NCBI GenBank assembly: GCA_946965045.2
Contig: OX337229.1
Coordinates: 6,138,001 to 6,202,000 of the forward strand
DNA: 64,000 nucleotides
Reading direction: 5' to 3'
DNA from: Epithemia pelagica
Taxonomy: Eukaryota > Protista > Bacillariophyta
A program made the translations under genes and the position numbers. A model generated the notes under the pieces. The model did no database searches. It was not told the origin of the DNA and saw only the letters and a program-made list of their open reading frames with translations. Shown here piece after piece: positions 1-64,000 of this stretch; positions within the stretch are counted from its first letter, which is position 1, and each line of letters begins with the position of its first letter.

Positions 1-9
1 GCCATTCGA

Positions 10-3000
10 ATGCAAAGCAAAATGATTCGCCGTGGTGCTCCATTCTTCTTCTTCGTTCGTCGGCCACCGAGTCCTATTGCTGCGGCGGCACGGTTCCATC
101 AGGGGAGAAGAAAAAGAACCTGTCCAATTTCTTCTTTTTCTTCCTCTTCTTTGTTGCCATACCAACCACAGCCACAAGCTGCGTCCTTCTCCTTTGGTTC
201 CTCCTTACCATGCTTCTCGTCGTCGTTACGTGCCTTTCACAGCACTGCTCGCACAAAGAACAATGCGGAATCAACACCATTCGCACACCGTGGTCGTCGT
301 TCCTCACAGGATCTTCTTCCCACCGAGGCACAGGTCGTAATTGTGGGTGGTGGTGTGATTGGCACCTCCGTGGCCTATCATTTGGCGCAATTGGGCGTGA
401 CCAATGTCGTACTCTTGGAACAAGGGGAGTTGACCAGTGGCACGACGTGGCATGCGGCTGGATTAATGAATTCCTTTGGCAGCACGAGTCATACCAGTAC
501 GTGGATGCGACAATATACCCAAGACTTGTATCGCCATGTCTTGCCGCAAGAAACGGGCCTCGAAACGGGCTATCAAGACAGTGGCTTTTTGGAATTGGCC
601 AGTGACGAGCATCGCTTGGAACACTATCGTCGGATTGCCGCCGTCAATCGGTATTGGGGAGTCGATGTGCAAGAATTGACACCGACTCAAGTCCAAGACC
701 AGGTCCCCTTGCTCGATACCTCGTCCATATTGGCAGGCTTTTTTGTCGCCTCGGATGGACGGGCCAATCCTACCGATGTCACGCGAGCCTTGGCCAAGGG
801 TGCCACACAACGGGGTCATGTCACAATTGTCGAACACTGTCCGGTCGTGGGCATTGCCACGGCACCGCCCGTACCTGGTCAAGTGGTGCCACAGGTCTCG
901 GGTGTCCAAGTGGACCTGAGGGGTACTACTAATAGTAAACGTAGTACGTCAAACGGCGACGACGACAAGGAGGCCATTCACGTGATTCAAACACGCAAGG
1001 TGGTGAATTGTACCGGCATGTGGGCGCGACAATTTGGTGAGGCCTGTGGTGTCATGCGATTGCCCAATCAAGCCGCCGAACATTATTACCTCATTACGGA
1101 AGCCTTGAACGACGACGACCATGTGGATGTTTCGTCCTGGCCCGTGGTGGAAGATTCCAGTCGATGCACGTACATTCGTCCGGAAGGCAAGGGCTTGTTG
1201 CTCGGCTTGTTTGAAACGCACGGTGCCGTACCACCCACGTGGAAACAACAAACCCAGGGTGCCGTGCCGCACGACTTTCCCGAATATGGGCAATTGGAAC
1301 CCGATTGGGATCGCATGACACCCTATTTGGAACGAGCTCTGGAATTGTTACCCTCTCTCCAACATTCGGTGGGGATCAAGACCTTGTTTTGTGGTCCCGA
1401 ATCCTTTACCCCCGATGGTTGTCCCATGGTCGGTGAGTCGCCCGAACTCGCTGGATACTTTGTCGGTGCCGGATTAAATTCCTTGGGAATCTTGACGGGT
1501 GGTGGCTTGGGCAAGATATTGGCCGACTGGGTCGCCACCGGTCATGCGCCCGATACGGTTGATGTCACGGGGATTCATGTCAATCGCTTTCACGCCCCTC
1601 AATCCAATCCCCAGTATCGACAGGATCGAATCGAGGAGGTGCTCGGTCATACCTATCATGTGCATTTTCCCGATCTGCAATTCACCACGGGTCGCAACGT
1701 GAAACAAACCGTCTTGCACGAGAACTTGAAGCAAGCCGGAGCCTGTTTTCGCAACGTCAGTGGTTGGGAATCTCCGGCGTGGTATCATGCTCCTACACCA
1801 AAAGACAGTTCTCTATCATCATCCTCACCACCACCACCCATGGCCACCACGTTTGGTCGCGAAGCTTGGTTTGACCATTGGGCCGCCGAGCATTTTGCGT
1901 GTCGCAACGGCGTGGCCCTCTTTGACATGACTTTCATGAGTAAATGGTTGGTTCAAGGCCGGGATGCCGGATCCTTTTTGAATTGGTTGTCCACTGCCAA
2001 TGTGCAAGCGCTCGAGGACCATTCCATGATTTATACGCAATGGTTAAATGACCGTGGAACCGTCGAAGCCGATGTGACGGTCACCAAATGGTCCGATCAG
2101 GCCTATTGGGTCATGGTCACGGATACCATGCATCATCACGTGGCGCAACACATGGCGCAACGATTCAATCCATCGACCGACTTTGTCACGTGGACCGATG
2201 TGACGGCGCGCTACGTCCAACTCAATGTGCAAGGTCCCGACTCGCGAGCCTTGTTGCAAGACTTGACGACGGTCGATTTGTCGTCCCAGGCCTTGCCCTT
2301 TCGTCATGTTGTGGAATTGGATCTGGGTTTGGCCCGTGTCTATTGTGCCCGCATCACCTATGTGGGAGAATTGGGCTATGAATTGTACATTCCCGTCGAA
2401 CAGGCCCAATACGTCTATCAACAACTCGTCCAAGCCGGACAGGCCCACCACTTGAAACATGCTGGATTAAAGGCCTTGGGAAGTTTGCGATTGGTACGTG
2501 TGTGTTTCTAGTATTACTCTATGGGACAAGCCCCAACGACCTGTCGAGAGTCGTTTTTTGGTTGTTGCTGTCCATCAGCCCTCACACACAGTGTTGGTCT
2601 TGCAATTTTTGTTACATAGGAAAAGGGCTATCGCGATTATGGTCACGACATGGACAATACCGATACGGTATTGGAATGTGGATTGGGATTTACGTGTGAT
2701 TTTGACAAACCCGAACGTTCCTTTGTGGGACAAGACGCCGTTCAAGCGCAAAAACGACTGCAGAAACAACAGGGCGGACTGTCGCGTCGACTCGTTTCAG
2801 TCTTGGTCCAAGATGCACAACCCTTGATGCATGGACTGGGAGAAGTGATTTGGAAAAATCACACGACCCGTGTGGGACATGTTCGGGCCGCCTCCTATGG
2901 TCATACCCTGGGTGGAGCCGTGGGCTTGTCCATGATTTCCGAGAACGAGTCTCCCGACAGTACCACCAATGACAACACCAACAACGACAATCCTGTCGTG

Positions 3001-3129
3001 ATCAACAAGGCCTATTTGAATCATCCCGACGATACGTGGCAAGTCGAAATCGGCAATCAATTCTATCCCTGCAAGCTATCGTTGACTCCCTTTTACGATC
3101 CCAAAAGTCTCCGTGTCAAGGATGAATAA
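10..3129 (+). CDS. Mitochondrial sarcosine/dimethylglycine dehydrogenase-like protein (FAD oxidoreductase + GcvT folate-binding domain), 2 exons (intron 2494-2619)
   Basis: GGGVIG FAD motif, LTSGTTWHAAG, GPESFTPDG and RITYVGELGYEL. Splicing GTACGT(2494)...TAG(2619) gives the conserved LRL|EKGYRDYGHD and joins ORF 2650-3129. The N-terminus is R/S-rich like a transit peptide. Confidence 0.9.
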
Positions 3130-3665
3130 AGTATAGCATCCTCCACGTAAAACATTGGACTGACCCGAAACTTTACAAGCTATCATTCTATCTACATATG
3201 TAAATGTATATAGAGAGAAAGAGAACCACGCGACAATCCGAATAGTAGGGGTGAGGAAACTCCCTGGGTCTCAAACTTGTTTTGGCCATGGCCGTCCGGT
3301 GGGATTCGAGACACTCACGCACACACAGATACACACATAATAGGTAGGTGTGTATGTGTGTTTGTCGGTTGCATGCACGTTTCTTCGGTTTTCGCACGTC
3401 TCTATTCGTATAGTGTAGCACGACACTGCGCTTTGTGGTTTGTGGTCAATCTCCTTTGGAACATGTTTGGGGGTACGAATGGGATTCTGTTGGGAATGCC
3501 CCACATCTCTACGAGCCGTCCTTGGATCCATAATGGACAGTCGCTATTTCGTTTTCGTCTTCCACACAACACTCGACACAGCACAATATATACCAGTGAC
3601 GGACCACGGTCAATTTTGTTCTTGTGTGCGTTTGTCATGGAGAGTTGCGCGCACTGTTCGAATCG

Positions 3666-5396
3666 TCATGGTTCCGGGGCTGTCGTCGCAGACGTGGACG
3701 TAGATGTTGCGGCTGCTGCTTTGGCACGGTGCGTCCATTCCGGTGGAAGCAATTCGTGTTCCAACAAGGCCGCCGCTTGGGCGGGGGATTTTCCCACGAG
3801 GGCTGGCAAATAGGGTCCCAAGTGTTTTTGCGTCATGGCGGGCGATTGCACATGGACCAAAAATTCATTCAAGACGACGCGATTCACTTGACCCGAGTGA
3901 CGGGCATGGTCCAAACATTCGTCAAACAGCGAGGCGCGCAACGACGACAAGGATGTGTTGTTGTTGTCGTCATGGTTGTGGTTGTCCTGGACTGGCAATC
4001 CTCGAATGGCTTGCAAAAAGGCCGAATAAAAGCGAGGCGGCAAACGGCCGATCCATGGGTCGTGGTGGTGGGTACGGGGTTGTTCCGTCGATGTAGTAGA
4101 AGTTGTCGTCTCTGTTTCTTGTTCATGATCCACAGAGTCTGGTTCTTTTTGTTCCATCCGTGTCGTGGGTTCGCCACGGTCCTCCTCCTTTTGGGACAAC
4201 GACACGGACGAGGAATTCGTTGAAGCATTGTGGTTCTTGTCCTTGTCATTGTCGTCGTTGGACAAGGAGCCATGATTCTCGAGTGCTACTAATTCGGGTG
4301 AAAAATGTCGTTGCCACAGTCGGGCCGCCACTTGGGCGCCCAAAGAAGAGGCCGTGGCATGATGGGATTTGGCAATGCCCCGAGTCGTACAGGTGGTCAT
4401 GATATGAACCCAGGACGAAGCATCGACCACTGCTGCGGATGCAGTGTTGTGGTTGTTGTCTAGCTGCAGCATGGGGGCCAAGGTTTCAGTGGCGGCATGA
4501 ACCGATCGTTGAGGATGGGTACAGTTGCTCCAACACATTAACACGGCATTCCAATGTCGGGCATGGGGTGCCAGACCTGTTTCGGGTTGTTCCGATTGCT
4601 GTTTCATCATGTCATGGACAATCGATTGGGCGCGACGCGGAAACTCGAGGTCGGCCGAGTGTTGCGTACTGGAAAAGAGTTGCAAAAGGAGATTGCACAC
4701 GTGTCGATCGGGTTTTATTACTAGGTCAGGACTGGAATGGTGGTCGTGGTGGTGGTGGTGAATCATGAGGTTGTTCCACAAAACATGAGCTCTGACAGCA
4801 CACTGTTCCATGGTATCCATTCCTGTAGTGGCATTGACTTTGCGATGATGATGCCACAATCCCTTGAGCACGTGTTTGCAACGATCCAGTGTCAGGATAT
4901 CCTTCTTAGTTGGTGATTGTAGTGATTGTTGTTGTAACAATTGAATGACATGCCGCGAGGCATTGTCCAAGGGCGGAAAAAAGTCCAAATTGCCCCATGA
5001 TGATTCCTCCTTGGGAGTTGTTGTGGTTGTGGTGGAAGAGTCCCAAGGACTGGCAATGGTCACAAGCGGACCCAATTTGGCTTTGAGTTGCGCCATGGCC
5101 AATGGTTCGACTGGATTCCGTGCTGCTGGTGGTGGTGATGTCGTCGTCGTGTCCTTGTGGCTGTTGTTCTTGTGGGTCGCTGTGGTGGTGATGGACGACG
5201 ACAAGGACCGAGGATTCGGTGGCAACTTGAAGAATGTACTTGTTGGACTGGTAGTTTCCCATGGTCGGATTCTTCTCAAGGCCCCCATGCTTCCATGTTG
5301 TTGTTGTCGTTGTCGTTGTCGTTGTGGCATTCCTCGCAAAGCCGTACTGTGGCAGGCCTGGATGGCCGGATGCGTTGACGGGTTCCTCATCATCAT
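3666..5396 (-). CDS. Degenerate pentatricopeptide-repeat (PPR)-like organellar protein
   Basis: 576-aa ORF with PPR-like helices (PDRHVCNLLLQLFS, PHARHWNAVLMCWS, VDASSWVHIMTTC, LPPRFYSAFLQAI) separated by low-complexity linkers. Confidence 0.55.
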   Translation of the reverse strand: MMMRNPSTHPAIQACHSTALRGMPQRQRQRQQQHGSMGALRRIRPWETTSPTSTFFKLPPNPRSLSSSITTTATHKNNSHKDTTTTSPPPAARNPVEPLAMAQLKAKLGPLVTIASPWDSSTTTTTTPKEESSWGNLDFFPPLDNASRHVIQLLQQQSLQSPTKKDILTLDRCKHVLKGLWHHHRKVNATTGMDTMEQCAVRAHVLWNNLMIHHHHHDHHSSPDLVIKPDRHVCNLLLQLFSSTQHSADLEFPRRAQSIVHDMMKQQSEQPETGLAPHARHWNAVLMCWSNCTHPQRSVHAATETLAPMLQLDNNHNTASAAVVDASSWVHIMTTCTTRGIAKSHHATASSLGAQVAARLWQRHFSPELVALENHGSLSNDDNDKDKNHNASTNSSSVSLSQKEEDRGEPTTRMEQKEPDSVDHEQETETTTSTTSTEQPRTHHHDPWIGRLPPRFYSAFLQAIRGLPVQDNHNHDDNNNTSLSSLRASLFDECLDHARHSGQVNRVVLNEFLVHVQSPAMTQKHLGPYLPALVGKSPAQAAALLEHELLPPEWTHRAKAAAATSTSTSATTAPEP

Positions 5397-5460
5397 GGTG
5401 ATGCTTTGTGAGACCGATTTTTCTCGCTGACGTACTGCGGTCCATTCATGTCTGACCGAC

Positions 5461-5694
5461 GTCCGGATCCCCCCACCATTCGTGGATTACCGCAGTGGCT
5501 GCAGTATGGTGACTGTTGCCAATCATGTTGCCGTCATTGGTGGATGGGACAATCCTACCTGTGCGACATTACCACTAATCGACAAGAATACGTGGTGTTT
5601 TCGTCGACTCTGTGAGCAGCAGCCCAACGGATGGTACCATTTTCGGGAAGCAATGGTAGTTCGCCCCTCCACCTTGACATCAAAATCTGAATGA
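5461..5694 (+). pseudogene. 3'-terminal fragment of a kelch-repeat gene (divergent paralog)
   Basis: RSGCSMVTVANHVAVIGG...CATLPLIDKNTWCFRRL resembles the C-terminus of the neighbouring kelch proteins (RSVCGLVSLPNTLAVI...CETLSLVDKKSWLFARL). An in-frame stop lies just upstream at 5428-5430. Confidence 0.5.
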
Positions 5695-5928
5695 ACGACG
5701 ACCACAATACGTACTGTAATGATAACGGCAAGGATGAAACATGGAATGGGCAACATGTTTGCATGTATGTCCTACAAAAGGGATCTATTATAAAGGGATA
5801 TCAATTGGTTCTTTAACCATTGTCTTGCTGTTTACAATAAAAGTATTCATTTCCTGGTGACCAGGACCCCGTCACCACAGAACCTTTTGACACAGGGTCC
5901 GAAAGAAAAGCATGAGTGTAGTGTGCTG

Positions 5929-7060
5929 TTAGGTTGGAACTTTGCCGATCTCCAACAAACGTGCAAAGAGACAACTCTTCTTGTCCACAAGTGATAGTGT
6001 TTTACACGAAAACTCTTCTCCACTACTGCGAGTAATCACAGCAAGAGTATCTGACAAGGACAACAGGCCACAACCACCCCACTTCTCTGTCAAGTCCGGA
6101 AGCTCCCAAACCATGTTTCTCACAGTATCCAAAACCTCCAAAGCATATACGGTTTTACCGTTGTCATCGCATCCTCCTGCAACAACAAGACAGGAACCCA
6201 ATTGAACCGCAGAAAATACCACTTGGACTGGAGAAACTGCAATTCTCGGCTTGTTCAAAATGAGTTTCTTGTGGATGGTCCAAGACTTTGTGAACAATGC
6301 GACACTGGATGTGGCAGTGGGCGCATCCAACCAGTCATCAAACTCAAGGTATTCGACCGAATCCAGGCATCTGGCGAACAGTCGCCACCCACCAACAGCA
6401 TAGATGCGTGGACCTACCACAGCCATAACAAAGTCGCTTCGACCTACGTTCAACGATGGCCCAGATACGACCGAATACGGGTTCCCAGATGCCGTGTCCA
6501 GGATCTCAACGGATGATAAGTGACTGTCGCCAGAAACGCGTCCACCCGCCACCACAATAAATCTGTCAGAAACAGCTACAGCGGCGCAGCCCTTGCGTTT
6601 ACTTCAGCATCTTCCATCCCTTGGTGCGGTTGCTGGAAGAAGAACATGATGATGAATTATGAAGTAAATCGCCGACATGGATACGTTCAATCGTATCCAA
6701 GACATTTTGGCCATTGAATCCGCCAATGGCGTAAACAGCGCCATTGCATACCACGGAAGCAAGAAATCTTCGTTTTTCTTGTAAAGGCGGTCCAGTTTGC
6801 CATCTTTTCTCGTCAACGTTCCAGAGACTGACCAAATTTGTTGGACCATCAGAAGTAGGTGCCGCCCATCCTCCCAACACAATCACCATCTTGTCGTGGT
6901 TAATGGCTGGATGATGAACGACAACCGACGCATGGCCCCACAAATGCCGTTCCATGAGTGGAGTCCAATTTGCACTAGATGGCCTCCACTGCGGTTCTAT
7001 TTCGTCCTTTCTGTCGGCAAAGACCAATCCTGACAACAATTCTTGTTCCTGGACCTTCAT
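5929..7060 (-). pseudogene. Kelch-repeat protein, copy 1, frameshifted
   Basis: Two ORFs (6599-7060, 5929-6555) are collinear with the intact copy 8940-10079. About 14 nt (cgtcaatcggcaat in copy 2) are missing near 6603. Confidence 0.8.
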
Positions 7061-7397
7061 CCTTTTGGGTATTGGACTATTTTTGTGGACCAGGTCAAAA
7101 AGTTCGTTATTCTACGAGAGAGGCTTTCTTTTTTGTGGCATAAAGACGAGTTTTGGTGGGTGCTTGTTCCCTCCAAGGAACAAGATGTGTTTTGGATGCG
7201 TTTCGACGGACTGTTTCGTTTTCGTTCCTGGAATCTGAAGGTCATGGGTGTTGGCGTTGATTACGACTAATTCGTGCCCGTTCTTCATCGAACACAATTC
7301 GACCGATCCAAATAAATCATACACGTCGCCGTGTCGAAGGGAGCGGTTTCGATGGTTGAGAAGACACACCTCCACGGATCAGACAAGAGGTGCTGAT

Positions 7398-8157
7398 TCA
7401 CACTGGAGCGTGAATAACCCACACTTGTTCCGCATCAATCATCTCTCCGCATTTCATTGCGCGGTCATAGTGCTCTTCCAGTTCCTTGTCACTTGATGTT
7501 GCCTCCAATTCAAGCACGAAACGTCTTTCTGCAACTCCATCGACGTCAAGACTCTCTTCTTCCAACACGAAATCAAGGGCGTTTCCGATTACCATCCATT
7601 CGAACTTCGGGGAAGAAGCGCCACTCTGCAGGAATCCATGCGCAAACAGCAAACGCTTCGACAGAATCCTTCGAAAAGATTCTTGCAACTCCTTTCCGCT
7701 ACTGAGGTCAGACTCGATCCTTCTTGTTGTGGGAAAATTATCGATCCAGCGACAAAGTCCGCCACGCACCCTCTGCAGCCATATCCGAAGCATCAGGACT
7801 GGCCGATGCTGAGAATCAGATCTTTCAGACAATAGATCCATTCGAATTTCTTCGTCGATTGCCTTGCCACACATATTGACAAACCCTGCGTGGCCACCAG
7901 TCCGATGGGAAAATGTCTGGGACGACAGTCGCCTCGACATCCAACTCGCGACAACGATTGTAATCGTCAAACATATCTTGAACTTGTTCGAGTGTCAAGA
8001 GTGGGGCAGGAAACGGATTTCCAACATTGCAAGGAGACATTGCAGCGGGGATGCTTAGACGAACCATGGAAAACACGCCGACGGCAACCACATTGTAAAT
8101 CCGACGATTCCTTGAGAACTGATAGAAACTCTCAGTTCGTTGTACTTCTTTTTCCAT
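7398..8157 (-). pseudogene. Degenerate AAA-like NTPase + PD-(D/E)xK nuclease gene resembling Crinkler-associated NTPase-REase proteins
   Basis: VVAVGVFSM..SPCNV..PLLTLEQVQDMF, then (after a 1-nt frameshift near 7905) HRTGGHAGFVNMCGKAI, then FVLELEATSSDKELEEHYDRAMKCGEMIDAEQVWVIH. Recognised from memory of fungal/oomycete families. Confidence 0.5.
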
Positions 8158-8939
8158 GTCTCCCGCTCTTTGGTCGCCGATTTACCTGAGTTTTCGTATG
8201 TAAATTTAGGTACGACTTGTATGCGACCTGTTTTCACCCCGCGCTTGGGAGTACCTGCCAATGGATGTCTAAACCGGAGACAGCTAGGTTGGCTACCCCA
8301 CCTTTGATCATGTGGTTTGGGTAGGAGTAGCTATGAGTGGATGGCTCATTGCTAGGAGTAGTATATGGAGCGAGAGCACAATTTCTCGGCCTAGAAATAA
8401 CAAGAATTGGTGACCAATGAAGGTCTATCGGTCATTGGAGAATCCTATGCACCGACAGTGTTTCCAGTTCACAGAGACTACCAACATGATGGGAAGCAAT
8501 CTAGCCGAAAAACGAGACTGTCCTCAAATTCCAATCGGCATCGTGAAGTACGAGTACAAAATCTAGTTCACAAAAAGACTTTTTTCTTATACCGCGACAA
8601 GGGATGGATGCGCATGCGCTGTCAAAACTTGAGCATTTGTTCAGAGTTGAAGCAACTGCCTGCAATAGAAACTATTTCTGAGCGACAAAAGGATGCCAAG
8701 AACTATCTTTGACACGACAGCACCGATCGATCGAGATTGTTGTGGACCAAAAAGCTTTTCCATCCTCCAATGATTTATCATCCTTCTTCCCGTTCAACGT
8801 TGCAACATATCATGGCAATAAAAAAATTTCAATTCCTAGCTACCTACCAGGGCCCGTAACCACAGAACCTCTTTCACCAAGGGTCCAAAGAAAAGCACGT
8901 GAATAAGCATGTTGTACTGCTTCCAGACAATTGTCCGGG

Positions 8940-10079
8940 TTAAGATGGAACTTTGCCAATCTCCAACAAACGTGCAAAGAGCCAACTCTTCTTGTCCACG
9001 AGTGACAGTGTTTCACACGAAAACTCTTCTCCACGATTGCGCCTAATCACAGCAAGAGTATTCGGCAAGGACACCAAGCCACAAACACTCCTCCTCGCTG
9101 TCAAGTCCGGAAGCTCCCAAACCATGTTTCTCACAGTATCCAAAACCTCCACAGCATATACGGATTGATAGCTGTCATCGCATCCTCCTGCAACAACAAG
9201 ACAGGAACCCAATTGGACTGCAGTAAATCCAGCTCGCGACTTGTTCAAAATTAGTTCCTTGTGGACGGTCCAGGACTTTTTGGACAATGCGACAGGGGAT
9301 GCGGCAGTGGGAGCATTCAACCAGTCATCAAACTCAAGGTATTCGACAGATTCCCGGCAATCCAAGGGGATTATACTCCCCCCACACCCACCAATAGCAA
9401 AGATGCGTGAACCTACCACAGCCATTGCAAAAAAGCTTCGAACTTCGTTCAACGACGGCCCAGATACGACCGAATACGAGTTCCCGGATGCCGTGTCCAA
9501 GATATCAACGGATGATAAGCAATTGTCGCTACTAAAAACGCATCCGCCCGCCACCACAATAAATCTGTCAGAAACAGCGACAGCGGCGAAGTCTAATCGT
9601 TTACTCGTCAATCGGCAATTCAACATCTTCCATCCTTTGGAGCTGCTCTTGAAAGATGATGATGACGATGATAAAGGAAGTAAATCGCCGACATGGATAC
9701 GTTCAATCGTATCCAAGACATTTTGGCCATTGTGTCCGCCAATGGCGTAAACAGCGCCATTGCAAAGAACGGAAGCAAGTCTTCTTCGTTTTTCTTGTAA
9801 AGGCGGTCCAGTTTGCCATCTTTTCTCGTCAACGTTCCAGAGACTTACTGAATTTGTTGCACCATGAACCGGCCATCCTCCCAACAAAACCACCATCTTG
9901 TCGCGGTTCATGGCTGGATGATGAACAAGAACCGACGCATGGCCCCCCATATGCCGCCCCATGAGTGAAGTCCAGTTTTCACTAGATGGCCTCCACTGCG
10001 GTTTTATTTCGTCCTTTCTGTCGACAAAGACCAATCCTGACAGCAAAGCTTGTTCCTGGACCTTCATCCTTGTGGGCAT
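8940..10079 (-). CDS. Kelch-repeat protein, copy 2 (intact, 379 aa)
   Basis: Repeated GG...W kelch blades (VYAIGGHNG, IVVAGG, IFAIGG, LVVAGG...VW). Confidence 0.88.
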   Translation of the reverse strand: MPTRMKVQEQALLSGLVFVDRKDEIKPQWRPSSENWTSLMGRHMGGHASVLVHHPAMNRDKMVVLLGGWPVHGATNSVSLWNVDEKRWQTGPPLQEKRRRLASVLCNGAVYAIGGHNGQNVLDTIERIHVGDLLPLSSSSSSFKSSSKGWKMLNCRLTSKRLDFAAVAVSDRFIVVAGGCVFSSDNCLSSVDILDTASGNSYSVVSGPSLNEVRSFFAMAVVGSRIFAIGGCGGSIIPLDCRESVEYLEFDDWLNAPTAASPVALSKKSWTVHKELILNKSRAGFTAVQLGSCLVVAGGCDDSYQSVYAVEVLDTVRNMVWELPDLTARRSVCGLVSLPNTLAVIRRNRGEEFSCETLSLVDKKSWLFARLLEIGKVPS

Positions 10080-11782
10080 TGGACTTTTTTTGTGGAACAG
10101 GTCAACAGGTTCTTTGTTCGTCTCAAGGAGCGCTTTCTTTTTCTGGCATCGAGAAACGTTTTTTCATGGATGTGTTTTGACTGACTGGTAAGTTCTCGGT
10201 CCTAAGCTCTGGAGGTTATTGGTGATGACGATTGATTCGTGCTTGTTTTCCATCGAACACAATTTGACCGATCCAAATCCATCATACATGTTGCGTTGGG
10301 AGAGTTCGAAGGGAAATAAGCGGAGCGGTTTCGATGGTTGAGAAAACACACCTCGACGGATCAGAGAATAGGTGCTGATTCGCGCGTGACATGTGCTCGT
10401 TGAACTGTCCGAATGGATCGATTTTTTTTCAGCGGACAATGGTTGGTTGATTCGTCTCCGAGGGCATTTCGAGGGACGACGTCTTAGCATGCATATTTCC
10501 TCCTCCTTCTTTCTTGCCACTCAAATTGGTTCCATTGCTTTTCCGATGCTTTTGCTACAATGACCCATTGTCCATACCATTTGTTCAAGATAAAGACAAT
10601 ATGCATTCACTGCTCTCGTCATCATTAGCAATGGTCCGGCAAGCATCCTAGCAGGAATCTACCAACCAAGAACACATTCGTCTCGAACAAATAGAAATAG
10701 CTCTCTTCAACTTGAGCGACTGTACGCAAGTGACCTTGCAGGAATCTACCAACCAAGAATATTCGTCTCTGTCCCGTGCAAGATATATTTCTTAAATGAC
10801 CTGAGCGCTACTCTGCAACACTCCTGTCATTGCAAGGAATAAACTTGAATGTATCCAAGAACCGTCGAGTTGTCCACCGTTCCAAAGTAGTACCTCAATA
10901 GGACAATAACAATAACCACAACCACAAGATCTTGGTAGACGATGAGAGGACAACAATTTGAACAACACTAATTGGTGTCCTCTCATAAAGACGACTACGT
11001 TTCTGGTGGCCAAGATCGTGATGTGTGGTTTTGTTGATTATAGATGATGAATAAAAAATAAGTAGTCCCTCATTCGCACACAGCACGACGAGGATCAGAG
11101 GGCCTGCAAACAGAAGAAGCAACAGCAACCCCAACACAACCAGACAGAAGAGAACCGAATCACCAATCACAACAAAGAGGGATACCCCCTTCTGTCCGAC
11201 AGCGGACATAGCTGCGCATACCGCCATTGCCAATTGCCAGGCCATGGCGGTGCTTTTGGGGGAGGTGTGCGGCCAAACCGGATAGGAGGACAGACAGAAA
11301 CAAGCCGCATGATCATCACCCCGCCGGCGCGCGCATCGGGGGGGGTCGTTTTGGGGGAGTGTCGGGCGCGCAACGCTCACAAATTCCAAACCCATAGCCC
11401 AAACCAAGAAAAAGAGGCATTATTTTCTCTAGATTTTTAGGCTTTGGCCTGGGTTATTCGTAGTCGCACTACGGGGCCAAAGGTCAAGCTTGGCCCACTG
11501 AAGTAATGGCCAGGCTCGAAATTTATTGTCCTGCGCTTTCTTTCGCCAGCCACCCACGCCTGCCCCTCCAATCATCGTACAATCAAATTCAAACCCGTAA
11601 CGGTATGGGACAACGGGATTGGGTCTTGTTGCCGGACATTTTCGTTCATGATGCGACATTTCTGTCCACATTTCGGTCAAAATCGTCTACAATTTCTCCG
11701 CCATTGCTCGTGTCCATGGTCTTGGTATCTAATTTTCATTCACAGTTGATATGCCTAACTCTTCGGTACTAATTTAACGTAA

Positions 11783-12379
11783 CTATTTCGTGTCCTTCCG
11801 AGTTGCGTTGTTCTTGTCGCTCCTCGTGAAAAACGTAGTCATCTTCGTCTGGACTGTTGTTTTGTTGTTTTTGTCTGCCTTCTTCGGAGGGTATCGAACT
11901 GCGCGATACCCTCCGTAGTACAGCATGAGAGTTCCATCTCTGAATTCATCGATCGCTGTCACGCGGTCGTTGTGAGTGTCTTCTTCTTCGTTGTCCTCCG
12001 TAGCATCCACTCGACCCGTCTTCATAATACGGTTGTATTTTTCAATCAGCTTCATCCTCTTGGCCTCGTCCATCTCGGAATCCACATCTAAGGGCTCTTC
12101 TGCATCACTGTCGTCACTATCCGACATGTTCATGCGAAGGATCTTGTCGAAGGTCTTCACAGAGTCGTCGTCGTCGTCGTCGTCGTCCTTGTCTTCGTCC
12201 ATTTGGTTGTTGCTTTTTTCGCTCATCTCCACTTCTTCTTCTATCATTTCCTCCATCATCTCCTCTTGTAGGGCTTTATAGAACCCATGGAGATAATCCG
12301 TCGGTGCTCCTTCCTCTTCATCCCGTAGGATGGTTGATTTGACGCGGTCAAGTAGCTGCTGGGGGTCCGTCATGGTCAA
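11783..12379 (-). CDS. Orphan acidic protein with a C-terminal PIP-box-like motif (QTKMTTFF); paralog of 12757-13266
   Basis: 198-aa intronless ORF sharing N- and C-terminal blocks with the neighbouring ORF. Confidence 0.65.
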   Translation of the reverse strand: MTMTDPQQLLDRVKSTILRDEEEGAPTDYLHGFYKALQEEMMEEMIEEEVEMSEKSNNQMDEDKDDDDDDDDSVKTFDKILRMNMSDSDDSDAEEPLDVDSEMDEAKRMKLIEKYNRIMKTGRVDATEDNEEEDTHNDRVTAIDEFRDGTLMLYYGGYRAVRYPPKKADKNNKTTVQTKMTTFFTRSDKNNATRKDTK

Positions 12380-12511
12380 ATCCGCTTTGTTTCTTCTGCG
12401 TTCCGCTCCAACCCTATGTCTGGCTGGCTCTTGCTGACTCGGTATCAGTCTGCCGGGCGAGTTACTACATCCCTATGTATTCCATTCACTTGATTTAAAA
12501 ATCCAACGGAA

Positions 12512-12640
12512 ACGGTTATTAAAGACTAAATGGAAGGGCTCGTTTAGACCTAATACCTATTAGGTTACTTACTGGAACGGTTATTAAAGATTAAACGGGA
12601 CGGTTATTAAAGACCTAATGCCTATTATGTTACTTATCGA
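12512..12640 (+). repeat. Short direct repeats: ACGGTTATTAAAGA x3 and AGACCTAATRCCTATTAKGTTACTTA x2
   Basis: The 14-mer is exact at 12512, 12577 and 12600, in an AT-rich intergenic spacer. Confidence 0.85.
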
Positions 12641-12756
12641 AAATATCCGTCCATACGTTCTCGCTCTATCTTTCCTACGTGACACAACTTGTTTTATGTA
12701 TAAGTACAATTTGTTTCTATATTGAATATTTTTGTACTAAATATCCGATACATAGT

Positions 12757-13266
12757 TTAACTATTGTTCACTAAGTCTTCGTAGCGTTTACGATGTTCTT
12801 TCTCGGACTCTTCTAGTGTCTTCAAAGCATTCGACTCCCGCTGGATTGTTGTCCCTTCGGAAGTTTGCTTCCGTGTGGTACTCTTGTTGTCGTTCTTCGT
12901 TTGTTTTGGCAGAAACATTTCCATCTTGAGCTGGACTAGCTTGTTTTTCTTTGTTGGCACTGGGACATGACGTGACTTCTCGTCGTCGTAGTGAAGAGTA
13001 CACGATCCGTCACTGTACTCCGTGATTGCAACGATCCTGTTGTCCCATACCACTCCACTTGGATCTACAGTAACAGGACTGTTCCTGTTACTGTTATGTT
13101 TGTTGTCACTCGGCCCATTGAGCTTCTGCTTTTTGCGTTGTTGTGTATCTTCACCTTCTTTCTGTAGGTAACGCAAAAAACCCTTAAGAGGAGATGTTGG
13201 TAGGTCCTCTTCTTCATCTTTTTCAATCGTTGCGATCACACGGGCGACGAGATCTTCGTTTGCCAT
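12757..13266 (-). CDS. Orphan protein with PIP-box-like motif (QLKMEMFL); paralog of 11783-12379
   Basis: ORF track 12757-13323; the likely start is MANEDL (ATG at 13266), by alignment with the paralog. Confidence 0.65.
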   Translation of the reverse strand: MANEDLVARVIATIEKDEEEDLPTSPLKGFLRYLQKEGEDTQQRKKQKLNGPSDNKHNSNRNSPVTVDPSGVVWDNRIVAITEYSDGSCTLHYDDEKSRHVPVPTKKNKLVQLKMEMFLPKQTKNDNKSTTRKQTSEGTTIQRESNALKTLEESEKEHRKRYEDLVNNS

Positions 13267-13436
13267 CGTTGCTTGTTGGTTGTTTGGTTTCTTGTTTCTT
13301 GCCTGTGTGGACACTCGACCCACTATATCGCTAGAGTACGGGACAGTCTAAATACACAAGACTATCTAAGCCCTACGTTGTCAAAGCAGAGTAAGTAAGC
13401 ATATGTGTCTACTAAATTAATTAAGCTAATCTGGTA

Positions 13437-14018
13437 CTACGACATGATGGACCCATCATCTTCGACATTTTTAATTCGGTCTTCCATGTCACATACACGA
13501 AGATTTAACAGTTTCAATTCTTTCACAATTTCGAGAAGTATGCCTTGTGTCTCATCTCTGGCGGTTGTCTCGCGTGCACTTGTACGATAACGACGTGAAG
13601 AATGCAAGGGAATCTCGGAAGGAATTTCATCAGGAGTAGGCGACTCATGCGTCGGTGAATCTTTGTTTTGGCGATCCTCCCTTGTGTCTTCTGTCGGTTG
13701 GGTTTCTTCAATTATGTTGACGTTCCTTTTCGCTTGGTTGATAATATACTCGTTACAGAACACTTGGTAGAATGGATTTGTCTGTACACTGGTCCGCGCC
13801 GATCTTGGGTCACGGGGCAATCTTAAATTTTTGGGTTGGTAGGAAGATTTCTGTCCATCTGCAAATTGGAGTGTCACACGCTTCCTCGATCCAATGGTCT
13901 CTGGAACACGAGTGACCCATCCCAGGTAGTTCTTGCGACTGGAGGAACGAGAGTTCACCACCGCGATATCACCAATATTCCATACACATACACGATCCCC
14001 GCCACAGGATTCACTCAT
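13437..14018 (-). CDS. Orphan protein: N-terminal KOW/SH3-like beta-barrel, C-terminal coiled coil
   Basis: WNIGDIAVVN...LGWVTRV...RVTLQFADG...YQPKNL pattern; heptad ILLEIVKELKLLNLRVCDMEDRIKNVE. Confidence 0.5.
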   Translation of the reverse strand: MSESCGGDRVCVWNIGDIAVVNSRSSSRKNYLGWVTRVPETIGSRKRVTLQFADGQKSSYQPKNLRLPRDPRSARTSVQTNPFYQVFCNEYIINQAKRNVNIIEETQPTEDTREDRQNKDSPTHESPTPDEIPSEIPLHSSRRYRTSARETTARDETQGILLEIVKELKLLNLRVCDMEDRIKNVEDDGSIMS

Positions 14019-14366
14019 TTTTCAAAATGGATTTTATAAGACCGAATCATGATAGAATGAGGATCAACGCTCAATTTTGTTAGCGATTTGGTCCTTTATG
14101 GCGATAATGTAACCTGTATGGCGATCATGTCTGGCAGTATCGCCAGTTGTAATTAACATATTGTCGTCTATTTTTAGCGAGGGACTACTATTGTCCAGTA
14201 CAAACGACACATGACTCGTGTTTTAGCTTTTTTGGTGTCTTCGACCTTTTTTCGTGCCTTTTTTGGATGGTCGATTCACCATGAGACGACAAGCACACAC
14301 GGTATCGGACGGTTGTTACATTTTGATCTTTAGGTTAGACGTAGGCGTAGGTTAGGTTCATAAAAC

Positions 14367-15323
14367 ATGTCATCTGACAACAAAAAGGGTGGAAACAAAC
14401 GCAAAAGCGAGGTCATTGACCTCACTGCATCGCCGGAGGAAGATCGTAAACGGCCTGCCCAGGACAGCATCAACAACGAGGAAGATCACAAACGGCCTGC
14501 CCAGGACACCAACAATAACAACAACGACAACAGCGGAACTACAAACGACAACAACAAACCTACAAACAACAACGACAACGACAACAATAACGATCACGAG
14601 GGGATGGCTGCAGAGGAGACTACGGACAACAACAACGAGAATGATGGTTCCCGGTCTTCGCCAGATGTCGTACAGTCTACTGGCGAAGTAGTAGAGGGAC
14701 TGACTCGGGCACAATTACGCGGTGGAGTACGAACGCAAATTACTCAACGTGTGAACTTTCCAGAACGGCCGACACATCCCATCCCTATGACAGAGCCAGT
14801 CGCTTGGCGACGTGAACCGGCTGAGCAGGAACCGCTGACACGACGTTTCAAGATGCATGACTATCCGGGACTCTATGAACCAACCGGTCACTTCAACGAT
14901 CTTATTGTTGGATTTCTTCGTGGGAAGGGGTTTCGTGATACTCCCCAGGGTAGATTGTTGCAAGTTTCACCAAGTGAGAGACTGGAGCGAGATCATTGTC
15001 CTATGGTGGTAGTAGATGGTGCGCATTTGGCTCGTGTTGATTTTTATCGGTGTGGTCCCCATATTGACAGGGAACGAATCTTCACTTTCCCGGAGTACTA
15101 TTGTTATCAGACTGTGGAGACCTACGTCATGTATTCCATGGGTGTGGGAATTTTGCGTATCGTGAGTTCCTCAAAATATGTTCATATTTTCAAACGCAAC
15201 GCTGATTCGCCGTGGGATTACCTGGGGCATCGAACAATCGCGACTGATAATATGGTGATCCGTACTTGTATGATTACTCAGGATCTTAAATTCACGGGAT
15301 TCATGAGTACTTATCCGTTGTAA
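14367..15323 (+). CDS. Orphan protein with NLS-like KRK, SIM-like VIDLT, N-rich disordered region and a C-terminal domain shared with 15403-16205
   Basis: 318-aa intronless ORF; DGAHLARVDFY...QTVETYVMY...LRIVSSSKYVHIF...W..LGH block. Confidence 0.65.
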   Translation: MSSDNKKGGNKRKSEVIDLTASPEEDRKRPAQDSINNEEDHKRPAQDTNNNNNDNSGTTNDNNKPTNNNDNDNNNDHEGMAAEETTDNNNENDGSRSSPDVVQSTGEVVEGLTRAQLRGGVRTQITQRVNFPERPTHPIPMTEPVAWRREPAEQEPLTRRFKMHDYPGLYEPTGHFNDLIVGFLRGKGFRDTPQGRLLQVSPSERLERDHCPMVVVDGAHLARVDFYRCGPHIDRERIFTFPEYYCYQTVETYVMYSMGVGILRIVSSSKYVHIFKRNADSPWDYLGHRTIATDNMVIRTCMITQDLKFTGFMSTYPL

Positions 15324-15402
15324 GACGGTGGTAATCTATTAGATATGTATGACTAAAATTATAGTTCATGTACTGAAACATTGAGACTATAATTAAGGTT
15401 AT

Positions 15403-16205
15403 CTAGGTACGGTAAGGAGGATAAGACATTCGGAAAGAGCATTGGGGGTAGACCTCCACACCATTAAATGCGGGAGATACGAGAATACCGGATTCCACGG
15501 AGAATCGTTCTTCGTCCGTTGAGTGGTGGATGGGCATATGATTCACCAATGTCCACGACTCATCCCTCTTATTGAACAGGTACACTTTGGGGGCAGATGT
15601 CACTAATTTGGCGATGGGGTGGTTGTCTTCGTAAATAATTGAAGTCTTCACTACTTGGATTGCCTCCCAATCTTCTCGGCCGATGTAACCAGGAACAGCT
15701 GTTTGGTACAAATCTAGACGAATCAGATACTTTCCATCAGGAATACCGCGTGTTCCACCATGTCTCGTGCGGTCAGAGAATTCTGTACCGTTCTCGTGAC
15801 GGAGTGAAGCAGCGACAGCAGGGTCAAAGCCTTCGATTTCTGTGAGAAGCGCGGTGATGACCTGCATCGCATCACGGACAGGCGGACTGCAGTTCCGAAA
15901 CACAAAGGTACGAGAAAAGCGAGTGTTGAATGCCAGACGGCCGTGGGAGAGGGGGGGGGGATCCAACCAGTTGCGGACAACGTAGCTCTCACGTTAAGAG
16001 GATGTGCAGAAGAGTGAGCGGTCGCGGATTCCGTGTCCACGGGAGGAGATATGACAAAGCGGTCATTGATTGCTGTACCATGGTTACCACGGTGGTTGCC
16101 ATGATTGGAACGAGCCTGTGAAGGATCTGTTCCTTCATGGTCACCTTGGACAGGCTCATTTTGTTGAATTGAGTCGTAAAGACCATTGTTATTGTGAGTG
16201 CTCAT
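15403..16205 (-). CDS. Convergent paralog of 14367-15323; probably one gene interrupted by a frameshift in a C10 run (15951-15960)
   Basis: DGKYLIRLDLY...QVVKTSIIY...AKLVTSAPKVYLF...W.LVNH block. The upstream MSTHNNN frame (ATG 16205) joins it if one C is added, giving 267 aa. Confidence 0.55.
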
Positions 16206-16416
16206 TGTCAAAATGAGTTTTGTAAAAACTATGACGACGATCTTAAGGGGAAAGGAAGGTGCCGTGTAACGCCAGAGAGCACTACTCCGCTGTGTCGGAA
16301 ACACGGCATACCCCACTACCATGTACTCCACCTGCTTGGAGCTATGTTCGCTTAAACTCCACTCTATGCTGATGGTATGAGGTAATGAAATCTATGTTAT
16401 TGTAGACTATATCAAA

Positions 16417-17171
16417 TTATGTACTGGCAGGAGTTACTCGCGGGTGAATTGTAGGAGTGTTGTTTTGTGTGGATGGTGGTGGAGTGTTTGGCGATCGATT
16501 TCCACGTTTGGTGGTGATTCCGTCTTTCTGAAATTGACGGAACACGCCAGCTACCCCTTTGCGTTGAAGAAAGGGATCCCATTTGAGACAGAATGCCTCG
16601 ATGTCGTCCGACCACGAACCGAACTCAACGCCATGATGAGTAGCTATGCCCCGTACGATAGTCTGGACACGAGAGTACAATGTCTTGTCGCTTTGTTGAT
16701 ATGGTTTCCGCCAATGGAATTGGAATTTCAGTTCAAGACCATGGAATCCAAGTTTCACTGGTTGATCCTGTCGTTCGCCAAGACCAAAAAACTCAAAGTA
16801 CAAACGCTTCATCGTTAGTCGGTGTCTTGCAACATGGGTGCACGGTAGTTTCATACCGAGGAAATTTTCGATATTGTCTTCCGACGGAGAGGGATTGTTC
16901 GGAGAAACATTCGGGGGGTCATTAGTTGGAGTGTCAGACTCGGGGGAAGGGTGTACGGTATTGGGTGACGGAAGAGTACATGGGAAGGCGGCTGCAAATG
17001 CATCTTGTTGTGGTGAAGGTGGTGGGAAGGCGGCTGCAAATGCATCTTGTGGTGAAGGTGGTGGAGGAGGCACTGGTTGTCGGGCTGGTGAAGAGATTTC
17101 ATTGGTGGGGTCAGTATCTGTGACATCGTTGCATTCGTTTTCATTCGTGGAGAAGGTGATTCGAGCTGCAT
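16417..17171 (-). pseudogene. 3' part of the Crypton-type tyrosine recombinase gene (GCR1_C-like C-terminal DNA-binding domain), cut off by the copia B insertion
   Basis: LTMKRLYFEFFGLG...PVKLGFHGLELKFQFHWR...LYSRVQTIVRGI resembles GCR1_C. The frame joins 33183 precisely when the LTR element and one GCAT copy are removed (EATQH-A-ARITF). Confidence 0.8.
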
Positions 17172-17267
17172 TGAATAAATCCCGCCAACAGGTCGCATAT
17201 TGGCGGATACATGGTCGCATATTGGCGAATATGCATCGCCTACATATGCTGCTACGCATCTAGTTTT

Positions 17268-18050
17268 TGTTACAATTCTTTCTGAATCGTAGGGACATTG
17301 ATGCTCGGTAGAGCAGACAATCAGGTAGGTCACCAACCGATACAAGCTTCTCAGGGTCAGAGAAGCAAGCAAGTCGAAGTCTATCAGAAGGATAGTCGGG
17401 ACACAAAAGAGGATGTGATAAATGGTGATATTGTTAGATTGTGTGTTGATTACTACGATAGGTCTACGTGAAATGTTCGGTCCTGCCAAGGGTCATGTAT
17501 CATAGGTTCTTGGCGGCAACAGGTTTGGAATAGTTGGAGTTGATTCATGTGATGTATATGACATGTATATGTGGGCGGATAACATATACAGGGTCAACAG
17601 CTCTTGCTTTGGGTTGGCATAGTTGTTTTCATGGCGCGCAGCTTGTTGACAATTTGGAGATTGTGGGAATGGAAATATGGTCTCGCGTGATCGTGTGTCG
17701 TGCTTGGGATACTTAGACCGTTGGATCGGATAGATGCCGATAGCGCTCGGATGTCGCTTGGGCGCGCTCGATGATTTCGGGCGCGTACGCTTAGGGCGTT
17801 AGTACAGTGTCCGAGCAACGGCCAAATTTACGTCCGTTGTAATACCGCACGACCCAATTTAGTCTTGAGAGTGAGTTCGTCAATCTATTCTCACTTTTCA
17901 TGATTTGCGAAGAAATATAGGTCGATATAGCGCGAAGCTAGGAAACATAGCTCGAAGCTAGAGGGCATGATGCGATAGCACGAGGCTATGTGACATGGGG
18001 AATCGATGAGATGTAGAATCTAACCACCATAGACGGTGAGAATTCTAACA
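17268..18050 (-). repeat. 3' LTR of copia A
   Basis: Direct repeat of 25415-26197 (offset 8147); the gag-pol stop codon falls inside it. Confidence 0.95.
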
Positions 18051-21000
18051 CTCCCCACAACTCGTCGTTTCAGCCTTGTCATCATTGGATTTGTTGAGGT
18101 CTTGAACTTCTCCTTTCCAAAACAACAATGGCTTGAGCATGGGCCAGATAGATACGAAATCCCAATGTTTGCTAAGGATATCGGCGGGGTTGGTCTTTCC
18201 ATCTTTCCAGTAGAATGCAACATACTTTGCTGCGATGGCTTCACGAACTCGGTGGTATGACAGAAGATGGTGTCTCTTGGATAGTATGGAATGAGGAACG
18301 GTTGCATTGAGCACAACAGATCTGTTATCTCCGTACATGTAACTTCGCTCTCGGATAGGTACTCCAAGGTAGCGGAGAGAATGTCGTAATTCTGTAATCT
18401 GATCTATTGCTGTCCTTGCAGCCACGAACTCGGATCCATAGGTAGCAGTTTCCACTGTGCTCTGTCTCTTGCTGTACCAGTCAATAGGTGTTCCGTTCAA
18501 CAAATGTAGAACAGCAGTGACGGATTTACCAGTGACTATGTCATGCATGAGATTGGCATCAACATAATGAGTTGTAGTAACATAGCGGCCAAGAGGTGTT
18601 GGGCAGTCTTCAGGAATACGTTCACTTGCATTCGAATAGACAGTGCGAGTCCAATCAAATTCTTGGGTAGGAAGACTTGAATAATCAGGCTCTCCAATCC
18701 TAAATCTGATTGCGCCTTCTGGGAGATGTGCAAGGTATCCATAGATACGCTTGGCTCTATCAAGATGTCCTTTCCTCGGAGCAGCACGAAAGCGTGATAG
18801 CGTCATTGTAGCGGTGAAGACGTCGAAACGACCAATAGTGATCACCCATTGAAGTTGTCCAATCAGAGTTTGGAAATGGTTAGTACCTTCTTCATCAAGG
18901 AGCTCAGAATCGTCCAATTCAGGATGGTCTCCACCAATAAGAGGTGTTTTGGCTTTCTTGGGTTTCTCCTTGAAGACTCGTTCGAAAGTGTCCATCATCT
19001 TACCAATGTAGCGTCTTGGATCTGCTACTAATGTTCCATCAGAATCCTTGGTGTAACAACATCCCAAGTGGAAATCAATAGGTCCATCTCCTTTGAGTTT
19101 GAAGTTGTATTTCTCCTTCAGGATCTTGCAGATATTCCCAGGATCAGTAGAAATAATGGCTAAGTCATCAACGTATACGGCAATGTATTCGTAACAGTCT
19201 TCTCCAGGTGCCTTCCTCATCCAGATATCCGGATCTGCTTTGCTTGGTGAAAATCCCATGTCTGTCAAAACATCGAATAAGACATCATGCCAGCGTGCGC
19301 CTGATGACTTCAATCCATAAAGTGCCTTGTATATAATCAGGATGTGACCTTCTAATTCCTTGAATTCAGGTCCTGCGACAATGAAAAGTTTCTCCCCTGT
19401 CAAGGCTTCCAGATATGCGTTTCCAATATCTGCTCCCCATATTTCCAAGTCATTCAAAGTACCCAGGAATAAGGCAATGCGGAGGTTGCGAATGGAAACA
19501 ACACCTGAATAGATTGTCTCAACAGGTTCTTTTGTGAGATGTCCATCTGCGACAAGTCTTGCTTTATGTCGTCCATCATGTTTTACGTCAAAGACAAGAT
19601 GTACACGTATCTTATGATATCCTTCAGGTGCATTGGATACTTTCCCTTTAATGAAGATGGCTTTCCCAAAATCCTTGAATGTCTTGTAGGACTGGATCTG
19701 TGACAATTCTAATTCTGTTGCATCTTGCCACTTTGTGTTGCCATGTTGTTTATCAAGAGTGACAGCTTCCTCATAATTGCGTGGTACTTGGAATCCAAAC
19801 TTATACTTGACGGAATGGTGAACTTGTTTAATCCTTGACTGTTTGGCTGCTCGAATGAGACGTTTGCTTGTTTTGACATAACGTTTCAAATGCTTCCATC
19901 CAGGTTCGTTGAGTAAATCATGTTTCTTTCCATAAATTGCTACAGTGATCGGATCATCATTGGCGATGAGTGATAAAGGTTCATAGGTAGTCTCCCCAGT
20001 TTCCCAATCAACAAGCAAATTATATTTGCTCCCCTTGTAATCTGGATCAGTTGTGTTCAGTGGGCCTTGATGGGCAATGACGTCCCTGAACCTGAAAAGA
20101 TTATCTCCAGAGGTTTGAGCTTGGTTATCTCGTTCGATATACTCCATGAGTTGATTATAGGATATCATCTCATCAACATCAGAATTTGTCTTTCGGTAGA
20201 TATACTTGACACGTTCTTCCTGTTTCGTTGCTTCTTCATTAAGATCAATGACTCGTTTGATGACACGTGCACGGTGTCGCTCCCCATTTTCTTCTGTGTC
20301 GCATAGGAATGTGCGTCCTATCATGTCGTCAAAATCGATCGTGGGCATTGGTTTGGATGGATCTTCACTATCACTGCGAATGAAGACAGTGTCAGCTTGC
20401 TTATCATTGTCATCCTTGTCAGACGAATCCTCCCCTGAAGGTCGATCCACACGTAGGTTAGGTGTAGTGGATTCAACACGGCGAACGGCAGAACGGTAGA
20501 TGATCTGGTTATCCTGGGTGAGAATCTTCCAAGTAAAAGAATCACCAACGTTGTGAGCAAAACCAACCCAGTGGCCAAGTTTCTCATCAGAAGAAGATGG
20601 ATATGAACCGGAATTGGGTTCAGCGGGGTCGACACGATAGTAAACCTCATCCCAGAAAGGAAAGAACAAGAGATGAGTAATGTCGGGTGGGCGTCCGGAG
20701 AGAGCCTCAAGAGGAGTGCGACCGGAGTGGGTGGGTGATGACGTATGGTTCAATAAGTCACAGACATACTCAAGGCAAAGAAGCCAGGTGTTGGCAGGGC
20801 AACCAGTGGCATTCATGAGAGCGTTGGTCATACGTTTAACGGTCTGGTAACGGTTTTCAGCCTTATTCTGGTGTTGATGATAAGGTTCGGATCGATACTC
20901 CCCAATAAGCAAAGTGCGAAGAATGTCTTTAACCTTTTGAGAGATGAGAGATGAACCACCATCACTGATAAGAGTCTCCATGGCACCACGAAACCGGATG

Positions 21001-23675
21001 TTGTCCTGAAGAGTATTGACAAACTGTTTGGTTGACTTGATCCCATAGATATCAGTAACCAGAGTATCTCGACCAACAAAGATTTGTGCGACTTTACCGC
21101 CATGGTCAACAGCAGGGGTGTCGGAGAAAACCGAGTCAGTAGCAACGGGTTCATGGCGTCGAGGTATATTAAGGACCGGATTGCGAGCCTTGAAATGTTT
21201 CTTGAGGGTGTCGTGGTCAAAAGTAATGCTACCATTACGTGTAGTGTGCTTGAACGTATCGGCAATAACATCTTCAGATTGCCAACCAAAGAATGGACGG
21301 AACTTCTTCCAGTCATACGCTTCCTGGTAACGACGGTGGACAGAGGCATGAAGTGTAGGATCATTACCTTCTGCGTCAGCATAGATAGAAAAGAAGGGTG
21401 CGTCGTCAGGTCCATGATCGTATGGGAGATCCAAAAGGAGATTGAGGTTACAAACAACACGATCAGTGTACTCCCCATAGTTGTCATATGGATGGTTCGA
21501 CATACTACCATCAGTCTTGACGTGTTTCCAATCAGGATCATTGTCAGAGGGTGTGGGAGAATACGAATGGTCCAGAACACCAGGATCCCATGTGTCGGGT
21601 GACGTGAAGATGATCTGAGGTAAGGTATCCATGTCATCGTCGCTGGGGATACCCAAGGAATGGATGTAGGCTAACCCATCCTTGATGTGAAGGGGTATGG
21701 CACGACCATCAAGTGTAGTGATGCGTTGTTTACCATCAACTTTAACAGATCGTTCATCAACAGCAAGTCCGAAATGCTCGAATTGACCAGGAGCATGGAT
21801 AGATAAGCCCTTCCCATAATAAGCATATTCATTGAAGATGCCGACAATAGGTCCATCATTGGTCTCAAACTTTGCGGCACATGTGACGACAGGAAGTCCA
21901 GTAAGTTCATGGTTATCAATACCCACAATAGTGATATGGCGGCCAGTCTTAGAAAGGATGCGCATGTCAGAACCAGCAAGTCCTCCATTAGCACCACGGT
22001 CAATCAATTGATTCCCTGGTAAAGTAGATTTCCTGGAAAACAGATAGCGTGGAACATGTCCTGCTTGTTTATGCATGTTGGCTTTGAAAGTAACCTTCTT
22101 GCTCGTCTTGGACTTGGCGTTAGAAAGAACACTAGTCAGGTCAGTTGCCGGGTGATTGATATCAGTCGTCATGGCTTGGTTGATAAATTGTGTAACCGGA
22201 TCTGAATCATCTGAATGCTCAGTGACTACGCCAGGTGAGTCGTCATCAGATACAACTTGGTTGGGATCAGGATCAGGTTCCGGATCAATGTCGAGGGCAT
22301 GTGTTTGCACTGTCCTCGGTGTTGTTGATGAAGGTGCTTGAATCATCTTGTTATACTCAATGATCAACTTGCGATCTTCTTCAGAAAGTTTGAACCATAG
22401 GTCACGCGGTAGACTAACCTTGGACGAAGAGGATGGAGATTCAGATGTCGCTTTGGTGTTGTGGACATGATACTCCATATCATCTTGTGAGGTTATGTCA
22501 GCATCTGTATCTTGGCCATATAGTGATTCATGTTGTTTGACATGTCGACGGCGACTATGAACAGATGACTGGGTTGCTTGATCATGGTCATAAGCTGCGT
22601 CTAGAAGGAGACGGAAGTATGATTGATAGCAAAGGGATTTTGCACCGGATTTGGTGTTCACCACATTATCCAAGATCTTGACTCGGCGGAGATCAGGTAC
22701 CTTTTCTACAGCTTGCATGAGGAAGGTCATCCTGGTATGATCAGGGATGCGATCAGACAATGTCACTAAATTGTCTAGCAAACGTAGCTGCTCTTGAAAG
22801 TGTAGAAGAAATTGACGTGTTGTTCCGCGCCATGTGTCGTCAAGACGTAGATTGGAAATGTAGTTGGTTAAGCGGAGGACTTCTCGCTTTGCTAGGTCGG
22901 ATTCGGTATGCAAAGAGTGTAACTTCTGCAATACGGCACGCGCATCTTCATCATGTTCATGTTCACGTACATAGGCTCGACCTTGGTCAGTCTGAATGAT
23001 ACGGACAAGAACGGAGTAAAGAAATACTTGTTGCTCTTGAAAAAGTTCTTCGGCATACTCATCATCATGGGGTGGTGTGTATTTGAAATTCAGAACGTTG
23101 GATAGGCCTTGAGCCTTAGCTGTAGTCTTGAATACACGCCAGAATGAATCGTAGTATCGTTCATCCTTGAATACCTCATATGCAGTTGCGTCGCGCTTAG
23201 TTCCCTTTCTGAATGCTGTAAGGTCTTGTTGAGATTGGGATGCGGCAGTAACTGTGCTGACAGATTTCACAGATGACGGTGACTTCATTGGCGAGACTGG
23301 GACTTGGCTAGGTGGTCCCTTAGAGAAATCTGTGTTGATCCTCCAAGTGTTGAACTCTTTCCTCGTTAGGTTCATCCAGTCGCTATTGGATAGCTCGTCT
23401 TGAATTTCATTGGTCTTGTATGTGGCCCAATAAGCCAAGAGCTTGATCTGCTGTCTTGTGGGGCCTTGTAGATCATGTGTCTGTTTGTTGACCTTGTATT
23501 GTGTCAGTTCCTTCATGGATTCCTCGGTATTAGTTTGCATATACGAGATAACATGGGTAATGTTCTCAAAACCATGGTATTTCATCCACTTCATTAAGTA
23601 GTCAGCCCTTTCTTTGGTAAAAAAATTGGCAGACAGTAAATATGATGTGGTCGAATAGGTCTGTGTCCGAGACAT
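18045..23675 (-). CDS. Copia A Gag-Pol polyprotein (1876 aa, uninterrupted)
   Basis: Protease LIDRGANGG; integrase VATDSVF/LISDGG/NKAENRY; RT IAVYVDDL; RNase H YVDAN/GDN. Confidence 0.95.
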   Translation of the reverse strand: MSRTQTYSTTSYLLSANFFTKERADYLMKWMKYHGFENITHVISYMQTNTEESMKELTQYKVNKQTHDLQGPTRQQIKLLAYWATYKTNEIQDELSNSDWMNLTRKEFNTWRINTDFSKGPPSQVPVSPMKSPSSVKSVSTVTAASQSQQDLTAFRKGTKRDATAYEVFKDERYYDSFWRVFKTTAKAQGLSNVLNFKYTPPHDDEYAEELFQEQQVFLYSVLVRIIQTDQGRAYVREHEHDEDARAVLQKLHSLHTESDLAKREVLRLTNYISNLRLDDTWRGTTRQFLLHFQEQLRLLDNLVTLSDRIPDHTRMTFLMQAVEKVPDLRRVKILDNVVNTKSGAKSLCYQSYFRLLLDAAYDHDQATQSSVHSRRRHVKQHESLYGQDTDADITSQDDMEYHVHNTKATSESPSSSSKVSLPRDLWFKLSEEDRKLIIEYNKMIQAPSSTTPRTVQTHALDIDPEPDPDPNQVVSDDDSPGVVTEHSDDSDPVTQFINQAMTTDINHPATDLTSVLSNAKSKTSKKVTFKANMHKQAGHVPRYLFSRKSTLPGNQLIDRGANGGLAGSDMRILSKTGRHITIVGIDNHELTGLPVVTCAAKFETNDGPIVGIFNEYAYYGKGLSIHAPGQFEHFGLAVDERSVKVDGKQRITTLDGRAIPLHIKDGLAYIHSLGIPSDDDMDTLPQIIFTSPDTWDPGVLDHSYSPTPSDNDPDWKHVKTDGSMSNHPYDNYGEYTDRVVCNLNLLLDLPYDHGPDDAPFFSIYADAEGNDPTLHASVHRRYQEAYDWKKFRPFFGWQSEDVIADTFKHTTRNGSITFDHDTLKKHFKARNPVLNIPRRHEPVATDSVFSDTPAVDHGGKVAQIFVGRDTLVTDIYGIKSTKQFVNTLQDNIRFRGAMETLISDGGSSLISQKVKDILRTLLIGEYRSEPYHQHQNKAENRYQTVKRMTNALMNATGCPANTWLLCLEYVCDLLNHTSSPTHSGRTPLEALSGRPPDITHLLFFPFWDEVYYRVDPAEPNSGSYPSSSDEKLGHWVGFAHNVGDSFTWKILTQDNQIIYRSAVRRVESTTPNLRVDRPSGEDSSDKDDNDKQADTVFIRSDSEDPSKPMPTIDFDDMIGRTFLCDTEENGERHRARVIKRVIDLNEEATKQEERVKYIYRKTNSDVDEMISYNQLMEYIERDNQAQTSGDNLFRFRDVIAHQGPLNTTDPDYKGSKYNLLVDWETGETTYEPLSLIANDDPITVAIYGKKHDLLNEPGWKHLKRYVKTSKRLIRAAKQSRIKQVHHSVKYKFGFQVPRNYEEAVTLDKQHGNTKWQDATELELSQIQSYKTFKDFGKAIFIKGKVSNAPEGYHKIRVHLVFDVKHDGRHKARLVADGHLTKEPVETIYSGVVSIRNLRIALFLGTLNDLEIWGADIGNAYLEALTGEKLFIVAGPEFKELEGHILIIYKALYGLKSSGARWHDVLFDVLTDMGFSPSKADPDIWMRKAPGEDCYEYIAVYVDDLAIISTDPGNICKILKEKYNFKLKGDGPIDFHLGCCYTKDSDGTLVADPRRYIGKMMDTFERVFKEKPKKAKTPLIGGDHPELDDSELLDEEGTNHFQTLIGQLQWVITIGRFDVFTATMTLSRFRAAPRKGHLDRAKRIYGYLAHLPEGAIRFRIGEPDYSSLPTQEFDWTRTVYSNASERIPEDCPTPLGRYVTTTHYVDANLMHDIVTGKSVTAVLHLLNGTPIDWYSKRQSTVETATYGSEFVAARTAIDQITELRHSLRYLGVPIRERSYMYGDNRSVVLNATVPHSILSKRHHLLSYHRVREAIAAKYVAFYWKDGKTNPADILSKHWDFVSIWPMLKPLLFWKGEVQDLNKSNDDKAETTSCGEC

Positions 23676-24028
23676 TGTCTTGGTTATCTTCTCCCTTAGG
23701 AGTCGTAGGTGTCTTGGGTGATTGAGGATCCATGGTGTTATTTGGTTGGTTCGATGTTTATTTAATGTGCGGTGTGATGTGGTTTATTTAATGTGTGATG
23801 TGATGTGAACCCGGATGTACCACGTGTGCCACGTATGTACCACGTATGTAATACCCGGATGTGTGTTGTGATGTGCGACTCCTGGAAATTTCCGTTGATT
23901 TCGACAAATTTTCGCCGAGTTTCAACAAATTTTCGCCGAATTTTCGCGATTTGACGGGAATGTGTGGCGTGTTGTGCGACCAAGGGTACCCGGATGTGCG
24001 TTGAGTTTAAGTCTTGGAAAGGTTTTGA

Positions 24029-25118
24029 GAGGACGGGAGTTAACTATGAGTAATTAAGCTTCGGTCTCTGAATCCTCACCCTCTTCCGAATGATCAGAGT
24101 CGCTTCCAGGCTCAGATGGGGCAGCACAAGCAACAGAAGAAGGGGTATCACCTTCAGCCAGGTGATTCTCGACCTCGGTACGCAAAGGGTAGATAGTTGC
24201 ACGATGGTCCTCGATGGTATGGACCTCGTGGATGTAGGCAATGTAGTTATCTAGGCGTACAACGTTAGGAGGCAGAGGGCAAGTCGTCGCGTTCACGACG
24301 TAGATGGTATTGTAGTATCCAGTTGGGCGCTCGAAGGTTAGGAAGCGGAGGTGGACAGTACGGATGGGGTTGTCCGAGAGGGCGGCAAAGATGAGGCGAC
24401 GCCTCGGAGAGCGGTGAAGTTGGTCGTTCAGACGGTCAATGTCTTCTTGGTCGACGATGTGGGTCACCGATTGGAACTGGCGTTCGATCTGGGTCTCCCC
24501 ACGGATGATCTCGGGATCGAAGGTCGAACAAGTTGGTTGGCGGAAGTACTTGATATGATCAGCAATCAACCGGGAGGACGGGAGTTAACTATGAGTAATT
24601 AAGCTTCGGTCTCTGAATCCTCACCCTCTTCCGAATGATCAGAGTCGCTTCCAGGCTCAGATGGGGCAGCACAAGCAACAGAAGAAGGGGTATCACCTTC
24701 AGCCAGGTGATTCTCGACCTCGGTACGCAAAGGGTAGATAGTTGCACGATGGTCCTCGATGGTATGGACCTCGTGGATGTAGGCAATGTAGTTATCTAGG
24801 CGTACAACGTTAGGAGGCAGAGGGCAAGTCGTCGCGTTCACGACGTAGATGGTATTGTAGTATCCAGTTGGGCGCTCGAAGGTTAGGAAGCGGAGGTGGA
24901 CAGTACGGATGGGGTTGTCCGAGAGGGCGGCAAAGATGAGGCGACGCCTCGGAGAGCGGTGAAGTTGGTCGTTCAGACGGTCAATGTCTTCTTGGTCGAC
25001 GATGTGGGTCACCGATTGGAACTGGCGTTCGATCTGGGTCTCCCCACGGATGATCTCGGGATCGAAGGTCGAACAAGTTGGTTGGCGGAAGTACTTGATA
25101 TGATCAGCAATCAACCGG
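24029..25118. repeat. 545-bp tandem duplication inside the copia A leader (24029-24573, 24574-25118)
   Basis: Identical translated ORFs at offset 545 (24044/24589, 24054/24599). Confidence 0.92.
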
Positions 25119-25378
25119 GTGGTACGACGGGATCGAGAAGGGACGAGCCGACGAGGCGGACTCGGGGGCCGAAGCAACGGCGCAGGGATCGGAGCGTGAG
25201 GCTGGGTTGGAGTCTCGAATGGGTTGCTGTTGGAACTGTCGACGGAGATGTTGACCGATGTGTTGGCTGCCTTCGGCGTCGGCACCAGTTCCTGCTGCAC
25301 CAGGGTATCGGGCTGCCCGGGATGCAGGTTGGCTCGATAGATCTGTCGTACAGGAGTGATAATCTCGTTAGTATCCAT
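24599..25378 (-). CDS. Extra sense-strand ORF0 (259 aa) between PBS and gag of copia A; its 3' part is duplicated at 24054-24569
   Basis: ATG 37 nt after the LTR; Pro-rich N-terminus, globular-looking core, acidic tail; no recognised family. Confidence 0.6.
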   Translation of the reverse strand: MDTNEIITPVRQIYRANLHPGQPDTLVQQELVPTPKAANTSVNISVDSSNSNPFETPTQPHAPIPAPLLRPPSPPRRLVPSRSRRTTRLIADHIKYFRQPTCSTFDPEIIRGETQIERQFQSVTHIVDQEDIDRLNDQLHRSPRRRLIFAALSDNPIRTVHLRFLTFERPTGYYNTIYVVNATTCPLPPNVVRLDNYIAYIHEVHTIEDHRATIYPLRTEVENHLAEGDTPSSVACAAPSEPGSDSDHSEEGEDSETEA

Positions 25379-25400
25379 GAAACCACAAGGAAATAAGCTT

Positions 25401-25414
25401 TGAGACTGTTAATC
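25401..25414 (-). promoter_or_regulatory. Primer-binding site of copia A, complementary to a tRNA-Asn(GUU) anticodon arm (half-tRNA primer)
   Basis: GATTAACAGTCTCA abuts the LTR; its reverse complement is TGAGA-CTGTTAA-TC. Confidence 0.65.
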
Positions 25415-26197
25415 TGTTACAATTCTTTCTGAATCGTAGGGACATTGATGCTCGGTAGAGCAGACAATCAGGTAGGTCACCAACCGATACAAGCTTCTCA
25501 GGGTCAGAGAAGCAAGCAAGTCGAAGTCTATCAGAAGGATAGTCGGGACACAAAAGAGGATGTGATAAATGGTGATATTGTTAGATTGTGTGTTGATTAC
25601 TACGATAGGTCTACGTGAAATGTTCGGTCCTGCCAAGGGTCATGTATCATAGGTTCTTGGCGGCAACAGGTTTGGAATAGTTGGAGTTGATTCATGTGAT
25701 GTATATGACATGTATATGTGGGCGGATAACATATACAGGGTCAACAGCTCTTGCTTTGGGTTGGCATAGTTGTTTTCATGGCGCGCAGCTTGTTGACAAT
25801 TTGGAGATTGTGGGAATGGAAATATGGTCTCGCGTGATCGTGTGTCGTGCTTGGGATACTTAGACCGTTGGATCGGATAGATGCCGATAGCGCTCGGATG
25901 TCGCTTGGGCGCGCTCGATGATTTCGGGCGCGTACGCTTAGGGCGTTAGTACAGTGTCCGAGCAACGGCCAAATTTACGTCCGTTGTAATACCGCACGAC
26001 CCAATTTAGTCTTGAGAGTGAGTTCGTCAATCTATTCTCACTTTTCATGATTTGCGAAGAAATATAGGTCGATATAGCGCGAAGCTAGGAAACATAGCTC
26101 GAAGCTAGAGGGCATGATGCGATAGCACGAGGCTATGTGACATGGGGAATCGATGAGATGTAGAATCTAACCACCATAGACGGTGAGAATTCTAACA
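25415..26197 (-). repeat. 5' LTR of copia A
   Basis: Direct repeat of 17268-18050, followed by the PBS. Confidence 0.95.
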
Positions 26198-26280
26198 GTT
26201 TTCTAGTCATAATTTTGGTCTAGCCACTTGTTGCACGCCGTATACACCGTGTTGTAGCGTGTAGTGGCAGGATTTATACA

Positions 26281-26294
26281 GTTTATCAGACCCA
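26281..26294 (+). promoter_or_regulatory. Primer-binding site of copia B, complementary to a tRNA-Ile(GAU)-like anticodon arm
   Basis: GTTTATCAGACCCA abuts the LTR; its reverse complement is TGGGT-CTGATAA-AC. Confidence 0.6.
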
Positions 26295-26304
26295 TCATCG
26301 CAGA

Positions 26305-26560
26305 GCCGCAGTGGTTTAGCTGGTAAATGTTTGCTGTTGGCTCGTGGTGCCAGGGGTTCGATTCCCCTTAGACTCAGCTTTAAGTTAAGACGCCCAATTT
26401 CTGGGGGCCGCCATATTTGGGGTGTATGGTACAAGACGTTTCCCCGCTGGTTAAAAGTGCATGTTCTTCTCAAGGGTGGCCGATCAACCCCGGTCGACTG
26501 GGGTTCACCGCCTTGTACATACGCTATATGCCAATGCACGGGGGAACTAATATGTTTTTT
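26305..26560 (+). ncRNA. tRNA-derived Pol III-type unit (A box, B box, structured body, T6 terminator) inside the copia B leader
   Basis: A box TGGTTTAGCTGG 26312-26323; D stem GTTT/AAAT; perfect T arm AGGGG-TTCGATT-CCCCT 26352-26368 at canonical spacing. Acceptor and anticodon stems are degenerate. The first run of 4 or more T is at 26555-26560. Confidence 0.55.
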
Positions 26561-27042
26561 GTCTAACTCACCAACTATGCTAGCTAAGCTATGCATCATG
26601 TGAAACTCCTTGGAGTCTTGCTCTCTGCCTTTTGCCCGTACTGGCAGCGGCTGATCACCGCTTGGGAGTGTTCGCGCTAAGCTACTCGTCACGGTATGCT
26701 TGCGGCACTACTTATAGTTCACACTCGTGATGTGTGACCCATGGCACTCTCCCACGTGACGGGGAGCACTCGCTTAAGTGAGCGATTGTTTTGGTAATCT
26801 TTTCTCCATACATGAAAATATAGATACCTCCTTTTGCACTGTGCCGACGCACACGTCCTAAGTATTTGTTCTCTGCCGACTGCAGCGCAAACGCAAGTCG
26901 ACACTACTTGTGCACCTTAATTCCAGGTAGAATCGCGAAATCTGCGATCTGCATCACCTTTTGGCAATGCCTCCACACTTCTGTGTTTTTTGCCTGTGTT
27001 TTGCTCTGAACCTCTCCTGCTTCTGGCTCTCTTGCTTTCCTT

Positions 27043-28593
27043 TTGCCTTCCACCATGTCTTCATCCACTGCCCCTGAAAATCCCAAGGAAGATTTCAAGG
27101 CTGCCGTTAAACGCTGTGGATACAATGATGCCACCGTGACCTACATCATTGAGCAGGGTTTTGATGATGCTCAATCGTTCATGACTGTTGCGGTCCATCA
27201 AGTGCCGTCGATGTTGAAGATGATGGCGAAGACCCCTCCAGAGAACGGGGCCTTTCCCTTCAGTGCTAACCTGCAGCTCCACGGCTTCCGAATGTGGCTC
27301 GAATACCGTTCGTCTCGTGGTCAGGCCCTTAAAGTCTCACTTTTCTCTGATCCGCCCCTGATCAAGAAATGGACCAAACGTACCCAGGAACTGTTTGCAC
27401 TCAACAAGGAAGTTGCCTCCGATGAACTGACCCCACCAAAAGAGTTGACTTCGTTTACTCAGTGGGAGGTGTTTAACGATGCCTTGCTCACGTTCCTCGC
27501 ACAGCATCGCAATCCCACAACGGGTGTCCCCTTGACATACGTCCTTCGTGAAACTAAGCCTGTTGGTTCTGAAGCAAGGAATGCTGCCTACGATACTATC
27601 GATGACGATTTGATTGCTACTACTATCCTGCAAGGTGATCAGTATGCCCTTGACAATCAACGCGTCTTCACACTGATGAAACCTTTTCTTGTTGGCGGAC
27701 CTGGCCTGACGTTCATCAAGCCACACCAGAAGAAGAAGGACGGCCGTGAAGCGTATCTTGCGTTGACTCGCCAAGCTACTGGAACAGCAGCTGTCACCAT
27801 CCGCAAGAAAGAAGCATACGCTGCTATTGCCGACGCAAAGTTTACAGGCCGCGGTCGTTTCTCGTATCAACAATATGTTCACCGCCATCAGAAAGCTCAT
27901 AATACGTTGGCTGAACTTGATGAACCCGTTGCCGAAACCAAAAAGGTAACCGATTTCCTCAAAGGTATATCGGATCCCTCTTTGGCGGCGGGAAAGACGG
28001 TCGTCAACGGTGACGCAGCAAAGCTTTCTGATTTTGAAGCATGCCAGCAGTATTTTGGCACGTTGATTGCTGCATCCCGTACCGACAAGACCAATGACGA
28101 GAATCGAAAGATTGCTGGTGTGGGTACGACTAAGACTAGTGGAAAGAAGAATGGTCGTAACAAGCAGAATAAAAAGAAGACGCGTCATTACAGTTTGGAT
28201 GAATGGCGCAAGCTCTCTGATGAAGAGAAGGCCGAAATTCTCCGTGCCCGTAAAGAACAAAAAGACGCTAATGGAAAGCGCAAGGCCGGAGCCGTGCGCA
28301 CTGAAGATGAAAATGGCTCTCGCAAGTTGAGTAAAACTGAAACTCCAAAGTCTGATGACATGAAATTGGAGACCACTGACCTGGATGGCGACGACGCGCC
28401 GAACCATTCCGAGCCTGATCCTCCTGTTGCTGATGAACCGACTGTTCCCAAAACCTCAGCTGGAAACAGTTTCGGACGCTTTGCCCATAGTAAAAAAGGA
28501 TCTACAAAGCCGCACAACCCTGATGAAACCAAGGAGCCTACAACTGCCGTTGCGAAAGCTGCCCTTGCAGAGAAGGCCACAAAGCAGACCTGA
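27043..28593 (+). CDS. Copia B Gag (516 aa)
   Basis: GVPLTYVLRE, DNQRVFTLM, KKDGREAYLAL and CoDi-type YSLDEWRKLSDEEK motifs; ends in a TGA in frame with pol. Confidence 0.88.
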   Translation: MPSTMSSSTAPENPKEDFKAAVKRCGYNDATVTYIIEQGFDDAQSFMTVAVHQVPSMLKMMAKTPPENGAFPFSANLQLHGFRMWLEYRSSRGQALKVSLFSDPPLIKKWTKRTQELFALNKEVASDELTPPKELTSFTQWEVFNDALLTFLAQHRNPTTGVPLTYVLRETKPVGSEARNAAYDTIDDDLIATTILQGDQYALDNQRVFTLMKPFLVGGPGLTFIKPHQKKKDGREAYLALTRQATGTAAVTIRKKEAYAAIADAKFTGRGRFSYQQYVHRHQKAHNTLAELDEPVAETKKVTDFLKGISDPSLAAGKTVVNGDAAKLSDFEACQQYFGTLIAASRTDKTNDENRKIAGVGTTKTSGKKNGRNKQNKKKTRHYSLDEWRKLSDEEKAEILRARKEQKDANGKRKAGAVRTEDENGSRKLSKTETPKSDDMKLETTDLDGDDAPNHSEPDPPVADEPTVPKTSAGNSFGRFAHSKKGSTKPHNPDETKEPTTAVAKAALAEKATKQT

Positions 28594-31500
28594 GGCTGTG
28601 TGCCCAGTGATGAAATTGATAAAACGAATCTTATCCGTCCACATTTCTCACTTGTAGGCACCCCTACCTTCAGCTTAGCCTTTGCACACCGTTTATGTGC
28701 TGCCGTATCACAGTCCCATACCACTGATCCGATTGATCTGACATGTGAAATGGACTCGCATGCTGACACTTGTTGTGTTGGTCGCAACTTTGTGAAATTC
28801 AGGGAACCTGACCGTTACATCACTGTTTCCCCATTCTCAGAGGAATATAAACCCCTCGCGCGTATCCCCGTCACCACGACCGCCACTGTCTGGACTGATG
28901 CCCACAACAATAGTTATCTATTGCTGTTTCACGAGTCGTTATTCTTCGGGGACCGATTGTCCCAATCATTGATTTGTCCCAATCAACTGCGTCCAAACGG
29001 CCTCATTGTCCATGATGTGCCGCGTCAGTTTGACCCTTACAGCACACACAGCATTCGTATTCCCGATGCTGACCTGACCATTCCTCTAGAAATGTCCGGT
29101 GTTATCTCTGGCTTCGCGACCACGAAGCCAACCCCGGAGGAGCTCGAGTCGCTCCCACGGATAGTCATGACTGCTGATTCGGTGTGGCACCCTCATTCGT
29201 CCACCTTTGCTGCCGCGGAGGAGAAAGCCAATGCATCCAATGCATCTGCTGTCCGCCAAGTTGATCCGAATTCGATTGCCGCATCCTGTGTCCCGCGATT
29301 GGTTGCTGCCGTCCGATCATACGACGACACCTATGGCTATTGCATGGAACTTGAGAATGACGAGGATGAACTATGCAACCGCTTAGTTGCTGCCGTTCGA
29401 GTGTCCCATCCACCAAGTGCCGAGGACACTGTGGACATTGAGGACCTTGATCCCGACAAATACTTTCTCAAAGCCGTTCAGTCTGCTTCGTCACGACCAA
29501 CGAAAGCCGTAAAAGTCTTGCCATCTTCTTCTAAGCCTGTACTTGATCCCCAGACCTTGTCTTCTCGATGGAATGTCGGCCTAACTAAGGCCAAGAAGAC
29601 TTTACAAGTGACAACCCAGGCTGGGGTCCGAAATGTCCTTGTCCCATCTGAACGCAAGGTTCGAAAGAAAGCTCCATGGCTCAAATTCCCGAATGTCAAG
29701 GGACGATGGTTTTGCGACGAGATGTTCTCCAAGTGCCCATCGCTTGATCTTCACACGGGTGCTTCCGTATTTACTGATGGAAAGGGCTATGATTTTGTCT
29801 ATCCCTGGAAATCAAAGAAGCAACACCCTGAAGGTCTGATGTCCCTTATCCAGAATGTCGGAATTCCTCAGACGTTAATTTCTGATGGTGCGCAAGAGCT
29901 ATTTCATGGACGTTCTCGTGAGATCTGTAATGAGTACCATATCAAACAAGAAGTGACCGTCCCATACAGTCAATGGCAGAATGCCGCAGAAGCGAGCATC
30001 CGTGAGTTGAAGAAAGGTGTTATTAGGAAGTTACGTCAAACTGGTGCACCACGACGCACATGGTCCTATGCGCTGAAGTGGGTTGCCTCTGTCCGCCAGT
30101 TAACTGCCTCTGATATCCCTGAACTTAATGGACGAACGCCATTTGAACACGTTCTTGGATCGACACCCGACATCTCTCCCATGGCTTTGTTTGATTTCTA
30201 TCAACCTGTATACTATTATACGCCGTCGCATGACTTCCCTCATGAGCGTAAATGTATTGGGCGCTGGCTTGGTCTTGCCGATGACTGTATTGATGACATG
30301 GCCTTCAACGTCTTGACAGAGAAAGGTCGAGTTATTGTCCGAAAAGATGTGTGGGCAATCCCTGACGACGATATGAAAAATCCCACAATCCGTCAACAAC
30401 TGGAAGTCTATGATGGTCTTATCAAGACTCTCCTCGTGGATACATCGCCGTCCTCCGATGAAGATGCCGCCAACGTTTCCCCTGATCCACCCGATGATTT
30501 CTTTGGAGAAGACGAAAGCGAATCTCTCTTTCCTGCTGCTCTTGACTCCGATACACCTCTCCCTGATGCTGACGATTACACTCCAGAGGAGTTAGACGAA
30601 TATCTCACAGCCGAAGTCATGCTGCCGCATGGCGGGGACCAGGCCAGAGCCAAGATCATAGGCCGCTCCAAAGATGAACATGGCCGACCAATTGGCAAAC
30701 GTGATCCAAATCCAATCTTAGACACACGTTTCTATGACGTGCTGTATCCCGATGGATCGACCGAATCTCTTGCTGCCAATCTCATTGCCGAGAACCTTTA
30801 CTCTCAAGTCGACACTGAGGGCAACTCCTATGCCATTGTGAAGGATATCATTGGACATCGCAAAACCAAGGACGCTGTCCTCCGAACGGATCCGGACTGG
30901 TTGAATGGCCGTAAACGCCATACAACCGTTGGTTGGGAACATGAGTGTGAACTCTCCGATGGTTCTACTGTTTGGATCCCTCTCAAAGATCTCAAAAACG
31001 ATTCGCCTGTACAACTAGCCGAATATGCTGTTGCGGCGGGGCTTGCCAAAGAACCGGCCTATGCCTGGTGGGTTCCACATACGTTACGCAAACGTGGTGT
31101 GCTTCTTGCAAAAGTAAAATCTCGCTATTGGAAACGTACCCACAAATATGGTATTGAACTGCCCAAAACCGTTCAAGAAGCTCTTGAGATTGATCGTCGA
31201 ACGGGGACTGATTTCTGGCGGAAAGCCATCGAAAAGGAGATGAAAAATGTTCGCATTGCCTTTGAATTCCGTGATGATGACAAAGTACCAATTGGATACA
31301 AACATATCCCGTGTCATATGGTCTTTGATATCAAGTCTGATCTTCGCCGTAAAGCCCGACTGGTTGCCGGCGGGCATAAGACTGATCCACCGAAGGAATC
31401 CACGTACTCCAGTGTTGTATCTCGTGATAGCGTACGAATTGCATTCACTATCGCTGCCCTTAATGGCCTGGACGTGTTGGCCGGGGACGTACAAAATGCA

Positions 31501-32850
31501 TACCTCAATGCACCAACAAAAGAGCGAACTTATATTACGGCGGGACTAGAATTTGGTCCCGAAAACGTTGGCCGACCTGCACTGATTGTTCGTGCTCTGT
31601 ATGGTTTGAAGAGTTCTGCTGCTCGTTGGCGTGATCACATTGCCGCAACACTTCGTGAAATGAAGTTCAACAGTTGCTTGGCTGACCCTGATGTCTGGCT
31701 TCGACCTCAAGTCCGACCATCTGATGGGTTCCAATACTATGAGTATGTACTTGTCTACATAGACGACATACTCTGTGTCAGTCATGATCCGCGATCGATC
31801 ATGAATGATCTGGAAAAACGGTATACCATCAAACCCGAGAGTATTAAAGACCCAGACGAATACTTGGGATCTGAGATTCGACACTATACCATACCAGATA
31901 CTGACGATCCTGAGAACAAACCCCGATGGGCCATGTCCTCCGACAAATATGTTAAACGTGCCATATCTGAAATTGAGACCGAACTGTCTAAAGTTGGCCA
32001 AAAGCTACAGACACGAGTCTCAACTCCGCTTGCCACTGGGTATCGTCCTGAGATCGACTCATCTCCTGAACTGGACCCCCGACGTGCAAATTACTATCAG
32101 GGACTAATTGGTATCCTTCGTTGGGTTGTGGAACTTGGTCGTATCGATATCATTGTTGCCGTATCACAACTGTCCCGATATCTAGCCATGCCACGTGAAG
32201 GACACCTCGAACAAGCCTTGCACATTTTTGCATACCTAAAAGCGCATGGACGTTCCACCCTAGTGTTCGACGACACAACTCCGACCTTCGACGAGGATCG
32301 TTTCTTCCAGGCAGACTGGTCTGAATACTACCCTGATGCTAGTGACCCTTTGCCGCCCAATATGCCACCACCTCGTGGACGGGCTGTTACCACAACTTGT
32401 TTTGTTGATGCCGATCACGCTGGTTGTCTTGCTACGCGTCGCTCACAAACTGGTATTCTTATGTTCTTACAACGAGCACCTATCTTGTGGTATTCCAAAC
32501 GACAGAGTACTGTTGAGACATCAACATTTGGCTCCGAATTTGTCGCAATGAAGACTGCCATCGAACAGATAGAGGGTTTCCGTTACAAGTTGAGAATGAT
32601 GGGCATTCCACTTGATGGCGAAACCAATGTGTTCTGTGATAATGAATCTGTGTTCAAGAGTGCAACCATGCCTGAAGTCACTCTGAAGAAGAAACACAAT
32701 GCGATTGCTTACCATCGCACACGTGAGGCACAAGCCGCCAACATCGTGCGTATCGCCTGGGAAGAAGGTGAAACCAATCTTGCGGACCTGCTGACAAAAT
32801 CGTTACCAGGACCCCGATTGCGTTTTCTAGCACAACGTGTTTTGTGGTGA
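28594..32850 (+). CDS. Copia B Pol (PR-IN-RT-RH), in frame with gag after a single TGA
   Basis: EMDSHADTCCVG; WFCDEMF/LISDGAQE/QNAAEASIRE; VLVYIDDIL; FVDADHAG/FCDN; no interruptions. Confidence 0.95.
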   Translation, partial: GCVPSDEIDKTNLIRPHFSLVGTPTFSLAFAHRLCAAVSQSHTTDPIDLTCEMDSHADTCCVGRNFVKFREPDRYITVSPFSEEYKPLARIPVTTTATVWTDAHNNSYLLLFHESLFFGDRLSQSLICPNQLRPNGLIVHDVPRQFDPYSTHSIRIPDADLTIPLEMSGVISGFATTKPTPEELESLPRIVMTADSVWHPHSSTFAAAEEKANASNASAVRQVDPNSIAASCVPRLVAAVRSYDDTYGYCMELENDEDELCNRLVAAVRVSHPPSAEDTVDIEDLDPDKYFLKAVQSASSRPTKAVKVLPSSSKPVLDPQTLSSRWNVGLTKAKKTLQVTTQAGVRNVLVPSERKVRKKAPWLKFPNVKGRWFCDEMFSKCPSLDLHTGASVFTDGKGYDFVYPWKSKKQHPEGLMSLIQNVGIPQTLISDGAQELFHGRSREICNEYHIKQEVTVPYSQWQNAAEASIRELKKGVIRKLRQTGAPRRTWSYALKWVASVRQLTASDIPELNGRTPFEHVLGSTPDISPMALFDFYQPVYYYTPSHDFPHERKCIGRWLGLADDCIDDMAFNVLTEKGRVIVRKDVWAIPDDDMKNPTIRQQLEVYDGLIKTLLVDTSPSSDEDAANVSPDPPDDFFGEDESESLFPAALDSDTPLPDADDYTPEELDEYLTAEVMLPHGGDQARAKIIGRSKDEHGRPIGKRDPNPILDTRFYDVLYPDGSTESLAANLIAENLYSQVDTEGNSYAIVKDIIGHRKTKDAVLRTDPDWLNGRKRHTTVGWEHECELSDGSTVWIPLKDLKNDSPVQLAEYAVAAGLAKEPAYAWWVPHTLRKRGVLLAKVKSRYWKRTHKYGIELPKTVQEALEIDRRTGTDFWRKAIEKEMKNVRIAFEFRDDDKVPIGYKHIPCHMVFDIKSDLRRKARLVAGGHKTDPPKESTYSSVVSRDSVRIAFTIAALNGLDVLAGDVQNAYLNAPTKERTYITAGLEFGPENVGRPALIVRALYGLKSSAARWRDHIAATLREMKFNSCLADPDVWLRPQVRPSDGFQYYEYVLVYIDDILCVSHDPRSIMNDLEKRYTIKPESIKDPDEYLGSEIRHYTIPDTDDPENKPRWAMSSDKYVKRAISEIETELSKVGQKLQTRVSTPLATGYRPEIDSSPELDPRRANYYQGLIGILRWVVELGRIDIIVAVSQLSRYLAMPREGHLEQALHIFAYLKAHGRSTLVFDDTTPTFDEDRFFQADWSEYYPDASDPLPPNMPPPRGRAVTTTCFVDADHAGCLATRRSQTGILMFLQRAPILWYSKRQSTVETSTFGSEFVAMKTAIEQIEGFRYKLRMMGIPLDGETNVFCDNESVFKSATMPEVTLKKKHNAIAYHRTREAQAANIVRIAWEEGETNLADLLTKSLPGPRLRFLAQRVLW

Positions 32851-33004
32851 TTACATGATCGAATTCATTGTCCTCACACCCCTCTTTTATTGTCCGAATA
32901 GACACCCCTCTTAATTGAGAAAAAATAGTCCTGATGGACCGGCCTCTGCTGAAACAAGTCGTGGGCGACCTAGTCGAAATGCTTCCGATCTAGCTCGCGG
33001 GGAC

Positions 33005-33178
33005 TGAATAAATCCCGCCAACAGGTCGCATATTGGCGGATACATGGTCGCATATTGGCGAATATGCATCGCCTACATATGCTGCTACGCATCTAGTTTT
33101 CTAGTCATAATTTTGGTCTAGCCACTTGTTGCACGCCGTATACACCGTGTTGTAGCGTGTAGTGGCAGGATTTATACA
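33005..33178 (+). repeat. 3' LTR of copia B (174 bp), preceded by PPT-like GCGGGGAC (32997-33004)
   Basis: Matches 17172-17267 + 26203-26280; contains GGTCGCATATTGGCG twice. Confidence 0.93.
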
Positions 33179-35512
33179 GCATGTTGTGTCGCTTCGGATA
33201 TGGCTTCGACAGTTGTTCCAATCCGGGATTGGAAAGATGATGATATGGCCTCGGAGAAACGCATGATTTTCCGATCAGTTTCCATGTTCATCCGAATTTC
33301 CATTTGCTTCAAGTGGTTGATAATAGCCTCTGTACTCTTCGTCATACTTTCCTTAACATTGTCGATTTCAAAGAAAATCTGGTACATGTGTTCCTTCAAA
33401 ATTTCATGTTCCACATTGAGATGCTCAAATCGTTGATTCACACCGGGAAGACACTGGTCAATAGCACGTATCTTGGGATCTTGGGAAGTTTCGTTAAGTT
33501 TCGAAAGTAACTTGTGCATTTCGTCTTTATAGGCCAGAAACTCAGGATCTTGGAATATGGGAAAATCAGTAAAAAGAATGTGTGTCAAACGGATTTCTGA
33601 CTCTTGCGAGTCGGTAGGGTCAGGGTGTTCGAGAATCGACATAATGGCAGCCACATCTTGTATAAGGACATCACGGAGAAAACGGAGGAAATGTAGGAAA
33701 CAATATGCGGTAGGGTGTTTCTTCCTGGCACTCGTGTTCTGCTCTTTTTCGGCATCTGTTAAGTCTGATGAAACCCATTCCTCCTTCTGTTCCAGCCAGG
33801 GCCATATTTTTTGTGCCAGTGAAGGTGGTACGGTCAGTCTGTCTCTGGGTAGCCAGTATCCGTCAGACTGTTCGAAGCCAGCCATACAACGGATCGCAGC
33901 AATAGGTATTTTAGAAGAATAACGTGTCTCTTGGGTATCTCTATCCCAGTTACCTGTGTACAAAAATATAAACCAGTGAGATACATTTGGCTGTCATATG
34001 AGCAGAGTGGTACCAGCGAACACTTACCTAACTGTTTGATAAGCTCAGGGCTTATCTCTTTGAATTCGCAATGAGTCGGTGCAATGTGCCTGCACCAGTG
34101 GGTAGTGTAGTCCGACACGATACCGAGTTGATTGAAGATATTCTCGATTTCTGTACGAAAATTCGAAACCTTCACTGATTCTGTAGGTGAACCATCTGCA
34201 CTTGTAAGAATTTTGAAGTCAAACCAAGAAGAGTTGTTCCGTAAATCAGGTTGGTTGAATGTTCCAGAGAATTCCTCGGTCATATGGAACCGAAAAAACA
34301 AATACATAGCCATTGCTCCAATGGGACAGGCCATTACGTTTCGATGACGTGTTGCACGAGCAAACTGTGATGGTGCACCGGCTTTTATGGTCTTTCCCGT
34401 TTGGCACTCCATGAGTACAATCGGCATCTTGTCGATATCGCCAGGACGGTTAATCGCAAAAACTCTTAGGTCGGACAATTCCGCTAGATGCAGACTCTCG
34501 CTCCGTAGTATAGAGGCGTAGTTCATCAAGAATGAAAAGCGGTGTCGTAAAGAAGCAAAGACAGTCTTGTTGGTATTCGACTTTCCGTCATACCTGCAAC
34601 CGCGAGACCAAAACATATACTCGATCTTGTTAATCATTTCAAAATGCTCGAAGGGAGATGTCTCATTCACTTTCTCCTTGTAGTTACGTTTCTTAACACG
34701 GGTAGTCCGTGACTGTAGAAATAATAGTTATGAGAGATGATATGCACAGACAGGGTCAACAGTCGACAGACAGTCACCAATTCACTGGTTAAACGTACCT
34801 TCGCTATATATATCAGAGATCGGACACGTGGAGAGTCCACATCGCTCCATACTCGTTCTCCGTCTTTCTTCGACCCCTGAGTGTCCCATTGGTGTTTGAG
34901 AGCACTCCTGTACGTATTGATTGTAGATTCGGAGAGGGGGTTAGTGGGATCAAGATTGCCTGGAGGGATTTTGGCACCGGGAGAGTGTTTCAGAAGATTG
35001 ATGATAGGCTTGTATGTTCTGATAACATGCTTGAAGTCTGCGTAATCGAAATCTCCAGGTTTTTTTCGTTTTCCTTTTGTTTTTTCGCGAAACACGTTGT
35101 AAAAAATAAAATAGAAAGTACCGGGTTCATCCACGAGAAACTGCGATCCAGCAGGCAGGTAGGCACGGTGAATTCGGCAAAAACTCAAATACTCCTTGAT
35201 TTTGTATTCGTACGCTTTTCTCGTATTTTCGTTTTTGAGAGAATCGCTTACGGTTTTCGTCAATGATTCCATCATCGTTTCCATCTCTTCGTCGTCCATA
35301 CCGATGGGAGATTCCTCCTCCATCTCCGTTGCTGTAGCGTTAGCCGTAGGGGTTGTAGGAGCAGGCGTTGTAGGAGTAGGCGTTGTTGTAGATCCATTGC
35401 GTGGAGTACGCTGGGGAGATCGCTCAGGACTGCTGACAAGGGAGTCATCTTCCTCCTCACGATGAGGACGACGACGACGAGAAGAACGGGCACGAGAAGG
35501 AGGGGTGGACAT
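33179..35512 (-). pseudogene. 5' part of the Crypton-type tyrosine recombinase gene (NDC10_II-like), introns 34713-34798 and 33954-34027; 974 aa when rejoined to 16417-17171
   Basis: Catalytic set R (LRSES), K (GKTIK), HxxR (HWCRH), W (GNW), Y (TRYSS); ATRHRNVMACPIGAMAMYLFFRF motif; canonical GT-AG introns restore a single frame. Confidence 0.88.
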
Positions 35513-36442
35513 GCTTTGTAGTTGCCTCTTTAATGAAATTATGAGACTGTTTCTATCTTAGCCTATGCGTAAAAGAAGATGTGGATGCCTATGATGATCG
35601 TTCCTAATGATTTGGACATGAAATAGGATGGCCAATGATGGCCAATGCCATGCAACAAAAAAGAGTGGAAGATGGGTAAACGCTGCATCCCCAGGCATCT
35701 ACGAATGGATTTGTACAGTAGTATCAGGGCGATGAACGCCTGGAATGCCGTCCATTGAGGACGGTATGCTTTGGCGACTGAGAGTATGCATGCACCTATC
35801 GCCGTATGTATCTTATGTCTTTGGTGGTAAGGACAGACTGCATTGGAAGAGGGTCAGACCGTTGGCCTGGGAGAAATAATAAGTAATTATTCTGAAAATA
35901 ATGACGTGATACTACTGCCAGGCCAGTGGCCTGGGCCAAAGTTTGGTGTGGCAGACAGACGAATATCGTGGTTGGCTTGGCCTCGACTTTGGCCTGGCAC
36001 GAAATAAAGTTGACTCGTAAAGAATATCCCAACCACGTGATAAGTCTACAGTGTAGATCTGTATTATTTCCGGCGCGTTAGCGAACGAAAGTAGAATACT
36101 TCCGAAAACCTAGGTAGCGCCCACATCTTTCGCCTCCTTGTCGATCTTTTGGGCCCATTGGTTCTTAAACCATGGAACGACCAATGCTGACATCATAACG
36201 CCAGAGACAGCCCCAACAATCGAGCCTTTGGACGAGGAACGAAATCGAAAAGCAGCGCGCCATCGATTTCCCGGCACATGCACAACGAATAAAAATACCG
36301 CAGTCTGTTTTTATAAATTTATGTTCGGCTACTCCAAAGCGACGACTCAATCATTCCTAACTTTGCATCGCAGCAGATCAGACTCACCTTGACAATCGAT
36401 GAACGCACTTCATAACCCTCCTTACTTTGCTCTTGCGCGCCT

Positions 36443-39400
36443 TTAGTGATTGGGCCACAATCCCACATATTCCAACGAAATGGTTTCGACATAGACACGC
36501 ATGATAAAATCCTTGAGAGCGACCACGACAACCTTTTCGGATCCTTCCTTGATCTTGAACGAGTTGGACGTCAGACTTCCAACCAAAGGACCGACAGATT
36601 GCGTGTCCCAATCGACCCGATCGGTACCGACTCCAAACCCAAGTAACTGCGAAACCCCATCTTGGGAACCCAGGCCCGAGCACTGAATCTTGGCCCGGTA
36701 ATAGCCTGGCATGACATTCTCCAGGCGCCACGAAATGAGGTCGCCCTGGAACCGAAAATACAGCTTTTCGCGCTTCTTGTCTTGAAACAGCCGCACCGTA
36801 CAGGTCGATGAGCCCGAGACTGACGTTCGCACAAGCCAAAGAGAAGGCTGGTGCACAATACAAAGTCTCAATCGCCCGTCCTGTGCATCCTCGAGAACCT
36901 CTTGCAACCGATCATTGTCCGTGACTTTGACTTCTTTCCAACCGCCCTTGTCATACACAAGTGCCAAGTTATGCTCACCGCACATGGCTTGAGCCCGTGC
37001 CATGACCTTTCCAAACGATGCTCGGCCATTCTCCATCACCTCTTCCATATCCATCACTGCAATGAAACAAAGGAATCGTGAGTCAAACAGAGAATATCCC
37101 TTTGGTCATCTGCTGCTATTGCTTACCCTCATCGTCTAATCTGTGGGATTGAAGCACAAGACGTGTTGGTCCAGTCGTCTTGTTCTTCTCTTCCGGAACA
37201 TGGGAGTTGTCCTCTGTAGTTGGTTCCGTTTCATTGTCAGTGGCGTGGTCCAACTCCTCCTTCGGAGCAGAAGTCTTGCCTTCCGCATCTTGGTCCTTCA
37301 ACTCGATGATCTGAGTAGCCGGTCCCATTTGCTCGAGCGATTGCTGCTCCAACACCTCGGCTTGAGGCGCAGTCGGACTTGGAGCATCGCTTGGACTCGT
37401 CGCCTCTGCTGGGGCCTGCTGGAATCGACTTTCAAGCAGTGCTAGCTTGGTATCCAGATCCTCTTTCTCCCGATCCAGACGCTCCTGTAAGTTCTCCATT
37501 TCCTTCATGCTCTCACCAATATCTTGCTTCATTTGCCGCAACTCGTGCCAATTCCCGTCTCGGTCTTGTTTCAGCATGTCCTTCATTTTCTCACCGAGAT
37601 CATGGTTCATTTGCCGCAACTCGTGCCATTTCTCTTCTCGGTCTTGGTTCAGCATTCCCTTCATTTTCTCAACAAGATCTTGCTTCATTTGTCGCAACTC
37701 GTGCTCTTGCGCTTCTCCGTCTTGTTTCAGGGATTTCAAGCCAACCCGAAGTTGGCCAATCTCGTGTTGGCTCGATACCATTTCGATTTGCTGAACTTCT
37801 TTCAAATTCTTTACATCGCTGGCAAGTTCGGTCGTTTCAAGCTTGATTTGCCTCATAGCTTCGTGCAGTCCATTCAGTTCAGCGACCACCCAACGATTCT
37901 CGGATTGCGCTCCTGTCCCATCGAGACCACCATCATGAGCTTGCACACCATCGCGGTCGACTGGCAAAGAATGGCAATGTGGCTCCGTTGTTACTTGACG
38001 TTGCTCCAAGTCTTCGGCCAAACGAGAATGCGCCCTCTGCTCAGTTGCCTCGATCGCTTCCATGGTCTCGGTCCGAGTGTTGTTCTCATCTTCTGGCAAT
38101 GCTTCCTCGCCATTCACAGTCTCAACCGTTGGTTGCTCCTCCTCCGCTTCCATATCCACGTCTTCGTTTGGCAAATCTTCCTCCTTGTTCTTTGGCAGGC
38201 GAAGTTCTGTTGTCCTTTCCTTATCTTCGTCCGACACGCCTGCGTCCTTGTTTGTTTCCTTGACTTTAAGCTCAACCAACGAGTCTAACTGCCGCTTCAG
38301 AGCCATGAATCCGGCAACCAAAGCCACCAACATGAGCATCACCAAGACAATCAAGGTATGTAAAACAAACTTTTCCATGCCCAGCTCGAATTGGGACCAC
38401 ACCATCCCACGAGATTCTGTATGACCAAAACTGGTCGCATTGCCTGCCATACTGTGCTCTCCAACGGTGGCAGCCATGCTCCCAGTTACAAACTCCAAGG
38501 GTTCACGTTCGAGAAAGGCTTCTCCTCGCTCGAGAAACGCTACGCGAGCAGCGAGTCTGGCAATCCACCAAAACTGAACCAACACTGTAGCGATCAACCC
38601 TGCAACAAGTCCTTTTCCAATTACACCAACAACCAAAGGGTTGTTGCGAATCTGAGCCATAAGACCTTTGAGTTCTTGCCAAGAATCTCCCAAAGTCGCA
38701 TTCGGTCCTGTGGTAGGATCCTTGCCAAAACAGTTGGCTGATAAGGTTCCGCGGGGCGCAGCAAGACAGCGTTTGCACGACAAGATGATGGACGACATAG
38801 TTCCAATCGAATCACTTTCTGAACATGAACTGGTCCGATTGCCTTGGTCTTGGTGATCCTGGGCCGGTTCCTCTTTTTTCGTGGCAATGGACCGTTTGGA
38901 ACTTGGTGATTCACGGACATGACTCGAACGATCGGGTACGAATGATACCAAATGCTCATTTGTGTTCTCAGAATCATGGATCTTTTCGGACAATGCGTCA
39001 TTGCCAACCACAGAACCATGATTGTTGACAGTCGTATGTTCAGGAACACCCGTGGTGGAACACAAGAGGGACGAAATGGTGTAACTCGAATCATTATCCA
39101 AAGATTGATTGGCCCGATTGCCTTGATCTTGACCGGACCGATTCAATTCCTGATTAGTCGAAGCGGAAGGTGGTTTTGAAGTATCTTGTGATTCCCTGAT
39201 ATTACCCGAAAGATCAGTCGACAATGTTATCAAATTCTCAGTCGTCATCTCAGTATCGTGGAAAGTGTTGGATGATTCCTTCGTGTTCACCGCCGAGTCT
39301 TGGTCAATGACACTTGAATTTCCGGAGAACCTGCCCGATTCCGGAAAATCTGGAACACCGACAGTGCGAGGAATGGAACCAGTAGACGTAGACCGGGTGG

Positions 39401-39885
39401 TGGGGGCGCGAAACGCAACATGAACGGTAAGATTGTCGTCCACTACCTTGACCAATCCTTCATCGTCCTTCACCTCGGCCATTTCTTCATAAGAGATGGG
39501 TTTGTTGTTATCGTGGTACCGGAAAGGTTGCATCGTGCTTGATTCATCCGAATCCATGCCCTCTTGAAGCTTGTTACTCAACATTTTCATGCAAGGTTTT
39601 CCTGTCATCGGGTTCGTGAAATCCGTGACTGCAATCTGATAATCAAATTGGTTATTAACTGCGGAAGAAATTGGTGTAAGAGTGAAATAGTGTTAGTCTT
39701 CTTTGTTCCAGCTCGATCTATTCATGGTTCATGGCAGAGCCCTCTGCTCCCTTACCTTGTTCCGATGCCTCGACGAGGTCGCTCTCCGAAAAGGACAAGG
39801 ACGTAGCCGCTTCTTCAGCCCGGGGTAATTTGAGTGGAGAAGATGACTTGACAAAGAGTGTCTTGTGTTCGTAAGAAACTTTCAT
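36443..39885 (-). CDS. Large membrane/coiled-coil protein of unknown function, 3 exons (introns 39629-39755, 37057-37126)
   Basis: Phase-1 GT-AG introns join 39885-39756, the 830-aa ORF and 36443-37056. Two hydrophobic segments, about 2.7 copies of a 26-aa HELRQM repeat, and a PB1-like stretch (VYDKGGWKEVKVTDNDRLQEVL). Confidence 0.6.
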
Positions 39886-40355
39886 GGTTGTGATTGTTGT
39901 CAAGCTGAATTGCGCAGTGTTTTGTTCTGTTGGTCTCCAAAGAAGATGAGTGCGAATTGTGCGATGGTTCGGGGAGGATCCTTTTGGATCACTCAACTGT
40001 CGAACCGTGGGAACTTGGGTTTTTCTGTGAAAGATGACAAGATCCGTGCCGGTGGGTTTTTTCTGCGAATGATGGGGGTGGACAGCAGGTGCTGGCGTGT
40101 CTTGAATCCACGTGGATCTTGTTCTTCCTCGCAACGTGTATTCTTCATCGAACTACTCCTACTAGGAATATAGCTCTAGTAGGAGTATATAGGGAAATGT
40201 GTGTGTGGGTTGTCTCATATACAAGGTGGTACTAGGTTACTGGCATGCTGCGTGTACTGCTTGGTTTCGTTGCGTGGCATTGAAAAGTGTGTGTCACCGA
40301 TGCGTGATGGCGTCGTGATGCTAAATTCGTCGGAGGTGCCTGAGATCTCGTTGGC

Positions 40356-40833
40356 CTAAAACGGCTTGGGGAAGTTTGACGAGCAGTTGGCAATGGCTGT
40401 GAAAGAAAGTGGTAGGAGAGCAAACAATCCGTAAGATATGGAAATGCAGGGAACAAGGCGAGAGATCGTCAACTAGTATATAGAGCATGATCAGAAGGAT
40501 TGGAACGTACCATTACCACATTCACGGGGCCATGTGACAATCTTTTCCAAAAAGGCATTGATTTGTCGGACAAAGGGAAAGATTCCTTCAAAGGCCTGTT
40601 GCAGATTTGCCAGGGATGCGTTTTCGTCATGACAAGCAAATTGATGTAGAGAAGAAGAGAAGGCAAGAGTGTGGGTCAGGTCGGAGAGTCATTTTGCAGC
40701 ATCGCATCCAAGTGCCAGGCAGTGACACACGTACCTGCAAAATGAGCCAGAAAAAGGCGCAGATACCGGCAATAGGCCAGGCAATAAAGATCAAGAGGGC
40801 CAACCAGATCAAGGCAAAGAGAAAGTTCTTCAT
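40356..40833 (-). CDS. Small (74 aa) membrane protein, 3 exons (40833-40735, 40595-40511, 40396-40356)
   Basis: Hydrophobic N-terminal half plus LEKIVTWPRECGNAI; same intron positions as paralog 50803-51337. Confidence 0.8.
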
Positions 40834-41214
40834 GATGATGTCGTTTGGTGTAGAATCGATTCAAGAGACTGCGAGCAACTGAGTTTTGAGACGACCAAGG
40901 CTCGTTGGTTGCATAAAAAAGTGGCCGATACATGCCCCGCCCGGTGAGAGCGCGCGCGTACGTCTGTCACACACATGCATTTTTACTTATAGCTGCCAGT
41001 TTTTCGGAACGGCACACGGAACAGTTTCCCTGCGTTCGTTCCAACGAAACGCGACCAATAGGCTATCGAGTCGTGAGTGACCGTTGAATGCCGGATCGAC
41101 TCGTCCGTTCTCGTCGAATTGTCCATGGACTTTGGAAGTCGTCGCCGCTATCTTCCTCCTTTGACCTTGTTGGCTTCAAATCTACAATACTAAGATCTTC
41201 ATTCAACTGCAGCC

Positions 41215-42058
41215 ATGTCGAATATGCTGGAATCCTTCAAGAAACAATCGTCTCGCATGTTGAATCAAGTGACGGGCAAAGGTGGAGAGACGGATGAGGA
41301 ATCGGCCGCCAGTGTGGAATTGTCGCCTGCCAACAACAATGACAATAGCAACAACAGCGACGACGATTCGCAACAAGTCTTGATGCAAGATAATGATTCG
41401 TCATGGACCGAGGAATTGTCCAATTATTGTCCCAAATTAACCTTTCAAGAACGACTGATTGGCTTTGCGACAACCTTTGGATTGGGTTACTTGATTGCCT
41501 TTTTCTCCTTTCGGTTCTTTATCAAATTGATTGAAGGCAATCCAGTCCCCTTTGCTATTAATTACACGGCTGGTCATGTCCTGCAATTACTCTCCAGTAT
41601 GTTTTTGTGTGGACCTCAACGCCAATTTCGGTACGTGTGCTCGGTCATTCGTTGGTCAATGTCTAGCGTGTTCCTTTGTTCTCACCCTGGTTCTGCTATT
41701 CTTTCGTATTGCTATTTGAAGCCTCATGTTTGACTCAACACGGTACATGACATCGATGGTGTATTTGGGCTGTTTGGCCGTCACCCTGATTCTTATTTTC
41801 ATTCCTCTGAAACCCCACTTTCTCAAGCTGTTGATTCTAGTTTCCTTGACCATGGCCCAGTTTGCGGCCAGTTGTTGGTATTCCTTGTCGTACATTCCCT
41901 ATGGTCGACGAACGGCCCTTCGTATTTTGTTCAAAACCTTGGGATTGGCACCGCCCAATCAATCCGTCTTTGGCAGTGGCGCATCCAATGCGGCCGCCTC
42001 GACGTCAGGAGGACGATCGAATTCCTATACCAACATTTTTACCAATGCCTTGTCGTGA
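41215..42058 (+). CDS. SFT2: SFT2/Got1-family vesicle transport protein (intron 41631-41721)
   Basis: LTFQERLIGF...FAINYTAG...FLCGPQRQFRLMFDSTR...YSLSYIPYGR; four TM helices. Confidence 0.85.
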
Positions 42059-42602
42059 GCAACCCGTTTGCCACCAACGCACCTCGTGGCCCGTTGGGAA
42101 TGACACGGTTGACTTGTACTTCCAATTGGTGGTCGGAACCAGGACAATGACAACCACAGCATGTGGGGTTCCGAACACGTTTTGACGATGGTTTGGCTCC
42201 GTGGCCCATACAGAGATGAATAGAACTCACCACCAAAATTGGCTGAACGAAAGCTCAAAGGCGAACACATGAAGAACGTAGGAAATTCTTTAAGGGGTAA
42301 GAATTGTGGTAGCTTCCCTTCCGTATCTGCGCTTGTGTATTGAAGTAGCACACTTTTCTTTGTTCCATGTCGAGCCTTTTCGTTTCCTTGGACCATTTAC
42401 TTTTACTCCTAGGAGTACCTATTGGAATCGAACTACATACAGTGGACTTTAGTTGCAAAGAAAAAAAAAAAAAAAAAAAAAATTGAATCTATTATAACGC
42501 TGCCGCACGTACCCACTCAGGGGAAACGCCGACCGACGCGCCGGGCATATGTAAAAACATACGCGAGGACTAACAAAGGTGAAAGCTAGCGACACTAGGT
42601 CG

Positions 42603-45600
42603 CTAGCGAGAGGAACTAACGGACTTGAGGATCACAGGTTGCCAAGTGTCAAGCCATGATCTCAAGCTAGCAGAGGTCGTGTGTGTGGTGAAGTGAATGT
42701 CAGGTGTTGGGTAAAACAAAATCTGATCCCGAGGATCAACGGAAGTCCGGAAACGATAAAGGCATCGAATCTCACGTTGAGCCTGAGCCAACGCAGCATC
42801 TTCGCGGGTCGTAGTATTGTGTCCATGTAAGTCTTGGTTGCGGGATAGCCATAATCGATAGACGTGTTCCCAAATGATTTTAATCGTCGATGTGACAAAG
42901 AGCGTCCCATTAAACTGACCAGATTCAGACGGTGGTGATCGAGTCAGATAGTGATCTTGCAACGTAGCCCAGTCGGTAACAAATCGACCAAAGAAGAGAT
43001 GAACAACACCCACAGTTGATTGGCGTGCCAGAAGAACCGCATAAGAAGAAGACAAGTGGTCAAGTTGCGGAGGAGTAGCCGCTATCCAGGAAAGTATAAG
43101 CTCCTTCAAGATGGATTGTAGAGTAGGATCAATAAAATGAGTCTTCCAATAGGTAGTCAAATCCTCCAGGAGGGAACCAACCCACTTGCGATGAGGGCAC
43201 CGGAGAAAATGTTCGCGTGTCTCTAGCACCTGTGGATTGCACTTAGGGCATGTTGATGGATAATGATCTGCATAGAGTGACCGTTTTTCGCCCAGCGGAA
43301 GCCAGTCATGAAGATATTTCATGAAGAACTGCCGTCTGGAAAATTGACTGCGGAGAGCAGTTGCATGTGAATTCCACAAAATAGTATGAAAGGTCGCTGT
43401 GCTCCATTCGTTACGACTGCAAAGATGATGAATCATTGCAGGGTCAGACGCGAGACGTCGCAGTACTTGACGGTAATTGGAGTTGATAGTACCGTTCGGG
43501 CCGTGCAAAATTGCCGTTGCCCCGCTAATCAGAGGAGCATGAGTCGAGGACAGCTCAGACGGATAAGTGAATTGCGACGCGAGAAGATCAGCCTTAACAT
43601 TCAGTTGAGCAGGAAGAGACAAAGTGTCTAACGGGACTCGTCAATCTTGATGTCCTTTGACATGTTGACATAGTGGTGGATTAGGAAAACGTCGAATGGC
43701 GGTAGTGATGGCCTGATGTAGATCCCACTCCGGTGACATGGTGGTATAAGGAAAATCAGAGTTCCATTCCAAGCGCGTAGTCATTGTCTGAATGGCACTC
43801 TTTGAATCAGTATACAACCTGAGGTGACTCGGAAGAGATATGCCCTGATACTCACAGAAGCGAAATACGAATTGCAGCACAGAGAGCAGACCGTAACTTT
43901 CGGCCCGAAAGGAGGAAGTGCGGAAACCTGGTGCCGGTCCAAGAAGAGTAAACAGTTCCATCCCATTATCGGTACTACAGACACAACCAAACGAACCATG
44001 AAACAACGGGGCAGACCCGTCGCTGCAAAGATGAATCGGTGTAGCATCAGAACTGGTAGATTGGAAAAATTGAGCAACCGTTTCAATTGTTGCAATGAGT
44101 TGAACGCCACGAAGCAGATCTCGTTCCCACGGCGGTAATCTTGCTATATGTTGGAGTAAAGTAGTGGGAACAGGTGGTGGAGGAGGTAGGTTTGCCGGAG
44201 ACACTGAAAGGAGACCAAGAATCCCAAAGGATTCAGAACGCGTGACAGCTGGTACAGACGTAGCGGGGAGACTGGTAACTGTGAGTCCAGTATTGACAAA
44301 GCGGCCATGCATTAGCGGAGCATATACATCATATCTGGCATCATGAAAGACAAAAAGTTGAACAGTTGGAATAGAAAAATAACAGTGCCATTGTCGGAGT
44401 GTATTGTTGCCTGTCACGATCCAAGGACCGAGAGGGTGCAAAAGACGATTCTTCGAAGTCGAAATTGTGAACAATCGTAAGAACTTGCGCCAGAGCTGCC
44501 AAGCACGAGGGCCTGGCCGTTGTTGATATGGAAGCAAGCCTTTCGGAGTAGAATGAGACGAGCGCTTTCCTTGAATACACTCTTGAGTAAGGACTGTCCC
44601 ATCAGGAGTGACAATATCACTGAGCAACACCACTCCAAGATAAAGACGACAAGCATTCACCAACTTCAATTCACCATCAGTGTAATTCGCCTCGGTGGCA
44701 TAGTCCATCAAGAACAGATCATGATCCCGTTGAAGATTAGGCACAAAGTCCAAGCCTACTTCAATCTGACAATCCACGGAATGTAGGAATTGTCGCATAG
44801 AAGGTAACCATTGCATTGGGTCCATGTGGGGAAGACGTCGGTGAATATCCATCAAGATCGGTGCACTCGTGCCAGCTAGATATTGCCCCCAGGAGAGCAT
44901 GATCGAAGCCAAATCAGAAGCAACGCCGCATGGGCGAATCGTGGCGAGAAACATGTAAACTTGAGAAATCCCGTGTTCTACCGATAGATCGCGAAGGGAC
45001 AAACCTCCATAATCAGCCGCGCCATACACGACTGCATTTGGAGTGCAACGGTTGACACCAAATTTGGGAAGGAAAGCGACTTTGAATTCCCTCTGTAGTC
45101 TCAAGCAATGCTCTTTGGATAGCGATGAAGACGGAAAGGGGTAGCATATGCTGGGTAAGTAAATCGAATGGTAGTAAGCCCATGCGTCGGTCGGGGTAAA
45201 TGGGCTACGAGCCATGACTTCAGTGTGTTTCTTGTTTTTCTTTCGGAGAGACTCAAACAGTCCTTTGTTAGTAGAACTTGGAGCCTTTTGGACTCCTAAT
45301 GTTTTGTGACTTGAATACGCAGAGAGTTGTTTGAGTGGCCGTGGTGGTTCTCCGGATTCGAACTCGATCTCAATCTTGGGCCCAAATTCTCCATCCTGCA
45401 ACACTGCTAGACCATCAATGGTAAATTTGTAGTACAGGAAATGATAAGAGCATTTTGTCTTTTGTAGTCCTCCTCCAGAGAGAGAAAGGACATTGCTCCA
45501 ACGTTGTGCATCGCATGTGGCCCGTTGAATATAGTGTTCAGGGGAGGCGGGCTCTGGGAGCAGGAAATCGTTGATGCTTCCACTCGTATCATCAACAAAG

Positions 45601-48404
45601 CCAATCATAAAAATCCTCACTTTGACTTGCCCATCAGGTGACTGAAAGGATGCGCCATATGCTCATGACTCGTAGGTGTCAAAGAGAACTGAACTAATAA
45701 TACACCAGATGGCTGGCGAATTCCCAGCGCCTTGGCCGGAACCGTAGATCGGGTGGATTGTACAATGCTTGTACCACCGCTCCGAGACTCCAAGTTGTGT
45801 TTTCAAATAGTACCTTGCCTCCTCCAGTGTTTTTGCGTTTATAAACACTATCGACCGATGTTGGCCAAAACTCCGAGAGACCAAACTGCCGAAATTCATT
45901 ATGATCCGGTCATAACAGGCAGTAGCATCGTAGTCAAGATGCACCAATGGTCTTTTGCTTGCTCTGCTAATCTCGTATTGATACTCTTCTATCATGGTTG
46001 GAATGATAGCGTCTTTTCCCGGAACAGCTCCGAACTGAGAGTCGTTGATTAATTGTTGTTTCACTCCTGTTTGAATGAGAGACCGCCACTTAAGAGCCAA
46101 GATCAAATTGTAATCTTGCTCATATATGTGGATGACTCGTAATCGATGAATCTTTCGGTTCCCAGATTCCTTGGGAATCATGACATTCACGATATGCTTC
46201 CAACGCTCAAGAGAGTAAGAATTCTTGATTGCAAGGTTAATAATATCCACTTGCCACTGAATCAAATCTTGCCGCTGTCGGTTTAATTGTTGCCCTTCTT
46301 CGGTATTGGGATCAAGGTCGTGCTCTGTGACCAGAGCCTTACTATGAGTGAGATGAAATCCTGACGGTGACGTGGTTGTCGCCTCGGGCCACTTTCGTAT
46401 CTTATCAGTCCATTCTTCCACTGAAATAGGACCTTTGATTGCATCAAGCGAAGTGCGAGCTTTCATATGATCAATGAGGTTCTGAGAGAGTTCGTCAAGA
46501 TCCGGTTGATTCCATTGTCCTTCTAAGATGAGTTCCGATGTATGGGAAGAAGCCGCCCAATCAATCCATTCTGAAAATGGGGGCACAGTTGGAAAGGTGC
46601 CATGCGCTTGCCCGAAGTGTAGTTGATTGCGTTTTAAGAGACTTTCCTCTATTTCTGCAGGCGTTTCGATCGTGATCCATTGGCGACAATTTGAGTAATC
46701 TGTATCAGTGCGGTCTGCTGGCACATCCAGCCTGGTAATGCCAGCACGAGTTTCTCCACGACATTGCCGCAATTTCTTGTACATTGCTTTGGTCCTTTCA
46801 GCAGCCATTCTTTTCCTAATGGACTTTGCCTCTTTCTTATCACCCCGGTCCAATGCAGCTTTCAGTAAGGACTGTTGTTCGTTCTGTCGCCGATGTGTAG
46901 CAGTTTTTGTCATTTCTCTTATCTGCCGTTGCACTCCTTTGAGAATCTCCATACATTCTTCAAAGCTTGCCGGAATATGGAGATGTGGATGACGTTGAGC
47001 CAATCGCTGAATCCCTTCATCACAATGCATTTGAAGTCGGTGCTGTGAAATGATTTTCTGCAATAAGCTTTTGTATTGCCGTAATTGGGCAATCTCAGAC
47101 GCAAACGGGATATTTCTCGGTTTCCTCGCACATCGGTTTGCCGCGATTATTCCGGCACGTTGAAAGTCAGCGTCCAATCGTTCCATTATTGTTGGATTCC
47201 AATCATTCTTAGCGTTTTCAATTCTCGTTGCAAAGTTGTGATCTTGGAGGTACTTATGCTTCTGTTGTATGTACTCTCTGTTGGAAGAAAGATCTTTCGA
47301 TGTGAACTCTCTGCTGCAAATCGGTCCCAATGCCTGTGTTTCATTCCCGAATAATTGCTTGATATCAAAGTCCATTACCAAGTTTCGGTGATCACCTTTA
47401 CCCCTTGAATTGAAAGGCTCATAACATGCTTGAAGTAATGCTCGAGAAACATTAGCGGTTCCCAAAGCGTAATCAATTCGGTTGCTCCCTCTTGCATACG
47501 TCCCGAAGTCAGTCTGTCCAACAGCCTGTTCCATTATATCATATAAATCGCATTCCAAAGCGACACGTCCCATACCACTGTTACTTGACTGTAACGGTTC
47601 ATTAAAATCGCCAAACAAAAGAATATCCGAGCCCCTGGTTTGTTGTTCTCGAATGAAGCAAATCATGTCTTGAGTGAATGCATCACGAGGCGATTCATAC
47701 CGACCCTCTTGACGTAACATACTAACTTGCTGAGCACTGCAAGTAAAACTCTTTATTTCGTCGTCCTCCACGACCGCTTGTTGGCATACTTGATAAGCAG
47801 TTATCAGGGTAAGCAATTTGCCACCTGTTCCGGCAAAGATTTGGAAAGCCCATCGTCCCATTCTATCTGTTCCTTGACGTACAACTCGTCCCGTCATTCT
47901 TCCAGTAGTTGCTAGTAGTACTCCTCCAGGTTTGTAGTTACTCTTTCTCGAGGGTATTGTACTGCTGCCAAATACCAGTCGATTGTGTTCTTGATCTCGC
48001 CGAACTGTGTTAAATAGTATATCCTTGACTGCAGGCCTTTGAGTGTCGAGGTTAAGTTCATAAATGCCCCATGAATCAACCTGGAGCATCGCCATTTCAG
48101 TACACCAATCTGCAAACTCGCCACCGTCGTGCCCTAGGGTGATCCCATCTGGATTCTTCCCAAAGACTCGAAAACAGCCGTCCGGTTTCTCTTTAATTTC
48201 TTCTCCAATATACCCGTTGTTTGCATAGCTATCTTGTTCAATTTCTTCAATTCCTCGTGATTGTTCGGTTCCTTCTCGCTCCTGATATTCATCATATTCT
48301 GAATCACTGTCTGAGACAGTGTCTATTTCAATGGTCGGTGCATAGAGATGATCGGATTGATCTAAGTAATTGTTGTTGGGTAAATCTGCACTAATTGTCG
48401 TCAT
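42603..48404 (-). pseudogene. LINE ORF2 (APE endonuclease, RT, RNase H, Zn knuckle), 1933 codons with two in-frame TGA (45663-45665, 43641-43643)
   Basis: GDFNE/SNRIDY/GDHR; GFVDD; CSDGS/AESYG/YTDSKS/HVKGHQD; CPKC..ETREHFLRC. All three track ORFs are in the same frame. Confidence 0.9.
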
Positions 48405-50313
48405 GATTTACACTCTTTTCGATTGCACTCACGTCCATCTCCAAGCTGGCCGATGACTGGTTGAGTGTCATGCTGGAATCTGTAATTTTTCCAACTTCAT
48501 GATTAGGAGTCGCCTCATTACTGGTCGCCTGGCTTTCTCTGGCTGCGACAGTGGGCTGGTTCTGTTTTGAGTCAATTGAGTCAGTTGGTTTTTGTCGTTT
48601 GGCCCCAATCGTTGGTTCCTGTCGTTCATAACTCGCTGTGGTTGAAGGTTGAGAGCTTGGTAGTTGCAATTTGCTTTCGACTGCATTCAAGACCAGAGAA
48701 GCTATCTGCTGAATAACTTCGGGTTGAAGAATGCTAGTGGGATCCGGTGCAGGAGGAGCTCTGGGGGTAGTGACGGTGCTTGTGTCTGAGTATGTTGCTT
48801 GTGGAGGATTTTCTTCCGTTCTTGATTCTGGTTCCTTCGCAGCTACGACGCTAGTTTCTATTTTGTATCCTTGTGCTTCTTGCAGTTTTCGTACCATTGC
48901 TTTCAGATCATCGATTTCTTTCTGCTGCTTTGCATTTTCAGCCATCAGTCGCTTTTCTCGTTCGTCGCTTGAAGTCATCACACTCGGCGTTTGGTCCGTT
49001 CTAGTTTCAACAGCAACAACCGCTGGAATCTTCACGGGACATTTCCATGATTGTGTAGCTGGACTCGATCCACTGGGTGGGTGGTACATACCCGGATCGA
49101 TCTCTTCTTTGTAATACTCTTGATTAGACGTACTGGAAAACATGGAGGCGCAGGACGAAATGTATGTTTCCATTGAGTTGTTTTTGTCGTCATCTTCATC
49201 TTCATACGCTCCTTTCTTAAAGGCTATGCCAGGTTTAGGAAACTTGCTTGGTAAGCGCAAGTCGCTGTAATTGGTCAGAGCAGTTTGGACCATTTCTCCG
49301 ATTGATCCTCTGAGTGCCTTGGTGACGCTATTCATATGATTACGGGTGGTGTGCACATTGAAACGTCCTGTCTTCGCAGTGTCTCTATGCTTGGATACAT
49401 CTGTCACTCCAACTATTGCCATGATTTTCTCGCGTAGATAGAACATGATATCATCGGTGAGGCCAACAACTGGGACCACTTGATGCTCTTTGAGGTAAGC
49501 ATTCTGATGAATCAAAGCGCTTCTATAAATCTCTTTGCTCGCTTCATCTTGGTGACGAAGTCGATGGAACAAAAAGACTGGATTCTTTTTGTACGTTTCT
49601 TTGAGTATCTTGATGAGAGTTTTTGCATCATCTTGGCGACACTGTAACCCGTATGCTTTGGAGTTACACTTCTCATTGAAGTCGTCATAGATAAACGGGG
49701 AAGTAAAGACCATCTTGAACTTGGGAATCTTCTTGATTGATAATCCAGTATTCTGCTTAATCATCTCTTTTTGTACGCGGTCGACAGCCTCTTCTGAAGT
49801 AACATTGCTCGGATCTATTTCAACAAAGAAGCCGAGATTAGAAATTCTTGTTTCATTTTCCTGCCAGTGATGAACCAGCATTCTTGCGTTAACGTTCTTG
49901 AGCCTTGCTGAGACGTCATGATGGTTTCGAATTTCACTTATAGGAATGCGAGAATGCAGGCGATGATAAACGATGTACATCGGCAATCGCTCTTTGTCTT
50001 CGTTTCCTTTCAAAAACTGAGTGTTGTAGTTGCGAGTGTAATCGGAAAGAACTAAAAGCCTGTTCAAGTCAGTGATGACCCCTCCGTTGTTGTTGAATAT
50101 CTTAACTTCTGGGTATACGCGACGAATGACTTGGAGAACGGCAAAATGCGTAGATGAAACTTTAGTGTTGTTCTTCTTCGGACGGAAAACAAACTTTACC
50201 ACATACTCTTTCTCTTCTCCGACATACTTCTTGGTATAGTGATTATGTGCCGATGCTGTGTCGGTACTTGCGTCGTCCATGGCGAGAGTGGACTTGGGCA
50301 CCTCTTCGGCCAT
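48391..50313 (-). CDS. LINE ORF1 (640 aa), overlapping the ORF2 start by 14 nt
   Basis: Position between the 5' UTR and ORF2, inside the TSDs; short coiled coil. Confidence 0.8.
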   Translation of the reverse strand: MAEEVPKSTLAMDDASTDTASAHNHYTKKYVGEEKEYVVKFVFRPKKNNTKVSSTHFAVLQVIRRVYPEVKIFNNNGGVITDLNRLLVLSDYTRNYNTQFLKGNEDKERLPMYIVYHRLHSRIPISEIRNHHDVSARLKNVNARMLVHHWQENETRISNLGFFVEIDPSNVTSEEAVDRVQKEMIKQNTGLSIKKIPKFKMVFTSPFIYDDFNEKCNSKAYGLQCRQDDAKTLIKILKETYKKNPVFLFHRLRHQDEASKEIYRSALIHQNAYLKEHQVVPVVGLTDDIMFYLREKIMAIVGVTDVSKHRDTAKTGRFNVHTTRNHMNSVTKALRGSIGEMVQTALTNYSDLRLPSKFPKPGIAFKKGAYEDEDDDKNNSMETYISSCASMFSSTSNQEYYKEEIDPGMYHPPSGSSPATQSWKCPVKIPAVVAVETRTDQTPSVMTSSDEREKRLMAENAKQQKEIDDLKAMVRKLQEAQGYKIETSVVAAKEPESRTEENPPQATYSDTSTVTTPRAPPAPDPTSILQPEVIQQIASLVLNAVESKLQLPSSQPSTTASYERQEPTIGAKRQKPTDSIDSKQNQPTVAARESQATSNEATPNHEVGKITDSSMTLNQSSASLEMDVSAIEKSVNHDDN

Positions 50314-50802
50314 GGTCGGTATCTTTCTTCAAAAGATCCACGTAGAGCTTGGTACTGTTTCTACTAAATTTCCAAATTTTCGGGGGACAACGCTGCAGTG
50401 TCGAGAGCTTTTCGATTTGCTTGACCTCAGAATTGTGGACTTTAGTTGCAAAGATACGGATAGCATCATTTGTTTTCGGTCGCACATTTCAAACGTGACA
50501 TTTCGGATGTCATTTTTTTGTTGTTTGCTTTCTTGTTTTGCCCATGGCACTCTTGCGACACGAGAGACACCCACTCTACATCCAAAGTCGACGAATCGGA
50601 ATAACAACGACAAAAGAACAACAAGCCAAGTCACCGGCAGCAGCAGGGGAATACAAGAAAGCAAGCGATTCCAAGTCTTCCTCCACCTCTTTGGTCCGGT
50701 TTGTTACCACAAAAATCATCTGGTCGGTGTGTCTCTTGACCCACATCTTTGGATTCTCTTTCGACGCTTTGAATCTTTGCTGGTCTTTTCAATACTTTCA
50801 AC

Positions 50803-51337
50803 ATGGCGAAGAATACCTGTTATGCCGTCTTGTGGATCTTCTTATTGATTTTTGTGGCGTGGCCAGTGGCCGCCATTTGTTGTCTCTTTTGGCTCTTGTT
50901 GCAGGTGCGTGTACGACCTTCCCTATGGTGCATCAAGGTTTGTCCAAGACACCACCTCTCACACAGATATGTTTTTCTATACCTTGCACTATCTTCCAAA
51001 CACATCACATGATATTATATAGCCCTTGGAAGCCCTGTTTTCCGTGGTGAAACAGATGACACACTTTTTGGAAAAAATCATTACGTGGCCTCGTGAATGT
51101 GGCAATGGTACGTGGCTGTTTGTTGGACAGGCCATGTCTACTGCGAGGGCTGATCTCCAGGATCCCTACAAATTGGCTAGGACGACGAGTTTTCGTGCGT
51201 CTCTTGATTGTTCTGTCGTTCTCGCCCAGAATCCAGCCTTCTCCTCACAACACCTCTCAATCTCTCGTCATTGGTTCTCTCTCTCTCTCTTTTTAGCCAT
51301 TGCTCGATGCTCCTCCAATTTTCCCGAACCTAGGTAA
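50803..51337 (+). CDS. Small (75 aa) membrane protein, 3 exons (50803-50904, 51023-51107, 51297-51337); paralog of 40356-40833
   Basis: LEKIITWPRECGNAIARCSSNFPEPR; conserved splice positions. Confidence 0.8.
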
Positions 51338-52492
51338 TCCAAACAAAACCTGATGGGTCTCAACCCTCAAGAGAATAGAAAGAGAGAAAGAAAGAAGGGA
51401 GAGAAATGGATTGAGAGTCCCTATCCGAATCAGAGACAAAACACGAGAGTTACGAGGGACGTCAATAGAAGGCACTACACGGATTGAACGTTTCTCCCAC
51501 AAGGCATGCTTGGAGCGAAATGGACAGGACGAGCTATTAGATAGTGCAAGATTAGAGCATGGTATCGGTGGATCAAAGACAGAGGAGGAAAGAAGAATCT
51601 CGAGAGTGAAAGACTGTTGGTTTGGTTTGGTTTGGGTGGTGACCCTCGGAGACCGAGAGGAATCACACAAGGGATGTGTGCCGGTGCGCATTCCATCTTT
51701 GGGTGGGCGATCAACGGATATTCACTGCGACAACACACGAGGCCAAGCCGGGAGTGAATGGAGAAACACAAAAGAGTGTGTGAGAGCAAGCATATGAGAG
51801 AATGACAAGCGAGGTTGGAAGTGTGGTGGTGGGGAGGAGGAGGGAACACATACGGATGCGCAAACACCAACTAGGATCAAGATTTGCAGGATCGAGTGAG
51901 TGTTGCTGGGTAGTTTGCGGACCACTTGCTGCCGAGACAGGATACTAATAGAATACACAGACGAATATAAGAGGACTGCAAAGCGGCATTTCAGGAACCA
52001 CAAAACTTTTGTAAGTGTTGTTGTAGTTGAAAGACTATCATCTTGTGTGCTTCTTCCACGAACAGCGTCCTTGTCGACTGCTCCCACTCCACGCCACTGC
52101 TCGTTGTGGTACTGTCCGTCTGCTTCCTCCCCTTTCATCCAACACGGCTTGACCCTACATTCCTCATGAAACAGAAGTCGACTACATATTTCTATAGCCG
52201 TAGTCATGGTGCTTGCTGTGGGTTCCGTAACTAACCAAAGGGAAAGGATAGGTTCCATCCAACCACAGCATAGTATTAGTATCGATTACACGAACAAGGT
52301 TTTTCCAAGGCTTGTATATCTGGATGCTGGATGTTGGTCAGCCATGTGCGAACCCAAAGGGCGCATTGGGTTCCCAACAATGGCGTCATTCTTCCACAAG
52401 AAGCTTTTGGGGGGCGCGTAAAATTCAGAGCCCCTTCCTCGTCCTAGTCGATACACACATACTCACACACACACATGCGCAACACCATCATG

Positions 52493-52540
52493 TTCAGTCC
52501 GTTTGGAGAGAGAAGATTCTCGTTCCAAAACGAACGTCAT
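52493..52540 (-). promoter_or_regulatory. SECIS element (form II-like) in the 3' UTR of the selenoprotein gene
   Basis: ATGAC-GTTCGTTTTGG-AA-(GAGA/TCTC ministem)-CCAAACGGAC-TGAA: non-Watson-Crick GA quartet, 10-bp helix, apical AA. Confidence 0.85.
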
Positions 52541-52665
52541 TCCAAGCGTTTGGCGGTGGTGATGAAAGGTATACGGAGTATCACACGGTGGCTGCTCGGA
52601 CCATTGGGTCCTCGTCCTGTTTTGTTCTCGTTGTTGGTCGACTCGATATAGAGTTCTCTATAGAA

Positions 52666-53322
52666 CTAACGAGGACGAGGAAGCACGGTTGCCGTCTTTT
52701 TTCGTTTGCGGCTCCAGTTCTTGATCCCCACAAAGACCAACACGAGACCGACCAGAACCACGGATCCCACGACAAACACCACCATTTCACGACCGTCTCC
52801 CCCCACCAGTCGAAGCAATTCTTCGTCTGTGTGGTGTTGTGCGAGATTGTTTGCCGTTGTACTGGCGGCACCACTTAAAAGTTTCGTCGAGTGGCCGTTT
52901 GGGGATGGCTGTTTCAACCGTTCGAGTGTGTCTCGTTCCGTTTGTTGCGATTGCGAAACTGGCTTCTTTTGGACAAATCCCTTGCGTTGCATCAAGGCAT
53001 GCATATCTTGTTTGGTGGCGAGCGTATGCAAGAGAATCTTTTCTTGGACGTTACCCTCGTCGTTAAAAATGGTCATGACGGCCGTTCGTCCATGAATGTA
53101 CTTGACCGTCACGCCTTGATAGGATTCCGCTTCTCCATCTTTTAAAAACGATTTGAGTTGCGGATACTTGTTCAAGGCTCATCCCGAACACGACACAATT
53201 TCCGCCGTCAATTTTTGCGGTGTGGAGGAGGAGGCAGCGTGGACCATTGTGAGGCTCTGTTGTTGTTGAGGTAGAATCAGTCCCAAAAGAAGGAACATGA
53301 AACGACAAAGATTCCAAACCAT
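52666..53322 (-). CDS. Selenoprotein of the SelM/Sep15 family (CxxU = CSGU; Sec TGA at 53179-53181), signal peptide and C-terminal TM, 218 aa
   Basis: Two track ORFs are in frame across one TGA, giving SCSG-U-ALNKYPQLKSF; SECIS about 130 nt downstream. Confidence 0.88.
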
Positions 53323-53636
53323 AGTCCTCGCTGGTTCTAATACATCAAGGCGAGCAGCAACACAAACGAGAGATGTGGAGTTGCAGCTGGAGCACACGTT
53401 GGATTTGGCGATCGGGTAACTTGGATGACGGACGACGACAGACTCTTTCGACAAAAAGCAATTTTGGATCCATTTTTTCAGCAAAATAGCAACTGTGTGA
53501 ACCAAAATCCAGATGTGGTTGAAGAAAAAATCTCAAAACACATCATCCCACCATGTCAAAAGCACACACGCATCGTTGTATCGATGGACTCAGAACTCAG
53601 AAAGTAAAAGTTGCAAGCAGACGAAGGACCAACGCA

Positions 53637-55010
53637 ATGAGTGTAATAAGGATACGTCCCGTTGGATTATGGACGACCTTGTTCCTTCTGGTGGTGGTTC
53701 TACAAGAACTACAGGAGCAGGGCGTGGAGTCCTTTACGGTTTCTTGGACCTCCGCATCGCGTCGTTCCCACCACCTCTTGCTGTCGGTCGAACCAGACGA
53801 TACTGCATCCTCCTCATTCCTCAAGGATGCCAGAAAATCCTCGGACCTGACCCAACAACTGGCAAGAGCCGCCCAACAAGCCGGTTCCATTCTGTCTCTC
53901 GTGGTGCAATCGCTCACTTTGAGCACGGTCTCACCGACCGACATTGTTGCCTGTTGCGATGCCTTGGATGACTTGAAACAGCAACAATCGCAAGCCAAGG
54001 AAGGAGAAGAAGAATGGGTGGATACAGTGGCGCGTATCCTGCGTCAACAAGCATTGGAATTTCAACGCTACTCGCTCTTGACCAAACTCTTGCAAGACGA
54101 TTCCCAAGCCTATGTGGCAACGGCCAGCTTTCTCAGTCCCAGTCGCATTCCTCGCGCCGACTTGCCCAATGTCCAAGATGTGCCGTATCTTACAACCAAT
54201 TCAGAGGAACAAGAAGCAACCGAAACAACAACCCAAACGGCACTGGTGGATGACAATGGCGTGGCCTTGGTGGCCGATTGCGAATTGGACACTGTCACCT
54301 ACCAAGACAGTTGGTTGGACCAGCTCTTGCTCAACATTTTTCGCAACTTGGTTACCAAACATACGGGAGGTGTTACTAGTGATAAGCCTGGTATTGAAGG
54401 ACTGTTGGAACAAGGACGGACCTTCATGTTGCAACCCGGTCAAACACCCGAAGCCCAACATGAAATGGTCTCCAATACCTTGGGCAGTCTCATGACACCT
54501 GTCTTGCCCCCCTTTTATCGAATTTTTATGTCTGGCATTGTGCCAAAGAAGTTCAATACACCCTGGGACGGCAAACAAGTCGGTCCCTGGTTTTATGCGC
54601 CCTGGTTAACCTCGATTGTGACTCCCACCTTTTTTGGCTTTTTGGTCGGACCCAGTCGTCCCAATCGTCGTCGCGATGGACATCGTGGTGGCTTGGTGGT
54701 GGAAAAGTGCAAATTTTTGCAAGAATCAGGCTGCAAAGGCTTGTGTTTGCATCAGTGCAAATTGCCGGCGCAACAATTTTTTGCCACAGAATTGGGCCTC
54801 CCCTTGACTGTCACCCCCAATTTTGTCACGCAAGAATGTCAATGGAGTTTTGGAGAAACACCCATTGTACCATCTCAAGATCCCTCCTTTCCCTCGGGCT
54901 GTCTGCAAGGATGTCCCTCGCGCAGCATTCTGGCCGAAACGAGAATGGCAATGGGCGCCGACGACCAAACTTCCAACATCAAGGTGGATTTGTGCAACTA
55001 TTCCGGTTGA
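53637..55010 (+). CDS. D27: Beta-carotene isomerase D27-like protein, probably plastid-targeted
   Basis: VEKCKFLQESGCKGLCLHQCKLPAQQFF...GLPLTVTPNF...CQWSFG; signal peptide ending VES-F. Confidence 0.85.
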   Translation: MSVIRIRPVGLWTTLFLLVVVLQELQEQGVESFTVSWTSASRRSHHLLLSVEPDDTASSSFLKDARKSSDLTQQLARAAQQAGSILSLVVQSLTLSTVSPTDIVACCDALDDLKQQQSQAKEGEEEWVDTVARILRQQALEFQRYSLLTKLLQDDSQAYVATASFLSPSRIPRADLPNVQDVPYLTTNSEEQEATETTTQTALVDDNGVALVADCELDTVTYQDSWLDQLLLNIFRNLVTKHTGGVTSDKPGIEGLLEQGRTFMLQPGQTPEAQHEMVSNTLGSLMTPVLPPFYRIFMSGIVPKKFNTPWDGKQVGPWFYAPWLTSIVTPTFFGFLVGPSRPNRRRDGHRGGLVVEKCKFLQESGCKGLCLHQCKLPAQQFFATELGLPLTVTPNFVTQECQWSFGETPIVPSQDPSFPSGCLQGCPSRSILAETRMAMGADDQTSNIKVDLCNYSG

Positions 55011-55603
55011 CGGTTGGTGAGCAACAACACGGGTTTGTGAAATGAAGGTCTCTTGCTTAAAAACCGTTGAAAGCAGACAAATGCAGCGGAATGTCTGCTA
55101 GTGATAAAAGTTTCATGTTCATTTCAGGCCCGCCAAGCATCCCACCAGAAACACGTCTTTAATTCACTCGTACTCTTTAACTATGGACCTCTAGCCGCTA
55201 CTCATCATGTAGAGAAAGCTACTCCTACTACCCTATGACTGGCTCCTGAATACTGAACTCAGCCTTGGCGGTTTCAATCTTGCTTCCCCCCGCACATGCA
55301 TAAGAATATAATATCCCCTAAGCTTACGCCTCCTGGAAGAGGAGGAGAGGTACTCCCAAGTTGTTGTCAGTTTTTAGTCGCACATGTACGGTACCGAACC
55401 TTAGTTTTTTGGCCACTCTGCGACATACCAGGAGCTTGGGAGTAGGAGGCGAGGCGCTTGTCGAATCCCAGTTGGCAGTTGGCGGCGGGACCACAGACAG
55501 AGGAACGTGAAGTCGAAACCGAGGAAAGACAAAACAGACACACAAAAACCAAAACTCCCAGTATCGCAATCACTCACCGCAGACCCAAACAAACAAACAA
55601 AAG

Positions 55604-56182
55604 ATGGAGGAGATCAAGGCTACACTGGAATCCACACAGGCTGAGATAGCCGAGAAAGTTCGGCTCATTGATGAGCTACAAAACAAGCTCGACGAAGCAC
55701 GGCGAACTGCACAGGAACAAGACGAGAAACATCAGTCCCAGCTAAACACGTATAAGGTCAAGCTAGAATCGATCCGTCATCAGATGAAAGAGTTGCGAGA
55801 GGACTTTGGACGTCTTAGGGAAGAGCTCCGAGTTCTTAAGGAAAAGGTCCGAGTTCTCGAGAACAAGTTTGAAGAAGAGGTCCGAGCTCTAAAGGAAGAG
55901 GTCCCAGATCTTAAGGAAGTGACCCGAGTTCTTAAGGAAGAGGCCCGAGTTCTCATGAACAAGTTTCTAAAATGCGAGAACCAATATGACGAATTGACGA
56001 ACCAATATGACGAATTGGAAATGCTGCATGGAGAATCCAAGAGCCAAAACGAGGAACGGGTCCGAATTGTCGAGTACCAAAATGAAGAATTGAGATTGAG
56101 GCTTGAAGAAGCCGAGAACCAAAGGGATGAATTGATAATGAGGCTTGCAGGACTGCCGTCCCTTTGTGGTCCTAGAGACTAA
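55604..56182 (+). CDS. Coiled-coil protein with 21-nt (7-aa EExRVLK) tandem repeats
   Basis: 192-aa heptad-rich ORF; ccgagttcttaaggaa repeated. Confidence 0.55.
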   Translation: MEEIKATLESTQAEIAEKVRLIDELQNKLDEARRTAQEQDEKHQSQLNTYKVKLESIRHQMKELREDFGRLREELRVLKEKVRVLENKFEEEVRALKEEVPDLKEVTRVLKEEARVLMNKFLKCENQYDELTNQYDELEMLHGESKSQNEERVRIVEYQNEELRLRLEEAENQRDELIMRLAGLPSLCGPRD

Positions 56183-56228
56183 TATAGACAAGCAGTATCG
56201 TTTTGATCATAAATTAGGATGGAGCGCT

Positions 56229-57968
56229 CTACGAAGGATAATAGCTATTGTTGTTGTTGTACGCAGGTCCTGCTGGTGGCTGTTGTTGCACAGCATAGGA
56301 AGATGATGATGAAGACACAGGATACAACGAGGGAGGTGGAGGAGGTGCATAGGCACCACCATGATAACCCATGGGCGGTACTTGGTTGGGCGGATAGGTT
56401 GATGGATACAGGCCGCCTGGAGATGGGCCACCTTGGGATGGATACCCGTCGTGGTCCGCAGGATGGGAGCCTCCCGAAGGTACTGGTGGTGGTGGTGGTG
56501 GCTGTTGCTGTTGCTGGGATTCCATTCGCAGTTGGAGTCGTTCCTTTTCTTGTTGTTCTTGCAATCGTTTCGCTTGTGCCTGAAGCAAGGCCAAATGCGG
56601 TTCGGGACCAATGCGATTGCGGAGAAAAAAGGCGGCATGCAAATAGGAACAAATTTTGGCTTGTTGGTCCAAGACTTGGGCTTCCACGGTCGGACCCGCA
56701 AAGCCTGGCACTTGCAATTGCGTCAAGACTTGTTGTTGCACACAGAGAAGGCGCCGCAATTGCCAGGCCACATCCTGGACCACCGTCTGTCGTTGTTCTT
56801 GACAGGCCGTTTGAAAGACGCGCCGGTTTTGTTCCAAATTGGCTTGGACGGCCGCCGCCACGGCTGGATTGGTCGCAGTGGCCAATTGATTGGCAAAATT
56901 GGCCTCCCGTTGCTCATGGGCCTGTTTTAAGGATTGATCCAATTGCGCAACCGTTTCGGCCGCATGGTGTTCCGTCAAGGCTGTCAAGGTCCACAGAGCA
57001 TGACATACCTTGAGAAGAATGGTACCGGACGCACTTTGCAAACACTGATTGAGTTCCAAGGCGAGGGTGACACCCAACAAATCCTTGGCAGTCGGATCCG
57101 AGAATTTGGGTGGCAACGGTTCAAACAGCGGCGGTTCGGGGGCCTGCGCCAAACTGGTCCCATCTCGAATCATCCAGGCGGCCAAAATATCCGGAGGAAC
57201 ATCCTTTTGTTGCAAAACTTGCAAGAATGCCTTGGCTTCAATGTCGACTGCTTCGAGGGAAACTACTTGGTTTTTTGGCAATTCCAGAGGCGGCGGCGAT
57301 GGATCGACCGATGGCTGTTGTTGTTGTTCTCCCATGAGTTTGATGCGCTTACTCGATGGTTCTTCGTCCTGGTTGGCTGCCGGTTCCATTCCATTGGACG
57401 ACTCTTGTGGTTTCTGCAGTTCCTCCATGGCAGCCCGTTGGAGTTCCTCCAAGGTCAAATCAGGATTGCTTCCTTGTTGCATAAATTCCAAAAAGGCTTG
57501 CCACAAAATATCTCGATCTTGTTCCTCTTGTACCGGTCCATTGGTCCCATTTGTTCCCAACAAGGCTCGAATATAAATATCTTGCGCCTTGCGTTTGCGT
57601 TCTCGATCTTGCGCAAATTGGGCAAAGGACAACCACACTGTTCCCACACTGCCCGCCACTGGACAATGCGTCGCTTGTTCGTAGGCTTCCATGGCCGACT
57701 TGAATTGTTGACAGGAGGACAAAAATTCGGCATAGGCGAGCCAGAGTGTCACAATGGCTTGTTGCAGAGTATCATACTCCATGCGGTTGTTGTTGTTGTT
57801 GTTAGCCAATAGTTCGCGAGCATCGTCCACCCACGTCAACAAGGCAGATTGAAAAATCATTTGACCGCCTTCAAAGTCATCCTTTTCCGTATACTTGTCT
57901 TGAGCCGCTTGAATCACCACATTGGGGTCGTATTTATTGGCGGCTTGTAATTCGTTTGTCGAGGACAT
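56229..57968 (-). CDS. HAT/TPR-like helical protein with Pro/Gln-rich C-terminus
   Basis: LWLAYAEF..., VWLSFAQF...DIYIRAL, LWQAFLEFM half-a-TPR-like patterns. Confidence 0.65.
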   Translation of the reverse strand: MSSTNELQAANKYDPNVVIQAAQDKYTEKDDFEGGQMIFQSALLTWVDDARELLANNNNNNRMEYDTLQQAIVTLWLAYAEFLSSCQQFKSAMEAYEQATHCPVAGSVGTVWLSFAQFAQDRERKRKAQDIYIRALLGTNGTNGPVQEEQDRDILWQAFLEFMQQGSNPDLTLEELQRAAMEELQKPQESSNGMEPAANQDEEPSSKRIKLMGEQQQQPSVDPSPPPLELPKNQVVSLEAVDIEAKAFLQVLQQKDVPPDILAAWMIRDGTSLAQAPEPPLFEPLPPKFSDPTAKDLLGVTLALELNQCLQSASGTILLKVCHALWTLTALTEHHAAETVAQLDQSLKQAHEQREANFANQLATATNPAVAAAVQANLEQNRRVFQTACQEQRQTVVQDVAWQLRRLLCVQQQVLTQLQVPGFAGPTVEAQVLDQQAKICSYLHAAFFLRNRIGPEPHLALLQAQAKRLQEQQEKERLQLRMESQQQQQPPPPPPVPSGGSHPADHDGYPSQGGPSPGGLYPSTYPPNQVPPMGYHGGAYAPPPPPSLYPVSSSSSSYAVQQQPPAGPAYNNNNSYYPS

Positions 57969-58469
57969 GTTAAGAGTAAATGTCGAAAACGAAACAAGGT
58001 GTATAGTATCGAATCCAGAGACTTTTCTTGCGACGGTTTTAGTCTTTTTTCGTTCCTCAATCCTTCTTCAAAAGAGCGAGATGCCGGTGTCTTTGTGGCT
58101 CGCTGCTGGTGAGTCTGTGAGAGGTGTGAACAGCGGATGCGTTTCATGGAGCTGTGGATGGAGTCTCTGTGGGGTATCGTCGACTTTCTTTCTGGGGGCG
58201 TTGGCGTTGGGCGTTGGGCGTTGGGCGTGCGTCAAAAAACACCGGGTGTTTTTTTGACAAAAGACTGCTGTAAATAATCAGTAAGAAATGGAATTTGAAT
58301 GGCAAAATACACAAATTCCATTTCAAATTTGAAATCACCCATCGGAATCAAGTTTTCCAAAGATCCATCACGACACGACAACAAAAAAGGAAGGAACGCA
58401 TCAGAGTTGATCCACACAGATCTCGCATCCACCTTTGTCCTTTCTGGCAGTCGTCACTCAGCATTCAGC

Positions 58470-60389
58470 ATGTCTTCCTCACAGCAGCAGCAGAAGACGA
58501 ACCATCAACCGGAATGGAAAATGGTGCTTTCGGCTCGACCTTCCTCATCGCCCCCGTCTGGTACGTGTGTGTCTGTCAGTGTGTCTACCTAGTGGTGGTG
58601 GTGGTTGAGAAGCAACCGTATTCCTCTCACTCTCTTGTTTCTGTTAGAATTGGAAGTCTTGATGCGTTCCCATTGTCAGCGAATTCGGGCCGTCACGACA
58701 CTCAATGGAGCTCAGTTGCTGATTCCCCTCACCTTTCCTTCGCCGCAACAAACAAGAACTGGCGGAACTGCCTCTCAGCCCATCATTACCAAATCGCTCG
58801 CCATTCGCTATTATTCCTCCACCGACATTCGACGCTTGTCTGCTGTAGACAACAACAACAATGACAATGACCCGCGAAGCACGCAAGTTCAAGCCTTGAA
58901 GCGCATGGCCCAGTCCTTTGCCGTCTCGATAGTCCTATTGGTGCTACCACAAGAAGTAGAAGAAGCACATCACGACGATAACGGAGAAGAATCCCTGCAG
59001 ACGATCGAATTCAACAATCGCAATAGTTGGACGAACCGTGTCATGCATCTCTTGACAACACCATCATCCTCGGTGGCCTCGAGCGACAGCAACAACAACA
59101 ACACGACCAAACCACACGGATGTTGTCGTGTATTGGTGGTTCCCACGGTGGAACTGGCCCTGGAAGGAATTCGGACCTTTGTCGCGGCGTTGCATCCCCA
59201 AAAGGAAGCCTTGAAACAACAGTACCTGCAACGTCAAGAATTGTACTATTGTATTCCTCCGACCGACTCTGGTGTAGCGGCTGCTGGTACGACTACTACC
59301 ACGGCACACAAGGAGCGACACCAACGACACCAACAAGAGCGACAACAACACGCGTCCGATCATGTTCGACATGTCATGGAACAATGGTCTCGTCGCCTCG
59401 ATCTGCCTTTGGGTGAGGAAAATGTTCTCTTGGAGCTGTCGGGCAATCTCCAAAACATTGCCTCTGGGAAAAACCAAACAGCGGTCCCCATTGAAGAGGA
59501 AACTCGAAAAAAGATGCAAGCCTTCTTTTTTGGTTCCTTGGACCGACAAGATGATGATGATGAAGATTGCGAGAACCATTCAATGCCTCTCAGCACCAAC
59601 ATGGTACCGTCCACAATCCCAACGACACATACCGCAAACACGATAGTTCCCCCAACAACAACAACAACGAGTCAACTCCATCGTCAGGAACTCATCCCAG
59701 GTGCAGGAATCCATCCTGGCCTTTCGGAACTACCACAAGAGCCGAGTTACCACAGCAGTGAGAACATGCTGTTGGGAGCTGGAGCGAATATGACAACTGG
59801 ATCCAACAACCTGTTGGGAGGTTCGACTGGACACTCTCATCAGGAACCTTCCTCGTATTGGACACGCATGCAAAATGGTCCGCCACCAATCATGAGGCAT
59901 CAGGGACCCGCACATGCGTTTGGTGGTTCGAGAACCCTGATGCCATCCCACTATTCTTTGAATCCGACTACTGCATCGCAAGAAGGAAACCATGTGGCAT
60001 CCAGCACTAATTCCACACATCCACGTCCCATGATCCACAGTCGACCACATTCGTTTCATCCCAACAGTGTGGCTACTGCAATGGACTCTGGGATGAGGAT
60101 GATGTATTCCAATGGAACACCACACGTGGTCGCGACTCCTATTACTACAGCACCTTACAACGGCATGGCTGGATATGGTGAAGAACGGTCGGCACCGCAG
60201 TACCTACATCCCGCGAATGCCGCCGCAACACCGTATTACTATGGACCAACGACGACGACGACGACGACACCCGTGGCGACTTCTGCGTCGTACCAACACC
60301 ACGTACGGCCCCTTTCTCACCCGCATTCCTCCCTGCAAGATCCTTTGCCGTATCGACCCAATGTTCGTCACCACCACCAATGGATGTGA
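58470..60389 (+). CDS. Hypothetical protein with disordered C-terminus (intron 58561-58647)
   Basis: A phase-1 GTACGT...TAG intron joins MSSSQQQ... to the 594-aa ORF. Confidence 0.6.
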
Positions 60390-60682
60390 GCGTACGTATG
60401 TTTAGAAGGACCCTCTCGAATTGAGTAGATCAATCGATGGATGGATCCAATGGAACAAGAGCAATACGAGATAGAGAAACATGGAATCCTCCAGCTGTGC
60501 GCGGGCCCTAGGCAGCATCCACCCAATCGTTTGTCATGATTGGATGCGATAGTATAACAAGGCACCGTTCGATTGGATAGATATGCAAAAAATGACTAGT
60601 AGTGCTTGGCGGATAGATAAACTATAACAGATGTAAGAGGTTGTCTAGTCCTAATCCTATATATGGTGGTCCTCTTTCTCTA

Positions 60683-61501
60683 CTAAAACTCGTCTTGTTC
60701 GTCCGCCTCCACCATGGGTACGTCGTTTGGTGCGTCGTTTGCTTCTTCGTCTGGATTACTCATTAAAATTAGATGTTGTCGCATGGCCCACTTGACAAAG
60801 TAAATGAGGGCAAAAATGGCGGCCGGATTCTTGAGGAGACTGGTCAGAATGCCCCACAAGCCTCCGGCACTGCCACCACCACCACCATTCAATTTCGCCT
60901 CGTTCACTGGCACGGCCGTGGTTTCTTTCCATTGCTGTACGACTTGTTTCGGATTGCCACCGTGTCGCATACAGGCCGTGACCTGTTCGCGCGCTTGATC
61001 CGTGACAAAGAGACCGCCGTCGCGGGTCAAGACGACCAGTGCCGGAATGCCCCGAATTTGCAAGGTTTGGGCCAAGGCCTTTTTGAGAGCGGCCGTACCC
61101 GTCGTGGCCAAGGACAACCAGGGCATGGTGGCAAAATACTCGTCAAATTGGGCCAAATTGTGATCGCTGCTGAGATACAAGATTTCCATCTCGTCGTGAG
61201 TGGCGGCATAAAATTGCTTCAAGAGTGGGGAAAAGGACTGACAGGGGGGACACCAACTCGCACTAAAATACAAGAGGACCAAGGATTTGGACTGCAAGGC
61301 TTGTGTGGTCGACACGGACGTATACCGACTGTTGTTGTTGTTGTTGTTGGTGGTGTTTTGAATCAAGGTGGGACCCACCATTCGGACCCAGACATTCTCC
61401 TCCTCCTCTTTTTGAGAAACCTCGTTTGATGATGATGGTGCTGGAGTTGCAGTGTCCTTCTTATTGGGGGTGCTGCTAGTAGCATTCGTATGTTCCGTCA
61501 T
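60683..61501 (-). CDS. Nucleoredoxin/tryparedoxin-like thioredoxin
   Basis: LLYFSASWCPPCQSF...FATMPWLSL...IRGIPALVVL; C-terminal hydrophobic segment. Confidence 0.88.
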   Translation of the reverse strand: MTEHTNATSSTPNKKDTATPAPSSSNEVSQKEEEENVWVRMVGPTLIQNTTNNNNNNSRYTSVSTTQALQSKSLVLLYFSASWCPPCQSFSPLLKQFYAATHDEMEILYLSSDHNLAQFDEYFATMPWLSLATTGTAALKKALAQTLQIRGIPALVVLTRDGGLFVTDQAREQVTACMRHGGNPKQVVQQWKETTAVPVNEAKLNGGGGGSAGGLWGILTSLLKNPAAIFALIYFVKWAMRQHLILMSNPDEEANDAPNDVPMVEADEQDEF

Positions 61502-62078
61502 GGTTTGGTTCGTTGCTGGTTGGTTGGTTCACTCAATCTCTTGTCACACTTTTTGCTTCTTGCCAGTCACACAAACGCCACAGAGAGTTATGGAGAGATA
61601 GTATATATGACAAAGAGACGAAAGGGAGAGAGAGAGAGGGTTGATCGAAGCAACCTCTCTTTGCTTTTGTATTTTGTCTTGTCTAAACGGTTCTTCGGAT
61701 TGTCGAAGCAGAAGAAGGGGGTGCCCCTTTTTGTTGACCATTGACCCCAAAAGATCTTTTGAGGTTTGGGGTACGCTCCCGTGGCTAGCTAGAGGTAGCT
61801 CTAAAGATAGCTCTACCCCTGCCAGCTCTCTATTACTCCTATTTCTCGTCCCTAGTCCCTAGAGGAGTTATGGCAAAATGAGTTCTGCCTACCGGTGGAA
61901 GGAACTGCCACACCATGATTATTCCGAACGGAACACTCCCCGGTAGAACTGTTGTAGTCTTATATTTATACACATGGAGATGCGTATATATGTGTGTGTG
62001 TTTTCTAAGTATAGAGTATAGTATTCAGCAGAGGCACCTTCCTCTTTGGTTCTTTGGTGTGAGTCTGTTCGACCAGAA

Positions 62079-64000
62079 CTAGTCCGACTTGGTTTGGGCA
62101 TCGGCCGCCGCCTTTTGACGTTTTTCTTCCAACCAAAGGGTCATTTGTTGTTTGAGTTCCGTGGCGGGTTTCACCTCCTCAATACTCAATGGTTTCCGAT
62201 TAAAGGGATCCATGGGATCATTGAGCAAATGTTGCGTAATGGTCGATCGATCCACGACATGGCCCGAGGGCAACCAAACGGGATCTTTCATGAATGTGGA
62301 CAAAATTTCGTCCAAAAATTCTTCGGGAGCATCGGCCACGAGCAATTCATCTTGGGCGACGCGTTGGGCCGCTTGTTCCATCCACTCGGGCAGGGCCGAA
62401 AAGGCTTGCAATTGCTCGCCTTCCAACAAGTGGAGCCGTGTCACGGTACTCAAGGCTTGTCGCAACAAGCGTGGATCACAACCGGATTTGGCACATTCTT
62501 CTTGAAAGACAGGTGCTGCGGCAAACAAACTAAAGATGTAGCACAAATCCCGCAACATGACCTTGGGTTTGAAATCCAACTCTTCGGGATTGTCCACCTT
62601 GAGTTCCAACCCTTTGGATCCCACCAGTTTGGTCAAGACATGCAACAACATGCTCACCAAACGAGAACTCAATTCTTCCAGCAAAAACAATTGACGAATT
62701 TCGGGATCGGTATTGAGATAGCCAAACATTTGGAGGGTCTTGTTGCACAGCGGCAAGGCATGCTTCACTTCACGTTCATTTTCTTCCAGGCGTTCCGAGA
62801 CTTGCTTTTGTTGTTCTTCCGTCATGGCCGACCATTCGGCCGTGTTTTTCATTTTCAATTGGGCTTCACGAATCTCTGGAAGCTTTTGCATGACCGTAGC
62901 AATCAATGTATTGGTTTCGTTCATGATACCATTGGCAAATTTGATAAAGGATTGCTTGTTTTGTGTAATACGTCGAAAGGCGGGTCGATGTTCCTTGGAT
63001 TCCCACAAGTACTTGATGAGAGAGGAGATTTTGGCCCGATGACTCATGCGATCGTAGTAGCCGGTATGTTCCACTTCGCCGTACAAGAGCAAGAGGGAGG
63101 GTGCCAAACATTCTTGGGCACTGGGGTCTGACAAGAGATAGGTCTCACCCGTTTTGCTGTCGAGATAGACCGATGTTGGAACACTGTCGCGACGATCTTC
63201 GTCGGTCGATGGAGGCAAAAACAACTCGTACAAGACATCGCCCAACATGGCCCGTAAATTGTAGTTGCGCACCATCTGTAGTAGTTGTTGTAGTAAAAAT
63301 AGAGTACGAATTGCAATGCACATATATAAGTGTGTATGCGTGTGAGAAGGAGCATCGTATTTGGAACAAAAGAAGGAGAGAAGCACCCAAAACAACTACA
63401 ACGAAACAACTACAAACGTACCGTCGCATAGGTGGGGGACAAGAGTTTGACGACTTGTTGAAAGGTATACGTCATGTCAATGCCGCGCAACAACTTGGGT
63501 TTGAGTTTGGCCAACAAGGTGACGACATGACAGACATCACTCACCAATTCTTCGGGCCATTGGGCCACCACGTCTTGCGAGGCCGTACAGACGAGTTTGG
63601 CTTGGAGTTGCAAAAAATGCAAATGACTGGCCACAAAGTCGTCGGCCAACAAGGCCACTTCGGCCGATCGTTGGCGACTCACGTACAGGGCAAATTGAGG
63701 ATCGGTTTGCCAATCGGTCGCCGAACCTCGACTGGTAATGTGCCAATGCAAATGACTCAAATGGCGCAACAAGGATTCGTGTTGACTGAGTTGGGCCGAC
63801 AAGCCCAAATGAATGGCACGGGCCGTCAAGAAAAAGAGTTGGGTGACAAAGGCATTTTTGGGTTGATATTCCACGGCCATGGTGGTCGTGTCGTCATCCG
63901 TTTCGGTGGAAGACGACGACGACAGGCGCGGGACGGCATTGTCCCCCGTCGTGGCATAGAGGCCCTTGTGCGCGGCCGGATCCGCACAAAAGAGGGGATC
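62079..64000 (-). CDS. UFD2: Ubiquitin conjugation factor E4 (U-box), 3' part; intron 63276-63421; 5' end lies beyond the window
   Basis: FVTQLFFLT, FIKFANGIMNET, LELKVDNP..LDFKPK, APEEFLDEILSTFMKDPVWLPSGHVVDRSTITQHLLNDPMDPFNR. Confidence 0.93.

Follow-up and report, generated by a model that had tools for sequence, protein, structure and literature searches.

The 64,000-nucleotide window analyzed here, a stretch of an Epithemia pelagica contig (OX337229.1), contained a tyrosine recombinase (YR) gene split by LTR retrotransposons and followed by a row of small ORFs. It raised the question of whether the YR gene and these ORFs moved together as one multi-gene element of Crypton type, as an earlier note on this DNA had proposed, and what the small genes would do for such an element. 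The limits of the unit were as follows:

Positions 11404 to 36010, minus strand: whole Crypton-type element, matching contig C9 end to end between unrelated flanks, with termini kept in diverged relatives.
Positions 35862 to 36010, minus strand: left (YR-side) terminus; it begins CTTTATTTCGTGCC and includes five CCAGGCCAA-type motifs in direct orientation.
Positions 11404 to 11600, minus strand: right terminus; it ends AATAATGCCTCTTTTTCTTGG and includes GGCC-rich motifs, one CCAGGCCAA at 11446-11454 among them.
Positions 12506 to 12635, no strand: 65-nt × 2 tandem repeat between the small ORFs O5 and O6, with three ACGGTTATTAAAGA copies inside.

Read on the minus strand from 36010 to 11404, with the nested Copia sequence (17172-33182) excised, the unit measured 8,596 bp, in agreement with the approximately 8.5 kb reckoned earlier; its placement at about 11440-36000 stood, while the exact ends were corrected to 11404 and 36010. 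Contig C9 carried an uninterrupted copy at 3453045-3461639 (99.7% identity; 27 differences over 8,597 alignment columns, end to end), and C10 carried a third, truncated copy; these three copies shared 97.8-99.7% identity and identical termini within unrelated flanks. Homology between copies broke off at the identical base pair on both sides, and the termini (CTTTATTT.../...CTTGG) were also kept in family members at other loci with only 70-80% identity. No target-site duplication was found at the junctions of the copies compared, the element had no terminal inverted repeats or other terminal repeats, and its two junctions displayed no clear shared core in two complete copies and four others that were partial or diverged. 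The CCAGGCCAA-type motifs (7 found vs 1.65 expected) lay on a single strand throughout, five of them in the 150 bp at the YR-side end and one at about 45 bp from the opposite end. The GGCC-rich motifs reported at both ends were thus recovered in both termini, and the reported iteron-like cluster corresponded to the 65-nt tandem repeat, the copy number of which differed in one relative (joint 12519-12608). The sequence was present in two independent DNA runs and in biofilm metagenomes; no circle junction was found among the loose contig ends listed for the contigs of the DNA runs, and no empty site, which the earlier note had suggested looking for, was seen.

The YR gene had a predicted splice model of three exons and two GT-AG introns, giving exactly 974 codons:

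Positions 34799 to 35512, minus strand: exon 1, 238 codons.
Positions 34713 to 34798, minus strand: intron 1, 86 nt, GT..AG, after which the frame resumed in register with the L011 homologue.
Positions 34028 to 34712, minus strand: exon 2, with catalytic R (ILRSE), K (TGKT), and HxxR (THWCRH); NDC10_II, E value 5.7e-17.
Positions 33954 to 34027, minus strand: intron 2, 74 nt, GTAAGT..AG, phase 1.
Positions 33183 to 33953, minus strand: exon 3, first part, with W (GNW) and catalytic Y (TRYS); NDC10_II, E value 1.2e-13.
Positions 16417 to 17171, minus strand: exon 3, second part; it encodes the conserved, weakly GCR1_C-like C-terminal tail and includes the stop codon.

The motifs ILRSE, TGKT, THWCRH, GNW, and TRYS were invariant across all intact relatives, and together with the NDC10_II matches they upheld the 974-aa YR with a complete R-K-HxxR-W-Y set; Pfam matched the YR to NDC10_II, with no DUF3435. 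The GCR1_C-like tail held less well: PF12550 (GCR1_C) was the top Pfam match in the tails of five of six relatives, at sub-threshold scores (13-19 bits vs a cut-off of 23; E values 0.002-0.11), and the remote YR homologues P0021 and P0030 were annotated PF16787 plus PF12550, but GCR1_C was undetected by Pfam in the tail of the element's own subfamily. Pfam found no reverse transcriptase (RT) domain in any ORF of the element, the only RTs being those of the two inserted Copia elements. With a YR catalytic set, no intrinsic RT, LTR, or ICR (in contrast to DIRS and Ngaro), and repeated copies that had identical ends, unrelated flanks, and no target-site duplication, the element displayed the features of a Crypton.

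The two nested LTR elements were both confirmed by their LTRs, target-site duplications (TSDs), and RVT_2 domains:

Positions 17172 to 33178, plus strand: Copia-type LTR retrotransposon B, in YR exon 3 (TSD GCAT, LTRs of about 175 bp, RVT_2).
Positions 17268 to 26197, minus strand: Copia-type LTR retrotransposon A, nested in B's left LTR (100% identity between its own 783-bp LTRs, TSD GTTTT, RVT_2).

A first Copia would have entered YR exon 3, and a second would then have entered the LTR of the first; excising 17172-33182 restored an open frame of 521 aa. The window copy is dead because its recombinase is split and its O2 gene is frameshifted by a 2-bp insertion at 15959-15960, while the C9 copy had none of these lesions (Copia insertions and O2 frameshift) and encoded an intact O2 of 308 aa.

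Five small ORFs lay downstream of the YR gene:

Positions 15403 to 16205, minus strand: O2, short paralog of the O2/O3 family, frameshifted here and intact on C9 (dN/dS 0.33 vs relative D).
Positions 14367 to 15323, plus strand: O3, 318 aa, with SIM-like VIDLT and acidic residues at the N-terminus, then a disordered linker and a weakly NTF2-like C-terminal domain.
Positions 13437 to 14018, minus strand: O4, 193 aa, with an SH3-like beta barrel (Tudor/KOW/PsaE class) and a long C-terminal helix.
Positions 12757 to 13266, minus strand: O5, an O5/O6-family member of 169 aa counted from its first ATG, with PIP-like QLKMEMFL.
Positions 11783 to 12373, minus strand: O6, 196 aa, with TFDKILRMNM, an acidic/Ser run and, at its C-terminus, a canonical PIP box, QTKMTTFF (dN/dS 0.36 vs D).

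All five ORFs of the earlier description, including its two paralog pairs, were present (O2/O3, E value 8e-6; O5/O6, E value 1e-8), with the reservation that O2 was frameshifted in the window copy. None of the accessory proteins matched a Pfam family. The domain that O3 has in common with O2 was searched in its O3 form, and each of three independent searches gave a weak match to NTF2-like folds. O4, described earlier as KOW-like, did adopt a predicted SH3-like barrel matching the KOW domains of eS4, NusG, and Spt5, but Tudor, PsaE, and PWWP matched equally (Z 6-7.4) and Pfam KOW gave no match; O4 also contained a coiled coil.

The O5/O6 family fitted the PIP-box pattern Qxx[ILM]xx[FY][FY], usually located near a terminus with basic residues after it, and was accordingly predicted to bind PCNA, the host gene for which was found on C6 (L038). 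All eight family proteins contained Qxx[I/M]xxF[F/L], its Q being one of only three invariant columns; in seven of the eight, Qxx[IM]xxFF lay no more than about 20 residues from the C-terminus, the exception being O5, whose QLKMEMFL lay about 60 residues from the protein end. The long O3-type paralog opened, in seven lineages, with a PIAS-like SIM core [VIF]I.[LIV] plus a Ser/acidic run (VIDLT, FIDLC, VIYIL, VIVLL, VIVID, and VIDLC, with a Ser/Asp/Glu run after each); a putative SUMO-binding SIM was taken as [VIL]x[VIL][VIL], a hydrophobic core, bordered by a run of acidic or Ser residues. The PIP and SIM motifs noted earlier are not chance sightings, because they were conserved across homologues with only about 25-37% identity, and we infer PCNA and SUMO binding by the accessory proteins.

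Whether these ORFs belonged to the element was decided at other loci. Homologues of O3/O2, O4, and O6 were located about 1-4 kb from YR genes only 31-59% identical, at at least six other loci of the genome; loci with a YR plus accessory homologues were found on C1, C8, C16, C5 (two), C4, and C2, and a further one on ctg1311l of a second assembly (ERZ21939226). YR copies elsewhere, near-identical copies and deeply diverged lineages alike, did therefore carry the ORFs, as the proposal of a single multi-gene unit had predicted. All ORFs were intact on C1, C16a, C8, C5, and C9, while synonymous sites were saturated or very high in most lineage pairs and amino-acid identity was 46-64% among C1, C16a, and C8; against the closer, decayed relative D, accessory dN/dS was 0.16-0.36, with the YR tail in the same range (0.34). 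Judged by their sequence conservation, all five ORFs downstream of the YR are genuine genes belonging to the element. No standalone single-copy host version was seen, save weak O4-barrel matches elsewhere in the genome and one distant, solitary O4-like gene that had Kelch genes as neighbours and no YR nearby. No accessory homologue was found outside Epithemia pelagica among 1.84 billion representatives, and two Crypton loci at greater distance, from diatoms or metagenomes, had no accessory genes; therefore, the module could be of recent origin and confined to this species, or sampling may simply have missed it elsewhere.

The element was further compared with known systems. Starships of Pezizomycotina have a DUF3435 captain, span tens to hundreds of kb, and carry variable cargo often useful to the host. 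The element resembled them as a YR-mobilized DNA element with additional genes, but it was not assigned to them: its YR was Ndc10-type (NDC10_II rather than DUF3435), its size was 8.6 kb, and its gene families recurred across lineages as a fixed, conserved set. The earlier analogy to Starship cargo was accordingly abandoned, since the set was fixed, under purifying selection, and travelling with every lineage, not a variable passenger load. CryptonF elements of fungi and oomycetes encode a single protein, a few with an added C48/Ulp1 peptidase, and have reported 6-bp terminal direct repeats (Goodwin et al.; Kojima & Jurka 2011, PMC3212892). The element shared with CryptonF the YR-driven DNA transposon organization with no RT, no TSD, and low copy number, the Ndc10/Cbf2-related YR core (NDC10_II), and perhaps, given the weak signal here, a C-terminal tail resembling GCR1_C, but it differed in its five extra genes of three unnamed families and its diatom host, and 6-bp terminal direct repeats were not identified at its ends. 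CryptonS elements of oomycetes and Phaeodactylum lack GCR1_C and have 5-6 bp terminal direct repeats, mostly TATGG (PMC3212892). With CryptonS the element shared stramenopile hosts including diatoms, a conserved region C-terminal to the YR, and a putative link to the SUMO pathway, to which the second gene (Ulp1) of some CryptonS is tied; it was excluded from this group by its termini (CTTTATTT.../...CTTGG, not TATGG), and it differed also in its weak GCR1_C signal and non-peptidase accessory genes.

The pogo transposase (PCNA) and Tn7 TnsE (beta clamp) use sliding clamps. LINE-1 ORF2p likewise has a PIP box (PMC7617806). These three and the element have in common a clamp-binding motif on a mobile element, presumably linking mobility to replication, but there the motif belongs to a transposase, RT, or targeting subunit of unrelated mechanism, while here a YR element has its putative clamp-binding motif, known from sequence, on a small acidic protein distinct from the recombinase.

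The window thus very probably contains a copy of an autonomous Crypton-type transposon, the lineage of which keeps a fixed accessory module; its movement as a single multi-gene unit was supported by the copies and the conserved co-occurrence. The element would be cut and rejoined by its own 974-aa recombinase, with an Ndc10-like catalytic core and a weakly GCR1_C-like tail, and would, by analogy to other Cryptons, probably move via an excised circle. The module would consist of four or five small genes: (i) O4, (ii) O2 and O3, and (iii) one or two acidic PIP-box proteins (O5 and O6). As its motifs suggest, the module most likely serves to link the element with the replication and chromatin of its host: the recombinase complex, or the circle after excision, might for instance be tethered both to PCNA at replication forks and to SUMOylated chromatin proteins. 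An anti-silencing role like that of VANDAL would be speculation.

The same motifs would also suit a plasmid-like or virus-like replicon with a replicating circle phase as in the yeast 2-micron plasmid, integration being only one phase, and with accessory proteins for copying (PCNA recruitment) and partitioning (chromatin/SUMO tethering, with the 65-nt repeats as partition site). The conserved PIP box, SIM, and coiled-coil barrel protein agreed with this reading, as did a YR, four or five small genes, and a tandem repeat within 8.6 kb, a layout that we take to resemble 2-micron-type plasmids; it is nevertheless quite unlikely, given no circle-junction reads or contigs among those listed, no inverted repeats, no replication initiator or capsid gene in Pfam, and a DNA-run depth not clearly above that expected of several genomic copies (contig depth being a poor measure). 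That the element is a small chromosomal-episomal diatom replicon, a nuclear 2-micron-like plasmid that also integrates, is likewise unlikely; after YR excision, the host replisome recruited via the PIP-box proteins would copy the circle, and the SIM, barrel, and coiled-coil proteins would keep it in daughter cells, perhaps via the 65-nt repeats. In a milder version, the PIP-box protein may steer integration to replication forks, like TnsE for Tn7. A passenger origin, in which the element would have captured the five ORFs from its host and would carry them passively, as Starships or Pack-type elements do, without using them in its own life cycle, is very unlikely: the accessory ORFs had no recognizable transposition domain, and the solitary O4-like gene and weak barrel matches could point to a host source, but the same families accompanied the diverged YRs, the ORFs stayed intact at saturated or high dS in most pairs, gene content was fixed rather than variable, and no close host paralog was found. 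A segmental duplication or assembly artefact is hardly credible: there were only two full-length copies, and the C10 partial relative itself lay within a duplication about 39 kb apart, but the base-pair-exact ends between unrelated flanks, the termini conserved in diverged members, and the independent DNA runs and metagenomes all spoke against it.

As a Crypton-type transposon, the element belongs to a class that is, to our knowledge, the most poorly understood among eukaryotic DNA transposons, with no demonstrated mechanism of transposition. Descriptions of Cryptons normally list a single gene, or two where a Ulp1 peptidase is added; what is new here is a predicted six-gene Crypton lineage, composed of a YR and its own five small genes, with the module kept through deep divergence. 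The conserved, putative PCNA-docking and SUMO-interaction motifs provide testable handles on how YR elements deal with host replication and chromatin, and the apparently undamaged C9 sibling copy provides material for experiments in a diatom. If the accessory proteins proved necessary, the line between transposon and plasmid- or virus-like replicon in eukaryotes would blur.

The multi-gene Crypton-type element observed in the earlier note was confirmed overall. Its limits were 11404 and 36010 (minus strand), and its length without the Copia insertion was 8,596 bp; these bounds were assigned because homology limits matched between copies and the termini were kept in relatives. A search of the assembly containing the window (60.5 Mb, 23 contigs) with the reconstructed element identified (i) an uninterrupted copy at C9:3453045–3461639, whose alignment to window 36010–11404 showed 27 differences in 8,597 columns (99.7% identity), the alignment ending on both sides at identical bases next to unrelated flanks, and (ii) a third copy at C10:1191502–1196032 (97–98% identical), which had the left end in common and was truncated within accessory gene O2, adjoining a host DEAD-box helicase gene. 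Both termini were also common to the distant relatives C4:1092154–1097914, C2:3757780–3773929, and C10:1893473–1902444 (left end, ~170 bp at 76–80% identity; right end, ~190 bp at 73–91%). The element began with CTTTATTTCGTGCC and terminated with ...AATAATGCCTCTTTTTCTTGG; neither target site duplication (TSD) nor terminal inverted repeat was found at its ends, and no long palindrome lay across the joined ends (best inverted match, 15 nt). CCAGGCCAA-type motifs were concentrated at the element ends in one orientation throughout (7 observed vs 1.65 expected), five of them within the first 150 bp and one ~45 bp from the opposite end. The circle junction of the excised element is predicted to read ...CTTGG joined to CTTTATTT.... 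An inverted repeat of two perfect 8-nt arms separated by 1 nt (CCAGGCCA C TGGCCTGG) was located at 35918–35934 (element ~77–93), 77 nt inward of the left end; it was partially conserved in relatives, and the C9 copy had one arm mutated.

The window copy was split by two nested LTR retrotransposons, both coding for RVT_2 (Ty1/Copia-type) polyproteins.

Nested LTR retrotransposons in the window copy (self-comparison)
17268–26197: LTR retrotransposon A (Copia A), inside the left LTR of B; 783-bp LTRs 100% identical, TSD GTTTT
17172–33178: LTR retrotransposon B (Copia B); LTRs ~175 bp, TG..CA, 100% identical, TSD GCAT

Copia B was inserted first, into exon 3 of the tyrosine recombinase (YR) gene, and Copia A afterwards into B; both insertions appear very recent, since both LTR pairs were 100% identical. 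With 17172–33182 removed, two minus-strand ORFs fused into a single 521-aa frame. One of the two Copia elements contained an unbroken 1,876-aa polyprotein ORF (18045–23675, minus strand). The window copy is dead: YR exon 3 was broken by Copia B, and O2 was frameshifted, being split by a 2-bp insertion. The C9 copy displayed none of these lesions. Relative D, a partly decayed relative on C10, had lost the YR core, contained stops and frameshifts, and is a non-autonomous copy undergoing decay. At C10:1893473–1902444 (L027, 76–82% identical), the YR core and O5 were gone and decaying O2, O3, O4, and O6 remained; its right-hand 1.9 kb recurred 39 kb off at C10:1854095–1855951 (L024), which suggests a segmental duplication.

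An empty allele could not be reconstructed from flank paralogs in the assembly (right flank, C7; left flank, unique). The right-flank paralog C7:374819–377002 (L041) was 92–93% identical over 2.2 kb to window 9201–11403, the flank carrying a Kelch-repeat gene; the similarity halted exactly at the Crypton boundary 11403, beyond which C7 carried DNA absent from the window. This break may reflect either insertion at a repeat-unit edge or rearrangement at the element end. A contig in run X2 showed a continuation past the boundary resembling that of the C7 paralog. A Kelch-repeat gene segment was present in tandem at 5928–7141 and 8939–10149 (84% identical), with many more copies at C7 326–377 kb. 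The left flank was unique except for one 46-bp piece (36070–36115), which was repeated genome-wide, often paired ~3.4 kb apart (e.g., C11:1979773 and 1983149), and is probably a terminal repeat of another transposon family beside the Crypton. An 830-aa ORF without a Pfam family (37116–39608, minus strand) contained three 78-nt tandem repeats (37491–37730, 82–85% identical). The host genome harbored at least 11 full-length silicon-transporter genes, a gene content that marks the host as a diatom.

The YR gene was modeled as three exons separated by canonical introns of 86 and 74 nt, giving exactly 974 codons and thereby bearing out the 974-aa gene of the earlier note. Its claim of a complete R-K-HxxR-W-Y catalytic set also held: the motifs ILRSE, TGKT, THWCRH, GNW, and TRYS followed the canonical order and were identical in all intact relatives. 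When exons were searched separately for domains, NDC10_II (Pfam), a YR-like domain of Crypton origin, was matched by exon 2 (E 5.7e-17) and exon 3 (E 1.2e-13), while a PDB sequence search with exon 2 gave no match. The proposed GCR1_C-like tail stood only in part: the C-terminal tail of the window subfamily had no Pfam match, but GCR1_C was the best match for the tails of five of six relatives and the sole match in four, covering the same profile positions at 13–19 bits against a cut-off of 23. NDC10_II and GCR1_C were both annotated on remote YR homologues from other sources. Given the sub-threshold GCR1_C signal in relatives and the annotation of remote homologues, the YR architecture appears closer to CryptonF than to CryptonS, as these classes were defined by Kojima & Jurka (PMC3212892).

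Five accessory genes accompanied the YR gene.

Accessory genes in the intact C9 copy (L026)
O2: 308 aa, same strand as YR
O3: 318 aa, opposite strand to YR
O4: 193 aa, same strand as YR
O5: 188-aa ORF (169 aa from first ATG), same strand as YR
O6: 198-aa ORF (196 aa from first ATG), same strand as YR

None of O2–O6 matched a Pfam family. The two paralog pairs noticed earlier were recovered at weak similarity (O2/O3, E 8e-6; O5/O6, E 1e-8). The decisive result was that the O2–O6 gene families adjoined Crypton YRs just 31–59% identical to the window YR, so that the co-occurrence of accessory ORFs with YR copies elsewhere in the assembly, a check proposed in the earlier note, was found.

YR-linked accessory genes in other lineages
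C1, C8, C16: O4-like, two O2/O3-like, one O6-like
C5 (two copies): O3-like
ctg1311l of the second assembly ERZ21939226: O3-like, O2-like, O4-like
C4: O3-like, O6-like
C2: O3-like, O4-like, O6-like

Accessory gene content was recurrent across lineages, with variable order and orientation, and the accessory ORFs were all intact in C1, C16a, C8, C5, and C9. Synonymous sites were saturated or very highly diverged in most deep pairs, and amino-acid identity among C1, C16a, and C8 was 46–64%. Measured against relative D, the closer, partly decayed reference, dN/dS was 0.33 for O2, 0.16–0.27 for O3, 0.29 for O4, 0.36 for O6, and 0.34 for the YR tail. Saturated or high dS, kept ORFs, low dN/dS, and recurrence beside YRs therefore indicate that the accessory ORFs are protein-coding, selected, and long associated with YRs. 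The earlier label of cargo is contradicted by this recurrence of the same gene families, under selection, with diverged YRs; judged from sequence, the ORFs appear to be a core accessory module rather than casual cargo.

Qxx[I/M]xxFF corresponds to the canonical PIP box, a PCNA-binding motif. Seven O5/O6 members carried it at the C-terminus, no more than about 20 residues from the end (octamers QTKMTTFF, QTRMEMFF, QTTMKSFF in two members, QKNIKDFF, QTKIDSFF, and QMKMEDFF), and O5 had the variant QLKMEMFL ~60 residues before the C-terminus. The motif Q was one of just three invariant columns in an alignment of 28–37% identity; also kept were a TFDKILxMxM motif that precedes an acidic/Ser run, and the hairpin HPNDKITA...LHYG..RRV. 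The O5/O6-family tails would thus be expected to bind PCNA. Complex prediction of host PCNA (entered as two exon pieces) with O6 tail 140–198 scored 0.31, below the mark of 0.34, and so speaks neither for nor against binding. In a C5-like Crypton lineage, L044:7279–7668 (minus strand) coded for a distinct 129-aa protein with CxxC...CxxC and, close to the C-terminus, a PIP-like QKTMGAFI; this gene lay approximately where other lineages have the O6-type gene.

PIAS-type SUMO-interaction motifs consist of a hydrophobic core flanked by Ser/Asp/Glu. The N-terminus of the long O3-type paralog displayed a hydrophobic core (VIDLT, FIDLC, VIYIL, VIVLL, VIVID, or VIDLC) followed by Ser/Asp/Glu in seven lineages (C9, C5a, C5b, C1, C16a, C8, and the ctg1311l locus), a pattern that matches this type and marks a putative SUMO-interaction motif. 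The O2/O3 C-terminal domain had a predicted structure (pLDDT ~70–85) whose fold matches were mostly NTF2-like or cystatin-like, each weak (Foldseek E ≥0.05; VIA Z ≤4.3; atlas TM 0.4–0.47). Assignment of the O3 domain to C48/Ulp1 was rejected, with a language-model score of 0.80 at chance level and no conserved His/Cys suiting the C48 catalytic site. The O4 model (mean pLDDT 68; barrel part 85–91) combined a small SH3-like barrel of five strands with helices, and had a long helix at the C-terminus. Its barrel was matched by Foldseek to the eS4 KOW region (E 5e-4) and tied at Z 6–7.4 with PsaE, NdhS, Tudor (PHF19, SETDB1), NusG/Spt5 KOW, and PWWP; because these other SH3-like folds tie, the earlier description of a KOW-like protein is valid solely at fold-class level and not for KOW itself.

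Word-based searches for O4 and O3 relatives beyond this organism returned self only, and JGI metagenome contigs contained no O4 match. An O4-family profile searched against 1.84 billion representatives matched 13 proteins; placement covered all except P0008 and P0010–P0013, and the eight strongest placed matches were all from this organism (three on ENA assembly ERZ21939226, two already returned by the initial O4 search, and three matching translated ORFs of this genome's loci). ERZ21939226 is assigned to the same organism because a gene neighbouring the O4 match was 100% identical to this genome. One distant O4-family member (P0014; L046:10001–10606 on ctg1276l of ERZ21939226), a 201-aa protein with the barrel and a coiled coil at the C-terminus, was encoded by a solitary gene surrounded by Kelch genes; a YR was absent for 10 kb around it, and a heliorhodopsin gene was 6 kb off. 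This gene may represent either a relative in the host or an accessory-protein copy that became domesticated. YR homologues were present elsewhere, e.g., in Seminavis robusta, and the accessory module was absent at the S. robusta Ndc10-type YR locus and on a 5-kb metagenome contig. The stretch was present in two DNA runs of 'organism A', and two biofilm metagenomes held accessory-region pieces of 150–280 nt with 0–2 mismatches, so the element is present in natural populations.

Cryptons have been described as encoding one protein, with a C48/Ulp1 (SUMO) peptidase added in some oomycete elements (Kojima & Jurka, PMC3212892), and CryptonA 'Glomhoppers' as having a single ORF per element (2026 paper, PMC13465315). 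No published account of a Crypton carrying either a fixed module of several genes or a PIP-box protein turned up in full-text literature searches. The present element is a Crypton carrying a conserved accessory module, and the motifs of its proteins give well-founded grounds for a putative link to PCNA and SUMO.
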